DNA of 64,000 bases from Candidatus Omnitrophota bacterium (GCA_043803685.1 JAZDJU010000005.1:11579-75578); one strand, 5' to 3'. Shown: positions 1-64,000, numbered from the stretch's first letter. Notes: a model not told the origin generated them from the letters alone. Program-made: numbers and translations.

Positions 1-12
1 GAGAAACCGCGT

Positions 13-1395
13 ATGCGTCGCTCCGTCCTGATCCTTGTTTCGCTTGGCGTGGCGGTACTCTTTGTGGTTTGGCAATCCCAAGAGGTCTCTTTGTCTTATT
101 ATCTTCTCTCGACACTTTGGTTGTTGCCGCTCTATTATTTTTTTAAAGAAAAAACTTACGGTCTTTTGGCGGCTGCGGTGTTGGGGGTTTGCGCGCTTCA
201 CGCGTGGTTCTTTGTCGGCAATCCGCATCTTCGGGTCGCCGGACTGTGGGTTGTTCAAGTGCTTCTTTTTTTGGGGTTTTGTTATTACTACGAAGAGTTG
301 AAACGTTTTCTGGACCGCGCTCAGGAGTCCAAAGAGAGTGTTCGGAAAAGTCTGGAATCGTTTCAAGTCAAATATCAGACCCGGTTGAGTAGTCTTCGTC
401 ATCTGGAAGTCCAAGTGAGCAGTCTTATGAATCTCTTCGAGATCGCCCGCGATTTTAGCGAGTGCATGGATTTTTCTACTTTGGCGGAATTTCTCCTGAA
501 AAAACTGCGTTCGGAACTTGCGTTTGAAAAAATGCAGATATTTGTTGTGCCGCATTTTATTCTCGGGAAGGATTCTGGACCAGTGAAGGTCTATTCGATG
601 TTGCCCGAAGGTGTGCAAGAGGAGGCGCGAGCTCTCACAGACCAGGAGACAGAGGATTTTATGGCCATGACCCTTGCCAAAACCATGGTGCGCCGCGAGG
701 AGCGTTGGTGTTTTCCGATCATGGAAGGCAACGAGGTTAGTGCTGTTTTTGAGATCCACGGGATCAAAGAAGAGGATCTGGCGCGTGTGGAGGTCTTGAC
801 CGCTTATCTCGTGCTGTTGATCAAGAAGATCACGCTTTATGAGACGGTGCGGGAGTTAGCGATCGTGGACGAATTGACGCAAGTTTTCGTGCGCCATCAC
901 TTTCTTGAGCGTTTGGAGGAAGAACTGCGCAGAAGTATCCGTTTTCAGTTGCCCTTGACGGTATTAATGTTAGACATCGATCATTTCAAAAGATATAATG
1001 ACGACTTCGGGCACTTGGTCGGGGACGCTACGCTGAAGGAAGTGTCGGATTTGCTAAAAAAGAATTTGCGTCGCGTCGATCTTGTGGGCCGCTATGGTGG
1101 GGAAGAGTTCGTGGTGGCCATGCCGGAGACCCGGGTCGCTAATGCCGCCGAAGTCGCCGAGCGTATTCGGTCCAGTATTGCCCGGCACGATTTCCAGGTC
1201 TACAATGTCAGGACCAAAGTGACTGTCAGTCAGGGGATTACGGTATTTGGGGGCGAAATTGCATCTCAAGTCGATCCCGTCGATGTAAAAGCTCTTGCTG
1301 CTGAGTTGATACGGAAAGCAGACGAAGCCATGTATCGTGCCAAAGATGAAGGCCGTAATCGGGTTTGTTTGGATAAAGATATTAAGGGATCGTGA
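13..1395 (+). CDS. Membrane-anchored diguanylate cyclase (GGDEF domain)
   Basis: Hydrophobic N-terminal helices and coiled coil; DELT, LDIDHFKRYND, GHLVGD, RYGGEEF active site with RxxD I-site (RRVD) upstream; KADEAMYRAK. Confidence 0.92.
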   Translation: MRRSVLILVSLGVAVLFVVWQSQEVSLSYYLLSTLWLLPLYYFFKEKTYGLLAAAVLGVCALHAWFFVGNPHLRVAGLWVVQVLLFLGFCYYYEELKRFLDRAQESKESVRKSLESFQVKYQTRLSSLRHLEVQVSSLMNLFEIARDFSECMDFSTLAEFLLKKLRSELAFEKMQIFVVPHFILGKDSGPVKVYSMLPEGVQEEARALTDQETEDFMAMTLAKTMVRREERWCFPIMEGNEVSAVFEIHGIKEEDLARVEVLTAYLVLLIKKITLYETVRELAIVDELTQVFVRHHFLERLEEELRRSIRFQLPLTVLMLDIDHFKRYNDDFGHLVGDATLKEVSDLLKKNLRRVDLVGRYGGEEFVVAMPETRVANAAEVAERIRSSIARHDFQVYNVRTKVTVSQGITVFGGEIASQVDPVDVKALAAELIRKADEAMYRAKDEGRNRVCLDKDIKGS

Positions 1396-1396
1396 G

Positions 1397-3853
1397 ATGC
1401 TTCCAATGATGACCTCCGGAAAATCAAAGTCCGTCGCCATAGTTTTTTTTCTTTCGTTGCTCCTGTCGATTCCTTCCGTGTGCGCTGCAGAATCCACTAA
1501 AGACGCGGTGCCTTCCAAGAGCTCCGGAAAAGCCGCAAGTCGAGATCTTCCCATAAAGAATATTTTTGATTCAAGCGATTCGAAGGTCGAAGCGGTGGCA
1601 GATAGCCTGGAATATTCTAAAGATTCCAAAAAAATGATCGCCCGCGGCAATGCCGTCATCACTTACCAGAAAACCCGCATCCTCGCTGATTATGCAGAAG
1701 TTGAGACTGACGCCAAAAAGGCTTACGCAAAAGGGCACGTGATGATCTTCCAGGGGGATGCGCCGCGTCTCCAGGGCGAGGAGATCTATTATGATTTTGG
1801 AAATCATACGGGGAGTTTTCCGAACGCACGAGCCATGAACGATCCTTGGTATGCCAAGGGAGCGGATATTCGCCAGATCCGTGAAGGCGTGGATAAGATC
1901 CAGAATGGAAGTGTGACGACGTGTAATCTTGAAAAACCCCATTACGAGATACGTAGCAAAAAAGCGACTCTTTATGTCGATGAAAAGATCGTGATGTATA
2001 GTGTCACCATCCGCGTGTTGGGCAAGCCGGTGTTCTGGCTTCCTATGCTGAATGTTCCTCTGAATTGGCCTAGCATACCCGTTCAAGTCAACCAGGGGTA
2101 TAGCAAAAAGAACGGTGTTTATTTTGGCCTCATGAAGGGCGTGACCCTGAATAAGCACTTGTGGGGCAAGGCGATGGTGGATTGGCGTCAGAAGCGGGGT
2201 ATTGGAGGCGGGTGGAAGCAGTACTATCATTACGGAAAGTGGGCCAGGGGCAATATCAAGCTTTACTGGACGCAAGACAAAAAAGCGCCGACGATGAATT
2301 ACATTGATCCGGCGACTGGGCAGGCAGGCAATCCCTTTGACCGGCTTGAAGAGCGCAAACACGGGCGTGGAGAGATCACCTGGCGTCACCGGACAGATCT
2401 TGATGATAAGACGAGCGTCTTGCTCCGCTATCAACGTCTTTCCGACCCCTATTTTTTGCAGGAATTCTTTGAAAGAGAATATCGCGGGGATATCCAACCT
2501 CATTCCTTTGTGACGACCACGCGTAATGCCGAACGCTATGGGGCTATGATCCATCTTGAGAAAAAGATGAATAGCTATGAGACCATGGTCGAGCGCCTGC
2601 CGGAAGTGAGGCTTGATTGGAAAAATCAGCCTTTCTACAAACAGCTTGTCTACAACGAAAGTCGAGTTCAATTTGACAGTCTGAAGTTGTTCTCGACGCC
2701 TTATTCCAACAATCACAAGTCCGCGGTTCGCACAGACGCTTACAGCCGCTGGTACATGCCGCTCAAGTGGAATGATTTTAGTTTCACTCCCTATGCAGGA
2801 TATCGCGGAACGGAATATAGCCAACAATACAGCTCCAATGCTTCACGGTACCGGAATGTCATTGATTACGGTGCTGATCTCCGCACACATTTCTACAAGA
2901 CGCATGATGTCTCTTTCGAAAAGATGGGGATCGAGATCAATCAATTGCGTCACATCGCGGTGCCGAGCCTTGGGTTCCAGGGAGCGACTTCGACCGTCAA
3001 TCGTGAAAAACTGATCCATTTCGATACGGTCGACATGGTCGACGATGCCGCAAAACTCGTGTTGGGCTTGGAGAACCGGCTTCAGACGAAAAGGGTTGTC
3101 GGTGGAAAAATGCGGCGCGTGGATGTCGTGAGTTTGAACACCTATCTTTTTTATGACATGATACCGTCCTTCGAGAATCCTTACCAAAAGGGACCTCGTT
3201 TTTCAACGCTTGAGAACAAGCTGATCCTTAGGCCCTACGAGTGGCTTGAGACCCAAACGCGCGTTCAGTTCGATTTTGCCAGTCATTACCTCAAACGGAC
3301 CGATCAGGATTTTATTGTTCGAAAGGGGAAATGGCGATTTATTTTTGGTTACAGTCAGGTGCATGATTTTTATGATTATCTTACGGATGTGGCGGTTCAA
3401 AAGAGCCAGCAGTTCATCATCGACGCTCGGTACAAGATCAATCCTCTGTGGATGGCGGGGGGATATATCCGTTGGGATACCGCGGACCGGACTCGATTGA
3501 ATGATGTTACGTGGAACAACAATATGAATAGCGTGACGAACGGCTCCCAAGGTTACGGGATCCAGGAATGGGAACTTTCGGCTATTCGGGATCTTCACGA
3601 TTTCTTGCTTGAATTCGGCCTGAATTCGCGACATTCGCTAGCCGACAGTACCAGCAATAACAAGAACAAGATGAACTATACTGTCTTCGCAAAATTCTCG
3701 ATGAAAGGACTTCCTGTCGCTCTAGGCCAGAGCGGACAGACGCCTTTTTGCGCGCCGCGCATCGGTGAAACGGTGGCTGGGTCCAATGAGAGCGGCGGCT
3801 TGTTCGATGCGCCGATGCTGCCCGGAGACAATCAACTTCTTACCCCTCGCTAG
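1397..3853 (+). CDS. lptD: LPS-assembly protein LptD/OstA-like outer-membrane protein
   Basis: Signal-peptide-like N-terminus; ADSLEY..ARGNAVITY OstA-like region; GSVTTCNLEKPHY; aromatic beta-strand-rich C-terminus. Start moved to ATG 1397, just after the GGDEF stop. Confidence 0.75.
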   Translation: MLPMMTSGKSKSVAIVFFLSLLLSIPSVCAAESTKDAVPSKSSGKAASRDLPIKNIFDSSDSKVEAVADSLEYSKDSKKMIARGNAVITYQKTRILADYAEVETDAKKAYAKGHVMIFQGDAPRLQGEEIYYDFGNHTGSFPNARAMNDPWYAKGADIRQIREGVDKIQNGSVTTCNLEKPHYEIRSKKATLYVDEKIVMYSVTIRVLGKPVFWLPMLNVPLNWPSIPVQVNQGYSKKNGVYFGLMKGVTLNKHLWGKAMVDWRQKRGIGGGWKQYYHYGKWARGNIKLYWTQDKKAPTMNYIDPATGQAGNPFDRLEERKHGRGEITWRHRTDLDDKTSVLLRYQRLSDPYFLQEFFEREYRGDIQPHSFVTTTRNAERYGAMIHLEKKMNSYETMVERLPEVRLDWKNQPFYKQLVYNESRVQFDSLKLFSTPYSNNHKSAVRTDAYSRWYMPLKWNDFSFTPYAGYRGTEYSQQYSSNASRYRNVIDYGADLRTHFYKTHDVSFEKMGIEINQLRHIAVPSLGFQGATSTVNREKLIHFDTVDMVDDAAKLVLGLENRLQTKRVVGGKMRRVDVVSLNTYLFYDMIPSFENPYQKGPRFSTLENKLILRPYEWLETQTRVQFDFASHYLKRTDQDFIVRKGKWRFIFGYSQVHDFYDYLTDVAVQKSQQFIIDARYKINPLWMAGGYIRWDTADRTRLNDVTWNNNMNSVTNGSQGYGIQEWELSAIRDLHDFLLEFGLNSRHSLADSTSNNKNKMNYTVFAKFSMKGLPVALGQSGQTPFCAPRIGETVAGSNESGGLFDAPMLPGDNQLLTPR

Positions 3854-3906
3854 CCTGTGAGGCTCGCGATCCATACAATCAACGGCATTTGCCAAGGTGC
3901 AAATCT

Positions 3907-5205
3907 ATGAAGATCGGGATCATTGGTTCGGGATATGTGGGTCTTGTGACAGGGGCCTGCCTTGCGCATCTGGGGCATAGGGTCACTTGCGTGGATCAGG
4001 ATAACGCTAAGATCCGGACACTCATAAAAGGGAAGATCCCCTTTTATGAGCCCGGGCTTATGGAAATGGTGATGGAGAATGTGGCGGCCAAGCGGTTATC
4101 GTTCACCACCGAGATCGCCAGGATCGTGAACGTCTGCGAAGTGCTTTTTATTTGTGTCAATACGCCCCCCAAGCCCAACGGCGAGGCGGATCTGAGCTTT
4201 GTGGAGACGGTCGCAAAACAGATCGCGACCCATCTTCGAAAATATTGTTTGGTCGTCGAGAAGAGCACGGTCCCTGTCGAAACGGGAGAGTGGGTGCGGC
4301 GGTCGATCAAGCACTATGTCAAAAAGGACGTCCAGTTCGATGTCGCTTCGAACCCGGAATTTCTGCGCGAGGGATCGGCGATCCATGACTTTCTCCAACC
4401 GGACCGCATTGTGATCGGCGTTTCAAGCGAGCGGGCAGAGAAGATCTTCCGGACGCTCTACAGTCCGCTCAAGGCTCCGATCATCGTGACGGACATCAAG
4501 AGCGCCGAGCTTATCAAGCATGCCGCCAATTCGTTTCTCGCGACCAAAATCTCGTTCACGAACGCGGTCTCCAAAATCTGTGACGCGGTGGGCGCGGATA
4601 TTGAGAAGGTCGCTTTGGGGATGGGGTTGGACGCGCGGATCGGCAAGCAGTTCCTCAAGGCGGGAATCGGGTTTGGCGGTTCGTGTTTTCCCAAGGACGT
4701 GAGCGCTTTCCTGCATATTTCCGATAAATTGGGCGTCCGGTTCGAACTTCTTGCGGATGTGCTCAGGATCAACGATTCTCAGGCGAGATATTTCGTGGAG
4801 AAGATCAAAAATTCCATGAAGACACTCCGGGGCAAGACGATCGGGGTGTTGGGGCTTGCATTCAAGCCGGACACGGACGATATGCGCTCGGCGCCGGCGA
4901 TCCCGATCATTCAGATGCTCCAGAAGGAAGGTGCTCGTGTGCGGGCCTATGATCCCCAGGCGGCCTCAAAGGCTGCACCTTTGCTCCGCGATGTGGAGTA
5001 CGTCGATACACCGTACGAGGTGAGTCACGGGGCCCATGCGATCGCGCTCCTTACGGAGTGGAGTGAATTTCTTAATCTGGACTGGGAGCAGCTTAAGAAA
5101 TCCATGAAGGGCCGGTTCTTCTTCGATGGTCGTAACATGTTCTCGCCTTTGGAAATGAAGAAACGTGGTTTCCATTACTTCAGCGTCGGCAGGCCGTCGG
5201 CCTGA
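3907..5205 (+). CDS. ugd: UDP-glucose 6-dehydrogenase
   Basis: GSGYVG, EKSTVP, SNPEFLREG, GFGGSCFPKD, GLAFKPDTDD motifs. Confidence 0.95.
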   Translation: MKIGIIGSGYVGLVTGACLAHLGHRVTCVDQDNAKIRTLIKGKIPFYEPGLMEMVMENVAAKRLSFTTEIARIVNVCEVLFICVNTPPKPNGEADLSFVETVAKQIATHLRKYCLVVEKSTVPVETGEWVRRSIKHYVKKDVQFDVASNPEFLREGSAIHDFLQPDRIVIGVSSERAEKIFRTLYSPLKAPIIVTDIKSAELIKHAANSFLATKISFTNAVSKICDAVGADIEKVALGMGLDARIGKQFLKAGIGFGGSCFPKDVSAFLHISDKLGVRFELLADVLRINDSQARYFVEKIKNSMKTLRGKTIGVLGLAFKPDTDDMRSAPAIPIIQMLQKEGARVRAYDPQAASKAAPLLRDVEYVDTPYEVSHGAHAIALLTEWSEFLNLDWEQLKKSMKGRFFFDGRNMFSPLEMKKRGFHYFSVGRPSA

Positions 5206-5218
5206 GAAGGGGGTTCCG

Positions 5219-5950
5219 ATGAAGGGTGTCATCCTTGCAGGGGGCCTCGGTAGCCGCCTTTTTCCTCTCACCAAAGTTACTAACAAGCATCTTCTTCCGG
5301 TCTATAACAAGCCCATGATCTACTATCCGATCGAGACGCTTGTGCGCGCCGGGGTTCGTGACATCCTGATCGTGACAGGCGGGAACTCTTCCGGAGATTT
5401 TCTCAAGCTTTTAGGGAACGGGAAACAATTTGGCCTGAAACACATCAATTATACCTATCAGGAAGGCGAAGGCGGTATCGCTCAGGCTTTGGGTCTTGCC
5501 GAGCATTTTGTAGGGAACGAGAAGGTCGTAGTGGTTCTGGGGGACAATATCATCCAGGCGGATATCACGCCGCACGTCCGAAGCTTTAGTGCACAGCCCG
5601 AAGGCGCGCGGCTTTTGCTGAAAAAAGTTCCGGACCCGGGGCGCTTTGGTGTGGCTACTTTAAAAAAAAACAAGATCGTCGAGATCGTCGAGAAGCCTAA
5701 GGTTCCCAAAAGTTCGTACGCGGTCATCGGGCTCTATATGTATGATGCCAAGGTCTTCAGCTTCATTAAAACGCTCAAGCCTTCGCGCCGGGGAGAATTG
5801 GAGATCACGGACGTGAACAACTGGTATCTCAAACGCGGCGCGCTTCAGCACGACATTTTGAATGGTTTTTGGACCGATGCCGGGCAATTTGAGTCCTTAT
5901 ATCGCGCCAATACCCTAGTGGCTCGCCAGGGGGGGTATCAGGACTCATGA
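5219..5950 (+). CDS. rmlA: Glucose-1-phosphate thymidylyltransferase (short RmlA/SpsI type)
   Basis: GVILAGGLGSRLFPLT, KHLLPVYNKPMIYY, RGELEITD, WTDAG; SD-like GAAGGGGG upstream. Confidence 0.9.
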   Translation: MKGVILAGGLGSRLFPLTKVTNKHLLPVYNKPMIYYPIETLVRAGVRDILIVTGGNSSGDFLKLLGNGKQFGLKHINYTYQEGEGGIAQALGLAEHFVGNEKVVVVLGDNIIQADITPHVRSFSAQPEGARLLLKKVPDPGRFGVATLKKNKIVEIVEKPKVPKSSYAVIGLYMYDAKVFSFIKTLKPSRRGELEITDVNNWYLKRGALQHDILNGFWTDAGQFESLYRANTLVARQGGYQDS

Positions 5951-6032
5951 TTCTTCTTCATCAAAAAAAAGATGAGTTATCATGGCTGTCCAAGCCGCCA
6001 TTCATGGAAAAGAAAATAAAGGCTTGGACGTC

Positions 6033-7013
6033 ATGAAACAGATTCTTGTGACGGGGGGCTGTGGCTTCATTGGATCAAATTTTATACGCTATTTCCTCGC
6101 GAATCGGCCGGCGTGGAAAGTTATCAATCTCGATAAGTTGAGTTATTCTGGAAATCCCGCGAATCTCCGTGATTTGAAAGGTTCTTCCCGCTACAAGTTC
6201 GTGAAAGGTGACATCACGGACAAAAAGCTCGTTATGAAGCTTATGAAACAAGTGTCCGCGGTCGTACACTTTGCCGCTGAGACCCATGTGGACCGCTCCA
6301 TCGAGAGTGCTGACGATTTTCTCGTGACGAATATCCTCGGGACGGCCGCGATGCTTGAGGCATCGCTTGCTTGCGCGATCCCTCGTTTCGTGCACATGTC
6401 GACCGATGAGGTCTACGGTTCGATCTCTAAGGGATTTGCCGATGAGCGGGCGCCGCTTCTGCCGAACAGTCCGTATTCGGCGTCGAAGGCTGGAGCAGAC
6501 CTTTTAGTGAGGTCTTTTCAGGAGACTTTCGATCATCCGGCCATGATCGTTCGATGTACGAACAATTTTGGTCCCTATCAATTTCCGGAAAAGGTCATAC
6601 CGCTTTTCGTGACGAACCTTTTGGAGAATAAGACAGTTCCTCTCTACGGAAAAGGCAATAATCGGCGGGATTGGATCTATGTCGAGGACGCCTGCCGTGC
6701 CATTCTTTTGGTGCTCGAAAAGGGGAGGCCGGGCGAGATCTATAACGTGGGGGCGCACCATGAGATGAGCAATCTCGAGTTGACCCGGGCGATCTTGCGT
6801 CATTTCAAGAAGGGCAGGGAAATGATCCGCAATGTGGCGGACCGTCTCGGACACGACCTCCGTTATGCTGTCAATTATAACAAGCTGAAACAGTTGGGCT
6901 TTCGTCCGCGTTGGAGTTTTGAAAAGGGACTTGCCGCGACGACGAGGTGGTATCGGGAAAATCAAGGTTGGTGGCGTCCGCTTAAACAGGATAAATACAC
7001 GATGAAATCGTGA
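6033..7013 (+). CDS. rmlB: dTDP-glucose 4,6-dehydratase
   Basis: TGGCGFIGSNF, HFAAETHVDRSI, STDEVYG, SPYSASKA, GPYQFPEK, GHDLRY. Confidence 0.95.
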   Translation: MKQILVTGGCGFIGSNFIRYFLANRPAWKVINLDKLSYSGNPANLRDLKGSSRYKFVKGDITDKKLVMKLMKQVSAVVHFAAETHVDRSIESADDFLVTNILGTAAMLEASLACAIPRFVHMSTDEVYGSISKGFADERAPLLPNSPYSASKAGADLLVRSFQETFDHPAMIVRCTNNFGPYQFPEKVIPLFVTNLLENKTVPLYGKGNNRRDWIYVEDACRAILLVLEKGRPGEIYNVGAHHEMSNLELTRAILRHFKKGREMIRNVADRLGHDLRYAVNYNKLKQLGFRPRWSFEKGLAATTRWYRENQGWWRPLKQDKYTMKS

Positions 7014-7092
7014 CGTCCCATGCTTTATTTTATTTCAAGAACAGCGAATTAGAGAGTCATCATTATCAACTCGTTTTCAGAACAGGGGCATT

Positions 7093-8070
7093 ATGACCGA
7101 ACAACCTTTAAAGAAAATATTGATCACCGGTGCTGGCGGCATGCTCGGAACCGATCTCGGGAATGTTCTGAAATCGGAATTCGAGATCGTGGGGCTTGAA
7201 CGTCGTCCTGTGACGCACCTGACCGTTCCTTACGATATTTGTGATCTGACGCAGGCCCGAAAAACGCGGGATACCATATTGAGTCACAAGCCGGATGTGA
7301 TCGTTCATGCGGCCGCGATGACCGATGTGGACTATTGTGAAGAGCACCAGGCTGAGGCTTTGGAGAACAACGTTACTGCGACCGAGCATGTAGTCAATGC
7401 AGCTAACGAGATCGATGTCCCCGTCATTTTTTTTAGCACGGACTATGTGTTTGACGGTAAGAAAAAGGAAGCCTATGTCGAAGCCGATACGCCTAATCCG
7501 GCCAGCTATTACGGTAAGACCAAAAGGATGGCGGAGATGAGTATTCTCCGAACGGCAAAACGGGCCACAATCTTGCGGATCTCTTGGTTGTTCGGTGTCT
7601 GGGGGCGTTGCTTTCCCAAAGCCATTTTGCGGCAAGCCGCAGAGATGCCATCCCTTAATGTGGTGGATGATCAGTGTGGTTGTCCGACGTGGACGTGGGA
7701 TCTTGCGCAAATAATGCAAAAGACGGTTTTCCGGACCTGGGGTATGTTGTTGAAAACGGGGGTCGAGATCTTTCATCTTGGAAATGCGGGGAGCGTTCAT
7801 TGGGCGGATTATGCGCGATTTGTTCTCAGAGAGTCCGGGCTCAATGCTGTGGAGGTCAAGAACATCTCTAGTTCGGATCTGAAACGTCCCGCGCCTCGGC
7901 CGGCGAACTCGGTCCTTTCATTTGAGAAGTTTAGAAAAGCTTTCGGGATGGAACTGCGGTCATGGGAAGAGGCGACGCTTGAGTTTCTACCCATATTAAA
8001 GAAAGAAATGGCTGAGCAAGAAGCGAAGACGGCGGCCAAGGACGCGGAGAAGGAGAATCAGGCATCATGA
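7093..8070 (+). CDS. rmlD: dTDP-4-dehydrorhamnose reductase
   Basis: [38 protein letters not shown]. Confidence 0.9.
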
Positions 8071-9020
8071 ATCTCAAGAAAACATGTGTTGTTACGGGGG
8101 GCGGCGGGTTCCTCGGATCCCACCTTTGTGAGAAATTCCTGGGGCGGCAGTGGCGGGTCATCGCGATCGATAATTTTATCACGGGTAATGAAAAGAATAT
8201 CGCGCCCCTGAAAAAGAACAGAGCGTTCGAATTGATCCGGCGTGACGTGAGCAAGTCCATCCGGGTCCCGGGGCGAGTGGATTATGTCCTGCATTTCGCT
8301 TCGCCGGCGAGTCCGTTGGATTATCTCCAATTTCCCATTCAAACGCTCAAGGTTGGCGCTTTGGGTACGCACAATGCTCTGGGGCTCGCCCGGGATAAGA
8401 AGGCTGTTTTTTTGTTGGCGTCGACTTCGGAAGTGTATGGAGATCCTCTTGTGCATCCCCAGACTGAGGCATACTGGGGAAACGTCAACCCCGTGGGGCC
8501 TCGCGGTGTTTATGACGAGGCGAAGCGGTTTGCCGAGGCGATGACGATGGCCTATCACCGGACGCACAAAATGGATACGAAGATCATTCGTATTTTCAAC
8601 ACCTACGGTCCGAGGATGCGTCTTCGCGACGGGCGCGCGATCCCGGCGTTCCTGTCGCAAGCTCTCACCGGAAAACCGGTGACGGTGTTCGGGGACGGGC
8701 GGCAGACCCGGAGTTTGTGTTTCATCAGCGATCTGGTTGCCGGCATCGAAAAACTTCTGCTTTCCTCGGTCCACGAGCCGGTCAATGTTGGGAACCCTAA
8801 TGAGATCTCCATGATGGAACTGGCGAAAAAGATCGTGAGGATCACCGGCAGCTCGAGCCGCATTGTGAAAAAAGCGCTTCCGGTCGATGATCCCAAGGTG
8901 CGTCAGCCCGATATCACGAAAGCCAGGAAATATCTTTCATGGGCGCCGAAGGTTTCTCTCGATGAGGGACTGAAAGTCACGATCGAATATTTTAAAGAGG
9001 CGCTTCAAGCCAGGAAGTAG
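8067..9020 (+). CDS. UDP-glucuronate decarboxylase (UDP-xylose synthase family SDR)
   Basis: [69 protein letters not shown]. Confidence 0.9.
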
Positions 9021-9028
9021 TCTTTCCG

Positions 9029-9748
9029 ATGAAGGAAAAAATGCCGCATCTTTCCGTGGTTATCCCCGCATACAATGAAGAATTGCGTCTGCCGCAGACT
9101 CTGGCGTCGGTCGTGGCTTTTCTTCAGAGCCAGCCGTATGCATCGGAGATCGTCGTTTCCGATGACGGAAGTCAGGACCGGACGATCCCGCTGGCCGAGG
9201 AACTTCTGAAGGATTTTCCTCATCAGATTCTGAAGGTACCCCGGAATCGAGGAAAAGGTCACGCGGTCCGGCAGGGCATGCTCGCGGCCACAGGCGATTA
9301 TGTTCTTTTTATGGACGCGGACCTGTCGACGCCCATCGAGGAAGTGAACGGGTTTTTAGAGCGTCTTGAAAAAGACCAGGACGTTGTGATCGGTTCACGG
9401 GCGCTTCCGGATTCCCGGGTTGAGATCCACCAGAATTTCTTTCGCGAGAGCATGGGGAAGGTCTTTAATTTTATCGCCCAGCGATGGGCCTTTAAGGGTG
9501 TCCAGGATTCCCAGTGCGGTTTTAAATGTTTTCGCCGGGAGTCGGCTCGGAAGCTTTTTGGCCTTCAGAAACTCGACGGGTTCAGTTTTGATGTCGAGAT
9601 CGTGTATTTAGCTCAAAAACACGGGTTCCGTCTATTAGAGCTTCCTGTGACCTGGCGCAATTCCACCCAAAGTCGTGTCCAAGTTTTTCGGGACCCCCTT
9701 GTGATGTTCTGGGATGTCCTGAGGATACGCAGTCTCCACGCCCGATGA
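9029..9748 (+). CDS. GT2, dolichyl/polyprenyl-phosphate glycosyltransferase (ALG5-like)
   Basis: SVVIPAYNE, DDGSQD, NRGKGHAVRQG, FMDADLSTP, DSQCGFK, FSFDVE. Confidence 0.88.
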   Translation: MKEKMPHLSVVIPAYNEELRLPQTLASVVAFLQSQPYASEIVVSDDGSQDRTIPLAEELLKDFPHQILKVPRNRGKGHAVRQGMLAATGDYVLFMDADLSTPIEEVNGFLERLEKDQDVVIGSRALPDSRVEIHQNFFRESMGKVFNFIAQRWAFKGVQDSQCGFKCFRRESARKLFGLQKLDGFSFDVEIVYLAQKHGFRLLELPVTWRNSTQSRVQVFRDPLVMFWDVLRIRSLHAR

Positions 9749-11421
9749 AAGAGCTTCGCTTCTCTCGCGAAGCGCTCCTTCTTTTTGGTATTATGATCTT
9801 GGCGTTTGCGCTTCGTTTGTGGGGCGTCGGGTTCGGCCTGCCGTTTCTTTACCACGCCGACGAGCCAATCGTTGTGAACCATGCGCTGGCTTTCGGAACG
9901 GGAGACTTCAACCCCCATTTTTTCAACATTCCGCCACTCGTCAGCTATTTGCTTTTTGGTTGCTATGGGATCTTCTGGGGCCTGGGTCACGCCGCAGGTT
10001 GGTTTCAGTCCCTGCGGGATTTTGAACAACTTTTTTATTTTGATCCGAGCTCGTTCTATCTCATTGCTCGTCTCGTTTTCGGTGTATTTCTCGGGACGCT
10101 TTCGGTCTACGCTCTTTTCCGTCTCGCGAAACGTATGGGAACGATGCCGGTGGCATTATGGGCGTGTTTTTTTCTTGCCGTCAATTTTCTCCATGCACGC
10201 GATTCCCATTACATCTATGCGGATATTCCGCTTCTTTTCGTGCTTCTCACGGGTTTTATGATGATCTTTCGTCTTGCGGAAGCGCCTTCCTCGTTAAAAG
10301 GTCACCTTTTTGTCGGAAGCATGATAGGCCTCGCAACGGCGACCAAATACAACGGTGCTTTTCTGGCGATCCCTTATCTTTGGATCTTTTTCCGGTGTGT
10401 GCCCTGGAAGCGGTGGTTCGTTTCCGGTCTTGTGGCGGCGGGCGCTGCCTCAGCAGCTTTTGTTATTCTTAACCCGTACGCAGTCCTTGACCATGCCTTT
10501 TTCGTTAAGGAGCTTGCGGAGCAATCAGCCGCAAATTCCGGAGGGTTGTCCTGGTCTCATCACCTGACCTATTCACTGGCTGGCGCTCTGGGCTGGCCGA
10601 TGCTTATTCTGGCGCTGTTGGGGGTCTTCCCGGGGCTTTTCAGTAAGGATGTAAAACTTCAATCGGTCGCGGTGTTCGTGGCAGGTTATTACGTGGTTCT
10701 TTGCCGTTTTGGACAGCCGTACGATCGTTACGTGTTGCCGTTGGTTCCCTGGATGGTGTTCCTTGCCGCAGGGGTCCTTCTTCGCGTCAAGGCGAGATCC
10801 GCGCTTGTTTTTTGGGTCCTGGTGCCTTTTGTGGTGCTGCCTTCGGTCCTCAAGATCGTGCATTGGGACCAGTTGATGTCAAAGCCGGATGTTCGAACGG
10901 TCACAAAAAACTGGGTTGAAGATCACATTCCCGCGGGGAGTCGTCTGGCGTTGGACGGAGCTTTCTATATGCCGCGTCTGGCATTTTCCCCAAGCCAGCT
11001 TGAAGAAAAAAAAGCGCGTGCGGCAGGAGAATCCCTATCGGCGGCGAAGATCCGCCGGATCGAAGCTCTTCTGGCAAAACCTCTTCAGCCGTCCTATGAA
11101 CTGAATTTTTTAAGTGAGGCACCCGAAGGATCAAGCTTCTTGTTTTCTGAGCCGCGGGTGCCGTTCGATCTTGAGGTTTTGAAGAAAAACGGGATCCAGT
11201 ATGTTCTTTTGGTCGACGCGCTTCGGCCGGACGGGGATCCTTTTTTTCAGGGTCTTTTGACGGGGGCGGATCGTGTGGTCACTTTTTCGCCTTATCGCGA
11301 TCGTGAGGACATGACGATCCATGATCCTCAGGCCATGACCGGCGGGCCTTTTCTTTGGGGGGATACTTTGCCGCGTGAGCGGGGAGGTTATCCGATCACG
11401 ATCTACCGTATCCGTTCGTAA
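9745..11421 (+). CDS. GT-C fold (ArnT/PMT-like) membrane glycosyltransferase
   Basis: ATGA overlap with GT2; first-loop HADE motif, many TM helices, GLATATKYNG, RYVLP, soluble C-terminal domain. Confidence 0.8.
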   Translation: MKELRFSREALLLFGIMILAFALRLWGVGFGLPFLYHADEPIVVNHALAFGTGDFNPHFFNIPPLVSYLLFGCYGIFWGLGHAAGWFQSLRDFEQLFYFDPSSFYLIARLVFGVFLGTLSVYALFRLAKRMGTMPVALWACFFLAVNFLHARDSHYIYADIPLLFVLLTGFMMIFRLAEAPSSLKGHLFVGSMIGLATATKYNGAFLAIPYLWIFFRCVPWKRWFVSGLVAAGAASAAFVILNPYAVLDHAFFVKELAEQSAANSGGLSWSHHLTYSLAGALGWPMLILALLGVFPGLFSKDVKLQSVAVFVAGYYVVLCRFGQPYDRYVLPLVPWMVFLAAGVLLRVKARSALVFWVLVPFVVLPSVLKIVHWDQLMSKPDVRTVTKNWVEDHIPAGSRLALDGAFYMPRLAFSPSQLEEKKARAAGESLSAAKIRRIEALLAKPLQPSYELNFLSEAPEGSSFLFSEPRVPFDLEVLKKNGIQYVLLVDALRPDGDPFFQGLLTGADRVVTFSPYRDREDMTIHDPQAMTGGPFLWGDTLPRERGGYPITIYRIRS

Positions 11422-11425
11422 TTGA

Positions 11426-11453
11426 TTGCGTTGAACGCAACTTTCCGTAGAAT
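11426..11453 (+). promoter_or_regulatory. Putative sigma70 promoter of the oxidoreductase operon, overlapped by a palindrome
   Basis: TTGCGT-N16-TAGAAT; inverted repeat TTGCGT-tga-ACGCAA at 11426-11440. Confidence 0.45.
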
Positions 11454-11493
11454 AGCGTTCGGACTTGTTTCTTGGTATTAAAGAAGGCTCTTT

Positions 11494-12567
11494 ATGGAAC
11501 ATGAAAAAAATTTGGTGATGGGGAATGTGGCCATGGCGGAAGCCGCGGTCCGTGCGGGTTGCCGCTTTTATGCCGGCTATCCGATCACACCCCAGAATGA
11601 AGTGAGCGAATATCTGGCGAAACGTCTCCCGGAAGCCGGTGGAGTGTTCGTTCAGGCGGAGTCGGAGCTTGCCGCGATCAATATGGTCTTTGGCGCGGCG
11701 GCGACGGGCGCCCGGGCCATGACCTCTTCGTCGAGTCCCGGGGTCAGTCTCATGCAGGAAGCTATCTCTTATCTCGCCGCGGCGCAGATCCCTTGTCTTA
11801 TTGCCAATATCATGCGTGGCGGTCCCGGTCTCGGGAATATCCAGGGGGCCCAGTCGGACTATTTTCAGGCGACCCGCGGCGGCGGTCATGGTGATTATCG
11901 CTTGATCGTGCTGGCGCCGTGGTCCGTCCAGGAAATGTACGACCTTACGATCAAGGCTTTTGAATATGGGGATCAGTACCGTAACCCCGTGATGCTTTTG
12001 GCTGACGGGATCCTGGGGCAGATGGCCGAGGCGATCGAGTACCGGGAGCCGGAGAAAAAGGAGCCTGTTCGCAAGGATTGGACGCTTACGGGTTGTAAAG
12101 GTCGAAAGCCCAACGTGATCCGGACGCTCTATCTGCAGCAAAAAGACGCGCTGGAGGAAAAGAACATGGAACTCAAGGCGAAATATGAGCTGATCTCGAA
12201 GGAGCTGCAGCTTTCCGAGACGCGTTTTGGTGACGATGCGGAGATCGGCGTTATTGCTTATGGAACTCCCGCCCGGATCGCCCATTCCGCCGTCAAGGAG
12301 GCTCGGGCCGCCGGCGTGAAGGTCGGTCTTTTCCGGCCCATCACACTTTGGCCTTTTCCCGTCCTGGAACTCCGAAAACTCGCGGCCCGTTGCCGGAAGC
12401 TTCTCGTGGTTGAAATGAGTCAAGGACAATTGATCGAGGACGTGCGTCTTGCGAGGATCCCCGCGACGGTCGTGGACCCCAAGATCGAATTTTTGGGGCG
12501 CGGGGGGGGCTGGTACCCCAAACCCAAGGAACTTTTCGCGAAGATCATGGAGATCTCAAAAGGATGA
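11494..12567 (+). CDS. vorB: 2-oxoacid:ferredoxin oxidoreductase alpha subunit (VorB-like)
   Basis: GNVAMAEAA, AGYPITPQ, QAESELAAINMV, TSSSSPGVSL, RGGPGLGNIQGAQSDYFQATRGGGHGD, LFRPITLWPFP. Confidence 0.88.
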   Translation: MEHEKNLVMGNVAMAEAAVRAGCRFYAGYPITPQNEVSEYLAKRLPEAGGVFVQAESELAAINMVFGAAATGARAMTSSSSPGVSLMQEAISYLAAAQIPCLIANIMRGGPGLGNIQGAQSDYFQATRGGGHGDYRLIVLAPWSVQEMYDLTIKAFEYGDQYRNPVMLLADGILGQMAEAIEYREPEKKEPVRKDWTLTGCKGRKPNVIRTLYLQQKDALEEKNMELKAKYELISKELQLSETRFGDDAEIGVIAYGTPARIAHSAVKEARAAGVKVGLFRPITLWPFPVLELRKLAARCRKLLVVEMSQGQLIEDVRLARIPATVVDPKIEFLGRGGGWYPKPKELFAKIMEISKG

Positions 12568-13295
12568 CACCCGAACAGAAAACGATCAGGTCCGTCCGGA
12601 TGCACTATTGTCCCGTTTGCGGGCACGCGATCGCCCAGCGTCTGATCGGGGAAGTGATGGACGAACTGGGGATCCGGGAACGGACGATCGGAACCGCGCC
12701 GGTCGGTTGCGCGGTGCTTCTCTATGATTATTTTAATTGCGATATCATTGAATGTCCGCATGGAAGGATCCCGGCGGTTGCTACGGGGATCAAACGGATG
12801 CAGCCCGAGAAGATCGTTTTTGGTTACGGTGGGGACGGAGATCTCCTTTCGATCGGTTTGGCAGAGACCATCCATTGCGCGAACCGCGGCGAGAACATCA
12901 CTATGTTCTTTATCAATAATGCCGTCTACGGGATGACTGGAGGGCAGATGGCGCCGACCACTCTGATCGGGCAGAAGACCATTACGACTCCGGAAGGACG
13001 CGTCGCAGCAACGACAGGAGCTCCATTAAGGATCTGCGAGATGCTGAAGACGCTCGTCCGGCCCGTTTATATCGAGCGTGTGGCCGTCCATGACGCGCAC
13101 CATGTTCAAAGGACCCGCCAGGCTATCCGGAAGGCCTTTCTCAATCAGATCGAGGGGAACGGGTTTTCCTTTGTGGAGATACTTTCGATGTGTCCGACCT
13201 ATTGGCGGATGGGGGGGAAGGAAGCGTGTCAATTTGTGGGGAATGAAATGATGAGTTACTATCCGATCGAAAAATTCCGGGATGCGAGCGAATAA
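12564..13295 (+). CDS. 2-oxoacid:ferredoxin oxidoreductase beta subunit (TPP-binding)
   Basis: YCPVCGH, PVGC, HGR, GGDGD..IG, NNAVYGMTGGQMAPTT, EILSMCPT. Confidence 0.88.
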   Translation: MTPEQKTIRSVRMHYCPVCGHAIAQRLIGEVMDELGIRERTIGTAPVGCAVLLYDYFNCDIIECPHGRIPAVATGIKRMQPEKIVFGYGGDGDLLSIGLAETIHCANRGENITMFFINNAVYGMTGGQMAPTTLIGQKTITTPEGRVAATTGAPLRICEMLKTLVRPVYIERVAVHDAHHVQRTRQAIRKAFLNQIEGNGFSFVEILSMCPTYWRMGGKEACQFVGNEMMSYYPIEKFRDASE

Positions 13296-13843
13296 TGGAA
13301 GAAAAAATATTTGTCGCGGGGTCCGGGGGGCAGGGCGTGATCGTGGCGGGCAATATCCTTGCTCATGCAGCCCTTGAGGAAGGCCGTCACATTCTGGGGA
13401 TGGTTTCCTACGGGGTGGAAGTCCGCGGCGGCGCATCGCACAGTTTTGTGATCATTTCCGATCAGGAGATCGATTGCCCCATTATTGATGAGGCTACGAT
13501 GGGCTTCGCACTCAATCAGGCCGCTTACGAAAAATTCAAGAACAAGACGCGTGACGACGGCGTTTTTTTTGTGGACTCGTCCCAAGTCCAGCAGATGGAT
13601 CTTCCGAACACGACCGGAAAGATCATTGAGATCCCCGCGACACAGATCGCCCGGGAGATCGGGAACGAAAAAGTCACGAACATGATCATGCTTGGCGCTG
13701 CCATCCAGAAGACCGGGATCGTGAAAATGGCCAGCGCCGTCAAAGTCCTCGGCAAAGTTTTCAAGGGGCTTCGCAAGGATCTGATCTACGTGAACGAGAA
13801 AGCTCTTTCTGTCGGCGCTGACCTCATGCGCTCAAAGACCTGA
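13295..13843 (+). CDS. 2-oxoacid:ferredoxin oxidoreductase gamma subunit
   Basis: AGSGGQGV, SYGVEVRGG, IPATQIA, NMIMLGA. Confidence 0.88.
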   Translation: MEEKIFVAGSGGQGVIVAGNILAHAALEEGRHILGMVSYGVEVRGGASHSFVIISDQEIDCPIIDEATMGFALNQAAYEKFKNKTRDDGVFFVDSSQVQQMDLPNTTGKIIEIPATQIAREIGNEKVTNMIMLGAAIQKTGIVKMASAVKVLGKVFKGLRKDLIYVNEKALSVGADLMRSKT

Positions 13844-13862
13844 TAAATCTACGTTGCGAAGA

Positions 13863-14588
13863 TTATTTGCCGGCTTTGTAGTTCTTGGAGCGGCGGTGCC
13901 ACCAGAACTTCAGACTTTCCCAAAGGGCAAATCCCATGATCTTCATATTGACCGAGGATTTTCCCCATTGGCGGCCGCGGTGGTTCGAGGGTATCTCTTT
14001 GATGCGGAAACCGAGGTCGTGGGCCTTGATGATGATCTCGGGAAGGACGAAAAGCGAACGGGAAGTGAGTTCCATGCTTTCGAGGGTTTTCCGGCTCCAC
14101 GCCTGCGACCAGTTGTAGTCGTTAATGCGGATCTTGAAGAGATAATTTAGAAGAAAAATATAGATCACCGAAAGGAAAAAGCGAAAAAGCTGGTAGGCAT
14201 TCCGCTGCCAGCGAACCCCCAGCAGCACGTCGGTTTCGCCCTTTCGAAGTATCTCCACGAAATTCGGAACTTCGGAGGAATCGAATTCTTCATCGGCTCC
14301 GATATACATGAGGTACTGGCCGCGCGCAGCCTTCAGTCCGTCCTTAAGCGACGGGTTATAGCCCTCGTTCGTTTCGTGAATAATCAGACGGGTGTTGGGA
14401 TACTTTTGGACTTCGTTTTGGAGAACTTCGCGGGTTTTGTCCTTACTGCCGTCCTCGACCAGTACGACCTCCCAGTTCCATTCCGGATGGGTGTTAAGGA
14501 TCGCGAAGAGGTTCGCGAGCATGCGCGCGATGTTCTCTTCTTCGTTGTAGACGGGAGTGATGAAACTGATGAAGGGAGCTGTTTCCAT
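13863..14588 (-). CDS. GT2, polyprenyl-phosphate sugar synthase-like
   Basis: SFITPVYNEE, VEDGSKDKT, NEGY, GADEE, R..GKSS C-terminal motif. Confidence 0.82.
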   Translation of the reverse strand: METAPFISFITPVYNEEENIARMLANLFAILNTHPEWNWEVVLVEDGSKDKTREVLQNEVQKYPNTRLIIHETNEGYNPSLKDGLKAARGQYLMYIGADEEFDSSEVPNFVEILRKGETDVLLGVRWQRNAYQLFRFFLSVIYIFLLNYLFKIRINDYNWSQAWSRKTLESMELTSRSLFVLPEIIIKAHDLGFRIKEIPSNHRGRQWGKSSVNMKIMGFALWESLKFWWHRRSKNYKAGK

Positions 14589-14594
14589 AGGCGA

Positions 14595-14623
14595 AGATTA
14601 ATGTTTTTTTCCGCGAAAGTCAA
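14595..14623 (-). promoter_or_regulatory. Putative sigma70 promoter giving a leaderless transcript of the minus-strand GT2
   Basis: Minus strand TTGACT(14623-14618)-N17-TAATCT(14600-14595); the A of ATG at 14588 is 7 nt past the -10; no SD. Confidence 0.55.
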
Positions 14624-14683
14624 TTACCGATGGCGTTCCCCGTGTGATATCCTGACGGCCTTTCATCAAGAAGGAGATGGGAT

Positions 14684-16486
14684 TTGAAAATAGCTTTTTA
14701 TTCAAAACGCGGGTGGCTTCTGGCCGCGGGAGTTTTTTTTAGCTTTGCCTCCGCTTGGGTGCCGTATATCGAACAGGTAGGGGGGCGTAATCTGTTCGTG
14801 ACATCTGATTCGATGACGCTCCTCGGCGTAACGATCCTTATCGCCATGCTCTCCGCCTATCTTCTGCCTGATTTTGTTCTGAACGGTCTGTCGCGTTTCT
14901 GGAATCATTTTGCGGTCGTCTTACCGCGTTCCGTGTCCCTTTTTTTGAGCTTGGCGGCCCTGGGATCGCTCGTTTGGGTCCTTTATAATATCAATCAGGT
15001 CATCCTCCACGCTTTTCTGAGCTCAGCGGACGAACACTCCTGCTATTTTCTCGCCGAGTGCCTGCGCAAGGGCAAGCTTTATGTCGAGATCCCGCCGCTT
15101 GCCGATTTTTTCAAGGTTGTTCATGTGGGGATGAAAGGCGGAAAATGGTTCAGCGTTTATCCTCCCGGGTGGCCGCTTCTCTGGGCGGTAGGGCTCAAGT
15201 TCCATATCGTGGATTGGCTCAATCCGGTGCAGTCGGTGATCGCCGTCTATTTCCTTTATCTTTCAGGCGAGAGATTGTTCGGCCGCATGACGGCAGCGCT
15301 GGGACTTCTACTCATGTGCCTTAACCCGTTTTTTATGTTCACGGCCGCTTCCTATTTTTCCCACGCGACTTGCTTGCTCTGTATTTCCGTTTTTCTTTAC
15401 GCGTTCCTCCGTTGGCGTGAGGCCTACGACGCAGGGCGGGATCCTGTGGGTTGGTCATTCGTTTGCGCGTTTGCAGTGGGTTATGGCCTTATGACGCGCT
15501 ATCTGACCGTGGCCGCCGTCGCGGCGCCGTTCCTTCTCTATCACTATCTCTCGATCTTTTTTGAATGGCGTGGATGGGGAAACGGGAAAGGCTTGGGCCT
15601 TTTTTGCCACCGTCCGTTCGTATTCAAACGTCCCCGATTCCGGAAGAGTGATGGGGTCGCGATCGTGGTGATCGGCCTCTTTATGGCATTGATCCTTTGG
15701 CAAAATTATCTCGTGACAGGGAAAGCCTTCAAGGCGCCGAACAAATACGACAAATCCTGGGAGAGACTCGGTTTTAGGAAGAATTACACGTTCCTTGATG
15801 CTTTCTTTTATCTGATCGCCCGGGTTTTCTTCCTCATGGATTGGTTCGCTCCGGCGGTTGTGGCGGCCTATCTATGGCTTTTGGGGCGAAAAAAATCGCT
15901 GAGTGCTATTTCAGCCTTGAAAGATCCTGGGGCCAGAAACGGAACAAAGATCATCAAGCGTCTTTTTTTCCTCACGATGGTTTTTGTCGCCGGCGCCTAT
16001 TTCTTTTATTACTCCTGGGGCGGGAACCAATGGGGCCCTCGTTACCTTTGGGAGGGAATGCCTTTCCTGTGCATGACCGTTGCGGGATGGGCCGTGGCCC
16101 AGTGGGAAAACGGGGGAATGCGTGCTCGAAAGTTTTTACTGGTTTTTATGACGGTGTCTTTTGTGTCGTCCGGGATCTTGTTCGTCAAACAGGCGGAGTT
16201 CACGGAGGAAGCCAGCTTCGAGCGCCGCTCGCTTTACGACCTTGCGGAACAGACGGTCGAAGGACCAGGCATCGTTTTTATTCACGGGTTTCTCGGTGAT
16301 CGGCTGGTGTTGTCTGAAGACGATGCCGTTCGCAATAGCCCTTTCCTTGACGGGAGGATCCTCTATGTCCATGATCTTGGTGAGAGGAACAAAGAGCTTA
16401 CGACAGCCTATCCGGGCAGGAGTTATTACAGGGGATGGTATGATCGCGAAATGAAGAAGCCGTTACTCGAACCCTTGGCTGTCTGA
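14684..16486 (+). CDS. GT-C fold membrane glycosyltransferase-like protein
   Basis: Multi-TM; SADE acidic loop motif, YPPGWP, SYFSH, WGPRYL; TTG start after GGAG SD. Confidence 0.7.
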   Translation: MKIAFYSKRGWLLAAGVFFSFASAWVPYIEQVGGRNLFVTSDSMTLLGVTILIAMLSAYLLPDFVLNGLSRFWNHFAVVLPRSVSLFLSLAALGSLVWVLYNINQVILHAFLSSADEHSCYFLAECLRKGKLYVEIPPLADFFKVVHVGMKGGKWFSVYPPGWPLLWAVGLKFHIVDWLNPVQSVIAVYFLYLSGERLFGRMTAALGLLLMCLNPFFMFTAASYFSHATCLLCISVFLYAFLRWREAYDAGRDPVGWSFVCAFAVGYGLMTRYLTVAAVAAPFLLYHYLSIFFEWRGWGNGKGLGLFCHRPFVFKRPRFRKSDGVAIVVIGLFMALILWQNYLVTGKAFKAPNKYDKSWERLGFRKNYTFLDAFFYLIARVFFLMDWFAPAVVAAYLWLLGRKKSLSAISALKDPGARNGTKIIKRLFFLTMVFVAGAYFFYYSWGGNQWGPRYLWEGMPFLCMTVAGWAVAQWENGGMRARKFLLVFMTVSFVSSGILFVKQAEFTEEASFERRSLYDLAEQTVEGPGIVFIHGFLGDRLVLSEDDAVRNSPFLDGRILYVHDLGERNKELTTAYPGRSYYRGWYDREMKKPLLEPLAV

Positions 16487-16496
16487 AGCAAACGCG

Positions 16497-17420
16497 TTAT
16501 TTCGCGTCTTTTTCCCCGCCCTTGAACATAGCGCCCGGCTTGGTCAATTTTCCAGTCGCTCCGAGGTCAAGTTTGAGACCGCCCACCTGTTCGAATGTCT
16601 GGAAGTCCGCGAGTTGAGGATTCTTGACCGTATAGCCCATCGAACTGGTGAAATGCGAACCCGTCAGGATCTTGAGGCCAAGACCGGTTCCAGCGCCCAC
16701 AAGCCCCGGGGGATCCGCTTTGAGGTGTTTTTTCCACCATTCTTCCGAAAACATGAGCCGGGAGATCTCCGTGTGCTGGGCTTCATGGGTGTAGAAAAAT
16801 CCACCGTTCCTTAAAAACGGCCACAGATGGATAATGCAGGTTTCGAGAGAGGAAACGTAGTCGACATCGACAAAGATCTGGACGCAGGGGTCTTTGAAGC
16901 CGGGAAGGGTCTCGTCAAAAAATCCCTTATGGAATTCGCAGGCGTCGATATTACCGTAGCGCGTGATGTTGGAGCGGACTTCCTTCAGGGAGCCTGCCCA
17001 CCAGCCTTTTTGATAGGTGTGGATCTCGTGAGCATCCAGGACCGCGTGGGCGGAGTCCTGGGCTGTGGGCTCCGGGAGTCCTTCGAACGAGTCATAGATC
17101 TTGAGGCGTCTGCGGACTAAGCCGCAGACAAGCGAAAGGTTCGCGGCGCTGACGCCTTTGTAAGTCCCGCACTCCACGACGCAACCCTCGACCTTCCTTG
17201 GGATCTCGAGAAGGGTGCTGGCCATAATGATGTGTTCGATGAAACTGGAACCCGAAAGGATCCGGCTGTTGTTATACATCATTTTAAGGAGCAGTCGGAG
17301 CTTGGTCCAGAATGTGATCCCGTATTCGCGGCCCGTCTCGGGACGGAAAAATCCTCCGACAAAGATCGGGATGCAGAGGAACTGTACGAAGATTCGATAC
17401 AGGCGCGATAAGAAGTTCAT
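16497..17420 (-). CDS. TylF/MycF/NovP family O-methyltransferase
   Basis: VECGTYKGVS, YDSFEGLP, GFFDETLP, FVDVDY. Confidence 0.85.
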   Translation of the reverse strand: MNFLSRLYRIFVQFLCIPIFVGGFFRPETGREYGITFWTKLRLLLKMMYNNSRILSGSSFIEHIIMASTLLEIPRKVEGCVVECGTYKGVSAANLSLVCGLVRRRLKIYDSFEGLPEPTAQDSAHAVLDAHEIHTYQKGWWAGSLKEVRSNITRYGNIDACEFHKGFFDETLPGFKDPCVQIFVDVDYVSSLETCIIHLWPFLRNGGFFYTHEAQHTEISRLMFSEEWWKKHLKADPPGLVGAGTGLGLKILTGSHFTSSMGYTVKNPQLADFQTFEQVGGLKLDLGATGKLTKPGAMFKGGEKDAK

Positions 17421-17512
17421 GGGGTCAGCGATCCATTTGTTTTCAATCTCGAAGCTGCACTAGGATTTGCGCGCATGATATCGTAGAATGACTTCGCATT
17501 TCAAGGGATAAC

Positions 17513-19879
17513 ATGAAACTGACAAAGATCGATCTTATCAATATTTTGGCATTGGCAGGCCTGATCGCGGTTTTCTATCCCGCGCTCATGGTCGCCCGGG
17601 AAGCTTCTCTCATGGGGGACCATTGGGAGCAGCACTATCCCTGGGCGTTCCTGATGGCGCAATCGCTCAAGCAGGGAGTCTGGCCGTTCTGGACGCCGCT
17701 GATCCAATGCGGATTTCCGATCGTCGCCGAGAGCCAGATCGGACTCTTTTACCTCCCCAATCTTTTGCTCTACACGTTGTTTCCCATCCAGTGGGCATAC
17801 GCCTACATGAATGTGATCCATTTTTTCATTTCCGGAACGGGGACGTACGTCTATTGCCGCCGGATGGGTCTTTCACCGGTCGGGGCCTTAACCGCTGGGA
17901 TCGTGTTTCTCTTTGGGACGGGATACGGCGGTGCCTATTACAACATTACATCGCTGAAGACTCTTGCTTGGTTCCCGTGGGTTCTTTGGGCTTTTGAGGA
18001 GTTCCGGAGTTCCTTTCAGAGGCGGTATGTTCTGTTCGCGGCGGGGCTCATGTCTCTGTCCATTCTGGCGGGTTACTTGCAGGTGGCCGCGTTGATGCTC
18101 CTGATTTGTGCGGTTTATTTTCTGTTTCGCGTCTTTGCTTACAATGAACCGGACGTGACCGTAGGGCAGCGTCTCAAAGCTTGTGGGGGAATGGTGCTTG
18201 CGGCTTTGGGTGCGATAGTTATTTCCATGCCCCAGCTTCTGCTGAGCGCGGAACTGGCCTCGTTCTCCAATCGCGTCAATCTTTCAGAAGGTTATGCCTA
18301 TGTCGGGTCCTTGTCGCCGCTCGCTTTTCTAACGATCCTTTTCCCGAAGCTCCAGGGGATCTTTCGTGGGAATTGTCTCTATTCGGGGATCTTTGCCATC
18401 TATTTTATTTTCGCGGCCTTTTTCGCGGCGAATAAGTTACTTCGCCGGACGCTTTGGCTGTGGGCCATGCTCGGACTCGTGGCGCTCCTTTTAGCACTTG
18501 GCGGATGGAGTCCGCTTTATGTCGCGCTGATCAAACTGAGCCATTTTTATTCCTTCCGGGTCCCGGCGAAATTCCTGATCTTTTTTTGTTTTGCCGCGGC
18601 CGTTTTGGCGGGGCTGGGCGTTCACGTTTGGCGGGAAGAGTTGGTGAAGAACGGGGAGCGTTTGCGGGCGCTTAATCAAGCCTATTTGACTTTCATCGCC
18701 GGAGTGCTTGCCCTCTGGGGGATCGTCTATTTCTTTGTCACGGCCGGACTTTCCGTGGCGCTACAGATGGGGAATTGGGTGGTCACGCATTTTATCTATG
18801 GAAAGGCGGGCCATCCGCGAACGTTGGAATCCTACCGGGAGGCGGTTGTCGGGATAGCCGACGCGATCCGGGACCTTTTGTCGATCCATAATCCCTGGCA
18901 GGCTTGCGCGATCGTCCTGATCGTGATCAGCTGTTTTTGGAGCCTTTTTTCGCGGAAGGTCGTCGCAAAGTCTCGGGGAGCTGCTTTTGCTCTGACGGTT
19001 GCGTTGATGATCCTGGTCGCGGATCTTTATGTGTTCGCCGCGGCGGATGTGAAAAGGGATTTTGATACTTACCAGAACGTGCTCAAACCGAACCGGATCG
19101 TGGAAATCTTGCTCGCCGAGAAAGCGGCCGGGAAGCTGGGGCGCATTTACGGTTACCGGAAAGAGACCGAAACGCTCCCCTTGGTCCCGTCGGTGAACAT
19201 GATCTACGGGATCGAAGACATCGGGGGCTATTCGCCCTTCATCATGAGCCGCTATTTCGAGACCCTCGGGCAGTTCGGCAACGTCAACGACTCGAACCAG
19301 ATGCAGGAGCCCGAACTTTCTTTTGTTTTGGAGCGGCTGCCGCTTTTAAGCGCGCTTGGCGTTTCGCATATTCTGTCGATCCGAGAGATGCAGCATCCGT
19401 CGCTTGAGTTTCTTGCCCGGGATCCCGAGACAGGTGCTTTTCTCTACCGGAACCGGTCGGACCTTTCTCGTGCGCATTTCATATCCTCGCCTGTGACTTT
19501 TTTCGACTGGCCGAGCCTGAAAAAAACGTTCATGGCACCCGGCTTTGATCCGGGAAAAGTTCTTTTACTGGAAGGTCGTGACAAAGACAGGCTTCGCAAC
19601 GTTCCGCAAGATCCGAGCTCCAGGATGGTTCGTCTTGTTCAGGCTATCACATCGTCCGATCGGGAGAATTATTCCGTGGAAACGACGGGGCCAGGTTTTC
19701 TCGTCTTGATGAGCGTGATGTATCCCGGATGGGAGGCGACGGTGGATGGACAAAAGATTCCGATCATTTCGGCTTATGGACTGTTTCGAGCTGTTTGGAT
19801 CCCCGGTGCGGGGAAGCATTTCGTGGAATTTAGTTATCATCCTTATCACAAGCTCAAATGGCCTGGTTCGAAGGGGTAA
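17513..19879 (+). CDS. YfhO-family membrane protein (GT-C like)
   Basis: GD..QHYP, PFWTPLIQCGFP, FYLP N-terminal motifs; many TMs; C-terminal YPGWEATVDG..FRAVWIP..GKH.VEFSY. Confidence 0.82.
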   Translation: MKLTKIDLINILALAGLIAVFYPALMVAREASLMGDHWEQHYPWAFLMAQSLKQGVWPFWTPLIQCGFPIVAESQIGLFYLPNLLLYTLFPIQWAYAYMNVIHFFISGTGTYVYCRRMGLSPVGALTAGIVFLFGTGYGGAYYNITSLKTLAWFPWVLWAFEEFRSSFQRRYVLFAAGLMSLSILAGYLQVAALMLLICAVYFLFRVFAYNEPDVTVGQRLKACGGMVLAALGAIVISMPQLLLSAELASFSNRVNLSEGYAYVGSLSPLAFLTILFPKLQGIFRGNCLYSGIFAIYFIFAAFFAANKLLRRTLWLWAMLGLVALLLALGGWSPLYVALIKLSHFYSFRVPAKFLIFFCFAAAVLAGLGVHVWREELVKNGERLRALNQAYLTFIAGVLALWGIVYFFVTAGLSVALQMGNWVVTHFIYGKAGHPRTLESYREAVVGIADAIRDLLSIHNPWQACAIVLIVISCFWSLFSRKVVAKSRGAAFALTVALMILVADLYVFAAADVKRDFDTYQNVLKPNRIVEILLAEKAAGKLGRIYGYRKETETLPLVPSVNMIYGIEDIGGYSPFIMSRYFETLGQFGNVNDSNQMQEPELSFVLERLPLLSALGVSHILSIREMQHPSLEFLARDPETGAFLYRNRSDLSRAHFISSPVTFFDWPSLKKTFMAPGFDPGKVLLLEGRDKDRLRNVPQDPSSRMVRLVQAITSSDRENYSVETTGPGFLVLMSVMYPGWEATVDGQKIPIISAYGLFRAVWIPGAGKHFVEFSYHPYHKLKWPGSKG

Positions 19880-19884
19880 GCGGA

Positions 19885-19913
19885 TTGACCATGCCGAAGC
19901 CTTCCTGTATACT
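19885..19913 (+). promoter_or_regulatory. Putative sigma70 promoter
   Basis: TTGACC-N17-TATACT, ending 17 nt before ATG 19931; no SD. Confidence 0.65.
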
Positions 19914-19930
19914 GCCGCCACTTTGACCCT

Positions 19931-21367
19931 ATGAAAACCTATCTCCTCAATCCAACGATCGACAAGAGCGACCCGTACATCCGTGAGGGGCGTTGCATGC
20001 AAAAAGCCTCTTCCTGGGCCACGATCTGGCCGCCGATCACCCTGGCCGTCCTCGCGAATCTGGCCAAGGAAAAGGGCTCCGTGCGTCTTGTGGACGGGAA
20101 TGTCGAAGACCTGAGTATCGAGGAGCTCTTTGAGGACATCAAGGATTTTGGCCCGGATCTTCTGGTGATCAATACCGGTTTTCCTTCGATCGACGAGGAC
20201 ATGGCGGTCGCCAAAAAGATCAAAGAGAAGTTCCCGAAGGTCAAACTCGTGGCTTTTGGTGTCTTTTTTACGCTTCTGGAAGGGGAAGCGATGAAATCCT
20301 ATCCCTTTCTCGATCTGGCCATCCAGGGGGAGCCTGAGCAAACATTCCGTGAATTGCTGATCTCTCTTGAAAAGGGCGGAACGGGCCTCGAAGGTATTCC
20401 CGGTCTCATGCACCGGACCGGTGGGGAGCTGTTTGTGAACGCCAAACGGCCTCAGATCACGGACCTGGACACGATCCCGCGTCCTGCCCGCGAGTTTCTC
20501 AAGAATGACCGCTATCGCCTACCTCATAACGATAATACTTTCACGCTGATCAATGTCGCAAGGGGATGTCCTTTCCCTTGCATCTATTGCATCGTTCACC
20601 CTTATTACGGTAATAAAGTCCGCAAACATTCTGTTTCGTACGTCATGACCGAGATCCGGGAATGTATCGAGAAACACGGCGTTCAGGAATTCCTCTTCTG
20701 GGAGGAAGTGTTCACGCTGGATAAAAAGTACGCCATGGAACTGTGCCAGGCGATCCTTGATAATGGTTTTTCTTTTAAATGGGCCGCCACGACGCGCGTC
20801 GGGCTTTTGGATGAAGAACTTCTTACGATGATGAAAAAGGCCGGCTGTTATTTGCTGGGGCTTGGGATCGAGAGCGGTGTCCAGGAGATCCTGGACAATG
20901 CCAAGAAAAATCAGACCCTGGACGATATCCGGAAAGCTGTCGCGCTTTGCAAGAAAGTTGGCATTCGTACCATGGGTCACTTTATCTTTGGACTTCCGGG
21001 GGAAACGCGCGAAACGGCGGAGCAGACCATCCAGTTTATGCTGAGCCTGCACCTCGATTACATGCAAAGTTATTGCGCGGTGCCGTATCCTAAAACAGAG
21101 TACGGCGCGCTCGCTAAGGAAAAAGGATGGGTGAAGCCGGTTCCGTGGTCGCAATATGACTTTGGAGGCACTTCGATCGTGAATATGGGGACTCTCACGC
21201 CGGAAGATGTCACTTATTTCCGGGAACGGGCGTTCAAGAAGTTCTATTATCGTCCGCTCTATTTACTCGGCAAGATCCGGGAATTTTCGCTCCACCAGCT
21301 TTTCACACTTTCCAAATTCACGCGCTGGATGAAGTCCCGAAGAAAGAAAAGAAAGGTCGCGGTCTGA
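19931..21367 (+). CDS. B12-binding radical SAM protein
   Basis: N-terminal Rossmann-like domain with PPITLA and GEPE; RGCPFPCIYC; GIESG, FIFGLPGET. Confidence 0.9.
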   Translation: MKTYLLNPTIDKSDPYIREGRCMQKASSWATIWPPITLAVLANLAKEKGSVRLVDGNVEDLSIEELFEDIKDFGPDLLVINTGFPSIDEDMAVAKKIKEKFPKVKLVAFGVFFTLLEGEAMKSYPFLDLAIQGEPEQTFRELLISLEKGGTGLEGIPGLMHRTGGELFVNAKRPQITDLDTIPRPAREFLKNDRYRLPHNDNTFTLINVARGCPFPCIYCIVHPYYGNKVRKHSVSYVMTEIRECIEKHGVQEFLFWEEVFTLDKKYAMELCQAILDNGFSFKWAATTRVGLLDEELLTMMKKAGCYLLGLGIESGVQEILDNAKKNQTLDDIRKAVALCKKVGIRTMGHFIFGLPGETRETAEQTIQFMLSLHLDYMQSYCAVPYPKTEYGALAKEKGWVKPVPWSQYDFGGTSIVNMGTLTPEDVTYFRERAFKKFYYRPLYLLGKIREFSLHQLFTLSKFTRWMKSRRKKRKVAV

Positions 21368-21368
21368 T

Positions 21369-22520
21369 ATGGAAGTCAGCGTTATTATTCCTTGTCTCAA
21401 CGAATCACGTACCCTCGCGACGTGTATCAAGAAAGCCTTGCAGGGCATTCGAGCTGTCGGAGCGGAAGGGGAAGTGGTGGTGATCGATAATGGCTCGACC
21501 GACAATTCCCGCGAGATCGCCAAGGCTGAAGGCGCGCGTGTGGTCCAGGAGGAGGTCAAGGGCTACGGGAGCGCTCTCCGGCGGGGCATCCTCGAAGCGC
21601 GAGGCACTTATGTCATTATGGCGGACGCCGACGATACCTACGATTTTCTTCAAGCCGGAAAATTCATTGAGCTTCTTCGCGGTGGCGCGGAGTTCGTGAT
21701 GGGAAACCGGTTCGGCGGGAAGATCTATCCCAAAGCCATGCCGCACTTGCACCGCTGGTTCGGAACGCCCGTGCTGACATTTATTCTGCGGCTCTTTTTT
21801 AAAGCGCCGATCTCCGATGTGAATTGTGGGATGCGCGGTTTCCGCAAGGACGCCGTGGAACGCCTGGGGCTGCGCTGTACCGGCATGGAATTCGCCTCCG
21901 AGATGCTCATCAAGGCGAGCATGGAGAAGCTGAAGATCCAGGAGACGCCGATCGATCTTCACGCGGGACCCCCGGACCGCAAGCCGCATCTCCGCTCCTT
22001 CAGGGACGGCTGGCGTCATCTGCGTGTCATGCTGGCGCTTTGTCCTAAATATCTTTTTGTTTATCCCGGATCGATCCTGAGTTTGTTGGGACTTTTGCTG
22101 CTTGTGGCGGTGCATATCCCCGGCTTTAAAGTGTTCGGAATGTCGCTCGGGATCTCTTCGGCGGCTTTCTCGAGCGCGCTATTCTTTATGGGGATCCAGA
22201 TCGCTCTCTTTGGCGTTTACTCCATCGCTCTTAATCATGCCAATGGCATTCTTAAGGAGGACCGGATCACGCGTTTCTTCAAAACCACGTTCACGTTGGA
22301 ACGAGGGCTTGTCCTTGGGGGGATCATTTTGGCGGCGGGTCTCGTGATGGGGATCACCACGATCGGTCTTATTTTTACCTACGCGCACAATCTTTCCTAC
22401 GTCGATATTCCGCTTGCCCGTTTGGCCATTCTCTCGATCTTTGTGACCATGATCGGGATCCAGGTCGTCTTCTCGTCGTTTTTTATCAGTCTCGTCAATA
22501 TCCGTGAAATGCTCAAATAG
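21369..22520 (+). CDS. GT2 (DPM-like) with C-terminal TM helices
   Basis: SVIIPCLNE, DNGSTD, GYGSAL, MADADDTY, GMEFASEM, FRDGWRHL; hydrophobic C-terminus. Confidence 0.88.
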   Translation: MEVSVIIPCLNESRTLATCIKKALQGIRAVGAEGEVVVIDNGSTDNSREIAKAEGARVVQEEVKGYGSALRRGILEARGTYVIMADADDTYDFLQAGKFIELLRGGAEFVMGNRFGGKIYPKAMPHLHRWFGTPVLTFILRLFFKAPISDVNCGMRGFRKDAVERLGLRCTGMEFASEMLIKASMEKLKIQETPIDLHAGPPDRKPHLRSFRDGWRHLRVMLALCPKYLFVYPGSILSLLGLLLLVAVHIPGFKVFGMSLGISSAAFSSALFFMGIQIALFGVYSIALNHANGILKEDRITRFFKTTFTLERGLVLGGIILAAGLVMGITTIGLIFTYAHNLSYVDIPLARLAILSIFVTMIGIQVVFSSFFISLVNIREMLK

Positions 22521-22531
22521 CGACGGTTCTT

Positions 22532-24397
22532 ATGGGATTTGAGCTCCTGCGCACCTTTGCCGCATGGATCGTGATCCTGCCTTCCGCTTTCCTCGCCGGG
22601 ACTTTTTTTGACCGACTCATTCGCACGGACGATTCGTTGCTTTGCGGATTTCTGCGCTACGCCCTTGGATTGGCGACCCTGTCCTATGGCGTTGTGGCGC
22701 TAGGCGCCGTGCACGGGCTAGCGCCCTTCAGCCTCTGGGCGCTGCTTTTTCTGCCGATCCTCCTCCGCATCCATAAATTAAGGGAATGGTCTCAATGGTT
22801 CAAGGACCTGGTCGGGGACCTTTTTCCTCCCGCGGGAATGTTGAATCGGGTTCTTTTTGTGATCTTCGCTGTTTCCTTTCTGTGCCTTCTTGCCGGAACG
22901 CTCACGCCGGAACTTGGCGGGGATGCCCTTTGCTACCAGTTGAATCTTCCCAAGGTTTTTCTTCGGCAGGGGACGCTCACGCCGGATCCGCTTGATTACA
23001 ATTCTTTTTTTCCTCTTTTGATGAACAATCTGTTCTTGATCGGTCTCGCGACAGGCGGGGTTTTCGCAGCGAAGCTGTTCCACTTCTTTTTTGGCGTTCT
23101 TCTCCTCGCGGCGATGGTCCGTGTTCTGAAAGATGAAACCCGGAATTACGCGCTGTCCCTTTTCATCGCCCTTGTGGTTTGGACGACGCCGACGGTTTAC
23201 AATCTGCTGTCCACCGCGTATATCGACGTGGCCCTGACTTTCTATACCTTCATGGCCGTTGTGGTCTTTGTCCGGGCCTTGGAGGCGGGAAGTCCTCGGG
23301 GGCTTTTTACGAGCGGACTCTTGATCGGGTGCGGCATGTCCATAAAATATCTCTGCGGTATTTCCGCGGTCGCTCTGTTCTGTGTCTGGCTCTATAGCCT
23401 GGCCGGCACCCGGCGTTTTCGGTTCCATTTCAGGGGCGCCTTTTTTTTTGGTTTGGGAGTGTTGGCGGTGGCCGGCTACTGGCTCGTTCGTAATGGACTC
23501 GTGACAGGGAATCCCTTTTTTCCATACTGGGGGAAATTCTTTGGCGTCGAAAGTCGTCCCATGCCCGATTTTTCATCGATCTTCGGCTACGGCACATCCT
23601 TTTTCCATTTTCTCTCGCTGTATTTTAACATGTTCTATTCTCCGAACGATTTCGGGACTTTTTCCGGTCGTATCGGTATATTTTATTTTCTGTTCCTGCC
23701 TTTTATCGTTCTGGGAGCGATCTTTGTCCCGCGTTCACGGCCCTACGGTATCTTCTGGCTGAGTTTCACGGCGGTGATCTTTTTTATGGCCCAGGCTGAT
23801 CGTTGGATGCTTCCTGTGTTGCCGGTGATGGCGCTTACCGCAGGTCTTGGGATCCACGGTTTGTACGGTTATGGCTCGGGGGCGTTCAAAAAGATCCTGA
23901 AATTTGCAGGAGCAGGAACCGCGATCACTATCCTTCTTGTCTATATGGCGGCCGGTGTTTATCATTACCGCTATGCCTATTTGCTTTTCACCAGTAAATG
24001 GTCTCCGAAAGATTATCTGTCTTCCCTGGAACGGACGACGGGTGTTGCTCAGTGGATCAATCAAAATCTGCCAGCCGATGCCCGGCTCCTTGTCGAGGGT
24101 GAGACGCGAATCTTTTATTTCGACCGGCCGGTCGTACGTCAGACCTTTTTGGCGTGGCATGAAAAAGACACCGGCCATTTGCTTGATCCGGAAACGTTCT
24201 TGAACGTTCTCAGACGGCAAAAAGTGACACACGTTCTTATTCGCCAGCCGGTGGGGGATAGCGCGGACTTTTCGGAGGTTTCGCCCGAGGTGAAGAACCT
24301 TTTGAGATCGCGCCAGGTCCGGCAGATCTATTCCGGTGAATCTCAGAACATTCGTGAAGCTCGTTATCAGTACTCGATATTCCAACTTCTTTCTTAA
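22532..24397 (+). CDS. GT-C fold membrane glycosyltransferase-like protein
   Basis: Multi-TM; DALCYQLNLPK, AYID, IKY, RNGLVTGNPFFP, RWMLP. Confidence 0.75.
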   Translation: MGFELLRTFAAWIVILPSAFLAGTFFDRLIRTDDSLLCGFLRYALGLATLSYGVVALGAVHGLAPFSLWALLFLPILLRIHKLREWSQWFKDLVGDLFPPAGMLNRVLFVIFAVSFLCLLAGTLTPELGGDALCYQLNLPKVFLRQGTLTPDPLDYNSFFPLLMNNLFLIGLATGGVFAAKLFHFFFGVLLLAAMVRVLKDETRNYALSLFIALVVWTTPTVYNLLSTAYIDVALTFYTFMAVVVFVRALEAGSPRGLFTSGLLIGCGMSIKYLCGISAVALFCVWLYSLAGTRRFRFHFRGAFFFGLGVLAVAGYWLVRNGLVTGNPFFPYWGKFFGVESRPMPDFSSIFGYGTSFFHFLSLYFNMFYSPNDFGTFSGRIGIFYFLFLPFIVLGAIFVPRSRPYGIFWLSFTAVIFFMAQADRWMLPVLPVMALTAGLGIHGLYGYGSGAFKKILKFAGAGTAITILLVYMAAGVYHYRYAYLLFTSKWSPKDYLSSLERTTGVAQWINQNLPADARLLVEGETRIFYFDRPVVRQTFLAWHEKDTGHLLDPETFLNVLRRQKVTHVLIRQPVGDSADFSEVSPEVKNLLRSRQVRQIYSGESQNIREARYQYSIFQLLS

Positions 24398-24408
24398 GGT
24401 TGATCCCT

Positions 24409-25320
24409 ATGTCTACTTCCACGCGTGACCCGAAGCTGATGGCTCTTACGAAGTGCCCGTTGTGTCACGGCGCTAGACGCAAGCGGCTTTTTGTGCTCGA
24501 TCAGTACGACGTTTACGAATGTTCCGGCTGCCGCTTGAGGTACATCGATCCTTGCCTTTCGCCCGAGGGGACCCGGTATTATTATTCCTCCGAGGAAACG
24601 CTGATGGAGCTGAACGCGTTTCATAGCTCCTATTACGATTTTGGGGATCCAAACGCGAATTCCAAAACAGTCCGCGATTTTACGCGGACTCTCAAGGCCC
24701 TTGAAAAGGACCTTCGGGATGGAGATCGGAAGATCTTTGATGTCGGTTGCGGTAATGGTCTTTTTCTCGCGGTCGCGAAAAAACGGGGATGGAAGGTTTC
24801 GGGCTGTGAGCCGAGCGAGAGTAACGTAGTGTTGGCGAAGTCGAAATTTGGGGTGGATATCCACTGCGCTGACTTTGATGTTTTTGTTCCAACCGATGAA
24901 AAATATGATGTGATCTCGTTTTGGGATGTCCTGGAGCATCTTGTGGAGCCGAGCGCATTTATCGACAAAGCCCGGGGCATGCTAAAATCCGGCGGAAGGA
25001 TCGTGGTGGGGGGGCCGAACGACCGGAGTTTCCTCAGGATCCTGGCTTCCTGGATCTATGCCCTTACGGGCGGACGAGTGCGTGGCCCCTTGCAAAAGGC
25101 CTACCTTTTGGAGCATGTCACGTATTACACGAATGCTACGATGTCGAGACTTTTTGAAAAGCACGGTTTTGTTCCGGAATCCTCTCTTGTGTCTAGCACC
25201 GACAGCGCGAAATATCATCTGACGCTTCCGGAAGCGCTCATGGCCAATTCGGTTTTGACGGTCGGAAAATGCCTGGGTCTTCAAAACCGGATGATCGCCG
25301 TATTCCGGGCGTGTGTTTAA
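24409..25320 (+). CDS. Class I SAM-dependent methyltransferase with N-terminal Zn-ribbon
   Basis: CPLC..CSGC, FDVGCGNG, WDVLEHL, LKSGG. Confidence 0.85.
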   Translation: MSTSTRDPKLMALTKCPLCHGARRKRLFVLDQYDVYECSGCRLRYIDPCLSPEGTRYYYSSEETLMELNAFHSSYYDFGDPNANSKTVRDFTRTLKALEKDLRDGDRKIFDVGCGNGLFLAVAKKRGWKVSGCEPSESNVVLAKSKFGVDIHCADFDVFVPTDEKYDVISFWDVLEHLVEPSAFIDKARGMLKSGGRIVVGGPNDRSFLRILASWIYALTGGRVRGPLQKAYLLEHVTYYTNATMSRLFEKHGFVPESSLVSSTDSAKYHLTLPEALMANSVLTVGKCLGLQNRMIAVFRACV

Positions 25321-25348
25321 TTGACTTTTGCGGTCAAAACTCTAGAAT
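25321..25348 (+). promoter_or_regulatory. Putative sigma70 promoter with overlapping inverted repeat
   Basis: TTGACT-N16-TAGAAT; TTGAC-N7-GTCAA; ATG at 25360, no SD. Confidence 0.55.
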
Positions 25349-25359
25349 GTGCGACTATT

Positions 25360-26064
25360 ATGAACATTGCTTACCGAGCTGCTCGTAAACTCTATTATCT
25401 GACCATCGGAAAAAGTCCCGTCTTGGACCGCTTTTTCCGTTATCGGGGGAACCCCCAGGACTATTGGGTCAAGCGAGGGGGGCAGACGTATTTCGAAGAG
25501 CAGGAGGCGGTCGAGGACCGCACTCAGCGCAGTCAATTTATCGCCCAAGAGATCAAACAAATCTCTTTTGGTTCCTTGCTAGAGATCGGCTGCGGCTATA
25601 GCAAGCAACTGAAAAGCATGCAGTCTCCGGGGATGTCGTTCTTTGGCTGTGATTTCAGCCGGCCACAACTTTTAAAGGGCAAAGAATTCTTCCCGTCCAT
25701 GGTCGGGCGCGTGGCCGAAGCCGATGCGGAGTTCCTGCCTTTCAAGGATAAATCGTTCGATGTGGTGATGTCTTCCGCGGTGATCCTGCACAATAAACAT
25801 CCCAAGGCTAAGAGGATCATTGCTGAGATGATCCGTGTTTCCCGGAAATACCTGGTCCACAACGAGGATATGGACATCACTTTTTCACGGTACGGATACA
25901 ATTTGACCAAGACCTACGCGGCCATGGGGTTCAAGATCGTTGCGTCGAAAGAGATTCCCTGTTCCCAAGACCCTGAGCACACGCAATTCACGATCGCGGA
26001 GATCTCGTCGCCGGGTCTCATCGTAAGGCCGGAAGAGGTTGCTCTCCGGTATCACAAAGACTAG
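25360..26064 (+). CDS. Class I SAM-dependent methyltransferase
   Basis: LEIGCGY, CDFS, ADAEFLPFKDKSFDVV, EMIRVS. Confidence 0.82.
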   Translation: MNIAYRAARKLYYLTIGKSPVLDRFFRYRGNPQDYWVKRGGQTYFEEQEAVEDRTQRSQFIAQEIKQISFGSLLEIGCGYSKQLKSMQSPGMSFFGCDFSRPQLLKGKEFFPSMVGRVAEADAEFLPFKDKSFDVVMSSAVILHNKHPKAKRIIAEMIRVSRKYLVHNEDMDITFSRYGYNLTKTYAAMGFKIVASKEIPCSQDPEHTQFTIAEISSPGLIVRPEEVALRYHKD

Positions 26065-26068
26065 TTCC

Positions 26069-26830
26069 ATGAAGACGATCGTGGTCGTTCCGACCTACAA
26101 TGAATCCCAGAATATCGTTGAGCTTGTTTCCACGATCCGCGCGGAATGCCGGAATTTCGATCTCCATATCCTCGTGGTGGATAGCGCCTCTCCGGACCGG
26201 ACGGCGGACAAGGTCCGTGAACTTCAAAAAAAAGATCCTCGGCTTTTCCTGTTCGAACAATCGGCCAAGCTCGGTCTGGGACGCGCCTATCTGGATGGGA
26301 TGAACTGGGTCCTGAAGCAGGACTATGATGCCCTGGTCACCATGGACGCGGATATGTCACACCATCCGAAATATCTCGTTCCCATGATCGAAGGGGTCCA
26401 AGACCATGATCTTGTGATCGGTTCGCGGTACATGAAGGGGGGCGGGCTTGAGAATTGGCCGGTCGCGCGCCAGTGCCTGAGTCGATTCGCGAATTGGTAC
26501 GCGAGCACTTTGACAGGGCTTCCGTTCCATGACCTGACAAGCGGTTTTCAATGCTTTCGCACGACACTTTTGCGAAAGGTCCTCAGCCACAATATCCATA
26601 CGGAAGGCTACGCTTTCTTAGTCGAGCTTAAATTTCTATCCATGGTCCAGGCGGCCCACTTCAAGGAGATCCCGATCATCTTTACGGACCGTACTCGGGG
26701 GACCTCCAAGATCTCCAAGCGCGTGATCCTGGAGTCCATGTTTTTTGTTCTCAGCTGTTTTTTCCGGCGCCACCTCGTTTGCCAGGCCCGCTCAGGTGCG
26801 CAATCCTCAAGGAGTTCCTTGCCGGAGTAG
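26069..26830 (+). CDS. GT2, polyprenol-monophosphomannose synthase (Ppm1/DPM1)-like
   Basis: VVPTYNE, VDSASPD, KLGLGRAY, MDADMSHHP, DLTSGF, GYAF, DRTRGTSK. Confidence 0.9.
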   Translation: MKTIVVVPTYNESQNIVELVSTIRAECRNFDLHILVVDSASPDRTADKVRELQKKDPRLFLFEQSAKLGLGRAYLDGMNWVLKQDYDALVTMDADMSHHPKYLVPMIEGVQDHDLVIGSRYMKGGGLENWPVARQCLSRFANWYASTLTGLPFHDLTSGFQCFRTTLLRKVLSHNIHTEGYAFLVELKFLSMVQAAHFKEIPIIFTDRTRGTSKISKRVILESMFFVLSCFFRRHLVCQARSGAQSSRSSLPE

Positions 26831-26858
26831 GTTCGCGGGCCCTTTCATGGAGACGGCA

Positions 26859-28415
26859 ATGCTGAAGTCTCGCGTTCGTATCCTCGTAGCAACGATCCTT
26901 TTGGCCTTCGTTCTCGGTATTCAGTTGATCGGGATCCAACGGCCTTTTTTGGGTCACTATGCGAGCTATCAGGGGACTGTGATGGCGTCGATCGCTCGCA
27001 ATATGGTCCGCGAAAATTTTTCCGATATTTTTATGCCTAAGACCGACTCCATTCTCGAAGGACGCCGCTCTCTGCACTTGAATCAATATCCGCTCCCGTC
27101 TCTTTTGGCGGCGCGCGCGGTCAAGTTCCTCGGCGGGACGTATGAACTCTGGGGTCGCTTTCAGGCGATATTTTTTAACCTTCTTTCCGTTCTGCTCGTT
27201 TTCGGCATCGCGCGGCGTTTTTTCGACGAAAAGATCGCCTGGCTGAGCGCGGCTATTTATGCTCTGTCGCCTTTGACCGTTATCTACGGGCAAAGCTTTA
27301 TGTCAGAATCCAGCTCGCTTTTCTTTTTCCTGGGTTCATTTTATCTTCTGATCGGACGCCAGGGATGCGGATGGGCTCAAGTCCTTCTGAGCGCCTTGTT
27401 TTTTTCGCTGGCGATCACCGGCCGGCTGCACTGGATACTGTTTTTCCCTTTATTCATTGTTCCTCTCTGGTGGGCGGGACCCGAGCAAAGGTCGCGGAAG
27501 TTGTTCTTTTTCGCCGTTCTTGCCTTGGCGCTTCCGGTGGCTTGGTATGCTCATACTTATTTTGCTTCTTTGAACACCCCGCATGTTCATACGAATCTTT
27601 TCTTGCAAATGGCGACGAGCCAGAAAGGATCGGCTTTCTGGTTCCGGCCGGAGCTTTACCGGGCGGTCGCGATCACTTTCGCGAAAAATATGTTCGCGGT
27701 GATAGCGCTTCCTTTCTTTTTATTGGGTATTCCCAAAGCCCTACAGAGTCGGGAGGGAAGACTTTGCTTATGGGCGGGACTGGGTGTGGGAGCGGTCCTG
27801 ATGTTCCTTTCCCCTGAGAAGTTGATCCATCACGACTTTTATTTGTACGCGATCTTTCCTTTTCTCGTGCCGGTCACGGCGCTTGGAGTTGTTGGAATGG
27901 CTGAGCGATTCCCTAAAAGGGCCATAGCCTTGATCGCCGCGTTTATGACGCTACTCGTGCTGGCTTCCGCGATTTTCTCCTCCCGAACGATTTTTACTGC
28001 GCCCGAGGATGAAAAGAGAATGTGGAAAATAGCCGAGCGTGTTCGAGAGATCACGCCTCCCGAAGCGCCGATCGTGATAGGGAGTGAGAATTCCGCGATC
28101 ATTGTTTTCTACGCGGACCGTCCCGCTTGGAATCTTGCGGCAAGCGCTGTGGGAAAGAAAGACCGTTCCTATTTGAGCATGACCCGGTTTACCGGACGGG
28201 ATAAAAACTCGCTGGAGAAATTTGAAAAGGCCCGCCAGAGTCCCGCGGATTGGCTGGAGTATCTCAGGACGCAGGGGGCGGCCTATTTTGTGGTGCCTGA
28301 GCCCGATGCGTTTGGAGGATTCCCGGATTTCTTGCCGTATGTGGCCGCTCGCTATAAGGATATTTCGGACAGTCCTAAGAATTACCACCTCTACGAACTA
28401 AAGAATCTCACCTAG
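26859..28415 (+). CDS. GT-C fold (ArnT-like) membrane glycosyltransferase
   Basis: Multi-TM; SIARN, YALSPL..YGQSFMSE, HHDFY; start placed at the ATG after a GGAG SD. Confidence 0.75.
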   Translation: MLKSRVRILVATILLAFVLGIQLIGIQRPFLGHYASYQGTVMASIARNMVRENFSDIFMPKTDSILEGRRSLHLNQYPLPSLLAARAVKFLGGTYELWGRFQAIFFNLLSVLLVFGIARRFFDEKIAWLSAAIYALSPLTVIYGQSFMSESSSLFFFLGSFYLLIGRQGCGWAQVLLSALFFSLAITGRLHWILFFPLFIVPLWWAGPEQRSRKLFFFAVLALALPVAWYAHTYFASLNTPHVHTNLFLQMATSQKGSAFWFRPELYRAVAITFAKNMFAVIALPFFLLGIPKALQSREGRLCLWAGLGVGAVLMFLSPEKLIHHDFYLYAIFPFLVPVTALGVVGMAERFPKRAIALIAAFMTLLVLASAIFSSRTIFTAPEDEKRMWKIAERVREITPPEAPIVIGSENSAIIVFYADRPAWNLAASAVGKKDRSYLSMTRFTGRDKNSLEKFEKARQSPADWLEYLRTQGAAYFVVPEPDAFGGFPDFLPYVAARYKDISDSPKNYHLYELKNLT

Positions 28416-28478
28416 GGTGTTCCATCGTCGCGACTCCGGGTCCCTCGTTGCTTTATGCGATTTCTGACGTGGTTACGC

Positions 28479-28507
28479 TTGCAATGGGGGTGGTGTTGTC
28501 TTATAAT
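28479..28507 (+). promoter_or_regulatory. Putative strong sigma70 promoter upstream of the heptose-like cassette
   Basis: TTGCAA-N17-TATAAT in the 220-bp intergenic region 28416-28635. Confidence 0.7.
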
Positions 28508-28635
28508 TCCACCTCCGATGTTCGTCGATTTTCGCTGTGATGGAACGTCTTTTGTCCATTAGAGTTGCGTGCCATAAGACGAGTGTTTTCCGGTCTTTTT
28601 CTTTATAACCAGTTGCCCCAAAGAGAGATAGCTGA

Positions 28636-29625
28636 ATGATTCATGCCATAGTGACCGGTGGAGCGGGTTTCATCGGAAGTCATCTGGTGGAACTTTTGTT
28701 GCAGGAAGGCTATCAGGTCACGGTCCTGGATAACTTTTCCACGGGACGGCGGCAGAATTTGCAGCATCTCGCTCACTTCAAAACGCTTGCCGTCCATGAA
28801 GTGGACATCAGTTCCCTTGAGTCGATAAAACCTCTTTTTCAGAACGTGGATCATGTTTTTCATCTCGCGGCGCTCGCCGATATCGTCCCCTCCATTGAAA
28901 AGCCGATCGCCTATTACCAGGCTAATGTAAGCGGGACCGTAGCTGTTTTGGAGGCATGCCGGGCGGCGGGAGTCAAGCGTCTCGTCTATTCCGCCTCCTC
29001 CTCATGTTATGGCCTCGCTAAAGAATATCCCACAACGGAAGCCGCGAAGATCGCTCCCGAATATCCGTACGCGCTGACCAAAAACCTTGGCGAGCAGTGC
29101 GTGATGCACTGGAACAAGGTTTATGGACTGCCGGCGATGGCGCTCCGTCTTTTTAATGTCTACGGACCCCGTGCCAGGACTTCGGGGACCTATGGCGCGG
29201 TCTTCGGTGTGTTCCTGGCGCAAATGCTCCACAAAAAACCGTTCACCGTCGTCGGTGACGGGACGCAGACCCGTGATTTTGTCTATGTGGCCGACGTTGC
29301 GAAAGCATTCTGGAGAGCCGCGAATTCCAATGTCTCAGGAGAAGCTGTCAATATTGGTTCCGGGAAGCCTGTCAGTGTCAACCGCATTACCGATATCCTT
29401 GGCGGAGAAGTAGTATTTGTTCCCAAACGTCCCGGGGAGCCGGACATCACGCACGCCGATATTACGAAGGCCCGCACACTCCTGGGCTGGGAGCCCACCG
29501 TTAAGATCGAGGAGGGCATTGGCAAGCTCATGGACAACATGAAGGATTTTGAGAAAGCCCCGGTCTGGACCCCGGATTCCATACGCGAAGCGACCAAAAC
29601 CTGGTTTACCTATTTGAAAGGTTAA
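28636..29625 (+). CDS. NAD-dependent nucleotide-sugar epimerase/dehydratase (extended SDR)
   Basis: TGGAGFIGSH, HLAALADIVPSI, SASSSCYG, YALTK, FNVYGPR, DGTQTRDF. Confidence 0.9.
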   Translation: MIHAIVTGGAGFIGSHLVELLLQEGYQVTVLDNFSTGRRQNLQHLAHFKTLAVHEVDISSLESIKPLFQNVDHVFHLAALADIVPSIEKPIAYYQANVSGTVAVLEACRAAGVKRLVYSASSSCYGLAKEYPTTEAAKIAPEYPYALTKNLGEQCVMHWNKVYGLPAMALRLFNVYGPRARTSGTYGAVFGVFLAQMLHKKPFTVVGDGTQTRDFVYVADVAKAFWRAANSNVSGEAVNIGSGKPVSVNRITDILGGEVVFVPKRPGEPDITHADITKARTLLGWEPTVKIEEGIGKLMDNMKDFEKAPVWTPDSIREATKTWFTYLKG

Positions 29626-29628
29626 TGC

Positions 29629-31212
29629 ATGAGCCCCAAAGTCAGATCGAAAGCCAAGTCTAAGGGTCCCCTTAAGCAAAAGGTGGATCATTTTGCTCAA
29701 AAGATCAAATCACTCGACGAGCTTGAAAAGATCATCGCAAAGTTCAAGAGGTCCGGCAAGAAGGTCGTACATTGCCACGGCGTTTTTGATCTTATGCACC
29801 CCGGCCACATTCATCATTTTTACGCCGCACGGAAAAAAGGCGATTGTCTCGTCGTGACGATCACCAAGAATGAATATGTCGGAAAAGGACCGGGGCGGCC
29901 CGTATTCAATCAGCGATTGAGGGCTGAGTCGGTCGCGGCGGTGGAATGCGTTGACTACGTGGCGATCAATAACTGGCCGACCGCGATCGAGACCATTCAG
30001 AAGTTGAAGCCCAATTACTACGTGAAGGGGAGCGAGTATGCCGACGACACGGCGGACCTTACGGGTAATATCGCGGCGGAGCGAACGGCGATCGAAAGCG
30101 TCGGCGGAAAAATGGTCTTTACGGATGAGGTGAAGTTCAGCTCGAGCAGTATTCTTAATACCTATTTCAACGTATTTTCTGAAGAGACAAAACTTTTCCT
30201 GCAACAGTTCCGGAAGCGTTACAGCGAAGAGGATGTGATTCGCTATTTAAAAGACCTTCAGGGGATGAAGGTGCTGGTGCTCGGGGACGCGATCATCGAC
30301 GAATACCACTATTGCAAAGCGCTTGGGAAATCCCCCAAAGAAACGATCGTGACGACGAAGTATGTTGGCGCTGAATCTTTTGCCGGCGGCGTGCTGGCTT
30401 GCGCCAATCACGTGGCTTCCTTGTGTGGCACGGTGGATCTCGTGACGTGTCTCGGACGTGAGAATTCCTATGAGGAATTCATCCGCAGTCACCTGAAACC
30501 GAATGTGACCCCTCATTTCTTCTTCCGGGAAAATGCCCCAACGATCATCAAGCGGCGGTTCGTGGAGCCTGTCTTTTTATCCAAGATGTTCCAGGTGAGC
30601 TTTCTCGAGGATTCGCTTTTGCCCGTCTCGACAGACGCTGCCTTACGCGCTCATTTGACCAAAATCCTTCCGAATTATGACGTTGTACTTGTGGCGGATT
30701 ATGGTCATGGGTTCCTGAGTCCCGCGACCATTGAGCTTTTGGGGAAGAAAGCTAAATTTCTTGCCGTCAATACTCAGACCAACAGCGCCAACATCGGATT
30801 CAATCTCGTGACCAAGTATCGGCATGTGGACTACATCTGTATCGATGAGCCCGAGATCCGTTTGGCGATGCACGATAAAGTGGGACCCGTGGAGCCCTTG
30901 ATCGACAGGGTTAGCAAGATTCTCAAGACAAAAATGGTCATGATCACGCGCGGGCATCTTGGGTCCGTTGCCCACAAGCCGGGGGAACCCTATTCCGCGA
31001 CACCCATCTTTTCAAGCGAGATCGTGGACCGTGTCGGCGCGGGCGACGCGTTTTTTGCCGTGACGGCGCCTTGTGCGGCCAAAAATTATCCCACAGACCT
31101 TATTGGTTTTATCGGGAATGCGGTGGGCGCTATGGCGGTCCGTATCGTTTGTAATCGTTCTTTCATCGAAATGGTGCCGTTAACCCGTTTCATCTCAACC
31201 TTGCTAAAATAA
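29629..31212 (+). CDS. Bifunctional nucleotidyltransferase (N-term) / PfkB sugar kinase (C-term), HldE-like with reversed domain order
   Basis: HGVFDLMHPGH, KGPGRP, VKG.EY, SSS in the N-half; GDAIIDEY, DYGHG, DRVGAGDAF in the C-half. Confidence 0.85.
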   Translation: MSPKVRSKAKSKGPLKQKVDHFAQKIKSLDELEKIIAKFKRSGKKVVHCHGVFDLMHPGHIHHFYAARKKGDCLVVTITKNEYVGKGPGRPVFNQRLRAESVAAVECVDYVAINNWPTAIETIQKLKPNYYVKGSEYADDTADLTGNIAAERTAIESVGGKMVFTDEVKFSSSSILNTYFNVFSEETKLFLQQFRKRYSEEDVIRYLKDLQGMKVLVLGDAIIDEYHYCKALGKSPKETIVTTKYVGAESFAGGVLACANHVASLCGTVDLVTCLGRENSYEEFIRSHLKPNVTPHFFFRENAPTIIKRRFVEPVFLSKMFQVSFLEDSLLPVSTDAALRAHLTKILPNYDVVLVADYGHGFLSPATIELLGKKAKFLAVNTQTNSANIGFNLVTKYRHVDYICIDEPEIRLAMHDKVGPVEPLIDRVSKILKTKMVMITRGHLGSVAHKPGEPYSATPIFSSEIVDRVGAGDAFFAVTAPCAAKNYPTDLIGFIGNAVGAMAVRIVCNRSFIEMVPLTRFISTLLK

Positions 31213-31213
31213 T

Positions 31214-31795
31214 ATGGATCCCCGCGATTATTTCTCTGAGCTTTACCGCTCCCTCGACCGTTTTGAGGTCCAGGATGAGCATGCTCGTGTGTTGACCCAG
31301 GCTGCGGGACTCTCGGGCGTGATCGAGTGGATCGAAAAGCTCCAAAAAAAGAAGGGGAAAGTCATTTTTGTCGGGAACGGTGGAAGTGCTGCGATCGCGA
31401 GTCACCAGGCGGTCGATCTTTGGAAGAATGGTGGTATTCGGGCGGTGGCGTTCAATGACGCTTCGCTTCTAACCTGCTTGAGCAATGACTACAGCTACGC
31501 GGAAGTTTTTGAGAAGTCCCTTGCCATGTTCGCGGAGCCCGAGGACGTTCTGATCGCGATCAGCTCTTCCGGAAAATCCGCGAATATTCTGAAGGCTGTG
31601 GATAAAGCAAGATCCATCGGCTGTCGTGTGGCGACCCTGTCCGGTTTCAAACCCGATAATCCGCTTCGCACGAAAGGGCACCTCAATTTTTACGTGTCCT
31701 CGGAAAGTTACGGTATGGTCGAGGTCGCGCATCTGACGTTGTGTCATTACATCACCGACCACTTTGTCGCACGCGCCGCTTCCGCGTCGAAATGA
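31214..31795 (+). CDS. gmhA: SIS-domain phosphoheptose isomerase (GmhA-like)
   Basis: GNGGSAAIASH, SNDY, AISSSGKSANI, VEVAH. Confidence 0.82.
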   Translation: MDPRDYFSELYRSLDRFEVQDEHARVLTQAAGLSGVIEWIEKLQKKKGKVIFVGNGGSAAIASHQAVDLWKNGGIRAVAFNDASLLTCLSNDYSYAEVFEKSLAMFAEPEDVLIAISSSGKSANILKAVDKARSIGCRVATLSGFKPDNPLRTKGHLNFYVSSESYGMVEVAHLTLCHYITDHFVARAASASK

Positions 31796-31810
31796 ACACG
31801 GTTCTCCCTC

Positions 31811-32878
31811 ATGGATAAATACAGGATCGACAGCCATAAGTTGCTCTATCACGTCGGCCGGACAAGCGACTGGCTTTCCGGAAAGAATGTCTATCCTGTC
31901 TACGCCGAGATCTCACCCTGTGGCGCCTGCAATCACCGGTGCACGTACTGTGGCCTGGATTTTATGCAGTACCAGTCCCGGCGTCTGGAGACAGCCCTTC
32001 TTAAAGAGCGTCTGACCGAGTTGGGTCGTCTCGGCCTGAAAAGTATCATGTATGCCGGGGAAGGCGAGCCTTTCCTGCACAAGGACATGGCCGAGATCAT
32101 CGAGCACACCAAGCGGGCCGGGATCGATGTGGGACTCACCTCGAACGCGGTGCTCTTTGACGAAAAGGCGGCCCTCGCGACGCTTCCTCACATGTCGTGG
32201 ATCAAGGTGAGCATCAACGGTGCCACTCCCGAAACCTACGCGAAGATCCACCAATGCAAGCCCGAGGATCTCGACCGGGTCATGAAGAATATGGCGTTCG
32301 CCGCGGAGGCGAAGAAAAAACACGGTTATGCCTGCACGCTCGGAATGCAGCTCCTGCTTCTCCCCGAAAATCATCATGAGGCCCGGTTGCTTGCGGAAAA
32401 AGCCAAAGAGATCGGGATGGATTATCTGGTGATCAAGCCCTACTCCCAGCATCCCCAGAGCAAGACCGAGATCTACAAGAATATCCGGTACAGTGATTTT
32501 GATTATCTGGAAAACGAGCTGAAGGGGCTGAGTGACGAACATTTCAACGTGATCTATCGCGTGCGGACCATGAAGAAATGGGACGAGGCCGCGCGGAGCT
32601 ATCAACGCTGTCTGGCGCTGCCATTCTGGACGTATATCGATGCCGGAGGAGACGTTTGGGGCTGCAGTATCTATCTCGGGGACAAAGACTTTCTCTATGG
32701 GAACATTTACAAGAATACTTTTCAGGAGATCTGGGAAGGCGAAGCCCGGAAGAAGTCCCTTGAAAAGGTCGCGACCTGTCTGAACGTCGAACATTGCCGG
32801 GTCAATTGCCGGATGGACGAGATCAACCGGTACCTTTGGGAATTGAAAAATCCGCCGGCCCACGTTAATTTCATTTGA
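31811..32878 (+). CDS. Radical SAM protein with SPASM/twitch C-terminal domain
   Basis: CNHRCTYC, GEGEP; C-terminal C..GDVWGC..GNI..FQEIW..C..C...C. Confidence 0.88.
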   Translation: MDKYRIDSHKLLYHVGRTSDWLSGKNVYPVYAEISPCGACNHRCTYCGLDFMQYQSRRLETALLKERLTELGRLGLKSIMYAGEGEPFLHKDMAEIIEHTKRAGIDVGLTSNAVLFDEKAALATLPHMSWIKVSINGATPETYAKIHQCKPEDLDRVMKNMAFAAEAKKKHGYACTLGMQLLLLPENHHEARLLAEKAKEIGMDYLVIKPYSQHPQSKTEIYKNIRYSDFDYLENELKGLSDEHFNVIYRVRTMKKWDEAARSYQRCLALPFWTYIDAGGDVWGCSIYLGDKDFLYGNIYKNTFQEIWEGEARKKSLEKVATCLNVEHCRVNCRMDEINRYLWELKNPPAHVNFI

Positions 32879-33690
32879 TGAAGATCTCCCTGCAAGAAAA
32901 AGCCAACGCCGTTCGCGACGAAGTGCTCCGGATATGCGTCAGGAACAAGGCGGGACACATCGCCCCTTCGCTTTCGTGTGTCGATCTCCTGGTATCCCTT
33001 TACTACGACGTTCTGTCCTATGACCCGAAGCGTCCGCTTTGGAACGACCGGGATCGGCTCATCTTTTCAAAGGCCCACGGCTGCTATGGCCTCTACGCGA
33101 TCCTTGCCGATATCGGCGTGATCCCGCGTCATGAGTGGGAGGGGTTCTACACGCCGCAAAGCACGCTCCGGGGATGTCTCGAGCGCCATGTCGAATATGG
33201 TCTCGAGGCGAGCTGCGGTTCACTCGGTCACGGCTTGCCCATGGCGGTCGGGATCGCTTATGGAGCTAAATTGCAGGGGAAATCCTATCAAACGTACTGC
33301 GTGATCGGGGACGGCGAATTCCAGGAAGGGTCGGTCTGGGAAGCTTTGCAGTTCGCGGTGAAGCACGGGGTCGACAATCTGACGATCCTTGTGGACCATA
33401 ACCGGTTGCAGGCGATGGATTTTGTCACGAATGTCCTCGACCGCGAAGAAAAGGAATTAGTAAGGCGTCTCAAAGGATTTGGGCTGATGCCCATGATCTG
33501 CCCCGGGCATGAGACGCTGGAGATCGCGGCATGCATCCGGGCGGCTCAGGAAGATCCGGCGCGTGTGCCGCGCGTGATCGTGGCGGAGACGATCAAAGGG
33601 TTCGGCTTCAAGTGCATGGAGAATGTTCCGAAGTTCCATTTCCGGGTCCCGAGCGAGGAAGAATTGGCGATGGGGAAGAGCTATGGCTGA
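32878..33690 (+). CDS. Transketolase N-terminal (TPP-binding) subunit
   Basis: GHIAPSLS, RDRLIFSKAHG, GSLGHGL, GDGEFQEGSVWEA, DHN, TIKG. Confidence 0.9.
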   Translation: MKISLQEKANAVRDEVLRICVRNKAGHIAPSLSCVDLLVSLYYDVLSYDPKRPLWNDRDRLIFSKAHGCYGLYAILADIGVIPRHEWEGFYTPQSTLRGCLERHVEYGLEASCGSLGHGLPMAVGIAYGAKLQGKSYQTYCVIGDGEFQEGSVWEALQFAVKHGVDNLTILVDHNRLQAMDFVTNVLDREEKELVRRLKGFGLMPMICPGHETLEIAACIRAAQEDPARVPRVIVAETIKGFGFKCMENVPKFHFRVPSEEELAMGKSYG

Positions 33691-34174
33691 GACCGTTAAC
33701 TTCCGGAAGGACATTCTCGATCTTCTTATCCCGGTGTTTCGCGCGGATCCCCGGTACCGTTTGCTCATTTGTGATATGGGTTTTGGCGCCGTGGACAAAC
33801 TCCAGAACGAATTCCCGGATCGTATTGTAAATTGCGGCATCATGGAACAGGGGACGGTGGGAATCGCGGCCGGGATGTGTATGAGCGGTCTTATCCCGAT
33901 CGTTTATTCGATGGTCAATTTCTTGGCGTATCGCGCGATCGAGCAGATCCGGAACGACGTGGTGTTGCAGGGGCTCAACGTGAAGTTTATCGCGACGGGA
34001 GCGAATGACTATTTTAAGTTTCTCGGCCCTTCCCATTGTTGCGGGACGGACGATGTCCGGTTGATGGAACTCATTCATATGAAAGTCTACGATCCCTACA
34101 CGTCGACCGCGGAATTTCCAAAACTTGTGAAGACGTGGATTGAAGACGCGAAAGCGGGTTATCTCCGTGTCTAA
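33683..34174 (+). CDS. Transketolase pyrimidine-binding subunit (short, 163 aa)
   Basis: DMGFG, NCGIMEQ, FLAYRAIEQIRND, GPSH; ends before the usual C-terminal domain. Confidence 0.8.
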   Translation: MAETVNFRKDILDLLIPVFRADPRYRLLICDMGFGAVDKLQNEFPDRIVNCGIMEQGTVGIAAGMCMSGLIPIVYSMVNFLAYRAIEQIRNDVVLQGLNVKFIATGANDYFKFLGPSHCCGTDDVRLMELIHMKVYDPYTSTAEFPKLVKTWIEDAKAGYLRV

Positions 34175-34910
34175 CGTCCGAGACGAGAAAGAAGCGGCGC
34201 TCAAGTCTTTGACGGTCGTTATTCCCGCCTATAACGAGTCCGAGAATATCGGGCCGACATGTCTCGGGATCGCGGCCCTTGCCGAAAAACATCTCGATCA
34301 TTATGAGATCCTGGTCTTTGATGATGCGAGTGCTGATTCTACGGCTGACAAAGTGCGCGAACTTGAGGTCGGGAATCCCAAGATCCGGTTGATCCGGAAC
34401 GAACAGAACCGGGGGCTTGGGTATAACTATTGCGAAGGTGTGCGTCAGGCCTCCTGCCGTTACGTGATGATGGTTCCCGGGGACAACGAAGTCATCGCAG
34501 CGTCCCTCGAGGAGATCTTCCGGACCTTGGGGACGGTCGATATCGGGATTTGCTACGCGGCCAATAGCGGGATCCGTCCTCGCGCGCGACAGTTCATCTC
34601 GAAACTTTTTACGGGCATCTTGAATACTCTTTTCGGATTGAAAGTCCTTTATTTCAACGGGCCGAACCTCTTGCGGACGGACCTCGCGAAAACCCATTTG
34701 CCTGACACTAGCAGCTTCGCCTACATGGCCGTGATGTTGGTGACCCTTCTCAAGGAAGGCTATTCCTTCAAGCATTACACCTTCGAGCTGAAACCCCGCC
34801 TCTACGGAAAGACAAAGGCCTTCTGTCTGCAAAACGTCCTTCGGGTTATGCGGGACGTCGTCCGGTTATTCTGGAGCGTTCATTTTTCACCTTCCCGGAA
34901 ATCATGCTAA
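34167..34910 (+). CDS. GT2, polyprenyl-phosphate sugar synthase-like
   Basis: VVIPAYNE, DDASAD, NRGLG, PGDNE, R..GKTK; GTG start uncertain. Confidence 0.8.
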   Translation: MSNVRDEKEAALKSLTVVIPAYNESENIGPTCLGIAALAEKHLDHYEILVFDDASADSTADKVRELEVGNPKIRLIRNEQNRGLGYNYCEGVRQASCRYVMMVPGDNEVIAASLEEIFRTLGTVDIGICYAANSGIRPRARQFISKLFTGILNTLFGLKVLYFNGPNLLRTDLAKTHLPDTSSFAYMAVMLVTLLKEGYSFKHYTFELKPRLYGKTKAFCLQNVLRVMRDVVRLFWSVHFSPSRKSC

Positions 34911-36847
34911 AGATCCTTTTTATCTACAAGGAAGAGGATCCGATCGACCCGATGCAGATCGAGCTTCTCTCCGCGCTCGCTAAGCGCGAGGGACATGAGA
35001 CCTTTCTCAATATCCTTCAGCACAAGGACCTCGTCGCGGACCTCGAGCGGATCAAGCCGGATGTCGTGGCTTCAAGCGGCAAGACCGGGGAGCACAACAC
35101 GTTCCTGAAGGTCAACCGGTTCATCAAGGAAACCTATGGCGACACGATCTTCACGATCATGGGCGGCCCGCATCCGACGTTCAACCACAGCGGGATGCAG
35201 CTCCACGGGGAGACGGATCACGAGTTCCAGGTTTTCAGGGAGAAATTGGCCTTGGCTCGGGACCGGTCCAAGCATCATCTGATCCAACGACATGTGGTGG
35301 CCGAAAAGTCCGGACTCGACGCGCTATGCATCGGAGAGGGCGAGGACGCCTGGGTGGAATTGCTGCGGGCGTTGGATCAAAAAGGATCTATTGATTCCAT
35401 TCCCAATATCGTGACCCCGACGAACCGCAAGGTCCGCCCGGTTCCGGAGTTCCGGGCGCGCCGCACGTTCCTGGATGACCTGCCTTTCTTTGATCGCGAG
35501 ATCGTCTACGACAAGACGTTCTTGGCCCACTTTCCGATGCGCAGTTTTATGGCGAGTCGCGGATGTCCGTTCTGTTGCACCTATTGCTTCAATTTTGACT
35601 GGAATCAGCTCTACCAGCGTGCCGGAAAACTTCAGAAGATCCACAACCGGTACACGGTGGATCGCTTGATCGCCGAGGTCAAACACTGGATGGAGATCGA
35701 GCGTAAAAAAGGATATGCTCCCACGCAATTCATCAAGTTCTACGACGACATGTTCGAGTTCCGGGTCAGTCCCTGGCTCGTGGAGTTCGCCGAGAAATTT
35801 CCGAAAGAGGTCGGGATCCCGTTCTCATGCCTCGTGCGCTGCGATATTTTCGCCAAAGAGCAGCCGGACGGTTCGATCAAGGAGAACGAGGAAGTTTTGC
35901 TTCTTCTGAAAAAGGCGGGGATGCGGTCGATCAATATGTCCATTGAGGCCGGCAATAACTTTATTCGCGAGAATATCTTTGTCCGGAACATGACCGAAAA
36001 AGAGATTCGCGCGGCTTTCGCGATGATGAAGCGGCACAAGATCGGAATTTTCGCAAACACCATTCTCGGCATTCCCGCGCCGGTGATCCCTCGTCGCGAC
36101 GATCCCGATTTTGTTCCAAACCTTATCCGCTCGATCGATCAGACGGAGAAGGCGTTCACGGTCGCCCGAAAACAGGTGGGGAGGATTGGCGGAACGAAAT
36201 TCCCCTCGCAGCTTGATGACATTATGAAGAAGCTCAAAGACGGCTCTGCCACGGAGGATCATTTTCACCAGGCGCTCAGGCTTCTGGAGTCGATGGGACT
36301 TCGCTATGATCCGATCGATTACGACATCGAGTCCGTGGAGCTTGCGGTCCAGACGGGAGTCCAGCAAAGCCTTTTTCCACGATTGGAACCTTATCCGGGA
36401 ACTGTGGTCACGGATTATACGGTGGCGATCGGGGCTTTCGACGGGAATTTTGAGAAGATGCACTCCTCCTGTCTTTCCACATCCCTTTTTACGTGCTACA
36501 CGCCTCGCCAGCGCAAGATCCAGGATAATCTTTCCTTCCTGGGGCAGGTCTGCGCGGTATGGCCGTGGCTCTGGCCTTTCGCGAAGAAGCATCTGATCTA
36601 TTGGCCGCTCACGCGGCTCTACTGGGCGCTCTTTGTTCTAATGAAAGCCTACGTCGTGAACAAATATATCTATCCGATGAAATTCGATCTCAGATCCTTT
36701 GTGAAGTCCGCTTACCGCATCGGGATGTTCGAGATCAAACAATTCTTTCAGAGCAAGGCCGATACGGAATTCTACCGCAAACCCGCCAAGTCGCTATCGG
36801 CTACCGCGTCTCCTGCGGGAGTTCTTGGCGGGCGATGGGAAAAGTGA
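34904..36847 (+). CDS. B12-binding radical SAM protein with internal insertions
   Basis: GGPHPT, IGEGE, SRGCPFCCTYC, FYDD, SIEAG, ILGIP, PYPGT. Confidence 0.88.
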   Translation: MLKILFIYKEEDPIDPMQIELLSALAKREGHETFLNILQHKDLVADLERIKPDVVASSGKTGEHNTFLKVNRFIKETYGDTIFTIMGGPHPTFNHSGMQLHGETDHEFQVFREKLALARDRSKHHLIQRHVVAEKSGLDALCIGEGEDAWVELLRALDQKGSIDSIPNIVTPTNRKVRPVPEFRARRTFLDDLPFFDREIVYDKTFLAHFPMRSFMASRGCPFCCTYCFNFDWNQLYQRAGKLQKIHNRYTVDRLIAEVKHWMEIERKKGYAPTQFIKFYDDMFEFRVSPWLVEFAEKFPKEVGIPFSCLVRCDIFAKEQPDGSIKENEEVLLLLKKAGMRSINMSIEAGNNFIRENIFVRNMTEKEIRAAFAMMKRHKIGIFANTILGIPAPVIPRRDDPDFVPNLIRSIDQTEKAFTVARKQVGRIGGTKFPSQLDDIMKKLKDGSATEDHFHQALRLLESMGLRYDPIDYDIESVELAVQTGVQQSLFPRLEPYPGTVVTDYTVAIGAFDGNFEKMHSSCLSTSLFTCYTPRQRKIQDNLSFLGQVCAVWPWLWPFAKKHLIYWPLTRLYWALFVLMKAYVVNKYIYPMKFDLRSFVKSAYRIGMFEIKQFFQSKADTEFYRKPAKSLSATASPAGVLGGRWEK

Positions 36848-36854
36848 TCCTGTT

Positions 36855-37358
36855 ATGAGAATGGCGACTCTGGTTCTGCCGCTCCTTTCATTCGCAGGAT
36901 GTATGCTCCTGCATATTCTGATCTGGCGGATCCGTAAACCCCGGGATCACGCGGGGGCGCTCCTGGCTGTTTTTCTGATTCCGCTTACCGTTCTTCCGTT
37001 CCTGGCGGGATGGTTCGGCTTTGCGGCCTCGTTATCCGAATGGGCCGCGATCTTCCTGCTTCATGCCGCCATGAGCATGGCGTATATCCAGATCTATCCC
37101 GCGAGCCAGGCGGACAGTCCGTCGCTGAAGGTCATGGTGCTGGTTTCCCAGGCCATGCCGAAAGGGTTAACCGCGGGGGAGATCACATCGCAATTCGATC
37201 CATCCCGGCTTTTTCACGACCGGATCGACGATCTTGCCGCTGTCGGACATATCGTACGCGATGGGGACCGGGTGCTCCTGACTTCCCGGGGGCGTCTGTT
37301 GATCGCTCCGTTCTTCTGGCTCCGGCGAATGATCGGGCTGCCGTGGGGAAAGGGCTAA
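36855..37358 (+). CDS. Small membrane protein with C-terminal winged-helix-like segment
   Basis: About 3 hydrophobic helices, then LTAGEI..RIDDLAAVGHIVRDGDRVLLTSRG. Confidence 0.6.
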   Translation: MRMATLVLPLLSFAGCMLLHILIWRIRKPRDHAGALLAVFLIPLTVLPFLAGWFGFAASLSEWAAIFLLHAAMSMAYIQIYPASQADSPSLKVMVLVSQAMPKGLTAGEITSQFDPSRLFHDRIDDLAAVGHIVRDGDRVLLTSRGRLLIAPFFWLRRMIGLPWGKG

Positions 37359-37362
37359 TATT

Positions 37363-37887
37363 GTGAACCCTCTTTTCGTGTATCTCTCGCTCTTGTTTTT
37401 CTCGCCGCTTTTTATTTTCTTAACGCATATGGTGGTGGCCCGTTCTTCCATGGCGCTGCGACTTAAGATCCAGCCGCTCATGACCGGGGTGTTTGCCGTC
37501 GTCATAACGTTTGCCTGGGTTGCGTCTCTTGCGTGGCTCAGTTTTCTTGGCCGTATCCCGGCTTTCTCCGGAATGGGGGTTGCGGTTCTATACGGTATTT
37601 TGACTTACACAGGACTCGCCTTTTGCTATTTTCAGGTCTTTGCGATGACCGAGACTGCCCGTCGCCTCCGCATTCTCTATGAGCTCTATACGCGGAAGGA
37701 GACGACCCTCTCTCAGCTTGACGCGGATTACGGGGCCTCGCGGATGCTCGAGACGCGTCTTGCGCGCATGGTAGAGATCGGACAGTTAGGCTATGATGGC
37801 CAGCGGTACACGCTTCGTCGGACGCTCCTGCTTCGCGTCGGACAACTCATGTCCTTCTGGGCGAAAGTTCTGGGATTCAAAAGCTGA
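37363..37887 (+). CDS. Small membrane protein with C-terminal winged-helix-like segment
   Basis: About 3 hydrophobic helices, then RLRILYEL..TLSQL..RLARMVEIGQLGYDGQRYTL. Confidence 0.6.
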   Translation: MNPLFVYLSLLFFSPLFIFLTHMVVARSSMALRLKIQPLMTGVFAVVITFAWVASLAWLSFLGRIPAFSGMGVAVLYGILTYTGLAFCYFQVFAMTETARRLRILYELYTRKETTLSQLDADYGASRMLETRLARMVEIGQLGYDGQRYTLRRTLLLRVGQLMSFWAKVLGFKS

Positions 37888-37891
37888 AAGT

Positions 37892-38425
37892 ATGAAACCA
37901 CTTCTAAGTCACGTGCTTCGCGACCATGTCCTGCTCGGCGCTCTCGCGAGTCTTGTGATGCTGCCTTTTTATGGATGGTCCGGCTGCGCGCTTTTCTTTC
38001 TGGCAAATATTCTGATCGATCTGGACCATTACGCGTTCTTCCTCTGGAAGACCCGTCTCCGGTACTGGGATCCGGCGACCATGTTTCGCTTCTTCGAAGA
38101 GGTCCACAGCCGTTGCTATCGTCCCGAGTTCCTTGTCGTGGAACCCATCCATACGGTCGAGATATTTGCATTGCTCGCTCTCGGAGCTTTCTTTGGGGGA
38201 GGTCTCTTCGTGCCGGTTTTCGCGGGGTTTTTCTTTCACGCGGTCGTGGATATCATTCACCTTCACCGACTCCGCATCCTGACGAAGCGCTGCCATAGTT
38301 TGATCGAGTATTTCTGGCGAAGCGCGTGTCAACGCCGCAGGGGGATGGATCCGGCGGTGATCGATCAGGAAGCGATGGCAGCTGCGGGGCTTTTGCCGGC
38401 GGCGGCTGACGTTTCGATCCGGTAA
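37892..38425 (+). CDS. Membrane protein, metal-dependent hydrolase-like
   Basis: Hydrophobic, with H..., IDLDH, PIHTVE and FH..VD His/Asp motifs. Confidence 0.6.
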   Translation: MKPLLSHVLRDHVLLGALASLVMLPFYGWSGCALFFLANILIDLDHYAFFLWKTRLRYWDPATMFRFFEEVHSRCYRPEFLVVEPIHTVEIFALLALGAFFGGGLFVPVFAGFFFHAVVDIIHLHRLRILTKRCHSLIEYFWRSACQRRRGMDPAVIDQEAMAAAGLLPAAADVSIR

Positions 38426-40092
38426 ACGAAGATCTTCTGGTTCTTCGCGCGTCCCGTCAGGTTTTGCAATAGACGGAACCAACGAAAGATTAGCGGTTTC
38501 GCGTCAACGAGGTCATATTCCTTCCACAAGGTCGGCGCCATTCCCGCGTTTTGAAGCTCCTGCAGACGCGCCGCGCTTGCGGATCGCGTCATAAAATAAA
38601 GGACTCCTTCCCGGGAGAGTTTATCCTTGGCCGTCGAAAGCCATTCCGGAGGAAGTTCGTACCAGTCGATTATGACGAATCGTGTCTCGAGCTCCTGGTG
38701 TTTTCTGTAGAGGTCCCATCCCTTCGGTTCTGTTCCGAGCGTCGCTTTGTGAATATCGTTCCCGATCCGGACCACGGCGTCCTGCATGCCCCCAAAATGC
38801 GCCGCAAGTTTTGTATAGCTCAGGAAATTGAGGAAAAGCGTGATAGCGATCACGATCGCGAGCAAGGCCCGGAATATTTGGGACTCGGCTTTTCCGGAAA
38901 AGAACCGCTCTTCCCAAAGACGTGCCGAAAAAAAGAGAATGAAAAGGGAAGGGACGTAGGCGAAATTCAGGAAGCGGACGTCTCCCACCGAAGACCCGCT
39001 CGCGAACCCGGCCACGGTCGCGGCGAACCAGATCAGCATCATCCAATAGACCTGAGGAAAAAGGCCGGGGGCGTTCCCGGGAGTGTTTATTTTCTCGAAG
39101 CGGAACATGAGGAATGGCGTGAGCAGGATCGAGAGCCAGAAAAAGGCTCCGAGGATGCCCTTGTAATTCTCCGTGAAGGAACGAGGTTCTTTCTTGCTGA
39201 AAGGTTTCGTAAAGGGGAAGTGTCCTCCGGGGACATAAAATGTTCGCTCGATCATGTTCTTAACGCTGAATCCAAGGGAGGTCTTATCCTTCACGTTCAG
39301 GTCTTCCTGCTTTTGACTGACGTACGGACTGGCCTGGATGGCTTCCTTTGGGATCAGGGATTTGACGGGGATGACAAAAATGAGCGAGGCCGCGAGCATT
39401 CCCAGGACCACCGCGATCCGTTTCCAGGAAGTCCTGGAAAGAATGACTGGAAAACGCCACATCAGAAAGGCCGCGCACACGAAGGGGAGGATCTTTTCGC
39501 TGGATTTCAGTTTGATCGCGAGCCATACGCCCAGAAACCATGCGAGACCATGCAAAAGGAAAGCGCCGCGCGTCATCTTTGTGGAGGTCATACGACAGAA
39601 GCAGAGAAGCGTGGCGATACACAGGACCGAAAGGAACTGCTGGAAATCTCCGGAAAAAGTCGAGGTCAGAGTGTAAAAATTGCTGGGGAAGCTGAGATAC
39701 AGCGCGACGGCGAGCCATCCATAGAGTTGTCTCTTGGTCCAGTGGCTGATCAGGACGAAAATGCAAAGGCAGAACAGCCCATACCCGACCGCGGCAGTGA
39801 GATGAAAGGGGATCAAGGAAGGTCCGAAGTGGTCAATGTAGACCTTCATCCAAAGGAACTGAAGGGGACGAAGGTATTCCATGAGGCCGGCCGGTGGATA
39901 GAACCAGGCCGGCGTGCGTGGGTCTGCGACTCGAAGCAGAAGATCCGTATAGGTGGAGACCGTGGCGCCCCTGAGATTGATGGTGAGATGGTCCGCGTTG
40001 AAATCCGTCGGGAGCCCCACCCAATAAATGGCGATAAACGCGAACGCCAGGAGAAAAACGATGAAACCTTGCCGCCAGATATGTTGAGGCAT
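38365..40092 (-). CDS. Multi-TM membrane protein, probable GT-C glycosyltransferase
   Basis: DFNADH loop after TM1, YLRPL, many TM helices, RFL; 61-bp convergent overlap with the neighbouring gene. Confidence 0.65.
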   Translation of the reverse strand: MPQHIWRQGFIVFLLAFAFIAIYWVGLPTDFNADHLTINLRGATVSTYTDLLLRVADPRTPAWFYPPAGLMEYLRPLQFLWMKVYIDHFGPSLIPFHLTAAVGYGLFCLCIFVLISHWTKRQLYGWLAVALYLSFPSNFYTLTSTFSGDFQQFLSVLCIATLLCFCRMTSTKMTRGAFLLHGLAWFLGVWLAIKLKSSEKILPFVCAAFLMWRFPVILSRTSWKRIAVVLGMLAASLIFVIPVKSLIPKEAIQASPYVSQKQEDLNVKDKTSLGFSVKNMIERTFYVPGGHFPFTKPFSKKEPRSFTENYKGILGAFFWLSILLTPFLMFRFEKINTPGNAPGLFPQVYWMMLIWFAATVAGFASGSSVGDVRFLNFAYVPSLFILFFSARLWEERFFSGKAESQIFRALLAIVIAITLFLNFLSYTKLAAHFGGMQDAVVRIGNDIHKATLGTEPKGWDLYRKHQELETRFVIIDWYELPPEWLSTAKDKLSREGVLYFMTRSASAARLQELQNAGMAPTLWKEYDLVDAKPLIFRWFRLLQNLTGRAKNQKIFVYRIETSAAAGKSPAAAIAS

Positions 40093-40204
40093 GCGCCCTG
40101 TCCCGAGAATGTTCTAGATTGAACGAAGGTCGCCATGATAGCATTGCGCTAGTTTTCTGTAGAGACAAATTTGTGCGATGCTCAAAAAACGATTCAAACC
40201 AATA

Positions 40205-41731
40205 ATGAAAATCACTCTCATATCACCATTCCCAACTCTCGAAGCGATCGGTCTGCGGACTCTTTCCTCCTGCTTGAAGGACGAGGGGCACCGCGTGCAG
40301 ATTCTGTTTTTGAGGAATGAGTTTTGGAAACGTTACGATCCTTCTGTGCTTCGAGAAGCGGCCGAGATAGCCCGAGGCTCCGGACTTGTTGGGATTTCCG
40401 TCATGACGAACTTTTTTGACAATGCGATCGATATTACGGAGCAAATTCGAAAGATTTCTGATGTCCCGGTTCTCTGGGGAGGCATCCATCCGACCATTCG
40501 TCCCGAGGAAAGTTTGGCCTATGCCGACATGGTCTGTTTTGGGGAAGGGGAGAATCCTCTGGTCGAACTGGCCCGAAAGATAGCGCATGGGCAGGACTAT
40601 CGTGATACGCGGGGGCTGTGGTTTCGGACTCGCGATGCGATCATAAGAAATCCATTGCACTCAATTCGAGCAGATCTTGATTCCCTTCCGTTTCCCGATC
40701 TGGATTTTAAAGATCATTTTGTTTTGGATAAGAAGAGCATTAAGCCGATGGACCTTCTGTTAACCGAGAAGTATTTGGGCCGGGAGGATCGTGATTATAT
40801 GATCCTGGCGTCGCGCGGATGTCCGTTTGGCTGCACCTATTGCGCGAACAATACGCTGCATGGTATCGATAAAGACTACCGAGTCGTTCGGAAAAGAAGC
40901 CCGGAGAATCTTATCCGTGAATTGATCGCAGCGAAAACGAAGCTTCCTTATATCCAAAGCGTAAAATTTTCGGATGACGCATTTTTCACCTATTCGGAAA
41001 AGGAGATCATGCGTTTTTGCGAGAGTTACAAAAAAGACGTCAAGCTACCGCTGCGGATCAAGGGGATACACCCCTCGACTTGCAGCCGGTCCAAATTGCA
41101 GATGGTTGTCGATGCAGGCTGCGATGCCGTGCGTATGGGGGTTGAAACGTGCGCGGAGAGGACCAAGAGCCTCTACAAAAGACATTATTCAAACGACGTG
41201 ATCATCCGTGCTGTGAATGTTATCAATGAATTCCGCGATCGTATCCGTGATGTTCAATACGATGTCATTCTCGATAACCCATGGGAAAATGAGGAGGATC
41301 TGATCGAAACCCTGCTCTTTGTCGCAAAGTTCAAGCCGCCGTATTATCTTGCGCTTTTTTCCTTAACCTTTTATCCGGAGACCGAATTGTATCGTAAGGC
41401 AAAAAAGGAAGGATTGATCAAGGATGATTTGAATGATGTTTACCGGAAGTTTTATCGCACAACTCGAAATACATACATTAACCGTGTTTTTCATTTATTG
41501 AATCAATACGCGCTTAGGCGGCAACGGTTGTTCCCATGGCTGGTCTCGATTCTTGTGTCGCGTTTGTGGCGGCGGATCGGGGTCAGCTATCTGCTGTATT
41601 TTATCCTGCTGACGGAAATTAAATTGAATCGTATGGTTCGTTTACTTGTAAGAGATGTGGGTGCGGTCGCGAGAGGTGATTTCAATTACCTGAAAAAGGG
41701 TCTGAGGCGAACCCTTGAATTTTTTCGCTAA
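40205..41731 (+). CDS. B12-binding radical SAM protein
   Basis: WGGIHPT, GEGE, SRGCPFGCTYC, FSDDAF, MGVE, FYPET; alternative start 40178. Confidence 0.9.
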   Translation: MKITLISPFPTLEAIGLRTLSSCLKDEGHRVQILFLRNEFWKRYDPSVLREAAEIARGSGLVGISVMTNFFDNAIDITEQIRKISDVPVLWGGIHPTIRPEESLAYADMVCFGEGENPLVELARKIAHGQDYRDTRGLWFRTRDAIIRNPLHSIRADLDSLPFPDLDFKDHFVLDKKSIKPMDLLLTEKYLGREDRDYMILASRGCPFGCTYCANNTLHGIDKDYRVVRKRSPENLIRELIAAKTKLPYIQSVKFSDDAFFTYSEKEIMRFCESYKKDVKLPLRIKGIHPSTCSRSKLQMVVDAGCDAVRMGVETCAERTKSLYKRHYSNDVIIRAVNVINEFRDRIRDVQYDVILDNPWENEEDLIETLLFVAKFKPPYYLALFSLTFYPETELYRKAKKEGLIKDDLNDVYRKFYRTTRNTYINRVFHLLNQYALRRQRLFPWLVSILVSRLWRRIGVSYLLYFILLTEIKLNRMVRLLVRDVGAVARGDFNYLKKGLRRTLEFFR

Positions 41732-41751
41732 AACCTCATCTATTTTTCATT

Positions 41752-42735
41752 ATGACTAAAAAATATGATCAAGTGATTATCAATATTGCGACTCCCAAGG
41801 ACGACGACGAGCTTTTGGCGTTCCTTCGGGGATCCTACCCGACGCTAGGTTGGTCCGAGGATGTTTTTCGTTGGCAATATTACGAGAATCCTTCCGGGCC
41901 GATCCATCATTGGGTGGGGCGCGCAAACGGCAGGATTGTCGCGAGTTTTGCCGTTGCCCCGCATCCCATGCGCGTTTTTCAGCATCCAAAGATCGGCTGG
42001 CGGCCTCAGGATCTTTTGATCTCCCCGGAATATCGCGGGTTGGGTCTTTATCCGGCTCTCACGCAGAAGCTCAACGCATTCCTTGATAACCCGGAGTACC
42101 CTCTTAATTTTACTTTTCCAAATCCCAACTCTCATCGCGGGTTCGTTAAGTCAGGGTGGAAGCTCGCGTTTCCGTTCCCGCTGTGGACTATCGATCGTTT
42201 GGCCGATGTTCCGGACGTCCCGGTCAATATCCAGGCAACACGGATCGAGGTTTTTGACATCGCCACGGATCGGATCTGGGGACAATATTCGAAGGGTTTG
42301 GACCTTATGATCGAACGGTCCGCCCGTCATATGAATTGGCGTTATTTTTCAAACCCGAAATCAAAGTATTCCGTCTTCAAACTTTCTCTTGGAGCGGATG
42401 AGGGAGTGATCGTCCTTAAATATTATGACCGCGAGGACGGGACCCGGTGGTGCCACATTTGTGACCTTTTTTGTGCCACCGGAACTACGGAATTGTTCGA
42501 GGGCGCGCTCCGCTATGCTATCGGGTCCGCGAAGGAGCATGATTGCAATGCTTTGAGCGTCTGGTATGCGGCAAAGCCGGGAACGGAACCGCTGTTCGCC
42601 CGGAACCATTTTTTATTTCAGAAGGACCTTGATCGCTGGGTCGCTCTCTATGTGCATGAGGACCAGATCCCGGGAAAAACATATTGTTCGGAGCCCCGAT
42701 GGCACTTGACCATGGGGGATAGCGACGTTTATTGA
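41752..42735 (+). CDS. GNAT-family acyltransferase-like protein
   Basis: WQYYENP, ISPEYRGLGLY (motif A), FPN, WRY..NP, GDSD C-terminus. Confidence 0.7.
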   Translation: MTKKYDQVIINIATPKDDDELLAFLRGSYPTLGWSEDVFRWQYYENPSGPIHHWVGRANGRIVASFAVAPHPMRVFQHPKIGWRPQDLLISPEYRGLGLYPALTQKLNAFLDNPEYPLNFTFPNPNSHRGFVKSGWKLAFPFPLWTIDRLADVPDVPVNIQATRIEVFDIATDRIWGQYSKGLDLMIERSARHMNWRYFSNPKSKYSVFKLSLGADEGVIVLKYYDREDGTRWCHICDLFCATGTTELFEGALRYAIGSAKEHDCNALSVWYAAKPGTEPLFARNHFLFQKDLDRWVALYVHEDQIPGKTYCSEPRWHLTMGDSDVY

Positions 42736-42767
42736 CCCTGTTCCCGAAAGCATGAGGATGAAATACC

Positions 42768-43532
42768 ATGACGACTTGTGATTTCAGTTTTGCGCATTAC
42801 CGGCGTATCCTTCAAACAGCCATTAAAAGCGGCTACAAGTTCATTCGATTCGACGAATTGCGCGATCTGCCGCGCGGGCAAAAGGCGTGCGTTTTGCGAC
42901 ACGATGTCGATTATCTTCCCGAGCACGCGCCGTTTTTGAGCGAGATCGAGCTCAGTTTGGGGATCCGGGCCACTTACTTTTTTCAGATCTGCGCGCGGAC
43001 CTACAACCTTCGTGAAGCCATGAATTACCGGATCGTTCGGGATCTGAAGAGGGCGGGGCATACAATAGGCCTGCATTTTGACATGACCTGGGATGCTGAT
43101 GCAAAATGGGATGAATTTCCGAAGATCTGCCGCCGGGAGCAAGTCCTTTTCGAGAAGATCACGGGGGTCCGTCCCTGTAAGATCGTTTCCCACCACAATC
43201 CCCATCGTTTTACCGCCCAGGTCCTGAATTCCGTCACGCCCGGGATGCGTCACACCTACGAGCCTCAGTTTTTCAGCAAGATCAAATATCTTTCGGACAG
43301 CCAGGGGTGGTACGAGGGGTGCATGTGCAAGATATTTGCTGCGGCAAAGTATCCCCGTATCCAGCTGTGCACGCATCCTTATATCTGGTCGAAAAAGCCC
43401 CAGAAGGATTTCATCGGGGACATGACCCGGTTGATCAGGCGGCGTTCGGATGAGCTGCTGGAATATTGCATTACCTACCATCCCGTCTGCAAAAAGAACG
43501 AAGCTCGTTTGCGGCGGGAAGTTCAGCGCTGA
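42768..43532 (+). CDS. Polysaccharide-deacetylase-like protein (WbmS-like)
   Basis: LRHDVD, ATYFF, GHTIGLH, SHHNP, YLSDS, HPYIW. Confidence 0.7.
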   Translation: MTTCDFSFAHYRRILQTAIKSGYKFIRFDELRDLPRGQKACVLRHDVDYLPEHAPFLSEIELSLGIRATYFFQICARTYNLREAMNYRIVRDLKRAGHTIGLHFDMTWDADAKWDEFPKICRREQVLFEKITGVRPCKIVSHHNPHRFTAQVLNSVTPGMRHTYEPQFFSKIKYLSDSQGWYEGCMCKIFAAAKYPRIQLCTHPYIWSKKPQKDFIGDMTRLIRRRSDELLEYCITYHPVCKKNEARLRREVQR

Positions 43533-43589
43533 AGTGTCTGGCCGGGCGTGGGCGTCGTCTTTTGAGGAGAGGATAGCGTTTGAACTGCA

Positions 43590-43619
43590 TTGACGTTTAT
43601 TGACGGATAATGATACCAT
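43590..43619 (+). promoter_or_regulatory. Putative promoter directly upstream of pseC
   Basis: TTGACG-N18-TACCAT with TG extension; ATG at 43628; tandem ATTGACG repeat. Confidence 0.4.
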
Positions 43620-43627
43620 CCATCTCT

Positions 43628-44782
43628 ATGAAAAGCATACCGTATTGTCGCCAATCTCTGGATGAATCGGACTTTAAGTCGGTCGCAAAGGCCCTTGGTT
43701 CAGATTATTTAACCCAGGGTCCCAAGGTCCGGGAATTTGAAGAGGCTCTGGCTGCGTATTGCGGTGCCCGCTATGCGGTTGCCGTTTCCAATGGTACCGC
43801 CGCGCTTCATTTGGCCGCCATCGCCGCGGGGCTTGGAAAAGGCGATGAGGCGATCACGAGTCCGATCACTTTCCTTGCGACCCCCAATGCCGCGCTTTAT
43901 GTTGGAGCCAAGCCTGTATTCGCGGACATTGACTATTCGACCGTGAATATCGATCCAAAGGCCATTGAGGCAAAGCTCACTCGTAGAACAAAAGCCATCT
44001 TGCCCGTGGACATGGCTGGACTTCCCGCCGATATGGAGGCCATCTCAAAGATCGCAAAGCGACAGGGTCTCATGGTGATCGAGGACGCTTGCCATGCTTT
44101 GGGAGGCGAGTACAAAAAGGGGAAAGTCGGATCTTGCGCGTATTCAGATATGACCGTGTTCAGTTTCCATCCCGCAAAGCACATTACGACCGGGGAGGGT
44201 GGTTGCATTACGACCCATAGCAAGAAACTGTATGAGAAATTGTGTTCCCTGAGGAGTCACGGTGTCGCCCGGAAGGCCTCAACGCAGAGAAAAATGGGCG
44301 GTTGGTATTACGAAATGTCGGAGCTCGGCTGGAATTACCGTATCACGGACATCCAGTGCGCGTTGGGAATGTCTCAGCTTCGCAAACTCGACGGTTTTAT
44401 CGATCGTCGCCGGAAGATCGCGAAAATGTATGACGCTGGTTTTGCAGATATGCCGGAACTAAGGGTTCCGTCACAAGAATCTCGCGGCGAAAAACATGTT
44501 TATCATCTATATCTTTTGCGAATGTCGGAGTGCCATGCCGGGACGCGGCGTTCCCTCTATGATCATTTAAAGTCGAAAAACGTTCATTGCCAGGTTCACT
44601 ATATTCCCGTTTACAGACAGCCTTACTACCGGAAAATGTTCGGCGATCTCAGCGCCTCCTGTCCGAATGCCGAACGCTACTATGGAGAGACTCTAAGTCT
44701 TCCCATGTTTTTTGGATTAAAAGACGCCGAAGCAAGATATGTGATCCGGACCGTTCGTGAGTTTTTCAAGGGGAAAGCTTGA
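43628..44782 (+). CDS. pseC: UDP-4-amino-4,6-dideoxy-N-acetyl-beta-L-altrosamine transaminase
   Basis: IPYCRQ, LTQGP, SNGTAALH, EDACHALG, FSFHPAKHITTGEGG, NYRITDIQCALG, VHYIP. Confidence 0.9.
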   Translation: MKSIPYCRQSLDESDFKSVAKALGSDYLTQGPKVREFEEALAAYCGARYAVAVSNGTAALHLAAIAAGLGKGDEAITSPITFLATPNAALYVGAKPVFADIDYSTVNIDPKAIEAKLTRRTKAILPVDMAGLPADMEAISKIAKRQGLMVIEDACHALGGEYKKGKVGSCAYSDMTVFSFHPAKHITTGEGGCITTHSKKLYEKLCSLRSHGVARKASTQRKMGGWYYEMSELGWNYRITDIQCALGMSQLRKLDGFIDRRRKIAKMYDAGFADMPELRVPSQESRGEKHVYHLYLLRMSECHAGTRRSLYDHLKSKNVHCQVHYIPVYRQPYYRKMFGDLSASCPNAERYYGETLSLPMFFGLKDAEARYVIRTVREFFKGKA

Positions 44783-45816
44783 TCGTGAGAAAGGTCGTGT
44801 TCCGAGCGGATGCCAGCGATCAGGTCGGCGCCGGGCATTTGATGCGTTCGGTCGCATTAGCTCAATATCTTCACAGCGTTGGGATCGAGGTTCTTTTCTT
44901 TACAGCCTCGATCGACACCAAGATCCGCCAATATCTGGGGCGGCAGGGATTCCGGACCGAAGACCTCGACCTTCCTGTGGGGGAGTGCGGCACAGAGCTT
45001 GATCTTAGAAAAATGCTGACGCTATTGCCGAGTGATGCGGACTGGGTGATACTCGACAACGATTACTTTGGGTACAGTTACCAGAAGGCGATCCGGCAAA
45101 GCGGATCTTCGCTTCTCGTGATTGATGATCGCAATGAACGCCAGTTCGACGCGGATCTGCTCGTCAATCACGCGCTTGACGCGGAGGGTTTAAGATACGA
45201 TCTGCCTTTGGGAAAAACGCTTCTCGGGTCTTCTTTTGCCATGATCCGGCAAGAATTCATTCGCTATCCTTCGCGTCGCAAAAAAGGAGTGAAGAATCTT
45301 CTCGTCACATTAGGCGGCAGCATTCAGTCTGAGACCGGTAAAAAGATCATGGCCGCAGTCCAGGGCCTTTCATTTGACGTGAGGGTCCTCGGAGGATTTT
45401 CCGAGGAACGACAGATATCCCAAACGGGGACGGGAAGGATCGAATGGATCCCGGCGACTCTGGAAGTAGCGCCGCATTATGATTGGGCGGACCTTGCGAT
45501 CTGTGCCGGGGGGGGGACTTGCTGGGAGTTGTGCTTTTTCGGGATCGTGGGGATAGCCGGGGCTTTGGCCCCGCACCAGTTGTCTGTTGTTGGATCCTTG
45601 GAGCGCTACGGTCTTTTTCACGCGGTGGGTTCTTATGAAAAGGTTACGGCCGCCGGGATCGCCAAAGCGTTAGTGGATCTTGCGGGCGATCCGGGACGGC
45701 TTGAAGCACGGAGAGAAAAAGCGAAGGAACTGGTGGACGGAAAAGGGACTCAGCGGATCTGTGACGCTATGAGAGCGATCACTACCGCGCGCGGCAAAAC
45801 ACAAGATCTGTCATAA
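44779..45816 (+). CDS. pseG: UDP-2,4-diacylamido-2,4,6-trideoxy-altrose hydrolase
   Basis: FRADAS..VGAGHLMRS, LVIDD, LVTLGGS, ADLAICAGGGT, VDGKG; no fused GNAT. Confidence 0.85.
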   Translation: MIVRKVVFRADASDQVGAGHLMRSVALAQYLHSVGIEVLFFTASIDTKIRQYLGRQGFRTEDLDLPVGECGTELDLRKMLTLLPSDADWVILDNDYFGYSYQKAIRQSGSSLLVIDDRNERQFDADLLVNHALDAEGLRYDLPLGKTLLGSSFAMIRQEFIRYPSRRKKGVKNLLVTLGGSIQSETGKKIMAAVQGLSFDVRVLGGFSEERQISQTGTGRIEWIPATLEVAPHYDWADLAICAGGGTCWELCFFGIVGIAGALAPHQLSVVGSLERYGLFHAVGSYEKVTAAGIAKALVDLAGDPGRLEARREKAKELVDGKGTQRICDAMRAITTARGKTQDLS

Positions 45817-45840
45817 CGTTAATCTACACAGGGAGAGAAC

Positions 45841-46485
45841 ATGGCTACGGGAAAAACAGAACAGATGGCGCAATGGCAAGGTGACTTTGGCAAACAATAT
45901 ACGGATCGGAATACCATGCCCTATGAGGAGTTCGAGAACTTCTATGTCAAACGGTTCGGTCTCACCCGGACTGCCATCAACCAAGGTTTCCTGGGTTCGA
46001 TGGATCGCAATATTCGCATTCTGGAAGTGGGCGCCAATACCGGGAGTCAGCTTGCCTGTCTTCAAAGGATGGGGTTTACGAACCTCTACGGGATCGAGCT
46101 TCAACAGGGTGCGGTTGAAAAAGCGCATGAACTGACGCGGGGTATTCAGCTCATCCAGGGGACGGCGTTTGATATTCCGTTTAAAGACGGTTTTTTTGAT
46201 CTTGTTTTTACCTCGGGGGTCTTGATCCATATTGCTCCCGCGGATCTTCCGAATGCTTTGAAAGAGATCTGCCGGTGTTCCCGCGATCTGATCTGGGGAT
46301 TCGAGTACTGGGCCAAGGAAATGACGGAAGTTAAATACCGGGGACATAACTCGCTTCTTTGGAAGGGAGACTACGCGGCGGAGTACCGTAAAGTCTGCAA
46401 AGGGCTTGCGCTAGTCAAGGAAGAGAAATTCCGTTATTTGGAAGAGCCGCTAGATGACTCGATGTTCCTGCTCAAAAAAGGCTGA
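45841..46485 (+). CDS. Pseudaminic-acid-associated class I methyltransferase
   Basis: WQGDFGKQYTDRN, LEVGANTG, DLVFTSGVLIHI, YRGH..LWKGDY. Confidence 0.85.
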   Translation: MATGKTEQMAQWQGDFGKQYTDRNTMPYEEFENFYVKRFGLTRTAINQGFLGSMDRNIRILEVGANTGSQLACLQRMGFTNLYGIELQQGAVEKAHELTRGIQLIQGTAFDIPFKDGFFDLVFTSGVLIHIAPADLPNALKEICRCSRDLIWGFEYWAKEMTEVKYRGHNSLLWKGDYAAEYRKVCKGLALVKEEKFRYLEEPLDDSMFLLKKG

Positions 46486-46488
46486 TCC

Positions 46489-47229
46489 GTGAAGACCGTC
46501 GCGATCATTCAAGCGAGAATGGGATCTTCGAGGCTTCCCGGAAAGTCGCTTTTGCCGCTCCACGGAAAACCGGTGCTTGCCCATGCCCTCGCTCGCCTCA
46601 AGCGATGCCGTATGATCGACCATATCATTGTAGCCACGACGACGGAGGAGCGTGACCGGGTACTGCTCGACCTTGCCCGCAAAGAAGGGGTGGAAGGCTT
46701 TGCCGGCAGTGAAAGTGATGTGCTCGACCGCTATTATCAGGCCGCGCGTTCTCACACTCCCGACCATGTTATTCGTTGCACCGGCGACTGTCCTATCCTG
46801 GATCCCAAGGTCACGGATGATGTTGTCCAGAGGCATTTGGAAGAGCGGAACGATTACACCAGTAATACGATCCGTCGGACCTACCCGCGCGGTTACGATA
46901 CAGAGGTGATGACCTTCGCGTCTTTGGAGCGAGCGGCCCGAGAGGCTCGGGCGGATTATGAGAGGGAACATGTCACTCCGTATATCTGGGAGCATCCGGC
47001 ATTGTTCAAGCTCGGGCACGTGCTTGCAAGTCCCGACCGTACGCAACCCGATCTTCGAGTGACTGTGGATACGCAAGAGGACTTTGATCTGATCGAGAGT
47101 ATCTTTGATGCGCTTTATCCGACGGATCCTCTTTTTGGTGTTGATGCCGTAATGGAGCTTATCCGGAAACAGCCCGAGCTTAAGTCGATCAATGCTCACA
47201 TTGAGCAGAAGAAGCTACCCCAGAAATGA
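46489..47229 (+). CDS. SpsF-type cytidylyltransferase (probable CMP-nonulosonate synthetase)
   Basis: IIQARMGSSRLPGK, GSESDVLDRY, RCTGDCP, REHVTPYI, RVTVDTQED. Confidence 0.85.
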   Translation: MKTVAIIQARMGSSRLPGKSLLPLHGKPVLAHALARLKRCRMIDHIIVATTTEERDRVLLDLARKEGVEGFAGSESDVLDRYYQAARSHTPDHVIRCTGDCPILDPKVTDDVVQRHLEERNDYTSNTIRRTYPRGYDTEVMTFASLERAAREARADYEREHVTPYIWEHPALFKLGHVLASPDRTQPDLRVTVDTQEDFDLIESIFDALYPTDPLFGVDAVMELIRKQPELKSINAHIEQKKLPQK

Positions 47230-47287
47230 TGGGGTGGGGCTTCAAAAATGTTCTATTTTGACATGATGTGACTACTAGAAAATATGT

Positions 47288-47316
47288 TTGACTTCTATCC
47301 TAATTCGCTATAGCTT
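47288..47316 (+). promoter_or_regulatory. Putative promoter for a leaderless HTH transcript
   Basis: TTGACT-N17-TAGCTT; ATG at 47324; a second TTGACA at 47258. Confidence 0.45.
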
Positions 47317-47323
47317 GATGTCT

Positions 47324-47575
47324 ATGAAAAAAAGAGAGCCTATGGAAATCAGAGAAAATGAGGTTTACACGACCTCCGAAGTACAAGCGATCCTGAAGAT
47401 CAGCCAGAGCACGGCCATGCGTATGCTGAAAAAGGGGCTTATTCGTGCGGCCAAGATCGGCAAACAATACCGCATCACGGGGAAAGAGCTTCTGCGGCTG
47501 ATCTCTCCCGAATTGGAAGATAAGGTCGGCAAGGTCTACAACAAGGGCCGGAACTGGGTCCACAAGGACATCTAA
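47324..47575 (+). CDS. Excisionase-like (HTH_17) DNA-binding protein
   Basis: YTTSEVQAILKIS..T...LKKGLIRAAKIGKQYRI; alternative start 47342. Confidence 0.8.
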   Translation: MKKREPMEIRENEVYTTSEVQAILKISQSTAMRMLKKGLIRAAKIGKQYRITGKELLRLISPELEDKVGKVYNKGRNWVHKDI

Positions 47576-47589
47576 AGGAGCATGGGCGG

Positions 47590-48642
47590 ATGAATACTCA
47601 AAGTTTGTTGAAAGATAAAACGATCTTGATCACGGGCGGCACGGGTTCTTTTGGAAAGAAACTCACCGAGGTGTTGCTGACCCAATACAAGCTCAAACGA
47701 GTCATTATTTTTAGCCGTGACGAGTTCAAGCAATTCGAAATGGCCCAAGTGTTCCCGGTGGAGAAGTATCCCGCGATCCGCTATTTTTTAGGCGACGTGC
47801 GTGACAAAGAACGTCTTCATCGAGCTTTTCGTCATGTGGATTATGTCGTTCATGCCGCGGCCCTCAAACAGGTGCCGGCTGCGGAGTATAATCCTTTTGA
47901 GGCGGTGAAAACTAACATTCACGGGGCTCAGAATGTGATCGATTGCGCGCTCGACCAGAACGTCAAAAGAGTGCTAGCCCTTAGTACGGATAAAGCGGCA
48001 AATCCTATCAATCTCTACGGCGCCACCAAGCTTTGCTCCGACAAACTTTTTATTGCCGGAAATTCTTACGCCGGAGCCGATCAGAACCTCTTCAGCGTTG
48101 TTCGTTACGGGAATGTCGTCGGAAGCCGTGGAAGCGTTATTCCCTTTTTTATGGAACAACGCGCCAAGGGGGTCCTTCCGATCACGGACCCGCGCATGAC
48201 GCGTTTTTGGATCACGCTGGAGGAATCAGTTCGTTTTGTCCTTCAATGTCTTACCCAGATGGCGGGTGGAGAGCTTTTCATCCCGAAGATCCCGAGCATG
48301 AATATCATGGACCTCGCCAAGACGATCGCTCTCGAGTGCCGGACCAAGGTTGTCGGCATACGGCCGGGAGAGAAACTGCATGAAGTGCTTTTGCCGTCCA
48401 ACGAAGCGCGGCATGCTCTTGAGTTTAAGAACCATTTCGCGATCGAGCCCGAGTTTGAGTTCTGGGGACACCGCTCGAAAAATTTGACGGGTGGGAAAAA
48501 AGTGTTTGAGGATTTCGAATATAACTCACTCAACAACCCGCATTTTCTTTCGGTCCCGGACATGCGTAAGCTGCTCATTTCGTTGGGGTATCCATTGGGG
48601 ATTGTGCCGTCTTCTAAGAAAAATGTACGAAGAAAGGAATAA
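47590..48642 (+). CDS. pseB: UDP-GlcNAc 4,6-dehydratase (inverting)
   Basis: TGGTGSFG, SRDEFKQ, HAAALKQVPAAEYNP, LSTDKAANPINLYGATK, RYGNVVGSRGSV, GIRPGEKLHE. Confidence 0.95.
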   Translation: MNTQSLLKDKTILITGGTGSFGKKLTEVLLTQYKLKRVIIFSRDEFKQFEMAQVFPVEKYPAIRYFLGDVRDKERLHRAFRHVDYVVHAAALKQVPAAEYNPFEAVKTNIHGAQNVIDCALDQNVKRVLALSTDKAANPINLYGATKLCSDKLFIAGNSYAGADQNLFSVVRYGNVVGSRGSVIPFFMEQRAKGVLPITDPRMTRFWITLEESVRFVLQCLTQMAGGELFIPKIPSMNIMDLAKTIALECRTKVVGIRPGEKLHEVLLPSNEARHALEFKNHFAIEPEFEFWGHRSKNLTGGKKVFEDFEYNSLNNPHFLSVPDMRKLLISLGYPLGIVPSSKKNVRRKE

Positions 48643-48646
48643 AATT

Positions 48647-49822
48647 ATGTCGGTTGAGACATCTAAGCCCATTATGCACTATTGCACCAAGTGTACGCTA
48701 CCCAGCACCAAGCCGGATCTCTCGTTCGATGAAAAGGGCGTGTGTAAGGCCTGCCGTAATTATGAGAACCGGAAAGAAGTAGATTGGGACGTTCGTCGTA
48801 AAGAGTTGGCAACAATCTTTGACCGGTACCGGAGCAAGGACAGCACTCGGTGGGATTGTGTGATCCCTGTGAGCGGTGGCAAAGACAGCCATTTTCAAAC
48901 GCTGAAAGCCCTCGAAATGGGGATGAACCCTCTTTGCGTGACGGCGACTACGTGCGATCTTTCGGAAATCGGTCGCAAAAATATCGAGGTGATTAAGAAG
49001 TTGGGCGTTGATTATATTGAATTTTCGATCAATCCGATCATTCGCCACAAAATGAACCGTATTGGATTGATGCAGGTGGGGGATATTTCCTGGCCCGAGC
49101 ATGCATCGATCTTCACGATCCCGGTGCGCGCGGCCGTCCAGTTCGGTGTGCCATTGATCCTCTGGGGCGAGAATGCTCAAAATGAATATGGGGGGCCTGC
49201 TTCGGCCTGCGAAACCAATGTTTTAGATCGCCGGTGGCTTGAAGAGTTCGGCGGACTCTTGGGGCTGAGGGTCACGGATCTGATCGGGCTCGAAGGCATC
49301 GAAAAGAAAAATCTGATCCCCTTGATGTATCCCTCGGATGCGGATCTTGCTCGCGTGGGGGTTACCGGGTTGTATCTGGGCTACTATATTTCCTGGGATT
49401 CCTATACCAACGTTCTTCTGGCACAGGCGCACGGGTTTACAACGGCGTCGAACGTAATCGAGGGATCGATCGTTACGTACGAAAATCTCGACAATCACCA
49501 GACCGGGATCCATGATTATTTTAAGTTCTTGAAGTTCGGATTCGGCCGAGCCTCCGATATCGCATCGCACCATGTGCGCCGTGGGCGTCTTTCGCGCCGC
49601 GATGCTATGGAACTGGTGCGAATGCATGACGGGAAATTCCCTTGGACCTATCTGGAGAAGCCTGTCGACAAGATCCTAGCGCCGCTCGATATCTCGGTGG
49701 AAGAGTTCATTAAAATCTGCGATCGTTTTACGAACAAAAAACTCTTTGTGACAGATGCCCGCGGTAATCTCGTCAAAGACCGGCATGGAAATCTAACCAA
49801 GCTTCTTTACGATAATCCATGA
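48647..49822 (+). CDS. N-acetyl sugar amidotransferase (WbuX/PseA/WbpG family)
   Basis: CTKC..CKAC, PP-loop VSGGKDS, WGEN, HDYFKFLKFGFGRA. Confidence 0.9.
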   Translation: MSVETSKPIMHYCTKCTLPSTKPDLSFDEKGVCKACRNYENRKEVDWDVRRKELATIFDRYRSKDSTRWDCVIPVSGGKDSHFQTLKALEMGMNPLCVTATTCDLSEIGRKNIEVIKKLGVDYIEFSINPIIRHKMNRIGLMQVGDISWPEHASIFTIPVRAAVQFGVPLILWGENAQNEYGGPASACETNVLDRRWLEEFGGLLGLRVTDLIGLEGIEKKNLIPLMYPSDADLARVGVTGLYLGYYISWDSYTNVLLAQAHGFTTASNVIEGSIVTYENLDNHQTGIHDYFKFLKFGFGRASDIASHHVRRGRLSRRDAMELVRMHDGKFPWTYLEKPVDKILAPLDISVEEFIKICDRFTNKKLFVTDARGNLVKDRHGNLTKLLYDNP

Positions 49823-50430
49823 GTGTTCTTGTTGTCGATTACCATATGTGCAATCTCGGTTCCGTTCGCCGGGCCCTCGAAGAGATCGGCGCCGAGGTGA
49901 TCGTCTCCGATGATCCCGCGGATCTGAAAAAGGCTGAAAGACTCATTCTTCCCGGCGTTGGATCTTTCAGGGACGGGATGACGCACTTGCGTGATCTGGG
50001 ATGGGAGCCTGAGATATTGAACGCCGTTCGCGAGGGGGTACCCCTTTTTGGCATTTGTTTGGGGATGCAACTCCTGCTGTCGAAAGGCCGCGAAGGCGGC
50101 GAAACGCCCGGGCTTTCCTTGATCTCTGGTGAAGTGAAACGCCTTGAGCCCGAACCTGCCGGGACGCGCATTCCCCATGTCGGATGGAACGAAGTCCATC
50201 CGGTAACATCCTCGGACCTTCTTCGCGATATCACGGACGGCACGGATTTCTATTTCGTCCACAGTTACCACGCTGTTGTGGAAAATAAAACGGATGTTCT
50301 TGCGACGACGCCCTACTGCGGCGGCTTTGTTTCCGCAGTCCATTCGGGGAATGTCTGGGGGGTTCAGTTCCATCCGGAAAAAAGCGGTAAGCCCGGGTTC
50401 AAATTGCTTCAGAATTTCCTAAAACTCTAA
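49819..50430 (+). CDS. hisH: HisH-like glutamine amidotransferase (glycan-locus paralog)
   Basis: LPGVGSF, GICLGMQ, PHVGWN, YFVHSY, QFHPEKS. Confidence 0.9.
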   Translation: MSVLVVDYHMCNLGSVRRALEEIGAEVIVSDDPADLKKAERLILPGVGSFRDGMTHLRDLGWEPEILNAVREGVPLFGICLGMQLLLSKGREGGETPGLSLISGEVKRLEPEPAGTRIPHVGWNEVHPVTSSDLLRDITDGTDFYFVHSYHAVVENKTDVLATTPYCGGFVSAVHSGNVWGVQFHPEKSGKPGFKLLQNFLKL

Positions 50431-50443
50431 AGCCGGGGATCTC

Positions 50444-51223
50444 ATGCTGAAGGTCCGCGTCATACCCACACTTTTGTGGAAAAATGTCGGTCTGGTCAAA
50501 GGAATAGGATTCGACAGCTGGCGTCGTGTCGGGACGATCCTTCCGGCGATCAAAGTCTATAATACCCGAGAAGTCGACGAGCTCATTCTGGTGGATATCT
50601 CCGCGACCTTGGAAGGTCGAGCTCCCGATTACGATAGCATCGACGGTCTTTCCGGGGAGTGTTTTGTTCCTCTGACGGTCGGTGGCGGTATCCGTACGGT
50701 TGAACACATCCGCGATCTTTTGCGCGCCGGAGCGGACAAGATCGCTATCAATTCCGCAGCTTATGAAGATCCGCAATTGATCCGTGAAAGCGCTCAGCGA
50801 TTCGGCTCGCAGTGCGTCGTTCTGAGTATTGATGCCAGAAAGCAAGCGGATGGGAGTTATGAATGCTACAGTCATAGCGGCACGCGTCCCACCGGTAAGG
50901 AACTTGCTTCATGGGCGAGGCAAGCGGAGTCGCTCGGGGCCGGCGAGATCCTTTTAACCTCTGTCGAACGGGACGGAACGATGCGGGGCTATGACCTTCA
51001 AATGCTGCGGACGGTCACCTCCCAGGTACGGATCCCCGTGATCGCGTCGGGGGGTGCGGGCAATTACCAGCATATGTACGAGGCGATTGAGGATGCGAAA
51101 AGTTCAGCGGTCGCCGCGGCAAGTATCTTTCATTTCACGGAACAGACACCTCTCGAGGCGAAGCAATATCTTGCATCCAAAGGGATCCAGGTGCGTAACG
51201 TGAATGCGTCAAAAGGAGATTGA
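50444..51223 (+). CDS. hisF: HisF-like cyclase (glycan-locus paralog)
   Basis: RVIPTLL, VDELILVDI, PLTVGGG, GAGEILLTSVERDGT, IASGGAG. Confidence 0.9.
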   Translation: MLKVRVIPTLLWKNVGLVKGIGFDSWRRVGTILPAIKVYNTREVDELILVDISATLEGRAPDYDSIDGLSGECFVPLTVGGGIRTVEHIRDLLRAGADKIAINSAAYEDPQLIRESAQRFGSQCVVLSIDARKQADGSYECYSHSGTRPTGKELASWARQAESLGAGEILLTSVERDGTMRGYDLQMLRTVTSQVRIPVIASGGAGNYQHMYEAIEDAKSSAVAAASIFHFTEQTPLEAKQYLASKGIQVRNVNASKGD

Positions 51224-51228
51224 ATTCT

Positions 51229-51915
51229 ATGCTGAAAATCCCCAGTAGAATCAAAAGGATTGCCGTCTTGACCCCTCAGGGGAGTTGGTTTGTCCCAAAA
51301 GCCAGAAAATTCGTTCAGGATCTTCAACGTCAATATCCAGGTACCCGTCTTTTTTTTGAATATGAACGGATCCCTGCTGGCTACGATGTGATTTTTATTC
51401 TAAGTTATACGCGGATCATTGGCCCTGTGCTGCTCAAGCGGCACAAACATAACATCGTTGTTCATGCGAGCGATCTCCCCAAAGGAACGGGCTGGGCCCC
51501 ACTTTTTTGGCAAGTGCTTGAAGGAAAGCGAAAGGTTGTTTTTACGCTTTTCGAGGCAGACGAAAAGGCTGATACGGGGACGTATTACATCAAAAGCAGT
51601 CTGCGTCTCAAGGGGACTGAACTCCATGATGAGCTTCGCGAGTTGCAGGCTCAGAAATGTTTTGAGCTTTGCCGGCATTTTCTGAATCGATACGATTCTC
51701 TTCGGCCGCGTGTCCAAAAAGGCGTACGGACTTTCTTGAAACGACGCACTCCAACGGATAGCCGTTTGGATCCGCGCAAGACGCTTCGAAAGCAGTTCAA
51801 CCTCTTACGCATCTGCAGCAATGACGACTTCCCAGCTTTTTTTTATTTGAATGGGCGCAAATATATCCTCAAGATCTATTCCGATCAGGAGCTTCAGGCC
51901 CATGGCAAAAAATGA
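51229..51915 (+). CDS. Sugar N-formyltransferase (formyl-THF dependent)
   Basis: LSY, VVHASDLPKGTGWAP (HxSxLP motif), DTG, RRTPTDS. Confidence 0.8.
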   Translation: MLKIPSRIKRIAVLTPQGSWFVPKARKFVQDLQRQYPGTRLFFEYERIPAGYDVIFILSYTRIIGPVLLKRHKHNIVVHASDLPKGTGWAPLFWQVLEGKRKVVFTLFEADEKADTGTYYIKSSLRLKGTELHDELRELQAQKCFELCRHFLNRYDSLRPRVQKGVRTFLKRRTPTDSRLDPRKTLRKQFNLLRICSNDDFPAFFYLNGRKYILKIYSDQELQAHGKK

Positions 51916-52966
51916 ATTTATGGATTTTTTGGGGTGTCCAGACCGTGTCTGCCTCGTAGCGGAAGTGTCCTGTAACCATGGCGGTGATTTGAAGCGTGCG
52001 ATTCAAATGATCCGGACCGCGAAAGAGTGTGGCGCGGATGCCGTCAAGTTTCAAACCTACACACCGGATTCCTTGACGCTTGATGTTAAAAACCGGTATT
52101 TCACCATTCATCATCCGAAATGGGGCGGCCAGACACTTTATCAGCTTTACAAAAAAACAGCACCGCCCTTGACGTGGTTTAAAAGGCTCAAAGAAGTCGC
52201 GGACGAAGTGGGGATTGTCTTTTTTTCCACCGCGCTTGACGCGGCATCGGTGGATCTTCTGGAAACCCTCGACGTTCCTTGCCACAAGCTGACCTCGTTC
52301 GAACTTGTCGATCTTGGATTGGTTCGTTGCGCTGCTCGTACTGGAAAACCGCTCATTTTATCGACAGGGATGGCGACGATCGAGGAGATCCGTGAAGCTG
52401 TGCAAACGGCAAAGCGTGCAGGAGCCTCTCGCATCGCACTTCTCAAATGCTTGAGCAGTTATCCTGCGCCTTGGGAGCAGATGAATCTCAGGACGATTCC
52501 GGATTTGAGACGCCGATTTCGCCGTCCGGTGGGTTTGTCGGACCATTCTCTGGGAACTCACGCCGCGGTGGCCGCGGTCGCATTGGGCGCTGTGCTGATC
52601 GAGAAGCATTTTATTTTGTCTAAAAAGATAAAAACCCCTGACAGTTTTTTTTCGATCGTTCCTTCGGAGCTTGAAGCTCTTGTCAAAGCAGTCCGTATTG
52701 TTGAGAAATCTTTGGGGCAAGTTCATTACGGGTTAACGGATGCTGAGCAGAAGAGCAAGGTCTTTCGGCGATCCTTGTTCGTGGCGCGCGATGTCAAAAA
52801 AGGGGAGGTTTTCACGGAAGAGAATGTTCGTTCTGTGCGTCCGTCCAACGGATTGTCCCCGAAATACTTGCCGTTCATTCTGGGAAAACGTGCACGCGTT
52901 CATGTTGCGAAGGGAACCCCGTTAAGTCCTAAACATATTCAGCAGTTATCGCGCGTTATGCGCTAG
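51902..52966 (+). CDS. pseI: Pseudaminic acid synthase (NeuB family)
   Basis: AEVSCNHGG, DAVKFQTY, LSTGMA, LKCLSSYP, GLSDH, IEKHF, RRSL, C-terminal SAF domain. Confidence 0.9.
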   Translation: MAKNEFMDFLGCPDRVCLVAEVSCNHGGDLKRAIQMIRTAKECGADAVKFQTYTPDSLTLDVKNRYFTIHHPKWGGQTLYQLYKKTAPPLTWFKRLKEVADEVGIVFFSTALDAASVDLLETLDVPCHKLTSFELVDLGLVRCAARTGKPLILSTGMATIEEIREAVQTAKRAGASRIALLKCLSSYPAPWEQMNLRTIPDLRRRFRRPVGLSDHSLGTHAAVAAVALGAVLIEKHFILSKKIKTPDSFFSIVPSELEALVKAVRIVEKSLGQVHYGLTDAEQKSKVFRRSLFVARDVKKGEVFTEENVRSVRPSNGLSPKYLPFILGKRARVHVAKGTPLSPKHIQQLSRVMR

Positions 52967-52995
52967 GACGCGATTTCTCTCGTCTGGAAACTATT

Positions 52996-54726
52996 ATGAA
53001 AAAAATCCTAATTCTTGAAAAACCCGCCGCCGATCTGCGTTCGCACTACGATGAAGTATTTTCCTTTTGTGAGAACCCCGCGCACACCTTCCCGGAGAAT
53101 TATCTGGGGCACGACGAGGTTGATGCTCTTTATCTAAAAGTCTACACCGAAGTCTGTTCCCAATTGAGTCGCGAACTTCCTGGGGTCCCGATCGTTTATA
53201 AGGAGGTCCGACTGCTCTGGTGTTTTAAAAAGGAGCTTTTTAGTTTTTTGTACTGGACGGTTTTGAAATGGGAGATTGTGCGACGTGTTTTTTTGAAAAA
53301 TCCAGGAGCTGTGTTTTACATTGAGCTTGGAAACGGGAATTTAGATGCTGCGCGGGTGGGTGACATTTTGAAATTGGGTAGCGTTGCTAAACTGCCGACG
53401 ATCGAGTGGCTCAGGACAGACGCCCGGATCGAAGAACGGGATGCGCGTCATGTCCGGCGCTATGGGGCCTCGATTTGGCCCAAGACCCTTTCATTTTTAA
53501 GATCGGAAAAGGTTCATTGTGCTTTTTTTTCGGATCCTGCCCGGTCTGAGAGTGTGATTCAAAATCTTCATCCTGCGCGCTGCGTTATTTACTCCAACGC
53601 AGCGGCGCCGCGGATGCTTTTAAGGTCGCTGAGAAATGGAGCGTCTTTTTTTCAATCGGTGGTTTCCAGGAAATCTCAAAAAAAATACCGCGAATTGATA
53701 CGAAAGTTGACTGATGCATTGTCGCAACAAAGACTCTTTCTTGATGTCGTCTTGGGTGGTTTGAGTATGCAGTCATTCGTTGACTGGAAGATGCCGCGCT
53801 TTTTTGAAGAGTTGCTGCCGCATCTTTTGTCAGACATTGATGCCATGGAGTGTTTCTTTAAAAAGGTTCCCAATCTTCGCTCTGCCCTTATGGATGAAGA
53901 TGTCGACCCGTGTAAAAATGCTTTTGCCCAGCTTGCACGGATTCATCGCGTCAAAACTTTTGTTGAACTTCATGGCGCGATTGGAGCTCCGCATGGTTTG
54001 ATCCCCCTTACGGCGGATCAAATGTTTGTTTGGGGGAAGGCCCAAAAGGAAAAGCTGATCCGTTGGGGCTGTCCGGCTGATCGGATTGTCACTTCCGGTT
54101 GTAGTCGCTACGAACATTATCAAAAACTTGATTATGTAAAGGTCCGTCGTGAGGTTTGTCAGGATCTTAAATTAGACCCAGCTAAAAAAGTCGTTTTGCT
54201 TGTTTTTATGCCGCTAAGCCGATGGAGCGCATGGTACGAAAGCCGGGTTCGACGTATGATCGCTGAAATGCTGAATGCCGCGCGAGAGTTGTCGGAAAGA
54301 TCGGATGTCCAGTTCGTTATTAAGCTTCATCCTGCTGAAACAAAAGAATCGTACTATCGCGACTGGATAGCCCTGAACCAGCTCACTGGGCGGGCTGTCG
54401 TGGTGCGGAGGTATGACCCCTTGTTGCTTGGCAAAGCCGTGGACCTTCTCATTGTCTACGGATCTACGTATTCCGTTGATGGCTTTGCGCTCGATAAACC
54501 GGTTATTTGTGTGGACGACAAGTGGAACCCTCTTCTGGAAGAGTTCCGACCCTATAAGGTTTTCTTGTATGCGGACACTCGAGAGCAGATCGTGTCGATG
54601 GCGGACCATATCCTGAGAGAAGGGTTTTCTCGCCCTCCGCTCTGGGAACGGGCAAAGCAGGAATGTCTTAATCAGGATGGAGAAGCTCCGGCAGCTTTTA
54701 TCGCGGAGCAATTGTCCCATGTCTAG
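52996..54726 (+). CDS. Hypothetical protein with C-terminal GT-B-like domain (candidate nonulosonate transferase)
   Basis: HG, FVWG, G.SRY, IKLHP, ST..DGFALDKPVI; lies between pseI and the flippase. Confidence 0.5.
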   Translation: MKKILILEKPAADLRSHYDEVFSFCENPAHTFPENYLGHDEVDALYLKVYTEVCSQLSRELPGVPIVYKEVRLLWCFKKELFSFLYWTVLKWEIVRRVFLKNPGAVFYIELGNGNLDAARVGDILKLGSVAKLPTIEWLRTDARIEERDARHVRRYGASIWPKTLSFLRSEKVHCAFFSDPARSESVIQNLHPARCVIYSNAAAPRMLLRSLRNGASFFQSVVSRKSQKKYRELIRKLTDALSQQRLFLDVVLGGLSMQSFVDWKMPRFFEELLPHLLSDIDAMECFFKKVPNLRSALMDEDVDPCKNAFAQLARIHRVKTFVELHGAIGAPHGLIPLTADQMFVWGKAQKEKLIRWGCPADRIVTSGCSRYEHYQKLDYVKVRREVCQDLKLDPAKKVVLLVFMPLSRWSAWYESRVRRMIAEMLNAARELSERSDVQFVIKLHPAETKESYYRDWIALNQLTGRAVVVRRYDPLLLGKAVDLLIVYGSTYSVDGFALDKPVICVDDKWNPLLEEFRPYKVFLYADTREQIVSMADHILREGFSRPPLWERAKQECLNQDGEAPAAFIAEQLSHV

Positions 54727-56179
54727 ACACAAAGAGATCGTCCGGCAGTCGAGTCTTTATTCCCTAAGCACCCTTGTGACGCAACTGATCACAGTGGTTG
54801 CCGCCTTTTTGACCCGGAGATTTCTCGGTCCGACGCAGATGGGTATTTGGTCGACCCTCCAGATCCTTGTCGATTATTCCAAGTACGCCGTGTTGGGGAC
54901 CATGTCCGCTGTTAGCGTCGAGATTCCTTACTGGATCGGAAAAGGGGATGGGGAACGAGCGGAAAAGATCAAGAACATCGCATTCACCTTTGTCGTGATC
55001 AGCACACTTGTTTTTTGCGGCGCGATAGCGGCGTTTGCTTTGCTGACCCAGGGAAAATTTCCCGCGGAGGTGACGTTCGGTCTTTTCTTTGTTTCCGCGA
55101 TCATCTTTCTCCAACGCATCAATAATCTGCTCATCGCGCTTTTGCGATGCTACAAGAAATTCCATATCGAGTCCGGCCAAATGATCTGGTCGGCCGTGGT
55201 GAACGCTCTTTTGATCGCAGGGCTTGCTTCGCGGTTCAAGCTTTATGGTTTTATCTGGGCGTTGGGGTTGAGTTTTGTTTTCAACATTTTCTATCTCGCA
55301 AGGCAATACCGGTATAATTTTCGCTGGTGTTTTGACCGGCAGATCTTCCAGCCGCTTCTGGTCCGGGGCTTTCCGCTTATGCTCCTGGGGCTCATGAATA
55401 CCGGGCTCCAGAACATCGACCGGATGGTTATCGCCAAAATGTTGAGTTTCGAACTTTTGGGGATGTACAGTATTGCGCTCATGACATGCTCCTTTATCAG
55501 TAACTTTTTTAGCGCGACGAGCACTGTGATGGTGCCTCATTTTCAGGAAAAAATGGGCGAAACGGACGATCCGAAGAGTTTGCGGGAGTTTTTGTTTAAA
55601 GCGTCGTTACCGCTGGCGTTGGTCATGCCGGTTTTTATTACGTGCTCGTGGATCTTTTTACCCTACTTCATTCAGCTGTGTCTTCCCAAGTTCGTTCCCG
55701 GCGTCATGGCGATGAAGTTCCTGGTGCTTGGTACTTTTTTTACCGCGATGACGCAGCCCTATCAGAATTATCTGGTGACCGTTAAAAGGCATATGCGGAT
55801 ATTCCCGATCGTGGGGATGGCGATCATTTTTTCCGCAGGATTGAGCTGGGGGGCAGTCCGCTTGCATTTTGGGATCGAAGGAGTGGCCGTGGCGGTGACT
55901 TCAGCGGCATTCGTAAATTTCACTTTAAGCTATTTTGTTTCTGCGAGATCCTTTGCAAGTGTCTGGGAAGCCATGCGCCGGTATCTGATCCTTGTCGGGT
56001 TCTTCGCCTATCTGCTCGTTTTTCTTGGTCTTGAAGCCTGGGGCACTTCATTCTTGGGTGGTGGCTTTGTCCGTGCTATAACAGGGATCTTCGCGTGGCT
56101 TGTTTTTTCCTTGCCTCTCATGATTATTTTAAATATGCGTTTTTCGTTTTTTCGTCATCTTAAGGAAAAGTTTGTATGA
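54719..56179 (+). CDS. wzx: Oligosaccharide flippase (Wzx/MOP family)
   Basis: More than 10 TM helices; RRFLGP..MG, GFPLML, IDR, LGMYSIA. Confidence 0.85.
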   Translation: MSRHKEIVRQSSLYSLSTLVTQLITVVAAFLTRRFLGPTQMGIWSTLQILVDYSKYAVLGTMSAVSVEIPYWIGKGDGERAEKIKNIAFTFVVISTLVFCGAIAAFALLTQGKFPAEVTFGLFFVSAIIFLQRINNLLIALLRCYKKFHIESGQMIWSAVVNALLIAGLASRFKLYGFIWALGLSFVFNIFYLARQYRYNFRWCFDRQIFQPLLVRGFPLMLLGLMNTGLQNIDRMVIAKMLSFELLGMYSIALMTCSFISNFFSATSTVMVPHFQEKMGETDDPKSLREFLFKASLPLALVMPVFITCSWIFLPYFIQLCLPKFVPGVMAMKFLVLGTFFTAMTQPYQNYLVTVKRHMRIFPIVGMAIIFSAGLSWGAVRLHFGIEGVAVAVTSAAFVNFTLSYFVSARSFASVWEAMRRYLILVGFFAYLLVFLGLEAWGTSFLGGGFVRAITGIFAWLVFSLPLMIILNMRFSFFRHLKEKFV

Positions 56180-57642
56180 ACGAGAAGAAACGAACGGTCA
56201 TTCTTTTCAATCCCCGCGCCATGCGCGGCGTGGGAGAGGATTCCATCCCGCCGATCGGGCTCTTAATGGCCGCGATCCATCTCCACGAGAAGTACGATGT
56301 TGTCATCATCGACCAACGAGTGGAAAAGGACTGGAAAGCGCTTCTGGAAGACCTCCTGAGCAAGAACCCTGTCTGTCTTGGAATTAGCGCTCTGACCGGG
56401 AAGCAGATCGAATGGGCACTTCGGGCCTCGGAGATCGCGAAAAAGAGGGGGTGTCCGGTGGTCTGGGGAGGGATCCATGCAAGTCTTTTGCCCGCCCAAA
56501 CCCTCATGCATCCGTTCGTCGATTATGTGGTACAGGGCGAGGGGGAGGAGTCCTTCCCTGAACTTCTTGAGGCTCTAGTCGATGGAAGATCTTGTGAAAA
56601 GATCCCGGGTATCTGGAGTAAGAAGGACGGAGCGCCTGTTTTTGGTGGCGTGAGACCTTTCGTCGATATTATGAAGCTTCCCCCGGTCCCTTATCACCTG
56701 GTGGATTTGAATCGCTACATTAAGCCGGGCCCTCATGGGAAAACGATCGTTTTTTTTACTTCCCGTGGATGTCCGCAGCGCTGTACGTTCTGTTTTAATC
56801 ATACATTCAATCAATCCCGCTGGCGCGCATTTTCCCCGGAAAGAGTGATGGAAGATATTCGTCGAATTCAAAGCGAGCATCCTGATGTGGCTCATTTTGA
56901 ATTCTGGGATGATGACTTTTTCGTCAATCTCGCGCGGGCTAAAAAGATCGCGGAAGGTATTACGAAACTGGACTTGCCGATCACCTGGTCAGTGCTTGGA
57001 GCGCATGTTCGTGAAGTGACCTTGATGGATGAAGCGTACCTCGCCGTTTTAAAAGAGAGCCGTCTCAAAGGACTCATTGTCGGCGTGGAAGCGGGCTCTC
57101 AGAAAATGATCGATATCATCCAGAAAAATTTCAAACTGGACGAGCTTTTTGCCATTAACCGGAAGCTCTACGATTTTCACATCACTCCCACGTATAGCTT
57201 TATCAGTGGGATCCCCGGGGAAGATGATGAGGATATCAAGAAGAGCATCGAAGTCATGTTCCGGCTCAAGCGCGAGAATCCTGAGGCTGTGGTCGGTAAC
57301 ATCAAGCCATTTGTTTGCTATCCGGGGACCGCGCTTTACGCGAAAATGACCGAGCAAGGGTTCCGGCCTCCTCAAAAGCTCGAGGACTGGATCGACTATG
57401 TGTGGGGAAATTACATGAATCTCGACGTGCCCTGGGTCTCCAAGGAGCGCCGCCGTTTTCTTAGCTGGCTGTACTACTATACCGTACTCATGAACCCCAC
57501 CTATATATTCATACGCTCAAGGATGTTCACGGTTATTGCCCGCCTCTTGAAACCACTTGCAGAATGGCGGGTCAAGAATTTCTGTATGAAATTCCCCGTT
57601 GAAGCGCAACTCATGTATCTGGCGCAACGCTTTGTGCTCTAA
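56176..57642 (+). CDS. B12-binding radical SAM protein
   Basis: PPIGL, WGGIHAS, GEGE, SRGCPQRCTFC, DDDF, GVEAG, YPGT. Confidence 0.9.
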   Translation: MNEKKRTVILFNPRAMRGVGEDSIPPIGLLMAAIHLHEKYDVVIIDQRVEKDWKALLEDLLSKNPVCLGISALTGKQIEWALRASEIAKKRGCPVVWGGIHASLLPAQTLMHPFVDYVVQGEGEESFPELLEALVDGRSCEKIPGIWSKKDGAPVFGGVRPFVDIMKLPPVPYHLVDLNRYIKPGPHGKTIVFFTSRGCPQRCTFCFNHTFNQSRWRAFSPERVMEDIRRIQSEHPDVAHFEFWDDDFFVNLARAKKIAEGITKLDLPITWSVLGAHVREVTLMDEAYLAVLKESRLKGLIVGVEAGSQKMIDIIQKNFKLDELFAINRKLYDFHITPTYSFISGIPGEDDEDIKKSIEVMFRLKRENPEAVVGNIKPFVCYPGTALYAKMTEQGFRPPQKLEDWIDYVWGNYMNLDVPWVSKERRRFLSWLYYYTVLMNPTYIFIRSRMFTVIARLLKPLAEWRVKNFCMKFPVEAQLMYLAQRFVL

Positions 57643-57652
57643 GGAGAACTCC

Positions 57653-59185
57653 ATGTCATCCGGATCGTCACGTCTTAAGGTCTTGATCGTCTCACCGCCG
57701 TACCGTCTCTCGGCAGTATGTCTGCCGCTTGGACTGGCTTACATTGCGGCGGTTGTGCGCAAGGCAGGTTACCCGGTCGAAGTGATCGATATGGATGTTA
57801 AAAATCACTCTCCCGAGGAGTTCAAACGGATCCTTCAGGAAAAACATTTCGATGTTCTGTGTCTCGGGGGCATGATCACGGCTTGGAATTTTTTCAAGTT
57901 CACCTGCGATCATGTCAAAAGGATCAAACCCGGGGTCAAGGTCGTGATCGGTGGAGGCGTGATCACCTCGACGCCACGTTCGTTTTTGAGCGTTTCGCCG
58001 GCAGATGTCGGTGTGATCGGAGAGGGAGAGGACAAGGTCCTGGAACTCCTTTCAGCTTTTGAGCAGGGGCGGCCCCTGAGCGAGATCCATGGCATTGTTT
58101 ACCGGGAAGGCGACCAGATCCAACAGACACCCCCTGGAGCGCTCATCGAGGATCTGGACAGGATCCCGTTCCCGGCCTGGGATCTTTTTGACGTGGCGAA
58201 CAGTTACGCTCGCTATCCCTCTCATAACTCTTTGATCAAGGCCCGGAGGCAAATGGCGATCGCGACAAGCCGCGGCTGTCCCTACCAATGCACTTTTTGC
58301 TACACCGAAAAGAAAGTCCGCTATCGCAGTGTGGAGAACGTCCTGGCTGAAATGGAAGAGCTGAAAAATCGCTACGGGGTGACTCATTTCAGCCTGGTCG
58401 ATGATCTATTCGTCGCGCAGAAAAAGAGGGTGGTCCATTTCTGCGAGGAATTGATCCGCCGGAAGATGAATGTCAGTTGGAATGCTGCGGGACGTTGTAA
58501 CCTTGCGGACTACGAGCTTTACAAATTGATGAGATCGGCGGGTTGCTACGAGCTCGGTCTCGGGATCGAATCGGGAAGCGCCGCGATCCTGGATTCCATC
58601 AAAAAGAAACAAACTCCCGAGCAGGTCATTCACGCGGTGAAAACGGTGCAGAAAGCGGGCATTGTTCCTGGGGGGACGTTCATTTTAGGCCTTCCGGCGG
58701 AGACTCCGGAAACTGTTCGAGAGACCGTGGAGGTCTATAAGACCATCAATTCGTATCGTTCGCTCCTTAATCAGTTCTTTTTTGCGACGCCCTATCCGGG
58801 GACCGAGCTTTATGAAACCGTCAAAAAGAAAGGCCGGATCCCCGACGAGATCGCTTTTTTTGAAATGTTGTCTCAGAAGGGGGATGCGGTGGATTTTGTT
58901 ATTAACTGCACGGATGCTTTTACCGATAAAGAGTTGGTTGTAACTAAGGCGGCTGTTGAAAAGGAAGTTTTCGCGGATTTTATGAAAAAACACCCCCTTT
59001 TCGCGTTTTCTCGGTGGCTAGCGCGTGAGACGCCCTGGGGAAAGCTTAAGGTGCTCCTGCTCAGGATCAAAATGCGTGGTTTGATAGAGATGCTCCAGTT
59101 CCTTTGGATCAAACTGAAAGTGAAGCAAGGGAAGATCCCGGATCCGTTCGTAAGGCATTGGGCAAAGATCCATTCCTCAATCTAA
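57653..59185 (+). CDS. B12-binding radical SAM protein
   Basis: PLGLAYIAA, GEGE, SRGCPYQCTFC, DDLF, GIESG, FILGLPAET, PYPGT; AAGGAG SD. Confidence 0.9.
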   Translation: MSSGSSRLKVLIVSPPYRLSAVCLPLGLAYIAAVVRKAGYPVEVIDMDVKNHSPEEFKRILQEKHFDVLCLGGMITAWNFFKFTCDHVKRIKPGVKVVIGGGVITSTPRSFLSVSPADVGVIGEGEDKVLELLSAFEQGRPLSEIHGIVYREGDQIQQTPPGALIEDLDRIPFPAWDLFDVANSYARYPSHNSLIKARRQMAIATSRGCPYQCTFCYTEKKVRYRSVENVLAEMEELKNRYGVTHFSLVDDLFVAQKKRVVHFCEELIRRKMNVSWNAAGRCNLADYELYKLMRSAGCYELGLGIESGSAAILDSIKKKQTPEQVIHAVKTVQKAGIVPGGTFILGLPAETPETVRETVEVYKTINSYRSLLNQFFFATPYPGTELYETVKKKGRIPDEIAFFEMLSQKGDAVDFVINCTDAFTDKELVVTKAAVEKEVFADFMKKHPLFAFSRWLARETPWGKLKVLLLRIKMRGLIEMLQFLWIKLKVKQGKIPDPFVRHWAKIHSSI

Positions 59186-59204
59186 ATCGAAAAGGTCGTG
59201 ATCG

Positions 59205-60239
59205 ATGAAGGTGTCATTTTTACAATATCTGCAATGTCCTCATTGCCGGAGTGTGGATCTTAAGGTCCACTCGTTCCGGAATTCCGGAGAGGAGATCGAA
59301 AACGGGATGATCGTTTGCAACGCTTGTCGCGTCTGGTATCCGGTTGTTGACGGGATCCCGGTCGTTTCTAAAACGCCGGTCCTTGTGGATAAATGGAAAA
59401 AGGCGGTCCGCGCGCAGTGGGGTCAAAACTACGATTTTTCAAGCCTCAAGGAGCCTTTAGCCACGGCAGAAGATGCCAAGGCTTCGGAAGATCAGGGAGC
59501 GCAGATCGAGTTTTACGATCACGAGGCTGACCGTTATGATGAGGAGATCACGGATACGACTTTTTGGCGGGCGTTCGCAAAACAGACCATTCATGCGTGG
59601 GGCGCTACGACAGAGGCTAAGGCGGGAGTGATCCTGGAGGTTGGGTGCGGCACGGGGGCATCCACGGCGGCCCTGGCGGGCTTAGGTTGCAGGATCGTGG
59701 CTCTCGACATCTGCCTTACAACTGCGAAACGAGCGCGGGAGAAGATCCGGCGGCTCGGTCTCGATCCAGCTGTGGACTTTATCGTGTCGGAGGCCGAGGA
59801 CTTACCGTTCCGGCCCGGCCTTTTTAAAAGCAGTGTTTTTAGCGGCGTACTTCACCACGTCTCAGATCCGATCCGGGTTTTGAAACAGATCTCGGGTGTG
59901 CTATGCGAGGGCGGTACGATCTATGGTCATGAGAATAATGCCTCTGCTTTTCGTTTTCTGTTCGACCTTCTTATGAAAATGAAGCAACTGTGGCATGAAG
60001 AGGCGGGGACGCATCCTCTGATGAAAGCAGCTCAAGTTCAAGCCTGGGGGAAACAGGCCGGACTCAGGGTGAAGGCTAAAAGCCTTGTTTTTTTACCCCC
60101 TCATTTTTTCAACCTCTTTCCGCGATCCTTGGCGGAAGGGCTTCTCTCTTTTTCAAATTTTATGTTCGGTTGGGTTCCCTGGTTCAAGGACCAGGGCGGG
60201 CTTTTGATTCTTTCCGGAACCAAGATGACGAGGGAGTAA
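59205..60239 (+). CDS. Class I methyltransferase with N-terminal Trm112-like Zn-ribbon
   Basis: CPHC..CNAC..YPVVDGIP, then LEVGCGTG, AEDLPF, GVLHH. Confidence 0.85.
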   Translation: MKVSFLQYLQCPHCRSVDLKVHSFRNSGEEIENGMIVCNACRVWYPVVDGIPVVSKTPVLVDKWKKAVRAQWGQNYDFSSLKEPLATAEDAKASEDQGAQIEFYDHEADRYDEEITDTTFWRAFAKQTIHAWGATTEAKAGVILEVGCGTGASTAALAGLGCRIVALDICLTTAKRAREKIRRLGLDPAVDFIVSEAEDLPFRPGLFKSSVFSGVLHHVSDPIRVLKQISGVLCEGGTIYGHENNASAFRFLFDLLMKMKQLWHEEAGTHPLMKAAQVQAWGKQAGLRVKAKSLVFLPPHFFNLFPRSLAEGLLSFSNFMFGWVPWFKDQGGLLILSGTKMTRE

Positions 60240-60242
60240 ATC

Positions 60243-61682
60243 ATGATCCTTTGGAACGCGTTCTACACATACTTTATTGACCGGGGAAACAATCCCAAAT
60301 ACATCGCGCTCGGCATTCTGGCCGGACTTTTTATTCTGGGGCGCACACGCCTACCGGGTTGGTTTCGCGCGCGTCTATCACACATTCCGGCAAAGCAATG
60401 GCTTCTCGCGATCCTCGTGATCGGGTTCGTGCTTCGGATCGTGTGGTGCTTGTGGTCGCCTTACAGTCCGCCCGCGGCCGGAACCGAGGATTACATCATG
60501 ATCCGTCATGCCCATGAGTTTTCGGTGGGGAAAGGTTATATCACCACTGAGGGAGCTCCCAGCGCGGACCGGCCGGTCGGATACGCGATCCTGCTTGCCG
60601 GTGTATTCAAATTTCTCGGCGAGAACCTGGATTGGGTCGCGCTCATGAACGCGCTCCTCAGCCTTGTCACCCTGGGGCTCGTTTACCGGCTGGGCATCCA
60701 GATGAAGAACGAGTTTGTGGGACTTTTGGCCGCTTTTCTCGTCGCGATCTATCCGACTTCCATTTTTGCCACTCGCATTGTCCTGGAGGAGCATGTCTTT
60801 CTTCCGATGTGGTTGGGGGGCATCCTCCTCCTGATCCTGGATTACCAGAAGCCGGACTGGAAAAAGGTCGTGACGGCCGCGCTCCTTTTTGGCGCCGCGG
60901 CGCATGTCCGGACTTTTTCGTTCGCCATGGGCGGGGTTGTTTTTCTGATGTGGATTTTCAAGAAAAATTTCAAACAGGCTGTTTTGAGAACCCTCGTCGT
61001 CCAGGCGATCATCATCATGTTGGCGGTGCCTTGGGCTATCCGTAACCAGCAGAAGCTCGGCGAGCCTGTGCTCTACACGACCTGGATCGGCCCTGCCCTT
61101 TATTTCTCTAATAATGACGTGAGCGACGTTCGTTATCCCATCAATCCTTCCGCGGAGCAGGGCGGAGATATCGCATTCTCGAAGGCTAAAACAGAGATCG
61201 AGCGAAACCACGCGGGGAAGAATGCGGCGATGCAATGGATCAAAACCCATCCTTCGGTATTTATTCAAAAGGCGTTGGGACGCGTGGTCTACATGCTCGG
61301 TCTAACCCGTGAAGGCTGGGCCCTGACGGACAATTTTAATACTGTGAAGCCGGGTCGCGAAAAACCCTCCGCTAAGACCGTCAAGGTGTTCAACAAGATG
61401 GATAATGATTATTACGGTGTGATTTTCCTGTTGGCGCTTTTCGGGTTGATCGTTTTCTTTTTCCCGAAGGAACGCCTCACTCACAATCGGGGGATCGGCT
61501 ATATGTTCCTGACCCTGGCCTACTATCTTTCGATCATCGCCCTCACGATGGGCCACCGGAAATACCGGTTTGTGATCGAGCCTTTTTTCTGTATACTCGC
61601 CGCCTACGGCGTCTCGTTTTTCTTAACGTTCCCGGCCCCATGTTCATGTAAAGGAAATCAGGCTTGTGAGCAGAACGGATGA
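60243..61682 (+). CDS. GT-C fold (ArnT/PMT-like) membrane glycosyltransferase
   Basis: Multi-TM; ED loop, RPVGY, AIYP, PWAIRN, KYRF. Confidence 0.78.
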   Translation: MILWNAFYTYFIDRGNNPKYIALGILAGLFILGRTRLPGWFRARLSHIPAKQWLLAILVIGFVLRIVWCLWSPYSPPAAGTEDYIMIRHAHEFSVGKGYITTEGAPSADRPVGYAILLAGVFKFLGENLDWVALMNALLSLVTLGLVYRLGIQMKNEFVGLLAAFLVAIYPTSIFATRIVLEEHVFLPMWLGGILLLILDYQKPDWKKVVTAALLFGAAAHVRTFSFAMGGVVFLMWIFKKNFKQAVLRTLVVQAIIIMLAVPWAIRNQQKLGEPVLYTTWIGPALYFSNNDVSDVRYPINPSAEQGGDIAFSKAKTEIERNHAGKNAAMQWIKTHPSVFIQKALGRVVYMLGLTREGWALTDNFNTVKPGREKPSAKTVKVFNKMDNDYYGVIFLLALFGLIVFFFPKERLTHNRGIGYMFLTLAYYLSIIALTMGHRKYRFVIEPFFCILAAYGVSFFLTFPAPCSCKGNQACEQNG

Positions 61683-62439
61683 TCTGAAGGTTTCGCTTTT
61701 TATCCCGGTTTTCAACGCTTTCGCCTATATCCCGCACGCGCTAAGCGAGTCCCACCGGGCGCTGTCCGAGTGCTGCCGTGAATTCGAGGTCGTCGTGGTC
61801 AATGACAACTCAAATGATCAGACCGCGGATTTCCTGAAGAATATAGGGCAGGCTAAGTATCCGGAGGGGGAAAAGGTCCGCGTGATCACGAATACCACCG
61901 GGCCCTCACGTCGTGAGAATCTTGCGGCTGCTTTTTCCTCGGCCCGCTATGACACGCTAGGCTTTATCGATGTCGACCTTTCCTGCGGCATGAATTACCT
62001 GGTTGCTGCTTTGGAGCGTCTGGAGCAAGAGAAGGCCGACATCGTGGTCGGGAGTCGATATATCCAAGGGGCCAAGGTGACGCGGGAGCCTTTTCGCCGC
62101 ATCATGAGTTTTTTTTACAATTTGACCATTCAGATCCTCTTCGGGTCGAAGATCCTGGACCATCAATGCGGACTGAAGGTTTTCCGGCGTGGGCCTGCCG
62201 AGCTTATTTTCAAAGAGATGGGCTATGACCACGCCTACCGGCGCGGCTGGTTCTGGGATGCCGAGTTCCTGATCCGGGCGCAAGCCAAGGGACTTAAGAT
62301 CATCGAAATGCCGGTGGAGTGGCACTTTGCGCGCACGAGCACTTTCCTGTTTTTTCGTGAGTGGAAATGCATTGGGACTATGCTCAGGCTTCGGATCGAT
62401 CTGATCCCGTGGCTCAAAAAGTTTTTGAAGCCCTGCTAA
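61666..62439 (+). CDS. GT2, polyprenyl-phosphate sugar synthase-like
   Basis: IPVFN, NDNSND, IDVDLS, VGSRY, DHQCGLK, WFWDAE, EMPVEW. Confidence 0.85.
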   Translation: MSRTDDLKVSLFIPVFNAFAYIPHALSESHRALSECCREFEVVVVNDNSNDQTADFLKNIGQAKYPEGEKVRVITNTTGPSRRENLAAAFSSARYDTLGFIDVDLSCGMNYLVAALERLEQEKADIVVGSRYIQGAKVTREPFRRIMSFFYNLTIQILFGSKILDHQCGLKVFRRGPAELIFKEMGYDHAYRRGWFWDAEFLIRAQAKGLKIIEMPVEWHFARTSTFLFFREWKCIGTMLRLRIDLIPWLKKFLKPC

Positions 62440-62500
62440 TAAATATTTCAGTTCTCATTTTAAAGCATCACAACCTGTTTGAAAAGTACGGGAGAATACA

Positions 62501-63481
62501 ATGAAAAAAGCGCTTATTACGGGTATTACGGGTCAAGACGGTTCTTATCTGTCGGAATTTTTGCTTTCCAAGGGGTATGAAGTGCACGGGATCGTCCGGA
62601 GGGTGGCCTTGGAAGATCCGACGCATCGCACCTGGCGGATCAATCATCTCAAGGGCAAACTGAAGCTGCATTCGGCTTCTCTGGAAAGTTACGCCAGCGT
62701 GTTCAATGTGATCGAAAAGATCCAGCCGGATGAGTGTTACCACCTCGCCGCGCAGAGTTTTGTCAGTGTTTCGTTTGAGGACGAATTCTCGACCATGGAC
62801 ACGAATATCAACGGCACCCATTCGGTCCTTTCGGCGCTGAAGCAGCGGGCTCCAAAATGCCGGTTCTATTTCGCGGGCTCAAGTGAGATGTTCGGCGTGG
62901 CGCCGAAAAGTCCGCAGAGCGAAGAAACGCCGCTGTTCCCGCGTTCTTCCTACGGTATTTCGAAGCTTGCCGGATTCCATCTGACCCGGAATTACCGGGA
63001 GGCGTACAACATGTTCGCCTGTAGCGGGATCCTTTTTAATCATGAATCGCCCCGGCGCGGATTTGAGTTCGTGACGCGCAAGATCACGGATGCCGTGGCG
63101 CGTATCAAAACCGGGCTAGAAAAGGAGCTCTTCCTGGGGAACCTCGACGCCAAACGTGATTGGGGTTTCGCGGGAGATTACGTTGAAGCGATGTGGCTCA
63201 TGCTCCAGCAGGAAAAACCGGACGATTTTGTCGCCGCGACCGGCGAGACGCACACGATCCGGGAATTCCTGGATCTTGCCTTCGGGCGGGTGGGTCTGGA
63301 TTGGAACAAGTACGTGAAAGTGGACGAGCAGTTCTATCGCCCCGCGGAGATCTATGAGCTGAAAGGCGATTATGCCAAAGCTCGCAAGATCCTCAAATGG
63401 GAACCCAAGGTCAGCTTCAAGGAATTGGTATACATGATGGTGGATGGGGACCTGGAACGCTATAAGCAAAAAGGAAAATAA
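62501..63481 (+). CDS. gmd: GDP-mannose 4,6-dehydratase
   Basis: ITGITGQDGSYL, LAAQSFV, GILFNHESPRRG, FVTRKIT, GNLDAKRDWG. Confidence 0.96.
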   Translation: MKKALITGITGQDGSYLSEFLLSKGYEVHGIVRRVALEDPTHRTWRINHLKGKLKLHSASLESYASVFNVIEKIQPDECYHLAAQSFVSVSFEDEFSTMDTNINGTHSVLSALKQRAPKCRFYFAGSSEMFGVAPKSPQSEETPLFPRSSYGISKLAGFHLTRNYREAYNMFACSGILFNHESPRRGFEFVTRKITDAVARIKTGLEKELFLGNLDAKRDWGFAGDYVEAMWLMLQQEKPDDFVAATGETHTIREFLDLAFGRVGLDWNKYVKVDEQFYRPAEIYELKGDYAKARKILKWEPKVSFKELVYMMVDGDLERYKQKGK

Positions 63482-63488
63482 ACCGCTC

Positions 63489-64000
63489 ATGTCCCGTATT
63501 ATTGGATTCGACGCACAGGCGGCTTGCGGAAAGCTGACGGGGCTTGGGACTTATGTGAGTTGTTTGCTGAAGGCGCTCCGCGAGGAGATCGCGGCACCCC
63601 TTGAACTTTGCGCTCTTTCCGAGGAACGGCCGATCGAGAAGGACTTGAACACGATCGAACGGATCAGATGGGAGAGTTGGATCCTCCCACGACTTGCTCG
63701 CGAGAAAAGGGTCGAAATACTGCACGTCCCTGCTTTTGCGCCGGCGTTCCGGAAGCCCTGCAAGCTTGTCGTGACCGTTCACGATATCGCGGGCAGGCTT
63801 TTCCCGAACCAGATCGGACGGACGAGCCGTTTTTACTGGGGGCAGTGGCTGCCCTTTGTGATCAAACAGGCCGACCGGATCATCGCGGATTCGGAGCACA
63901 CTCGAAGGGACCTGGTGGAGCATCTCAAGATAAGCGAGAAGATCATACGGGTCATTTATCCTTCGGGGCATGAGCCCTTTCATGACGGGTTCGCTGAGGC
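63489..64000 (+). CDS. GT4 family glycosyltransferase, truncated at window end
   Basis: Not in the ORF track; manual translation MSRIIGFDAQ..TGLGTY..VVTVHDI..ADRIIADSEHTRRDL..VIY, open to the window edge. Confidence 0.8.
   Translation, partial: MSRIIGFDAQAACGKLTGLGTYVSCLLKALREEIAAPLELCALSEERPIEKDLNTIERIRWESWILPRLAREKRVEILHVPAFAPAFRKPCKLVVTVHDIAGRLFPNQIGRTSRFYWGQWLPFVIKQADRIIADSEHTRRDLVEHLKISEKIIRVIYPSGHEPFHDGFAE

Follow-up and report, generated by a model that had tools for sequence, protein, structure and literature searches.

An ordered array of predicted polyprenyl-phosphate-sugar synthases and GT-C proteins at the front of a probable envelope-glycan locus in an Omnitrophota bacterium

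Gene content of the locus

The window, meaning the whole analysed stretch of 64,000 nt, comes from an uncultured Candidatus Omnitrophota bacterium (GCA_043803685.1 JAZDJU010000005.1:11579-75578) whose genome is 91% complete. A glycosylation array occupies positions 9029..62439. The first-pass annotation had listed six GT2 genes and seven genes for multi-transmembrane (multi-TM) proteins, and all 13 are present at the coordinates that it gave; two of them (the GT2 at 13863-14588 and the GT-C at 38365-40092) lie on the minus strand, where its numbers mark the stop ends. The features are listed below.

1337..3853, +: LptD-family outer-membrane barrel (PF04453); conserved 5' flank, upstream of the GT2a block in relatives
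3889..9020, +: Ugd, RmlA, RmlB, RmlD and a UDP-xylose-synthase-like SDR (profile matches)
9029..9748, +: GT2a, ALG5-like predicted polyprenyl-P-sugar synthase, core gene (PF00535; best PDB match DPMS, 5mlz)
9745..11421, +: GTC1, PMT_2 GT-C; D39-E40 invariant (52/52)
13863..14588, -: GT2b, DPMS-like GT2 (PF00535); conserved, and in almost all cases opposite in orientation to the rest of the locus
14684..16486, +: GTC2, PMT_2 GT-C; D116-E117 invariant (17/17)
16497..17420, -: TylF-family O-methyltransferase (PF05711)
17513..19879, +: GTC3, YfhO-like GT-C, core slot (weak PF09586; homologue over cut-off)
19931..21367, +: B12-binding radical SAM enzyme 1 (profile match)
21369..22520, +: GT2c, AglJ-like GT2 with four C-terminal TM helices (PF00535)
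22532..24397, +: GTC4, PMT_2/PMT GT-C, core slot; D131 invariant (46/46)
24400..26064, +: two SAM methyltransferases, MT1 (conserved near GTC4/GTC5) and MT2 (sporadic)
26069..26830, +: GT2d, DPM1-like GT2; equivalents of Arg117, Arg131 and Ser135 kept (alignment; PDB 5mlz, E 8e-31)
26859..28415, +: GTC5, PMT_2-like GT-C (borderline PF13231), without conserved Asp/Glu
28636..34174, +: cassette for a heptose-like or higher-carbon sugar (profile matches)
34167..34910, +: GT2e, most divergent GT2 of the DPM clade; adjoins no GT-C in the window
34904..38425, +: B12 radical SAM enzyme 2; three small proteins with 2-3 TM helices, none in a named family
38365..40092, -: GTC6, GT-C_A-fold protein named by neither Pfam nor NCBIfam; D30 and D34 invariant
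43610..52966, +: pseudaminic-acid-type cluster (PseB, PseC, PseI, Pse methylase, WbuX and WbuZ over NCBIfam cut-offs)
52996..54726, +: GT-B-like protein (weak TIGR04396/NF046086, under cut-off)
54677..56179, +: Wzx-family flippase (PF13440 and PF01943 over cut-off)
56176..60239, +: two B12 radical SAM enzymes and a Trm112-fused methyltransferase (profile matches)
60243..61682, +: GTC7, PMT_2 GT-C (PF13231); the trio Trm112-methyltransferase/GTC7/GT2f also occurs in relative G009
61666..62439, +: GT2f, ALG5/AglD-like GT2 (PF00535), in the DPM-like clade of the GT2 tree
62501..63998, +: Gmd, and the front half of a GT4 gene that the contig end interrupts and that continues at the start of contig C69

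The neighbouring genes named earlier (UXS/rml, TylF, B12-radical SAM enzymes, methyltransferases and an HldE/GmhA cassette) were likewise recovered. Left out of that list were the Wzx-family flippase, the pseudaminic-acid cluster with its GT-B-like gene, and three 2-oxoacid:ferredoxin oxidoreductase genes at 11494-13843, which are unrelated to the glycosylation array. The SDR of the first sugar block is presumably a UXS, a label taken from its motif class, and RmlC is located on contig C103. The cassette at 28636..34174, which recurs in three relatives (G009, G016 and G047), comprises an epimerase, an HldE-like protein with the nucleotidyltransferase domain first, a GmhA-like protein, a SPASM radical SAM enzyme and a split transketolase. 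The pseudaminic-acid-type cluster encodes PseC, a PseG-like protein, Pse methylase, a PseF-like protein, PseB, PseI, a WbuX/HisH/WbuZ amidotransferase and a formyltransferase. In relatives, the GT-B-like gene stands between PseI and Wzx, a position that makes its product a candidate nonulosonate transferase. An Atlas search with the small TM protein returned only unnamed clusters.

Predicted GT2 synthases, GT-C folds and conserved residues

The six GT2s are well supported as members of the lipid-donor-synthase class to which they had been assigned. All of them match PF00535 over the cut-off, and in a tree of 31 of the genome's 34 PF00535 matches they fall within a single DPM-synthase/ALG5/GtrB-like clade of 12 members (support 0.99). 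DPMS is the best PDB match for the three typical GT2s tested (GT2a, b and d), while the best matches of GT2e are less specific. The equivalent of Arg117 is kept in five of the six and is missing from GT2e.

The seven multi-TM proteins are GT-C proteins, five by Pfam and two by AlphaFold models searched with Foldseek, as the first-pass annotation had expected of them. PMT_2 (PF13231) is reached at or over the cut-off by the genes at 9745, 14684, 22532, 26859 (borderline, 26.1 bits) and 60243. The two unnamed proteins, GTC3 and GTC6, both model as GT-C_A. The GTC3 model (pLDDT 86) matches ArnT, AftD and AglB, and its large C-terminal soluble domain is probably periplasmic. The GTC6 model matches Pmt, STT3/PglB, DPY19 and ALG9/12 (Z 19.8, rmsd 4.5, 377 aligned; Z 18.1 against ALG12 and 15.7 against ALG9) as well as ArnT; for WaaL against the same model, the probability is 0.25 and the TM score 0.12. 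These folds are taken from predicted models; neither the GTC3 nor the GTC6 alignment matched any PDB sequence. The Atlas lead for GTC6 is PMT_2 at 15%.

In HHalign comparisons, five slots are mutually related (best probabilities 92-99%) and the slots score under 1% against the ligase or Wzx, whereas GTC3, GTC6 and DUF2079 are not firmly linked with any other slot (best probabilities 20, 10 and 53). An iterated local HMM for GT-C drifted to unrelated proteins after two rounds and was excluded from all counts.

Inverting transferases of the GT-C_A type have an acidic residue conserved in their first external loop. Such a residue is found in GTC1, 2, 3, 4 and 6, but not in GTC5, in which no Asp or Glu is conserved at 85% of 25 sequences and Gln38 is invariant; for GTC7 the alignment comprises four rows. 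A sugar-transferase role for GTC5 would be weakened by this missing residue.

Slot order, pairing and exchange in relatives

The window concentrates both gene classes, with six of the genome's 12 DPM-like GT2s (0.3 expected) and five of its 19 PMT_2 matches (0.4 expected). Five of the six GT2s directly adjoin a GT-C, as first described, an arrangement with a permutation p of 0.002 over 57 genes and 0.004 for the span of 48 genes. The members of one pair, 13863/14684, lie head-to-head on opposite strands. Across relatives, the slots keep their order. GTC1 precedes GTC3 in 47 of 48 loci and GTC3 precedes GTC4 in 41 of 45; GTC3 is present in 51/66 genomes of the order, and the fixed arrangement of slots is shared within the order and recurs elsewhere in the phylum.

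Pairing is less regular. GT2a is matched in 56/65 family genomes, GTC1 follows it in 23/29 relatives' loci, and a UXS-like gene lies immediately upstream of it in 20/36 loci. The adjacency anticipated earlier holds at GT2a-GTC1, but a GT2 stands directly beside only 11/57 GTC3, 13/45 GTC4 and 6/16 GTC2 genes. The idea of one GT2 per GT-C is not sustained either, since most GT-Cs lack an adjacent GT2 and minimal loci hold five GT-Cs with two DPM-like GT2s. GT2b and GTC2 were rejected as a cassette, being direct neighbours in only 4/29 loci; GT2b is not tied to GTC2, and it adjoins the ligase in 5/20 ligase loci. Only one relative has a close orthologue of GT2c. Distant GTC1 homologues in records from other phyla mostly have no recognised GT2 neighbour within 3 kb, as judged from short flanks and BLAST labels only. 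From synteny, the array is an ordered, lineage-wide skeleton and not a set of free one-to-one units.

Co-evolution of GT2 and GT-C, which would be expected of every unit in a strict cassette array, is seen at two slots, 17513 (GTC3) and 26859 (GTC5). At these two slots, the GT2 and GT-C subtypes were swapped together, against the core-gene tree. The GTC5 subtype travels with the GT2d subtype; one slot swap crosses families, with GT2s 90-94% identical; and a second type of GT2 at the GTC3 slot tracks the GTC3 tree only weakly, needing 4 changes there and 5 on the GTC1 tree. Some tailoring genes behave as cassette members, for one GT2 type is accompanied by an epimerase (9/9), another by a nearby flippase-like gene (6/6), and a GDSL gene lies near GTC2 in 8/11; in one slot variant of relatives, GT2, flippase-like gene and GT-C occur together. 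A role of the B12-radical SAM enzymes as tailors of particular units, as described earlier, is not supported: 39 B12-binding matches occur in the genome, and the five enzymes in the window have close orthologues in 0-2 loci each. TylF is unsupported as a partner of GTC2 or GTC3, lying at most two genes from GTC4 in 3/4 relatives. Diversity would arise when a slot exchanges its GT-C subtype along with the GT2 and some of the genes for making sugars, a co-exchange shown for two slots.

Ligase, proposed pathway and comparison with known systems

No Wzy, Wzz, WaaL or initiating phosphoglycosyltransferase (PGT) is recognised inside the window, as noted at first. The apparent absence of WaaL and the initiator from the locus is an artefact, because the contig ends inside it. 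The end of contig C5 and the start of C69 match residues about 6-168 and 175-364 of a single GT4 gene in three relatives, although no exact overlap of at least 10 bases joins C5, C69 or C18 to any contig. A further two GT-C-like genes and a WaaL-like ligase are encoded on C69, while C18, which bears a WcaJ-like PGT over the NCBIfam cut-off, is linked to the locus through relatives only. In G009, a single contig holds GTC7-GT2f, DUF2079, a GT-C, GT2s, ligase, GT9, GT4s and the PGT, contiguous with the locus, and these genes are 52-92% identical to those of C69 and C18. Near the ligase, a PGT is found in 14/20 loci and a heptosyltransferase-family GT9 in 13/20, a GmhB-like gene often being in the same block. 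Given its ligase, the initiator in relatives and a Wzx of its own, independence of the locus from the standard pathway is not supported.

The ligase family matches WaaL (7tpg, E 1.3e-11), and its R223, R280 and H386, invariant in 21/21 sequences, align to Arg191, Arg265 and His313 of that structure. According to the accessible part of PMC10920833, WaaL needs two diphosphate-binding Arg and one His in a periplasmic loop. GTC3 and ligase agree in 57/66 genomes (48 with both, 9 with neither; Fisher p 2e-5, kin not being independent), six having ligase without GTC3 and three the reverse. The five genus members without GTC1 all lack the ligase too and have kept GT2a. STT3 was rejected as the terminal enzyme: it agrees with GTC3 in only 29/66 genomes (p 0.24). 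Pgl/Agl N-glycosylation does not apply, STT3 being neither linked to nor co-inherited with the locus; it lies on C10 among unrelated genes and was not found in 27/51 GTC3 genomes.

The preferred reading, to which a probability of about 60% is given, is that the window forms the front of a conserved envelope-glycan locus whose GT-Cs extend a lipid-linked glycan in the periplasm before the ligase attaches it to the surface. Judging from families and synteny, the WcaJ-like PGT, GT4s, GT9 and two ordinary GT2s would build an undecaprenyl-PP-glycan in the cytoplasm, probably with the GT-B beside the pseudaminic-acid genes. Wzx would flip this glycan and may also flip Und-P-sugars, as has been proposed for a Wzx donor flippase in the GacK case (PMC8035078, in the text available); no GtrA flippase is matched in the 91% complete genome. 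LPG_synthase_TM is encoded once, on contig C67, and lies inside the locus of six relatives. The six DPM/ALG5-like GT2s are predicted to charge undecaprenyl phosphate with monosaccharides, GT2a and GT2b behaving as core donors and GT2c, d, e and f as slot-specific ones. The GT-Cs, in fixed gene order, would each add one residue, although gene order need not equal reaction order, and the C69 ligase would transfer the finished glycan. Lipid A-core is the most likely acceptor, given the context of GT9, the GmhB-like gene, lptD and a genomic LpxC.

A different end point is conceivable for the same route. WaaL-like enzymes can be protein O-oligosaccharyltransferases (O-OTases), and Wzy_C, the only family matched by all 21 ligase homologues, also includes pilin O-OTases, so that the glycan would end on pilins or giant surface proteins instead of LPS. 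Membrane proteins of 5,000-10,000 aa occur in this genome, and the lack of recognised Wzz/Wzy in the locus fits a short non-repeating glycan. Such an end point nevertheless appears unlikely, given the ligase's frequent GT9 and GmhB-like neighbours, a locus that starts with lptD, and ligase homologues in which no PglL-type extra domain was detected. Rather improbable is the first-pass view of independent plug-in units, parked in an LPS region and each transferring a single sugar straight to lipid A, a protein or a glycolipid, as ArnT and Pmt do. The fixed slot order, the majority of GT-Cs without an adjacent GT2, and the joint loss of GT-Cs and ligase speak against it, and eight related TMTC-like membrane proteins with STT3 form a separate genome set for protein acceptors. 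It draws on the five adjacent pairs, the swapped cassettes of two slots (in one case between families), ArnT and Pmt among the best structural matches, and the genomes that keep GT2a despite GTC1 loss.

An ordinary Wzx/Wzy O-antigen locus, in which at least one multi-TM gene is an unrecognised polymerase and some slots, such as GTC5, transfer no sugar, is very improbable. Wzx is present, GTC5 lacks the conserved acidic residue, relatives carry DUF2079 and several unlabelled multi-TM genes, and Wzy families, which escape profiles, are described as very diverse (PMC10920833, in part). Yet both unnamed window proteins model as GT-C_A, with WaaL a poor match to GTC6; the five others match PMT_2; and Wzz is found only on contigs C14 and C93.

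Literature searches found no description of such an Omnitrophota locus. The preferred reading shares with multi-component transmembrane glycosylation (GtrA-GtrB-GtrC; CsbB-GtcA-YfhO; CsdAB/CD/EF; GacI-J-K-L; Citrobacter ORF12/14/15) a GT-A polyprenyl-P-sugar synthase and a PMT_2- or YfhO-type GT-C. In Gram-negative systems, the sugar is transferred to the Und-PP-linked O-glycan ahead of its ligation (PMC11127046, as far as its accessible text goes). Unlike those systems, this locus combines seven GT-Cs in the window with six DPM-like GT2s and, on C69, a further two GT-C-like genes, in conserved order; no GtrA was found, GTC6 has no named family, and the three pairs of L. lactis have widely separated locus tags and different acceptors. 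Features shared with the Arn pathway are GT2a, b and d, which resemble ArnC, the ArnT matches of the GTC3 and GTC6 models, and Ugd. However, that pathway has one GT-C where the locus has many, and its Ara4N gene set is not recovered: among the 54 window proteins scanned, no NCBIfam model for ArnA, B, C, D or T reaches its cut-off (best ArnC, 77 of 529 bits).

Wzx/WaaL O-antigen loci (WcaJ/WbaP, Wzx, WaaL GT121) share the WcaJ-like PGT, Wzx, WaaL-like ligase, variable middle and conserved ends, but here a GT-C_A array takes the place of a recognised Wzy/Wzz. The mycobacterial arabinan and lipomannan series (AftA-D, Emb, Mpt, PimE) also employs many GT-Cs and polyprenyl-P-sugars to make an envelope glycan outside the cytoplasm, and AftA, AftB, AftD and Emb are structural matches of the GTC models at only 10-14% identity; an LPS-type diderm host, many candidate donors, Wzx, a WaaL-like ligase and nonulosonate genes set the present locus apart. 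In the lumenal dolichol pathway of eukaryotes, as the accessible portions of PMC13503287 and PMC4973528 describe it, DPM1/ALG5 feed the consecutive GT-Cs ALG3/9/12/6/8/10, which act on a flipped lipid-PP-glycan before en-bloc transfer. Few Dol-P-sugar synthases thus serve several GT-Cs, as proposed here, by analogy and not orthology; unlike that pathway, the co-inherited terminal enzyme is WaaL-like, not STT3, and slots are exchanged between lineages.

Tentatively, Omnitrophota might possess a short non-repeating LPS O-glycan built largely outside the cytoplasm, in which an ER-like relay of five to ten GT-Cs works on a small flipped Und-PP core with few polyprenyl-P-sugar synthases, WaaL ligates without Wzy/Wzz, and horizontal swaps of stations and synthases change the surface type. 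In the accessible literature, the Gram-negative lipid-P-sugar/GT-C systems compared serve as add-on decoration and mostly occur singly in a locus. Here, such genes make up an ordered core that an envelope-glycan locus has conserved across the order and parts of an uncultured phylum, and they are inherited with a ligase. The locus offers matched natural GT2/GT-C pairs, useful for learning how GT-Cs choose donors, together with an unnamed GT-C family (GTC6) and one without the conserved acidic residue (GTC5). If the GT-Cs act in sequence, the locus would parallel, for bacterial LPS, both the ER dolichol relay and the assembly of mycobacterial arabinan.

Predicted donor synthases and GT-C transferases of the window

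The first-pass annotation described six DPM/ALG5-like GT2 genes (GT2a-GT2f) and seven GT-C genes (GTC1-GTC7), and this inventory stands. Coordinates below are those of the window (G000:C5:11579-75578), whose end is the contig end. Its nearest homologues (P0002, L150-L154) carry the source label Candidatus Omnitrophota.

9029, GT2a
9745, GTC1
11494-13843, three unrelated 2-oxoacid:ferredoxin oxidoreductase genes, inside the glycan locus
13863, minus strand, GT2b
14684, GTC2
17513, GTC3
21369, GT2c
22532, GTC4
26069, GT2d
26859-28415, GTC5
34167, GT2e
38365, minus strand, GTC6
60243, GTC7
61666, GT2f
Left out of the first-pass annotation: lptD; a flippase of the Wzx family; a cluster of pseudaminic-acid type that includes an amidotransferase and a formyltransferase; a GT-B-like gene lying between this cluster and Wzx; the oxidoreductase trio listed above

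All six GT2s match PF00535. The genome has 34 hits to this family, and a tree of 31 of them, built without the three weak ones, puts the six in one clade of 12 (support 0.99). For GT2a, GT2b and GT2d the top PDB match is the Pyrococcus Dol-P-Man synthase, followed by ArnC. Arg117, Arg131 and Ser135, the lipid-phosphate residues of the Pyrococcus enzyme in the available text of PMC5526996, all have equivalents in the printed alignments of GT2d and GT2b; that of Arg117 is present in five of the six and missing from GT2e, the weakest of them. Only the neighbouring genes for Ugd and a UXS-like protein hint at xylose as the GT2a donor; the UXS-like gene adjoins GT2a in 20/36 loci, with other SDR genes in that place in 13.

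PMT_2 is matched by five of the multi-TM proteins, and predicted models (pLDDT 86 for both) place the remaining two among GT-Cs. GTC3, with a weak YfhO match and one homologue over the cut-off, resembles ArnT, AftD and AglB. GTC6 gave no match in Pfam, NCBIfam or PDB sequence searches; its model matches PglB, DPY19, AglB, ArnT and ALG9, with Z 19.8, rmsd 4.5 and 377 aligned residues against Pmt2, and a probability of 0.25 and TM of 0.12 against WaaL.

Several further features were observed. GTC5 has no Asp or Glu conserved at 85% among 25 homologues, and its first external loop carries an invariant Gln38 where D or DE is retained at other slots (GT-C positions of the locus); its mechanism may differ, or the group that it transfers may not be a sugar. 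In two relatives (G055:C12:146210-148558, G076:C21:8855-11293) a single in-frame stop codon (TAA, TAG) interrupts GTC3. The 28636-34174 stretch encodes an HldE-like protein (nucleotidyltransferase domain first), a GmhA-like protein, a SPASM radical SAM enzyme and a transketolase split in two, whose second subunit is short (163-183 aa) and is likewise found in G009; together these are a candidate route to an unusual higher-carbon sugar. Two similar small proteins at 36825-37887, whose C-terminal part is soluble and which have 2-3 TM helices, fall in unnamed Atlas clusters spanning several phyla, and recur in G009, G016 and G033, each locus also holding a GT2e-like gene; they are possible candidates for GacJ- or DPM2/3-like partners. 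Between the PseF-like gene and PseB, a short unlisted ORF-like stretch (47300-47575) has, by eye, a helix-turn-helix/excisionase-type look. The oxidoreductase trio also lies within the glycan locus across this genus and in G043, directly 3' of GT2a where GTC1 is lost.

Ordered skeleton and exchange of slots

GT2a has a match in 56/65 family genomes. In the best 29 loci of relatives, the next gene is GTC1 in 23 (in one of these after an intervening flippase-like gene); GTC1 is missing in five, and the contig ends in one. GTC3 is present in 51/66 order genomes, and at a stricter cut-off in 45/54 genomes of the order and 15/197 elsewhere in the phylum. In 70 summarised contigs, selected for holding GT2a or GTC3, GTC1 precedes GTC3 in 47/48 cases and GTC3 precedes GTC4 in 41/45, while 53/58 GTC3 loci also hold GTC4 or a GT-C of the type found on contig C69. 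The GT2a-GTC1-GTC3 arrangement occurs in 9/14 fetched genomes outside the order, and minimal loci (G048, G076, G077) retain five GT-Cs and two DPM-like GT2s. G014 carries two locus copies (C15 and C17; L121, L129, L222, L223) that differ in slot types and both include a ligase, representing a duplication or a mixed bin.

The pairing of GT2s and GT-Cs as units holds in the window, where five of six GT2s directly adjoin a GT-C as first annotated (p 0.002-0.004), but fails as a rule. With genes at the fetch edge included in the totals, a GT2 is the direct neighbour of GTC3 in 11/57, GTC4 in 13/45, GTC5 in 14/24, GTC2 in 6/16 and GTC6 in 2/4 cases, and the conserved GT2b adjoins GTC2 in 4/29 loci; the window's five pairs therefore overstate the rule.

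At two GT-C slots, subtypes swap together with their GT2, according to rapidly built trees (LG+G4, FastTree). One comparison took 24 genomes that have GT2a, GTC1 and GTC3, leaving aside a second copy and two GTC3 rows that were divergent or truncated. Eight of these genomes have a GT2 of a 2-TM type upstream of GTC3, and their GTC3s group as a single clade (1 change, support 100), against 6 changes when the GT2a+GTC1 tree is used (shuffled mean 6.9; AU p 0.004). In a 44-row tree this clade reaches 13, nine with that GT2 (including G062, where it lies four genes upstream) and four from other families without it; the GT2 is absent from the other 31 rows. In five genomes this variant comprises the GT2, a 540-aa gene of unknown function, a flippase-like gene (LPG_synthase_TM) and GTC3. 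For GTC5, three types of GT2 correspond to three clades of the GT-C (12 labelled of 13 rows), with 2 changes versus 5 when the core tree is used (AU p 1e-30 and 1e-73). Co-evolution holds at these two slots but not generally: a GT2 type shared by G018, G053 and G078, of another family, requires 4 changes on the GTC3 tree versus 5 with GTC1, and in G081 their GTC3 type occurs without the GT2. The 90-94% identity of this GT2 and the nearly neighbouring GTC3s of the three genomes point to recent transfer.

The proposal that each unit has its own tailoring enzymes is borne out in part. An epimerase (9/9), GDSL (8/11) and TylF (3/4) track slots, and MT1, one of the two SAM methyltransferases of the 24400-26064 block, lies near GTC4 in 15/24; B12-radical SAM orthologues occur in only 0-2 loci each. 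Relatives' loci also show insertions of other decoration cassettes (L060:5337-10837 in G009, L090:11563-14463 in G050): a PPDK-like kinase, glutamine amidotransferase, nucleotidyltransferase and cytidylate kinase, a set that we take to resemble a phosphoramidate pathway, and PEP mutase with a ThDP decarboxylase (phosphonate).

Predicted ligase and initiating transferase, and probable acceptor

Wzy, Wzz, WaaL and an initiating transferase were indeed not recognised in the window, but for the whole locus this no longer applies to the last two. Three relatives have a GT4 whose residues about 6-168 match the gene cut at the window end and whose residues about 175-364 match the start of C69; as the two sequences do not overlap, the C5-C69 join is only inferred. 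C69 encodes a CDP-alcohol phosphotransferase, DUF2079, a further PMT_2 GT-C, two GT2s of ordinary type and, as predicted ligase, a Wzy_C protein. In G009, one contig carries GTC7-GT2f, the C69-type genes, GT9, two GT4s and a WcaJ-like phosphoglycosyltransferase (PGT), then a GT2, an aminotransferase-like gene and a GmhB-like phosphatase; those from GT9 onwards are C18 genes in G000. Around the ligase gene, PGT was seen in 14/20 fetched loci, GT9 in 13/20 and GT2b directly beside it in 5/20.

The sole PDB match of the ligase family (21 sequences) is WaaL 7tpg (E 1.3e-11). Its invariant R223, R280 and H386 align with WaaL Arg191, Arg265 and His313, residues named in the available text of PMC10920833. 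Sixteen genomes have GTC3 and, further downstream on one contig and strand, the ligase; the distance is no more than 80 kb in 15 of these. About 64 extra residues (316-379), absent there in most homologues, are present in the ligases of G000, G004, G005 and G055 (L007:7413-8852).

Families, folds, order, linkage and co-exchange are established. In the proposed mechanism, PGT would initiate an Und-PP glycan, Wzx would flip it, the GT-Cs would pass single sugars from Und-P donors to the flipped glycan, and the ligase would attach the product, most likely to lipid A-core. This reading is given a probability of about 0.6, with lipid A-core favoured as acceptor because of lptD, LpxC, GT9 and the GmhB-like gene. 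Of 66 genomes, 48 have both GTC3 and the ligase and nine have neither, with GTC3 alone in three and the ligase alone in six (Fisher p 2e-5), and the ligase is absent in all five genus members that lost GTC1. With STT3 as terminal enzyme in place of the ligase, the corresponding numbers are 24, 5, 27 and 10 (p 0.24); these p values overstate the case because assemblies are incomplete, queries single and genomes related.

A protein acceptor appears unlikely. That the GT-Cs are independent direct decorators is somewhat less probable still: the adjoining pairs of the window fit such a role, and the joint loss of GT-Cs and ligase tells against it. An ordinary O-antigen locus with a hidden Wzy is very improbable; Wzz lies on two contigs other than C5.

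Genome background and known systems

GT-C expansion is not peculiar to the window, since PMT_2 has 19 hits genome-wide and occurs in 29/31 sampled genomes of the genus and order (G000 included), with up to 19 hits. G000 also has one STT3, five Wzy_C proteins, LpxC and 39 B12-binding hits, among them a run of ten genes, nine of which are almost back to back, with GT2 genes on either side (C119:10580-29661). A second GT-C array on C100 (L001:6170-14724) holds three PMT_2 genes, an unnamed 8-TM gene, a B12 radical SAM and a GT4, with one member of the C69-type GT-C family and no DPM-like GT2 beside it. Eight related multi-TM proteins, presumably TMTC-like, lie on C1, C18, C37, C54, C103 and C106 (L005, L008, L010, L014, L017). 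Several form tandem pairs, and one of these pairs has a DPM-like GT2 next to it; two of the eight and a further neighbour have TPR repeats. They are a candidate separate protein glycosylation set.

Searches of titles and abstract openings, covering subscription journals little, found no published description of this locus. The main text of an Omnitrophota complete-genome preprint (10.64898/2026.06.07.730766) mentions no GT-C, PMT, mannosyltransferase or glycan, and LPS/capsule glycosyltransferases solely as cargo of variable loci. PMC12419801 is not relevant as far as its available text goes. The ER relay, in the available portions of PMC13503287 and PMC4973528, is an analogy. Elaborate systems with several GT-Cs occur, unexplained, in Xanthomonas and Bacillus, according to the accessible part of PMC11127046. 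Judged by the available text of PMC8035078 and PMC11127046, the Omnitrophota locus would work like three- or multi-component systems, sharing their GT-A enzymes and GT-C transferases; as to the donor flippase, GtrA has no match in the 91% complete G000 assembly, and Wzx lies in the window. The locus is a real variant of a known multi-component glycosylation type.
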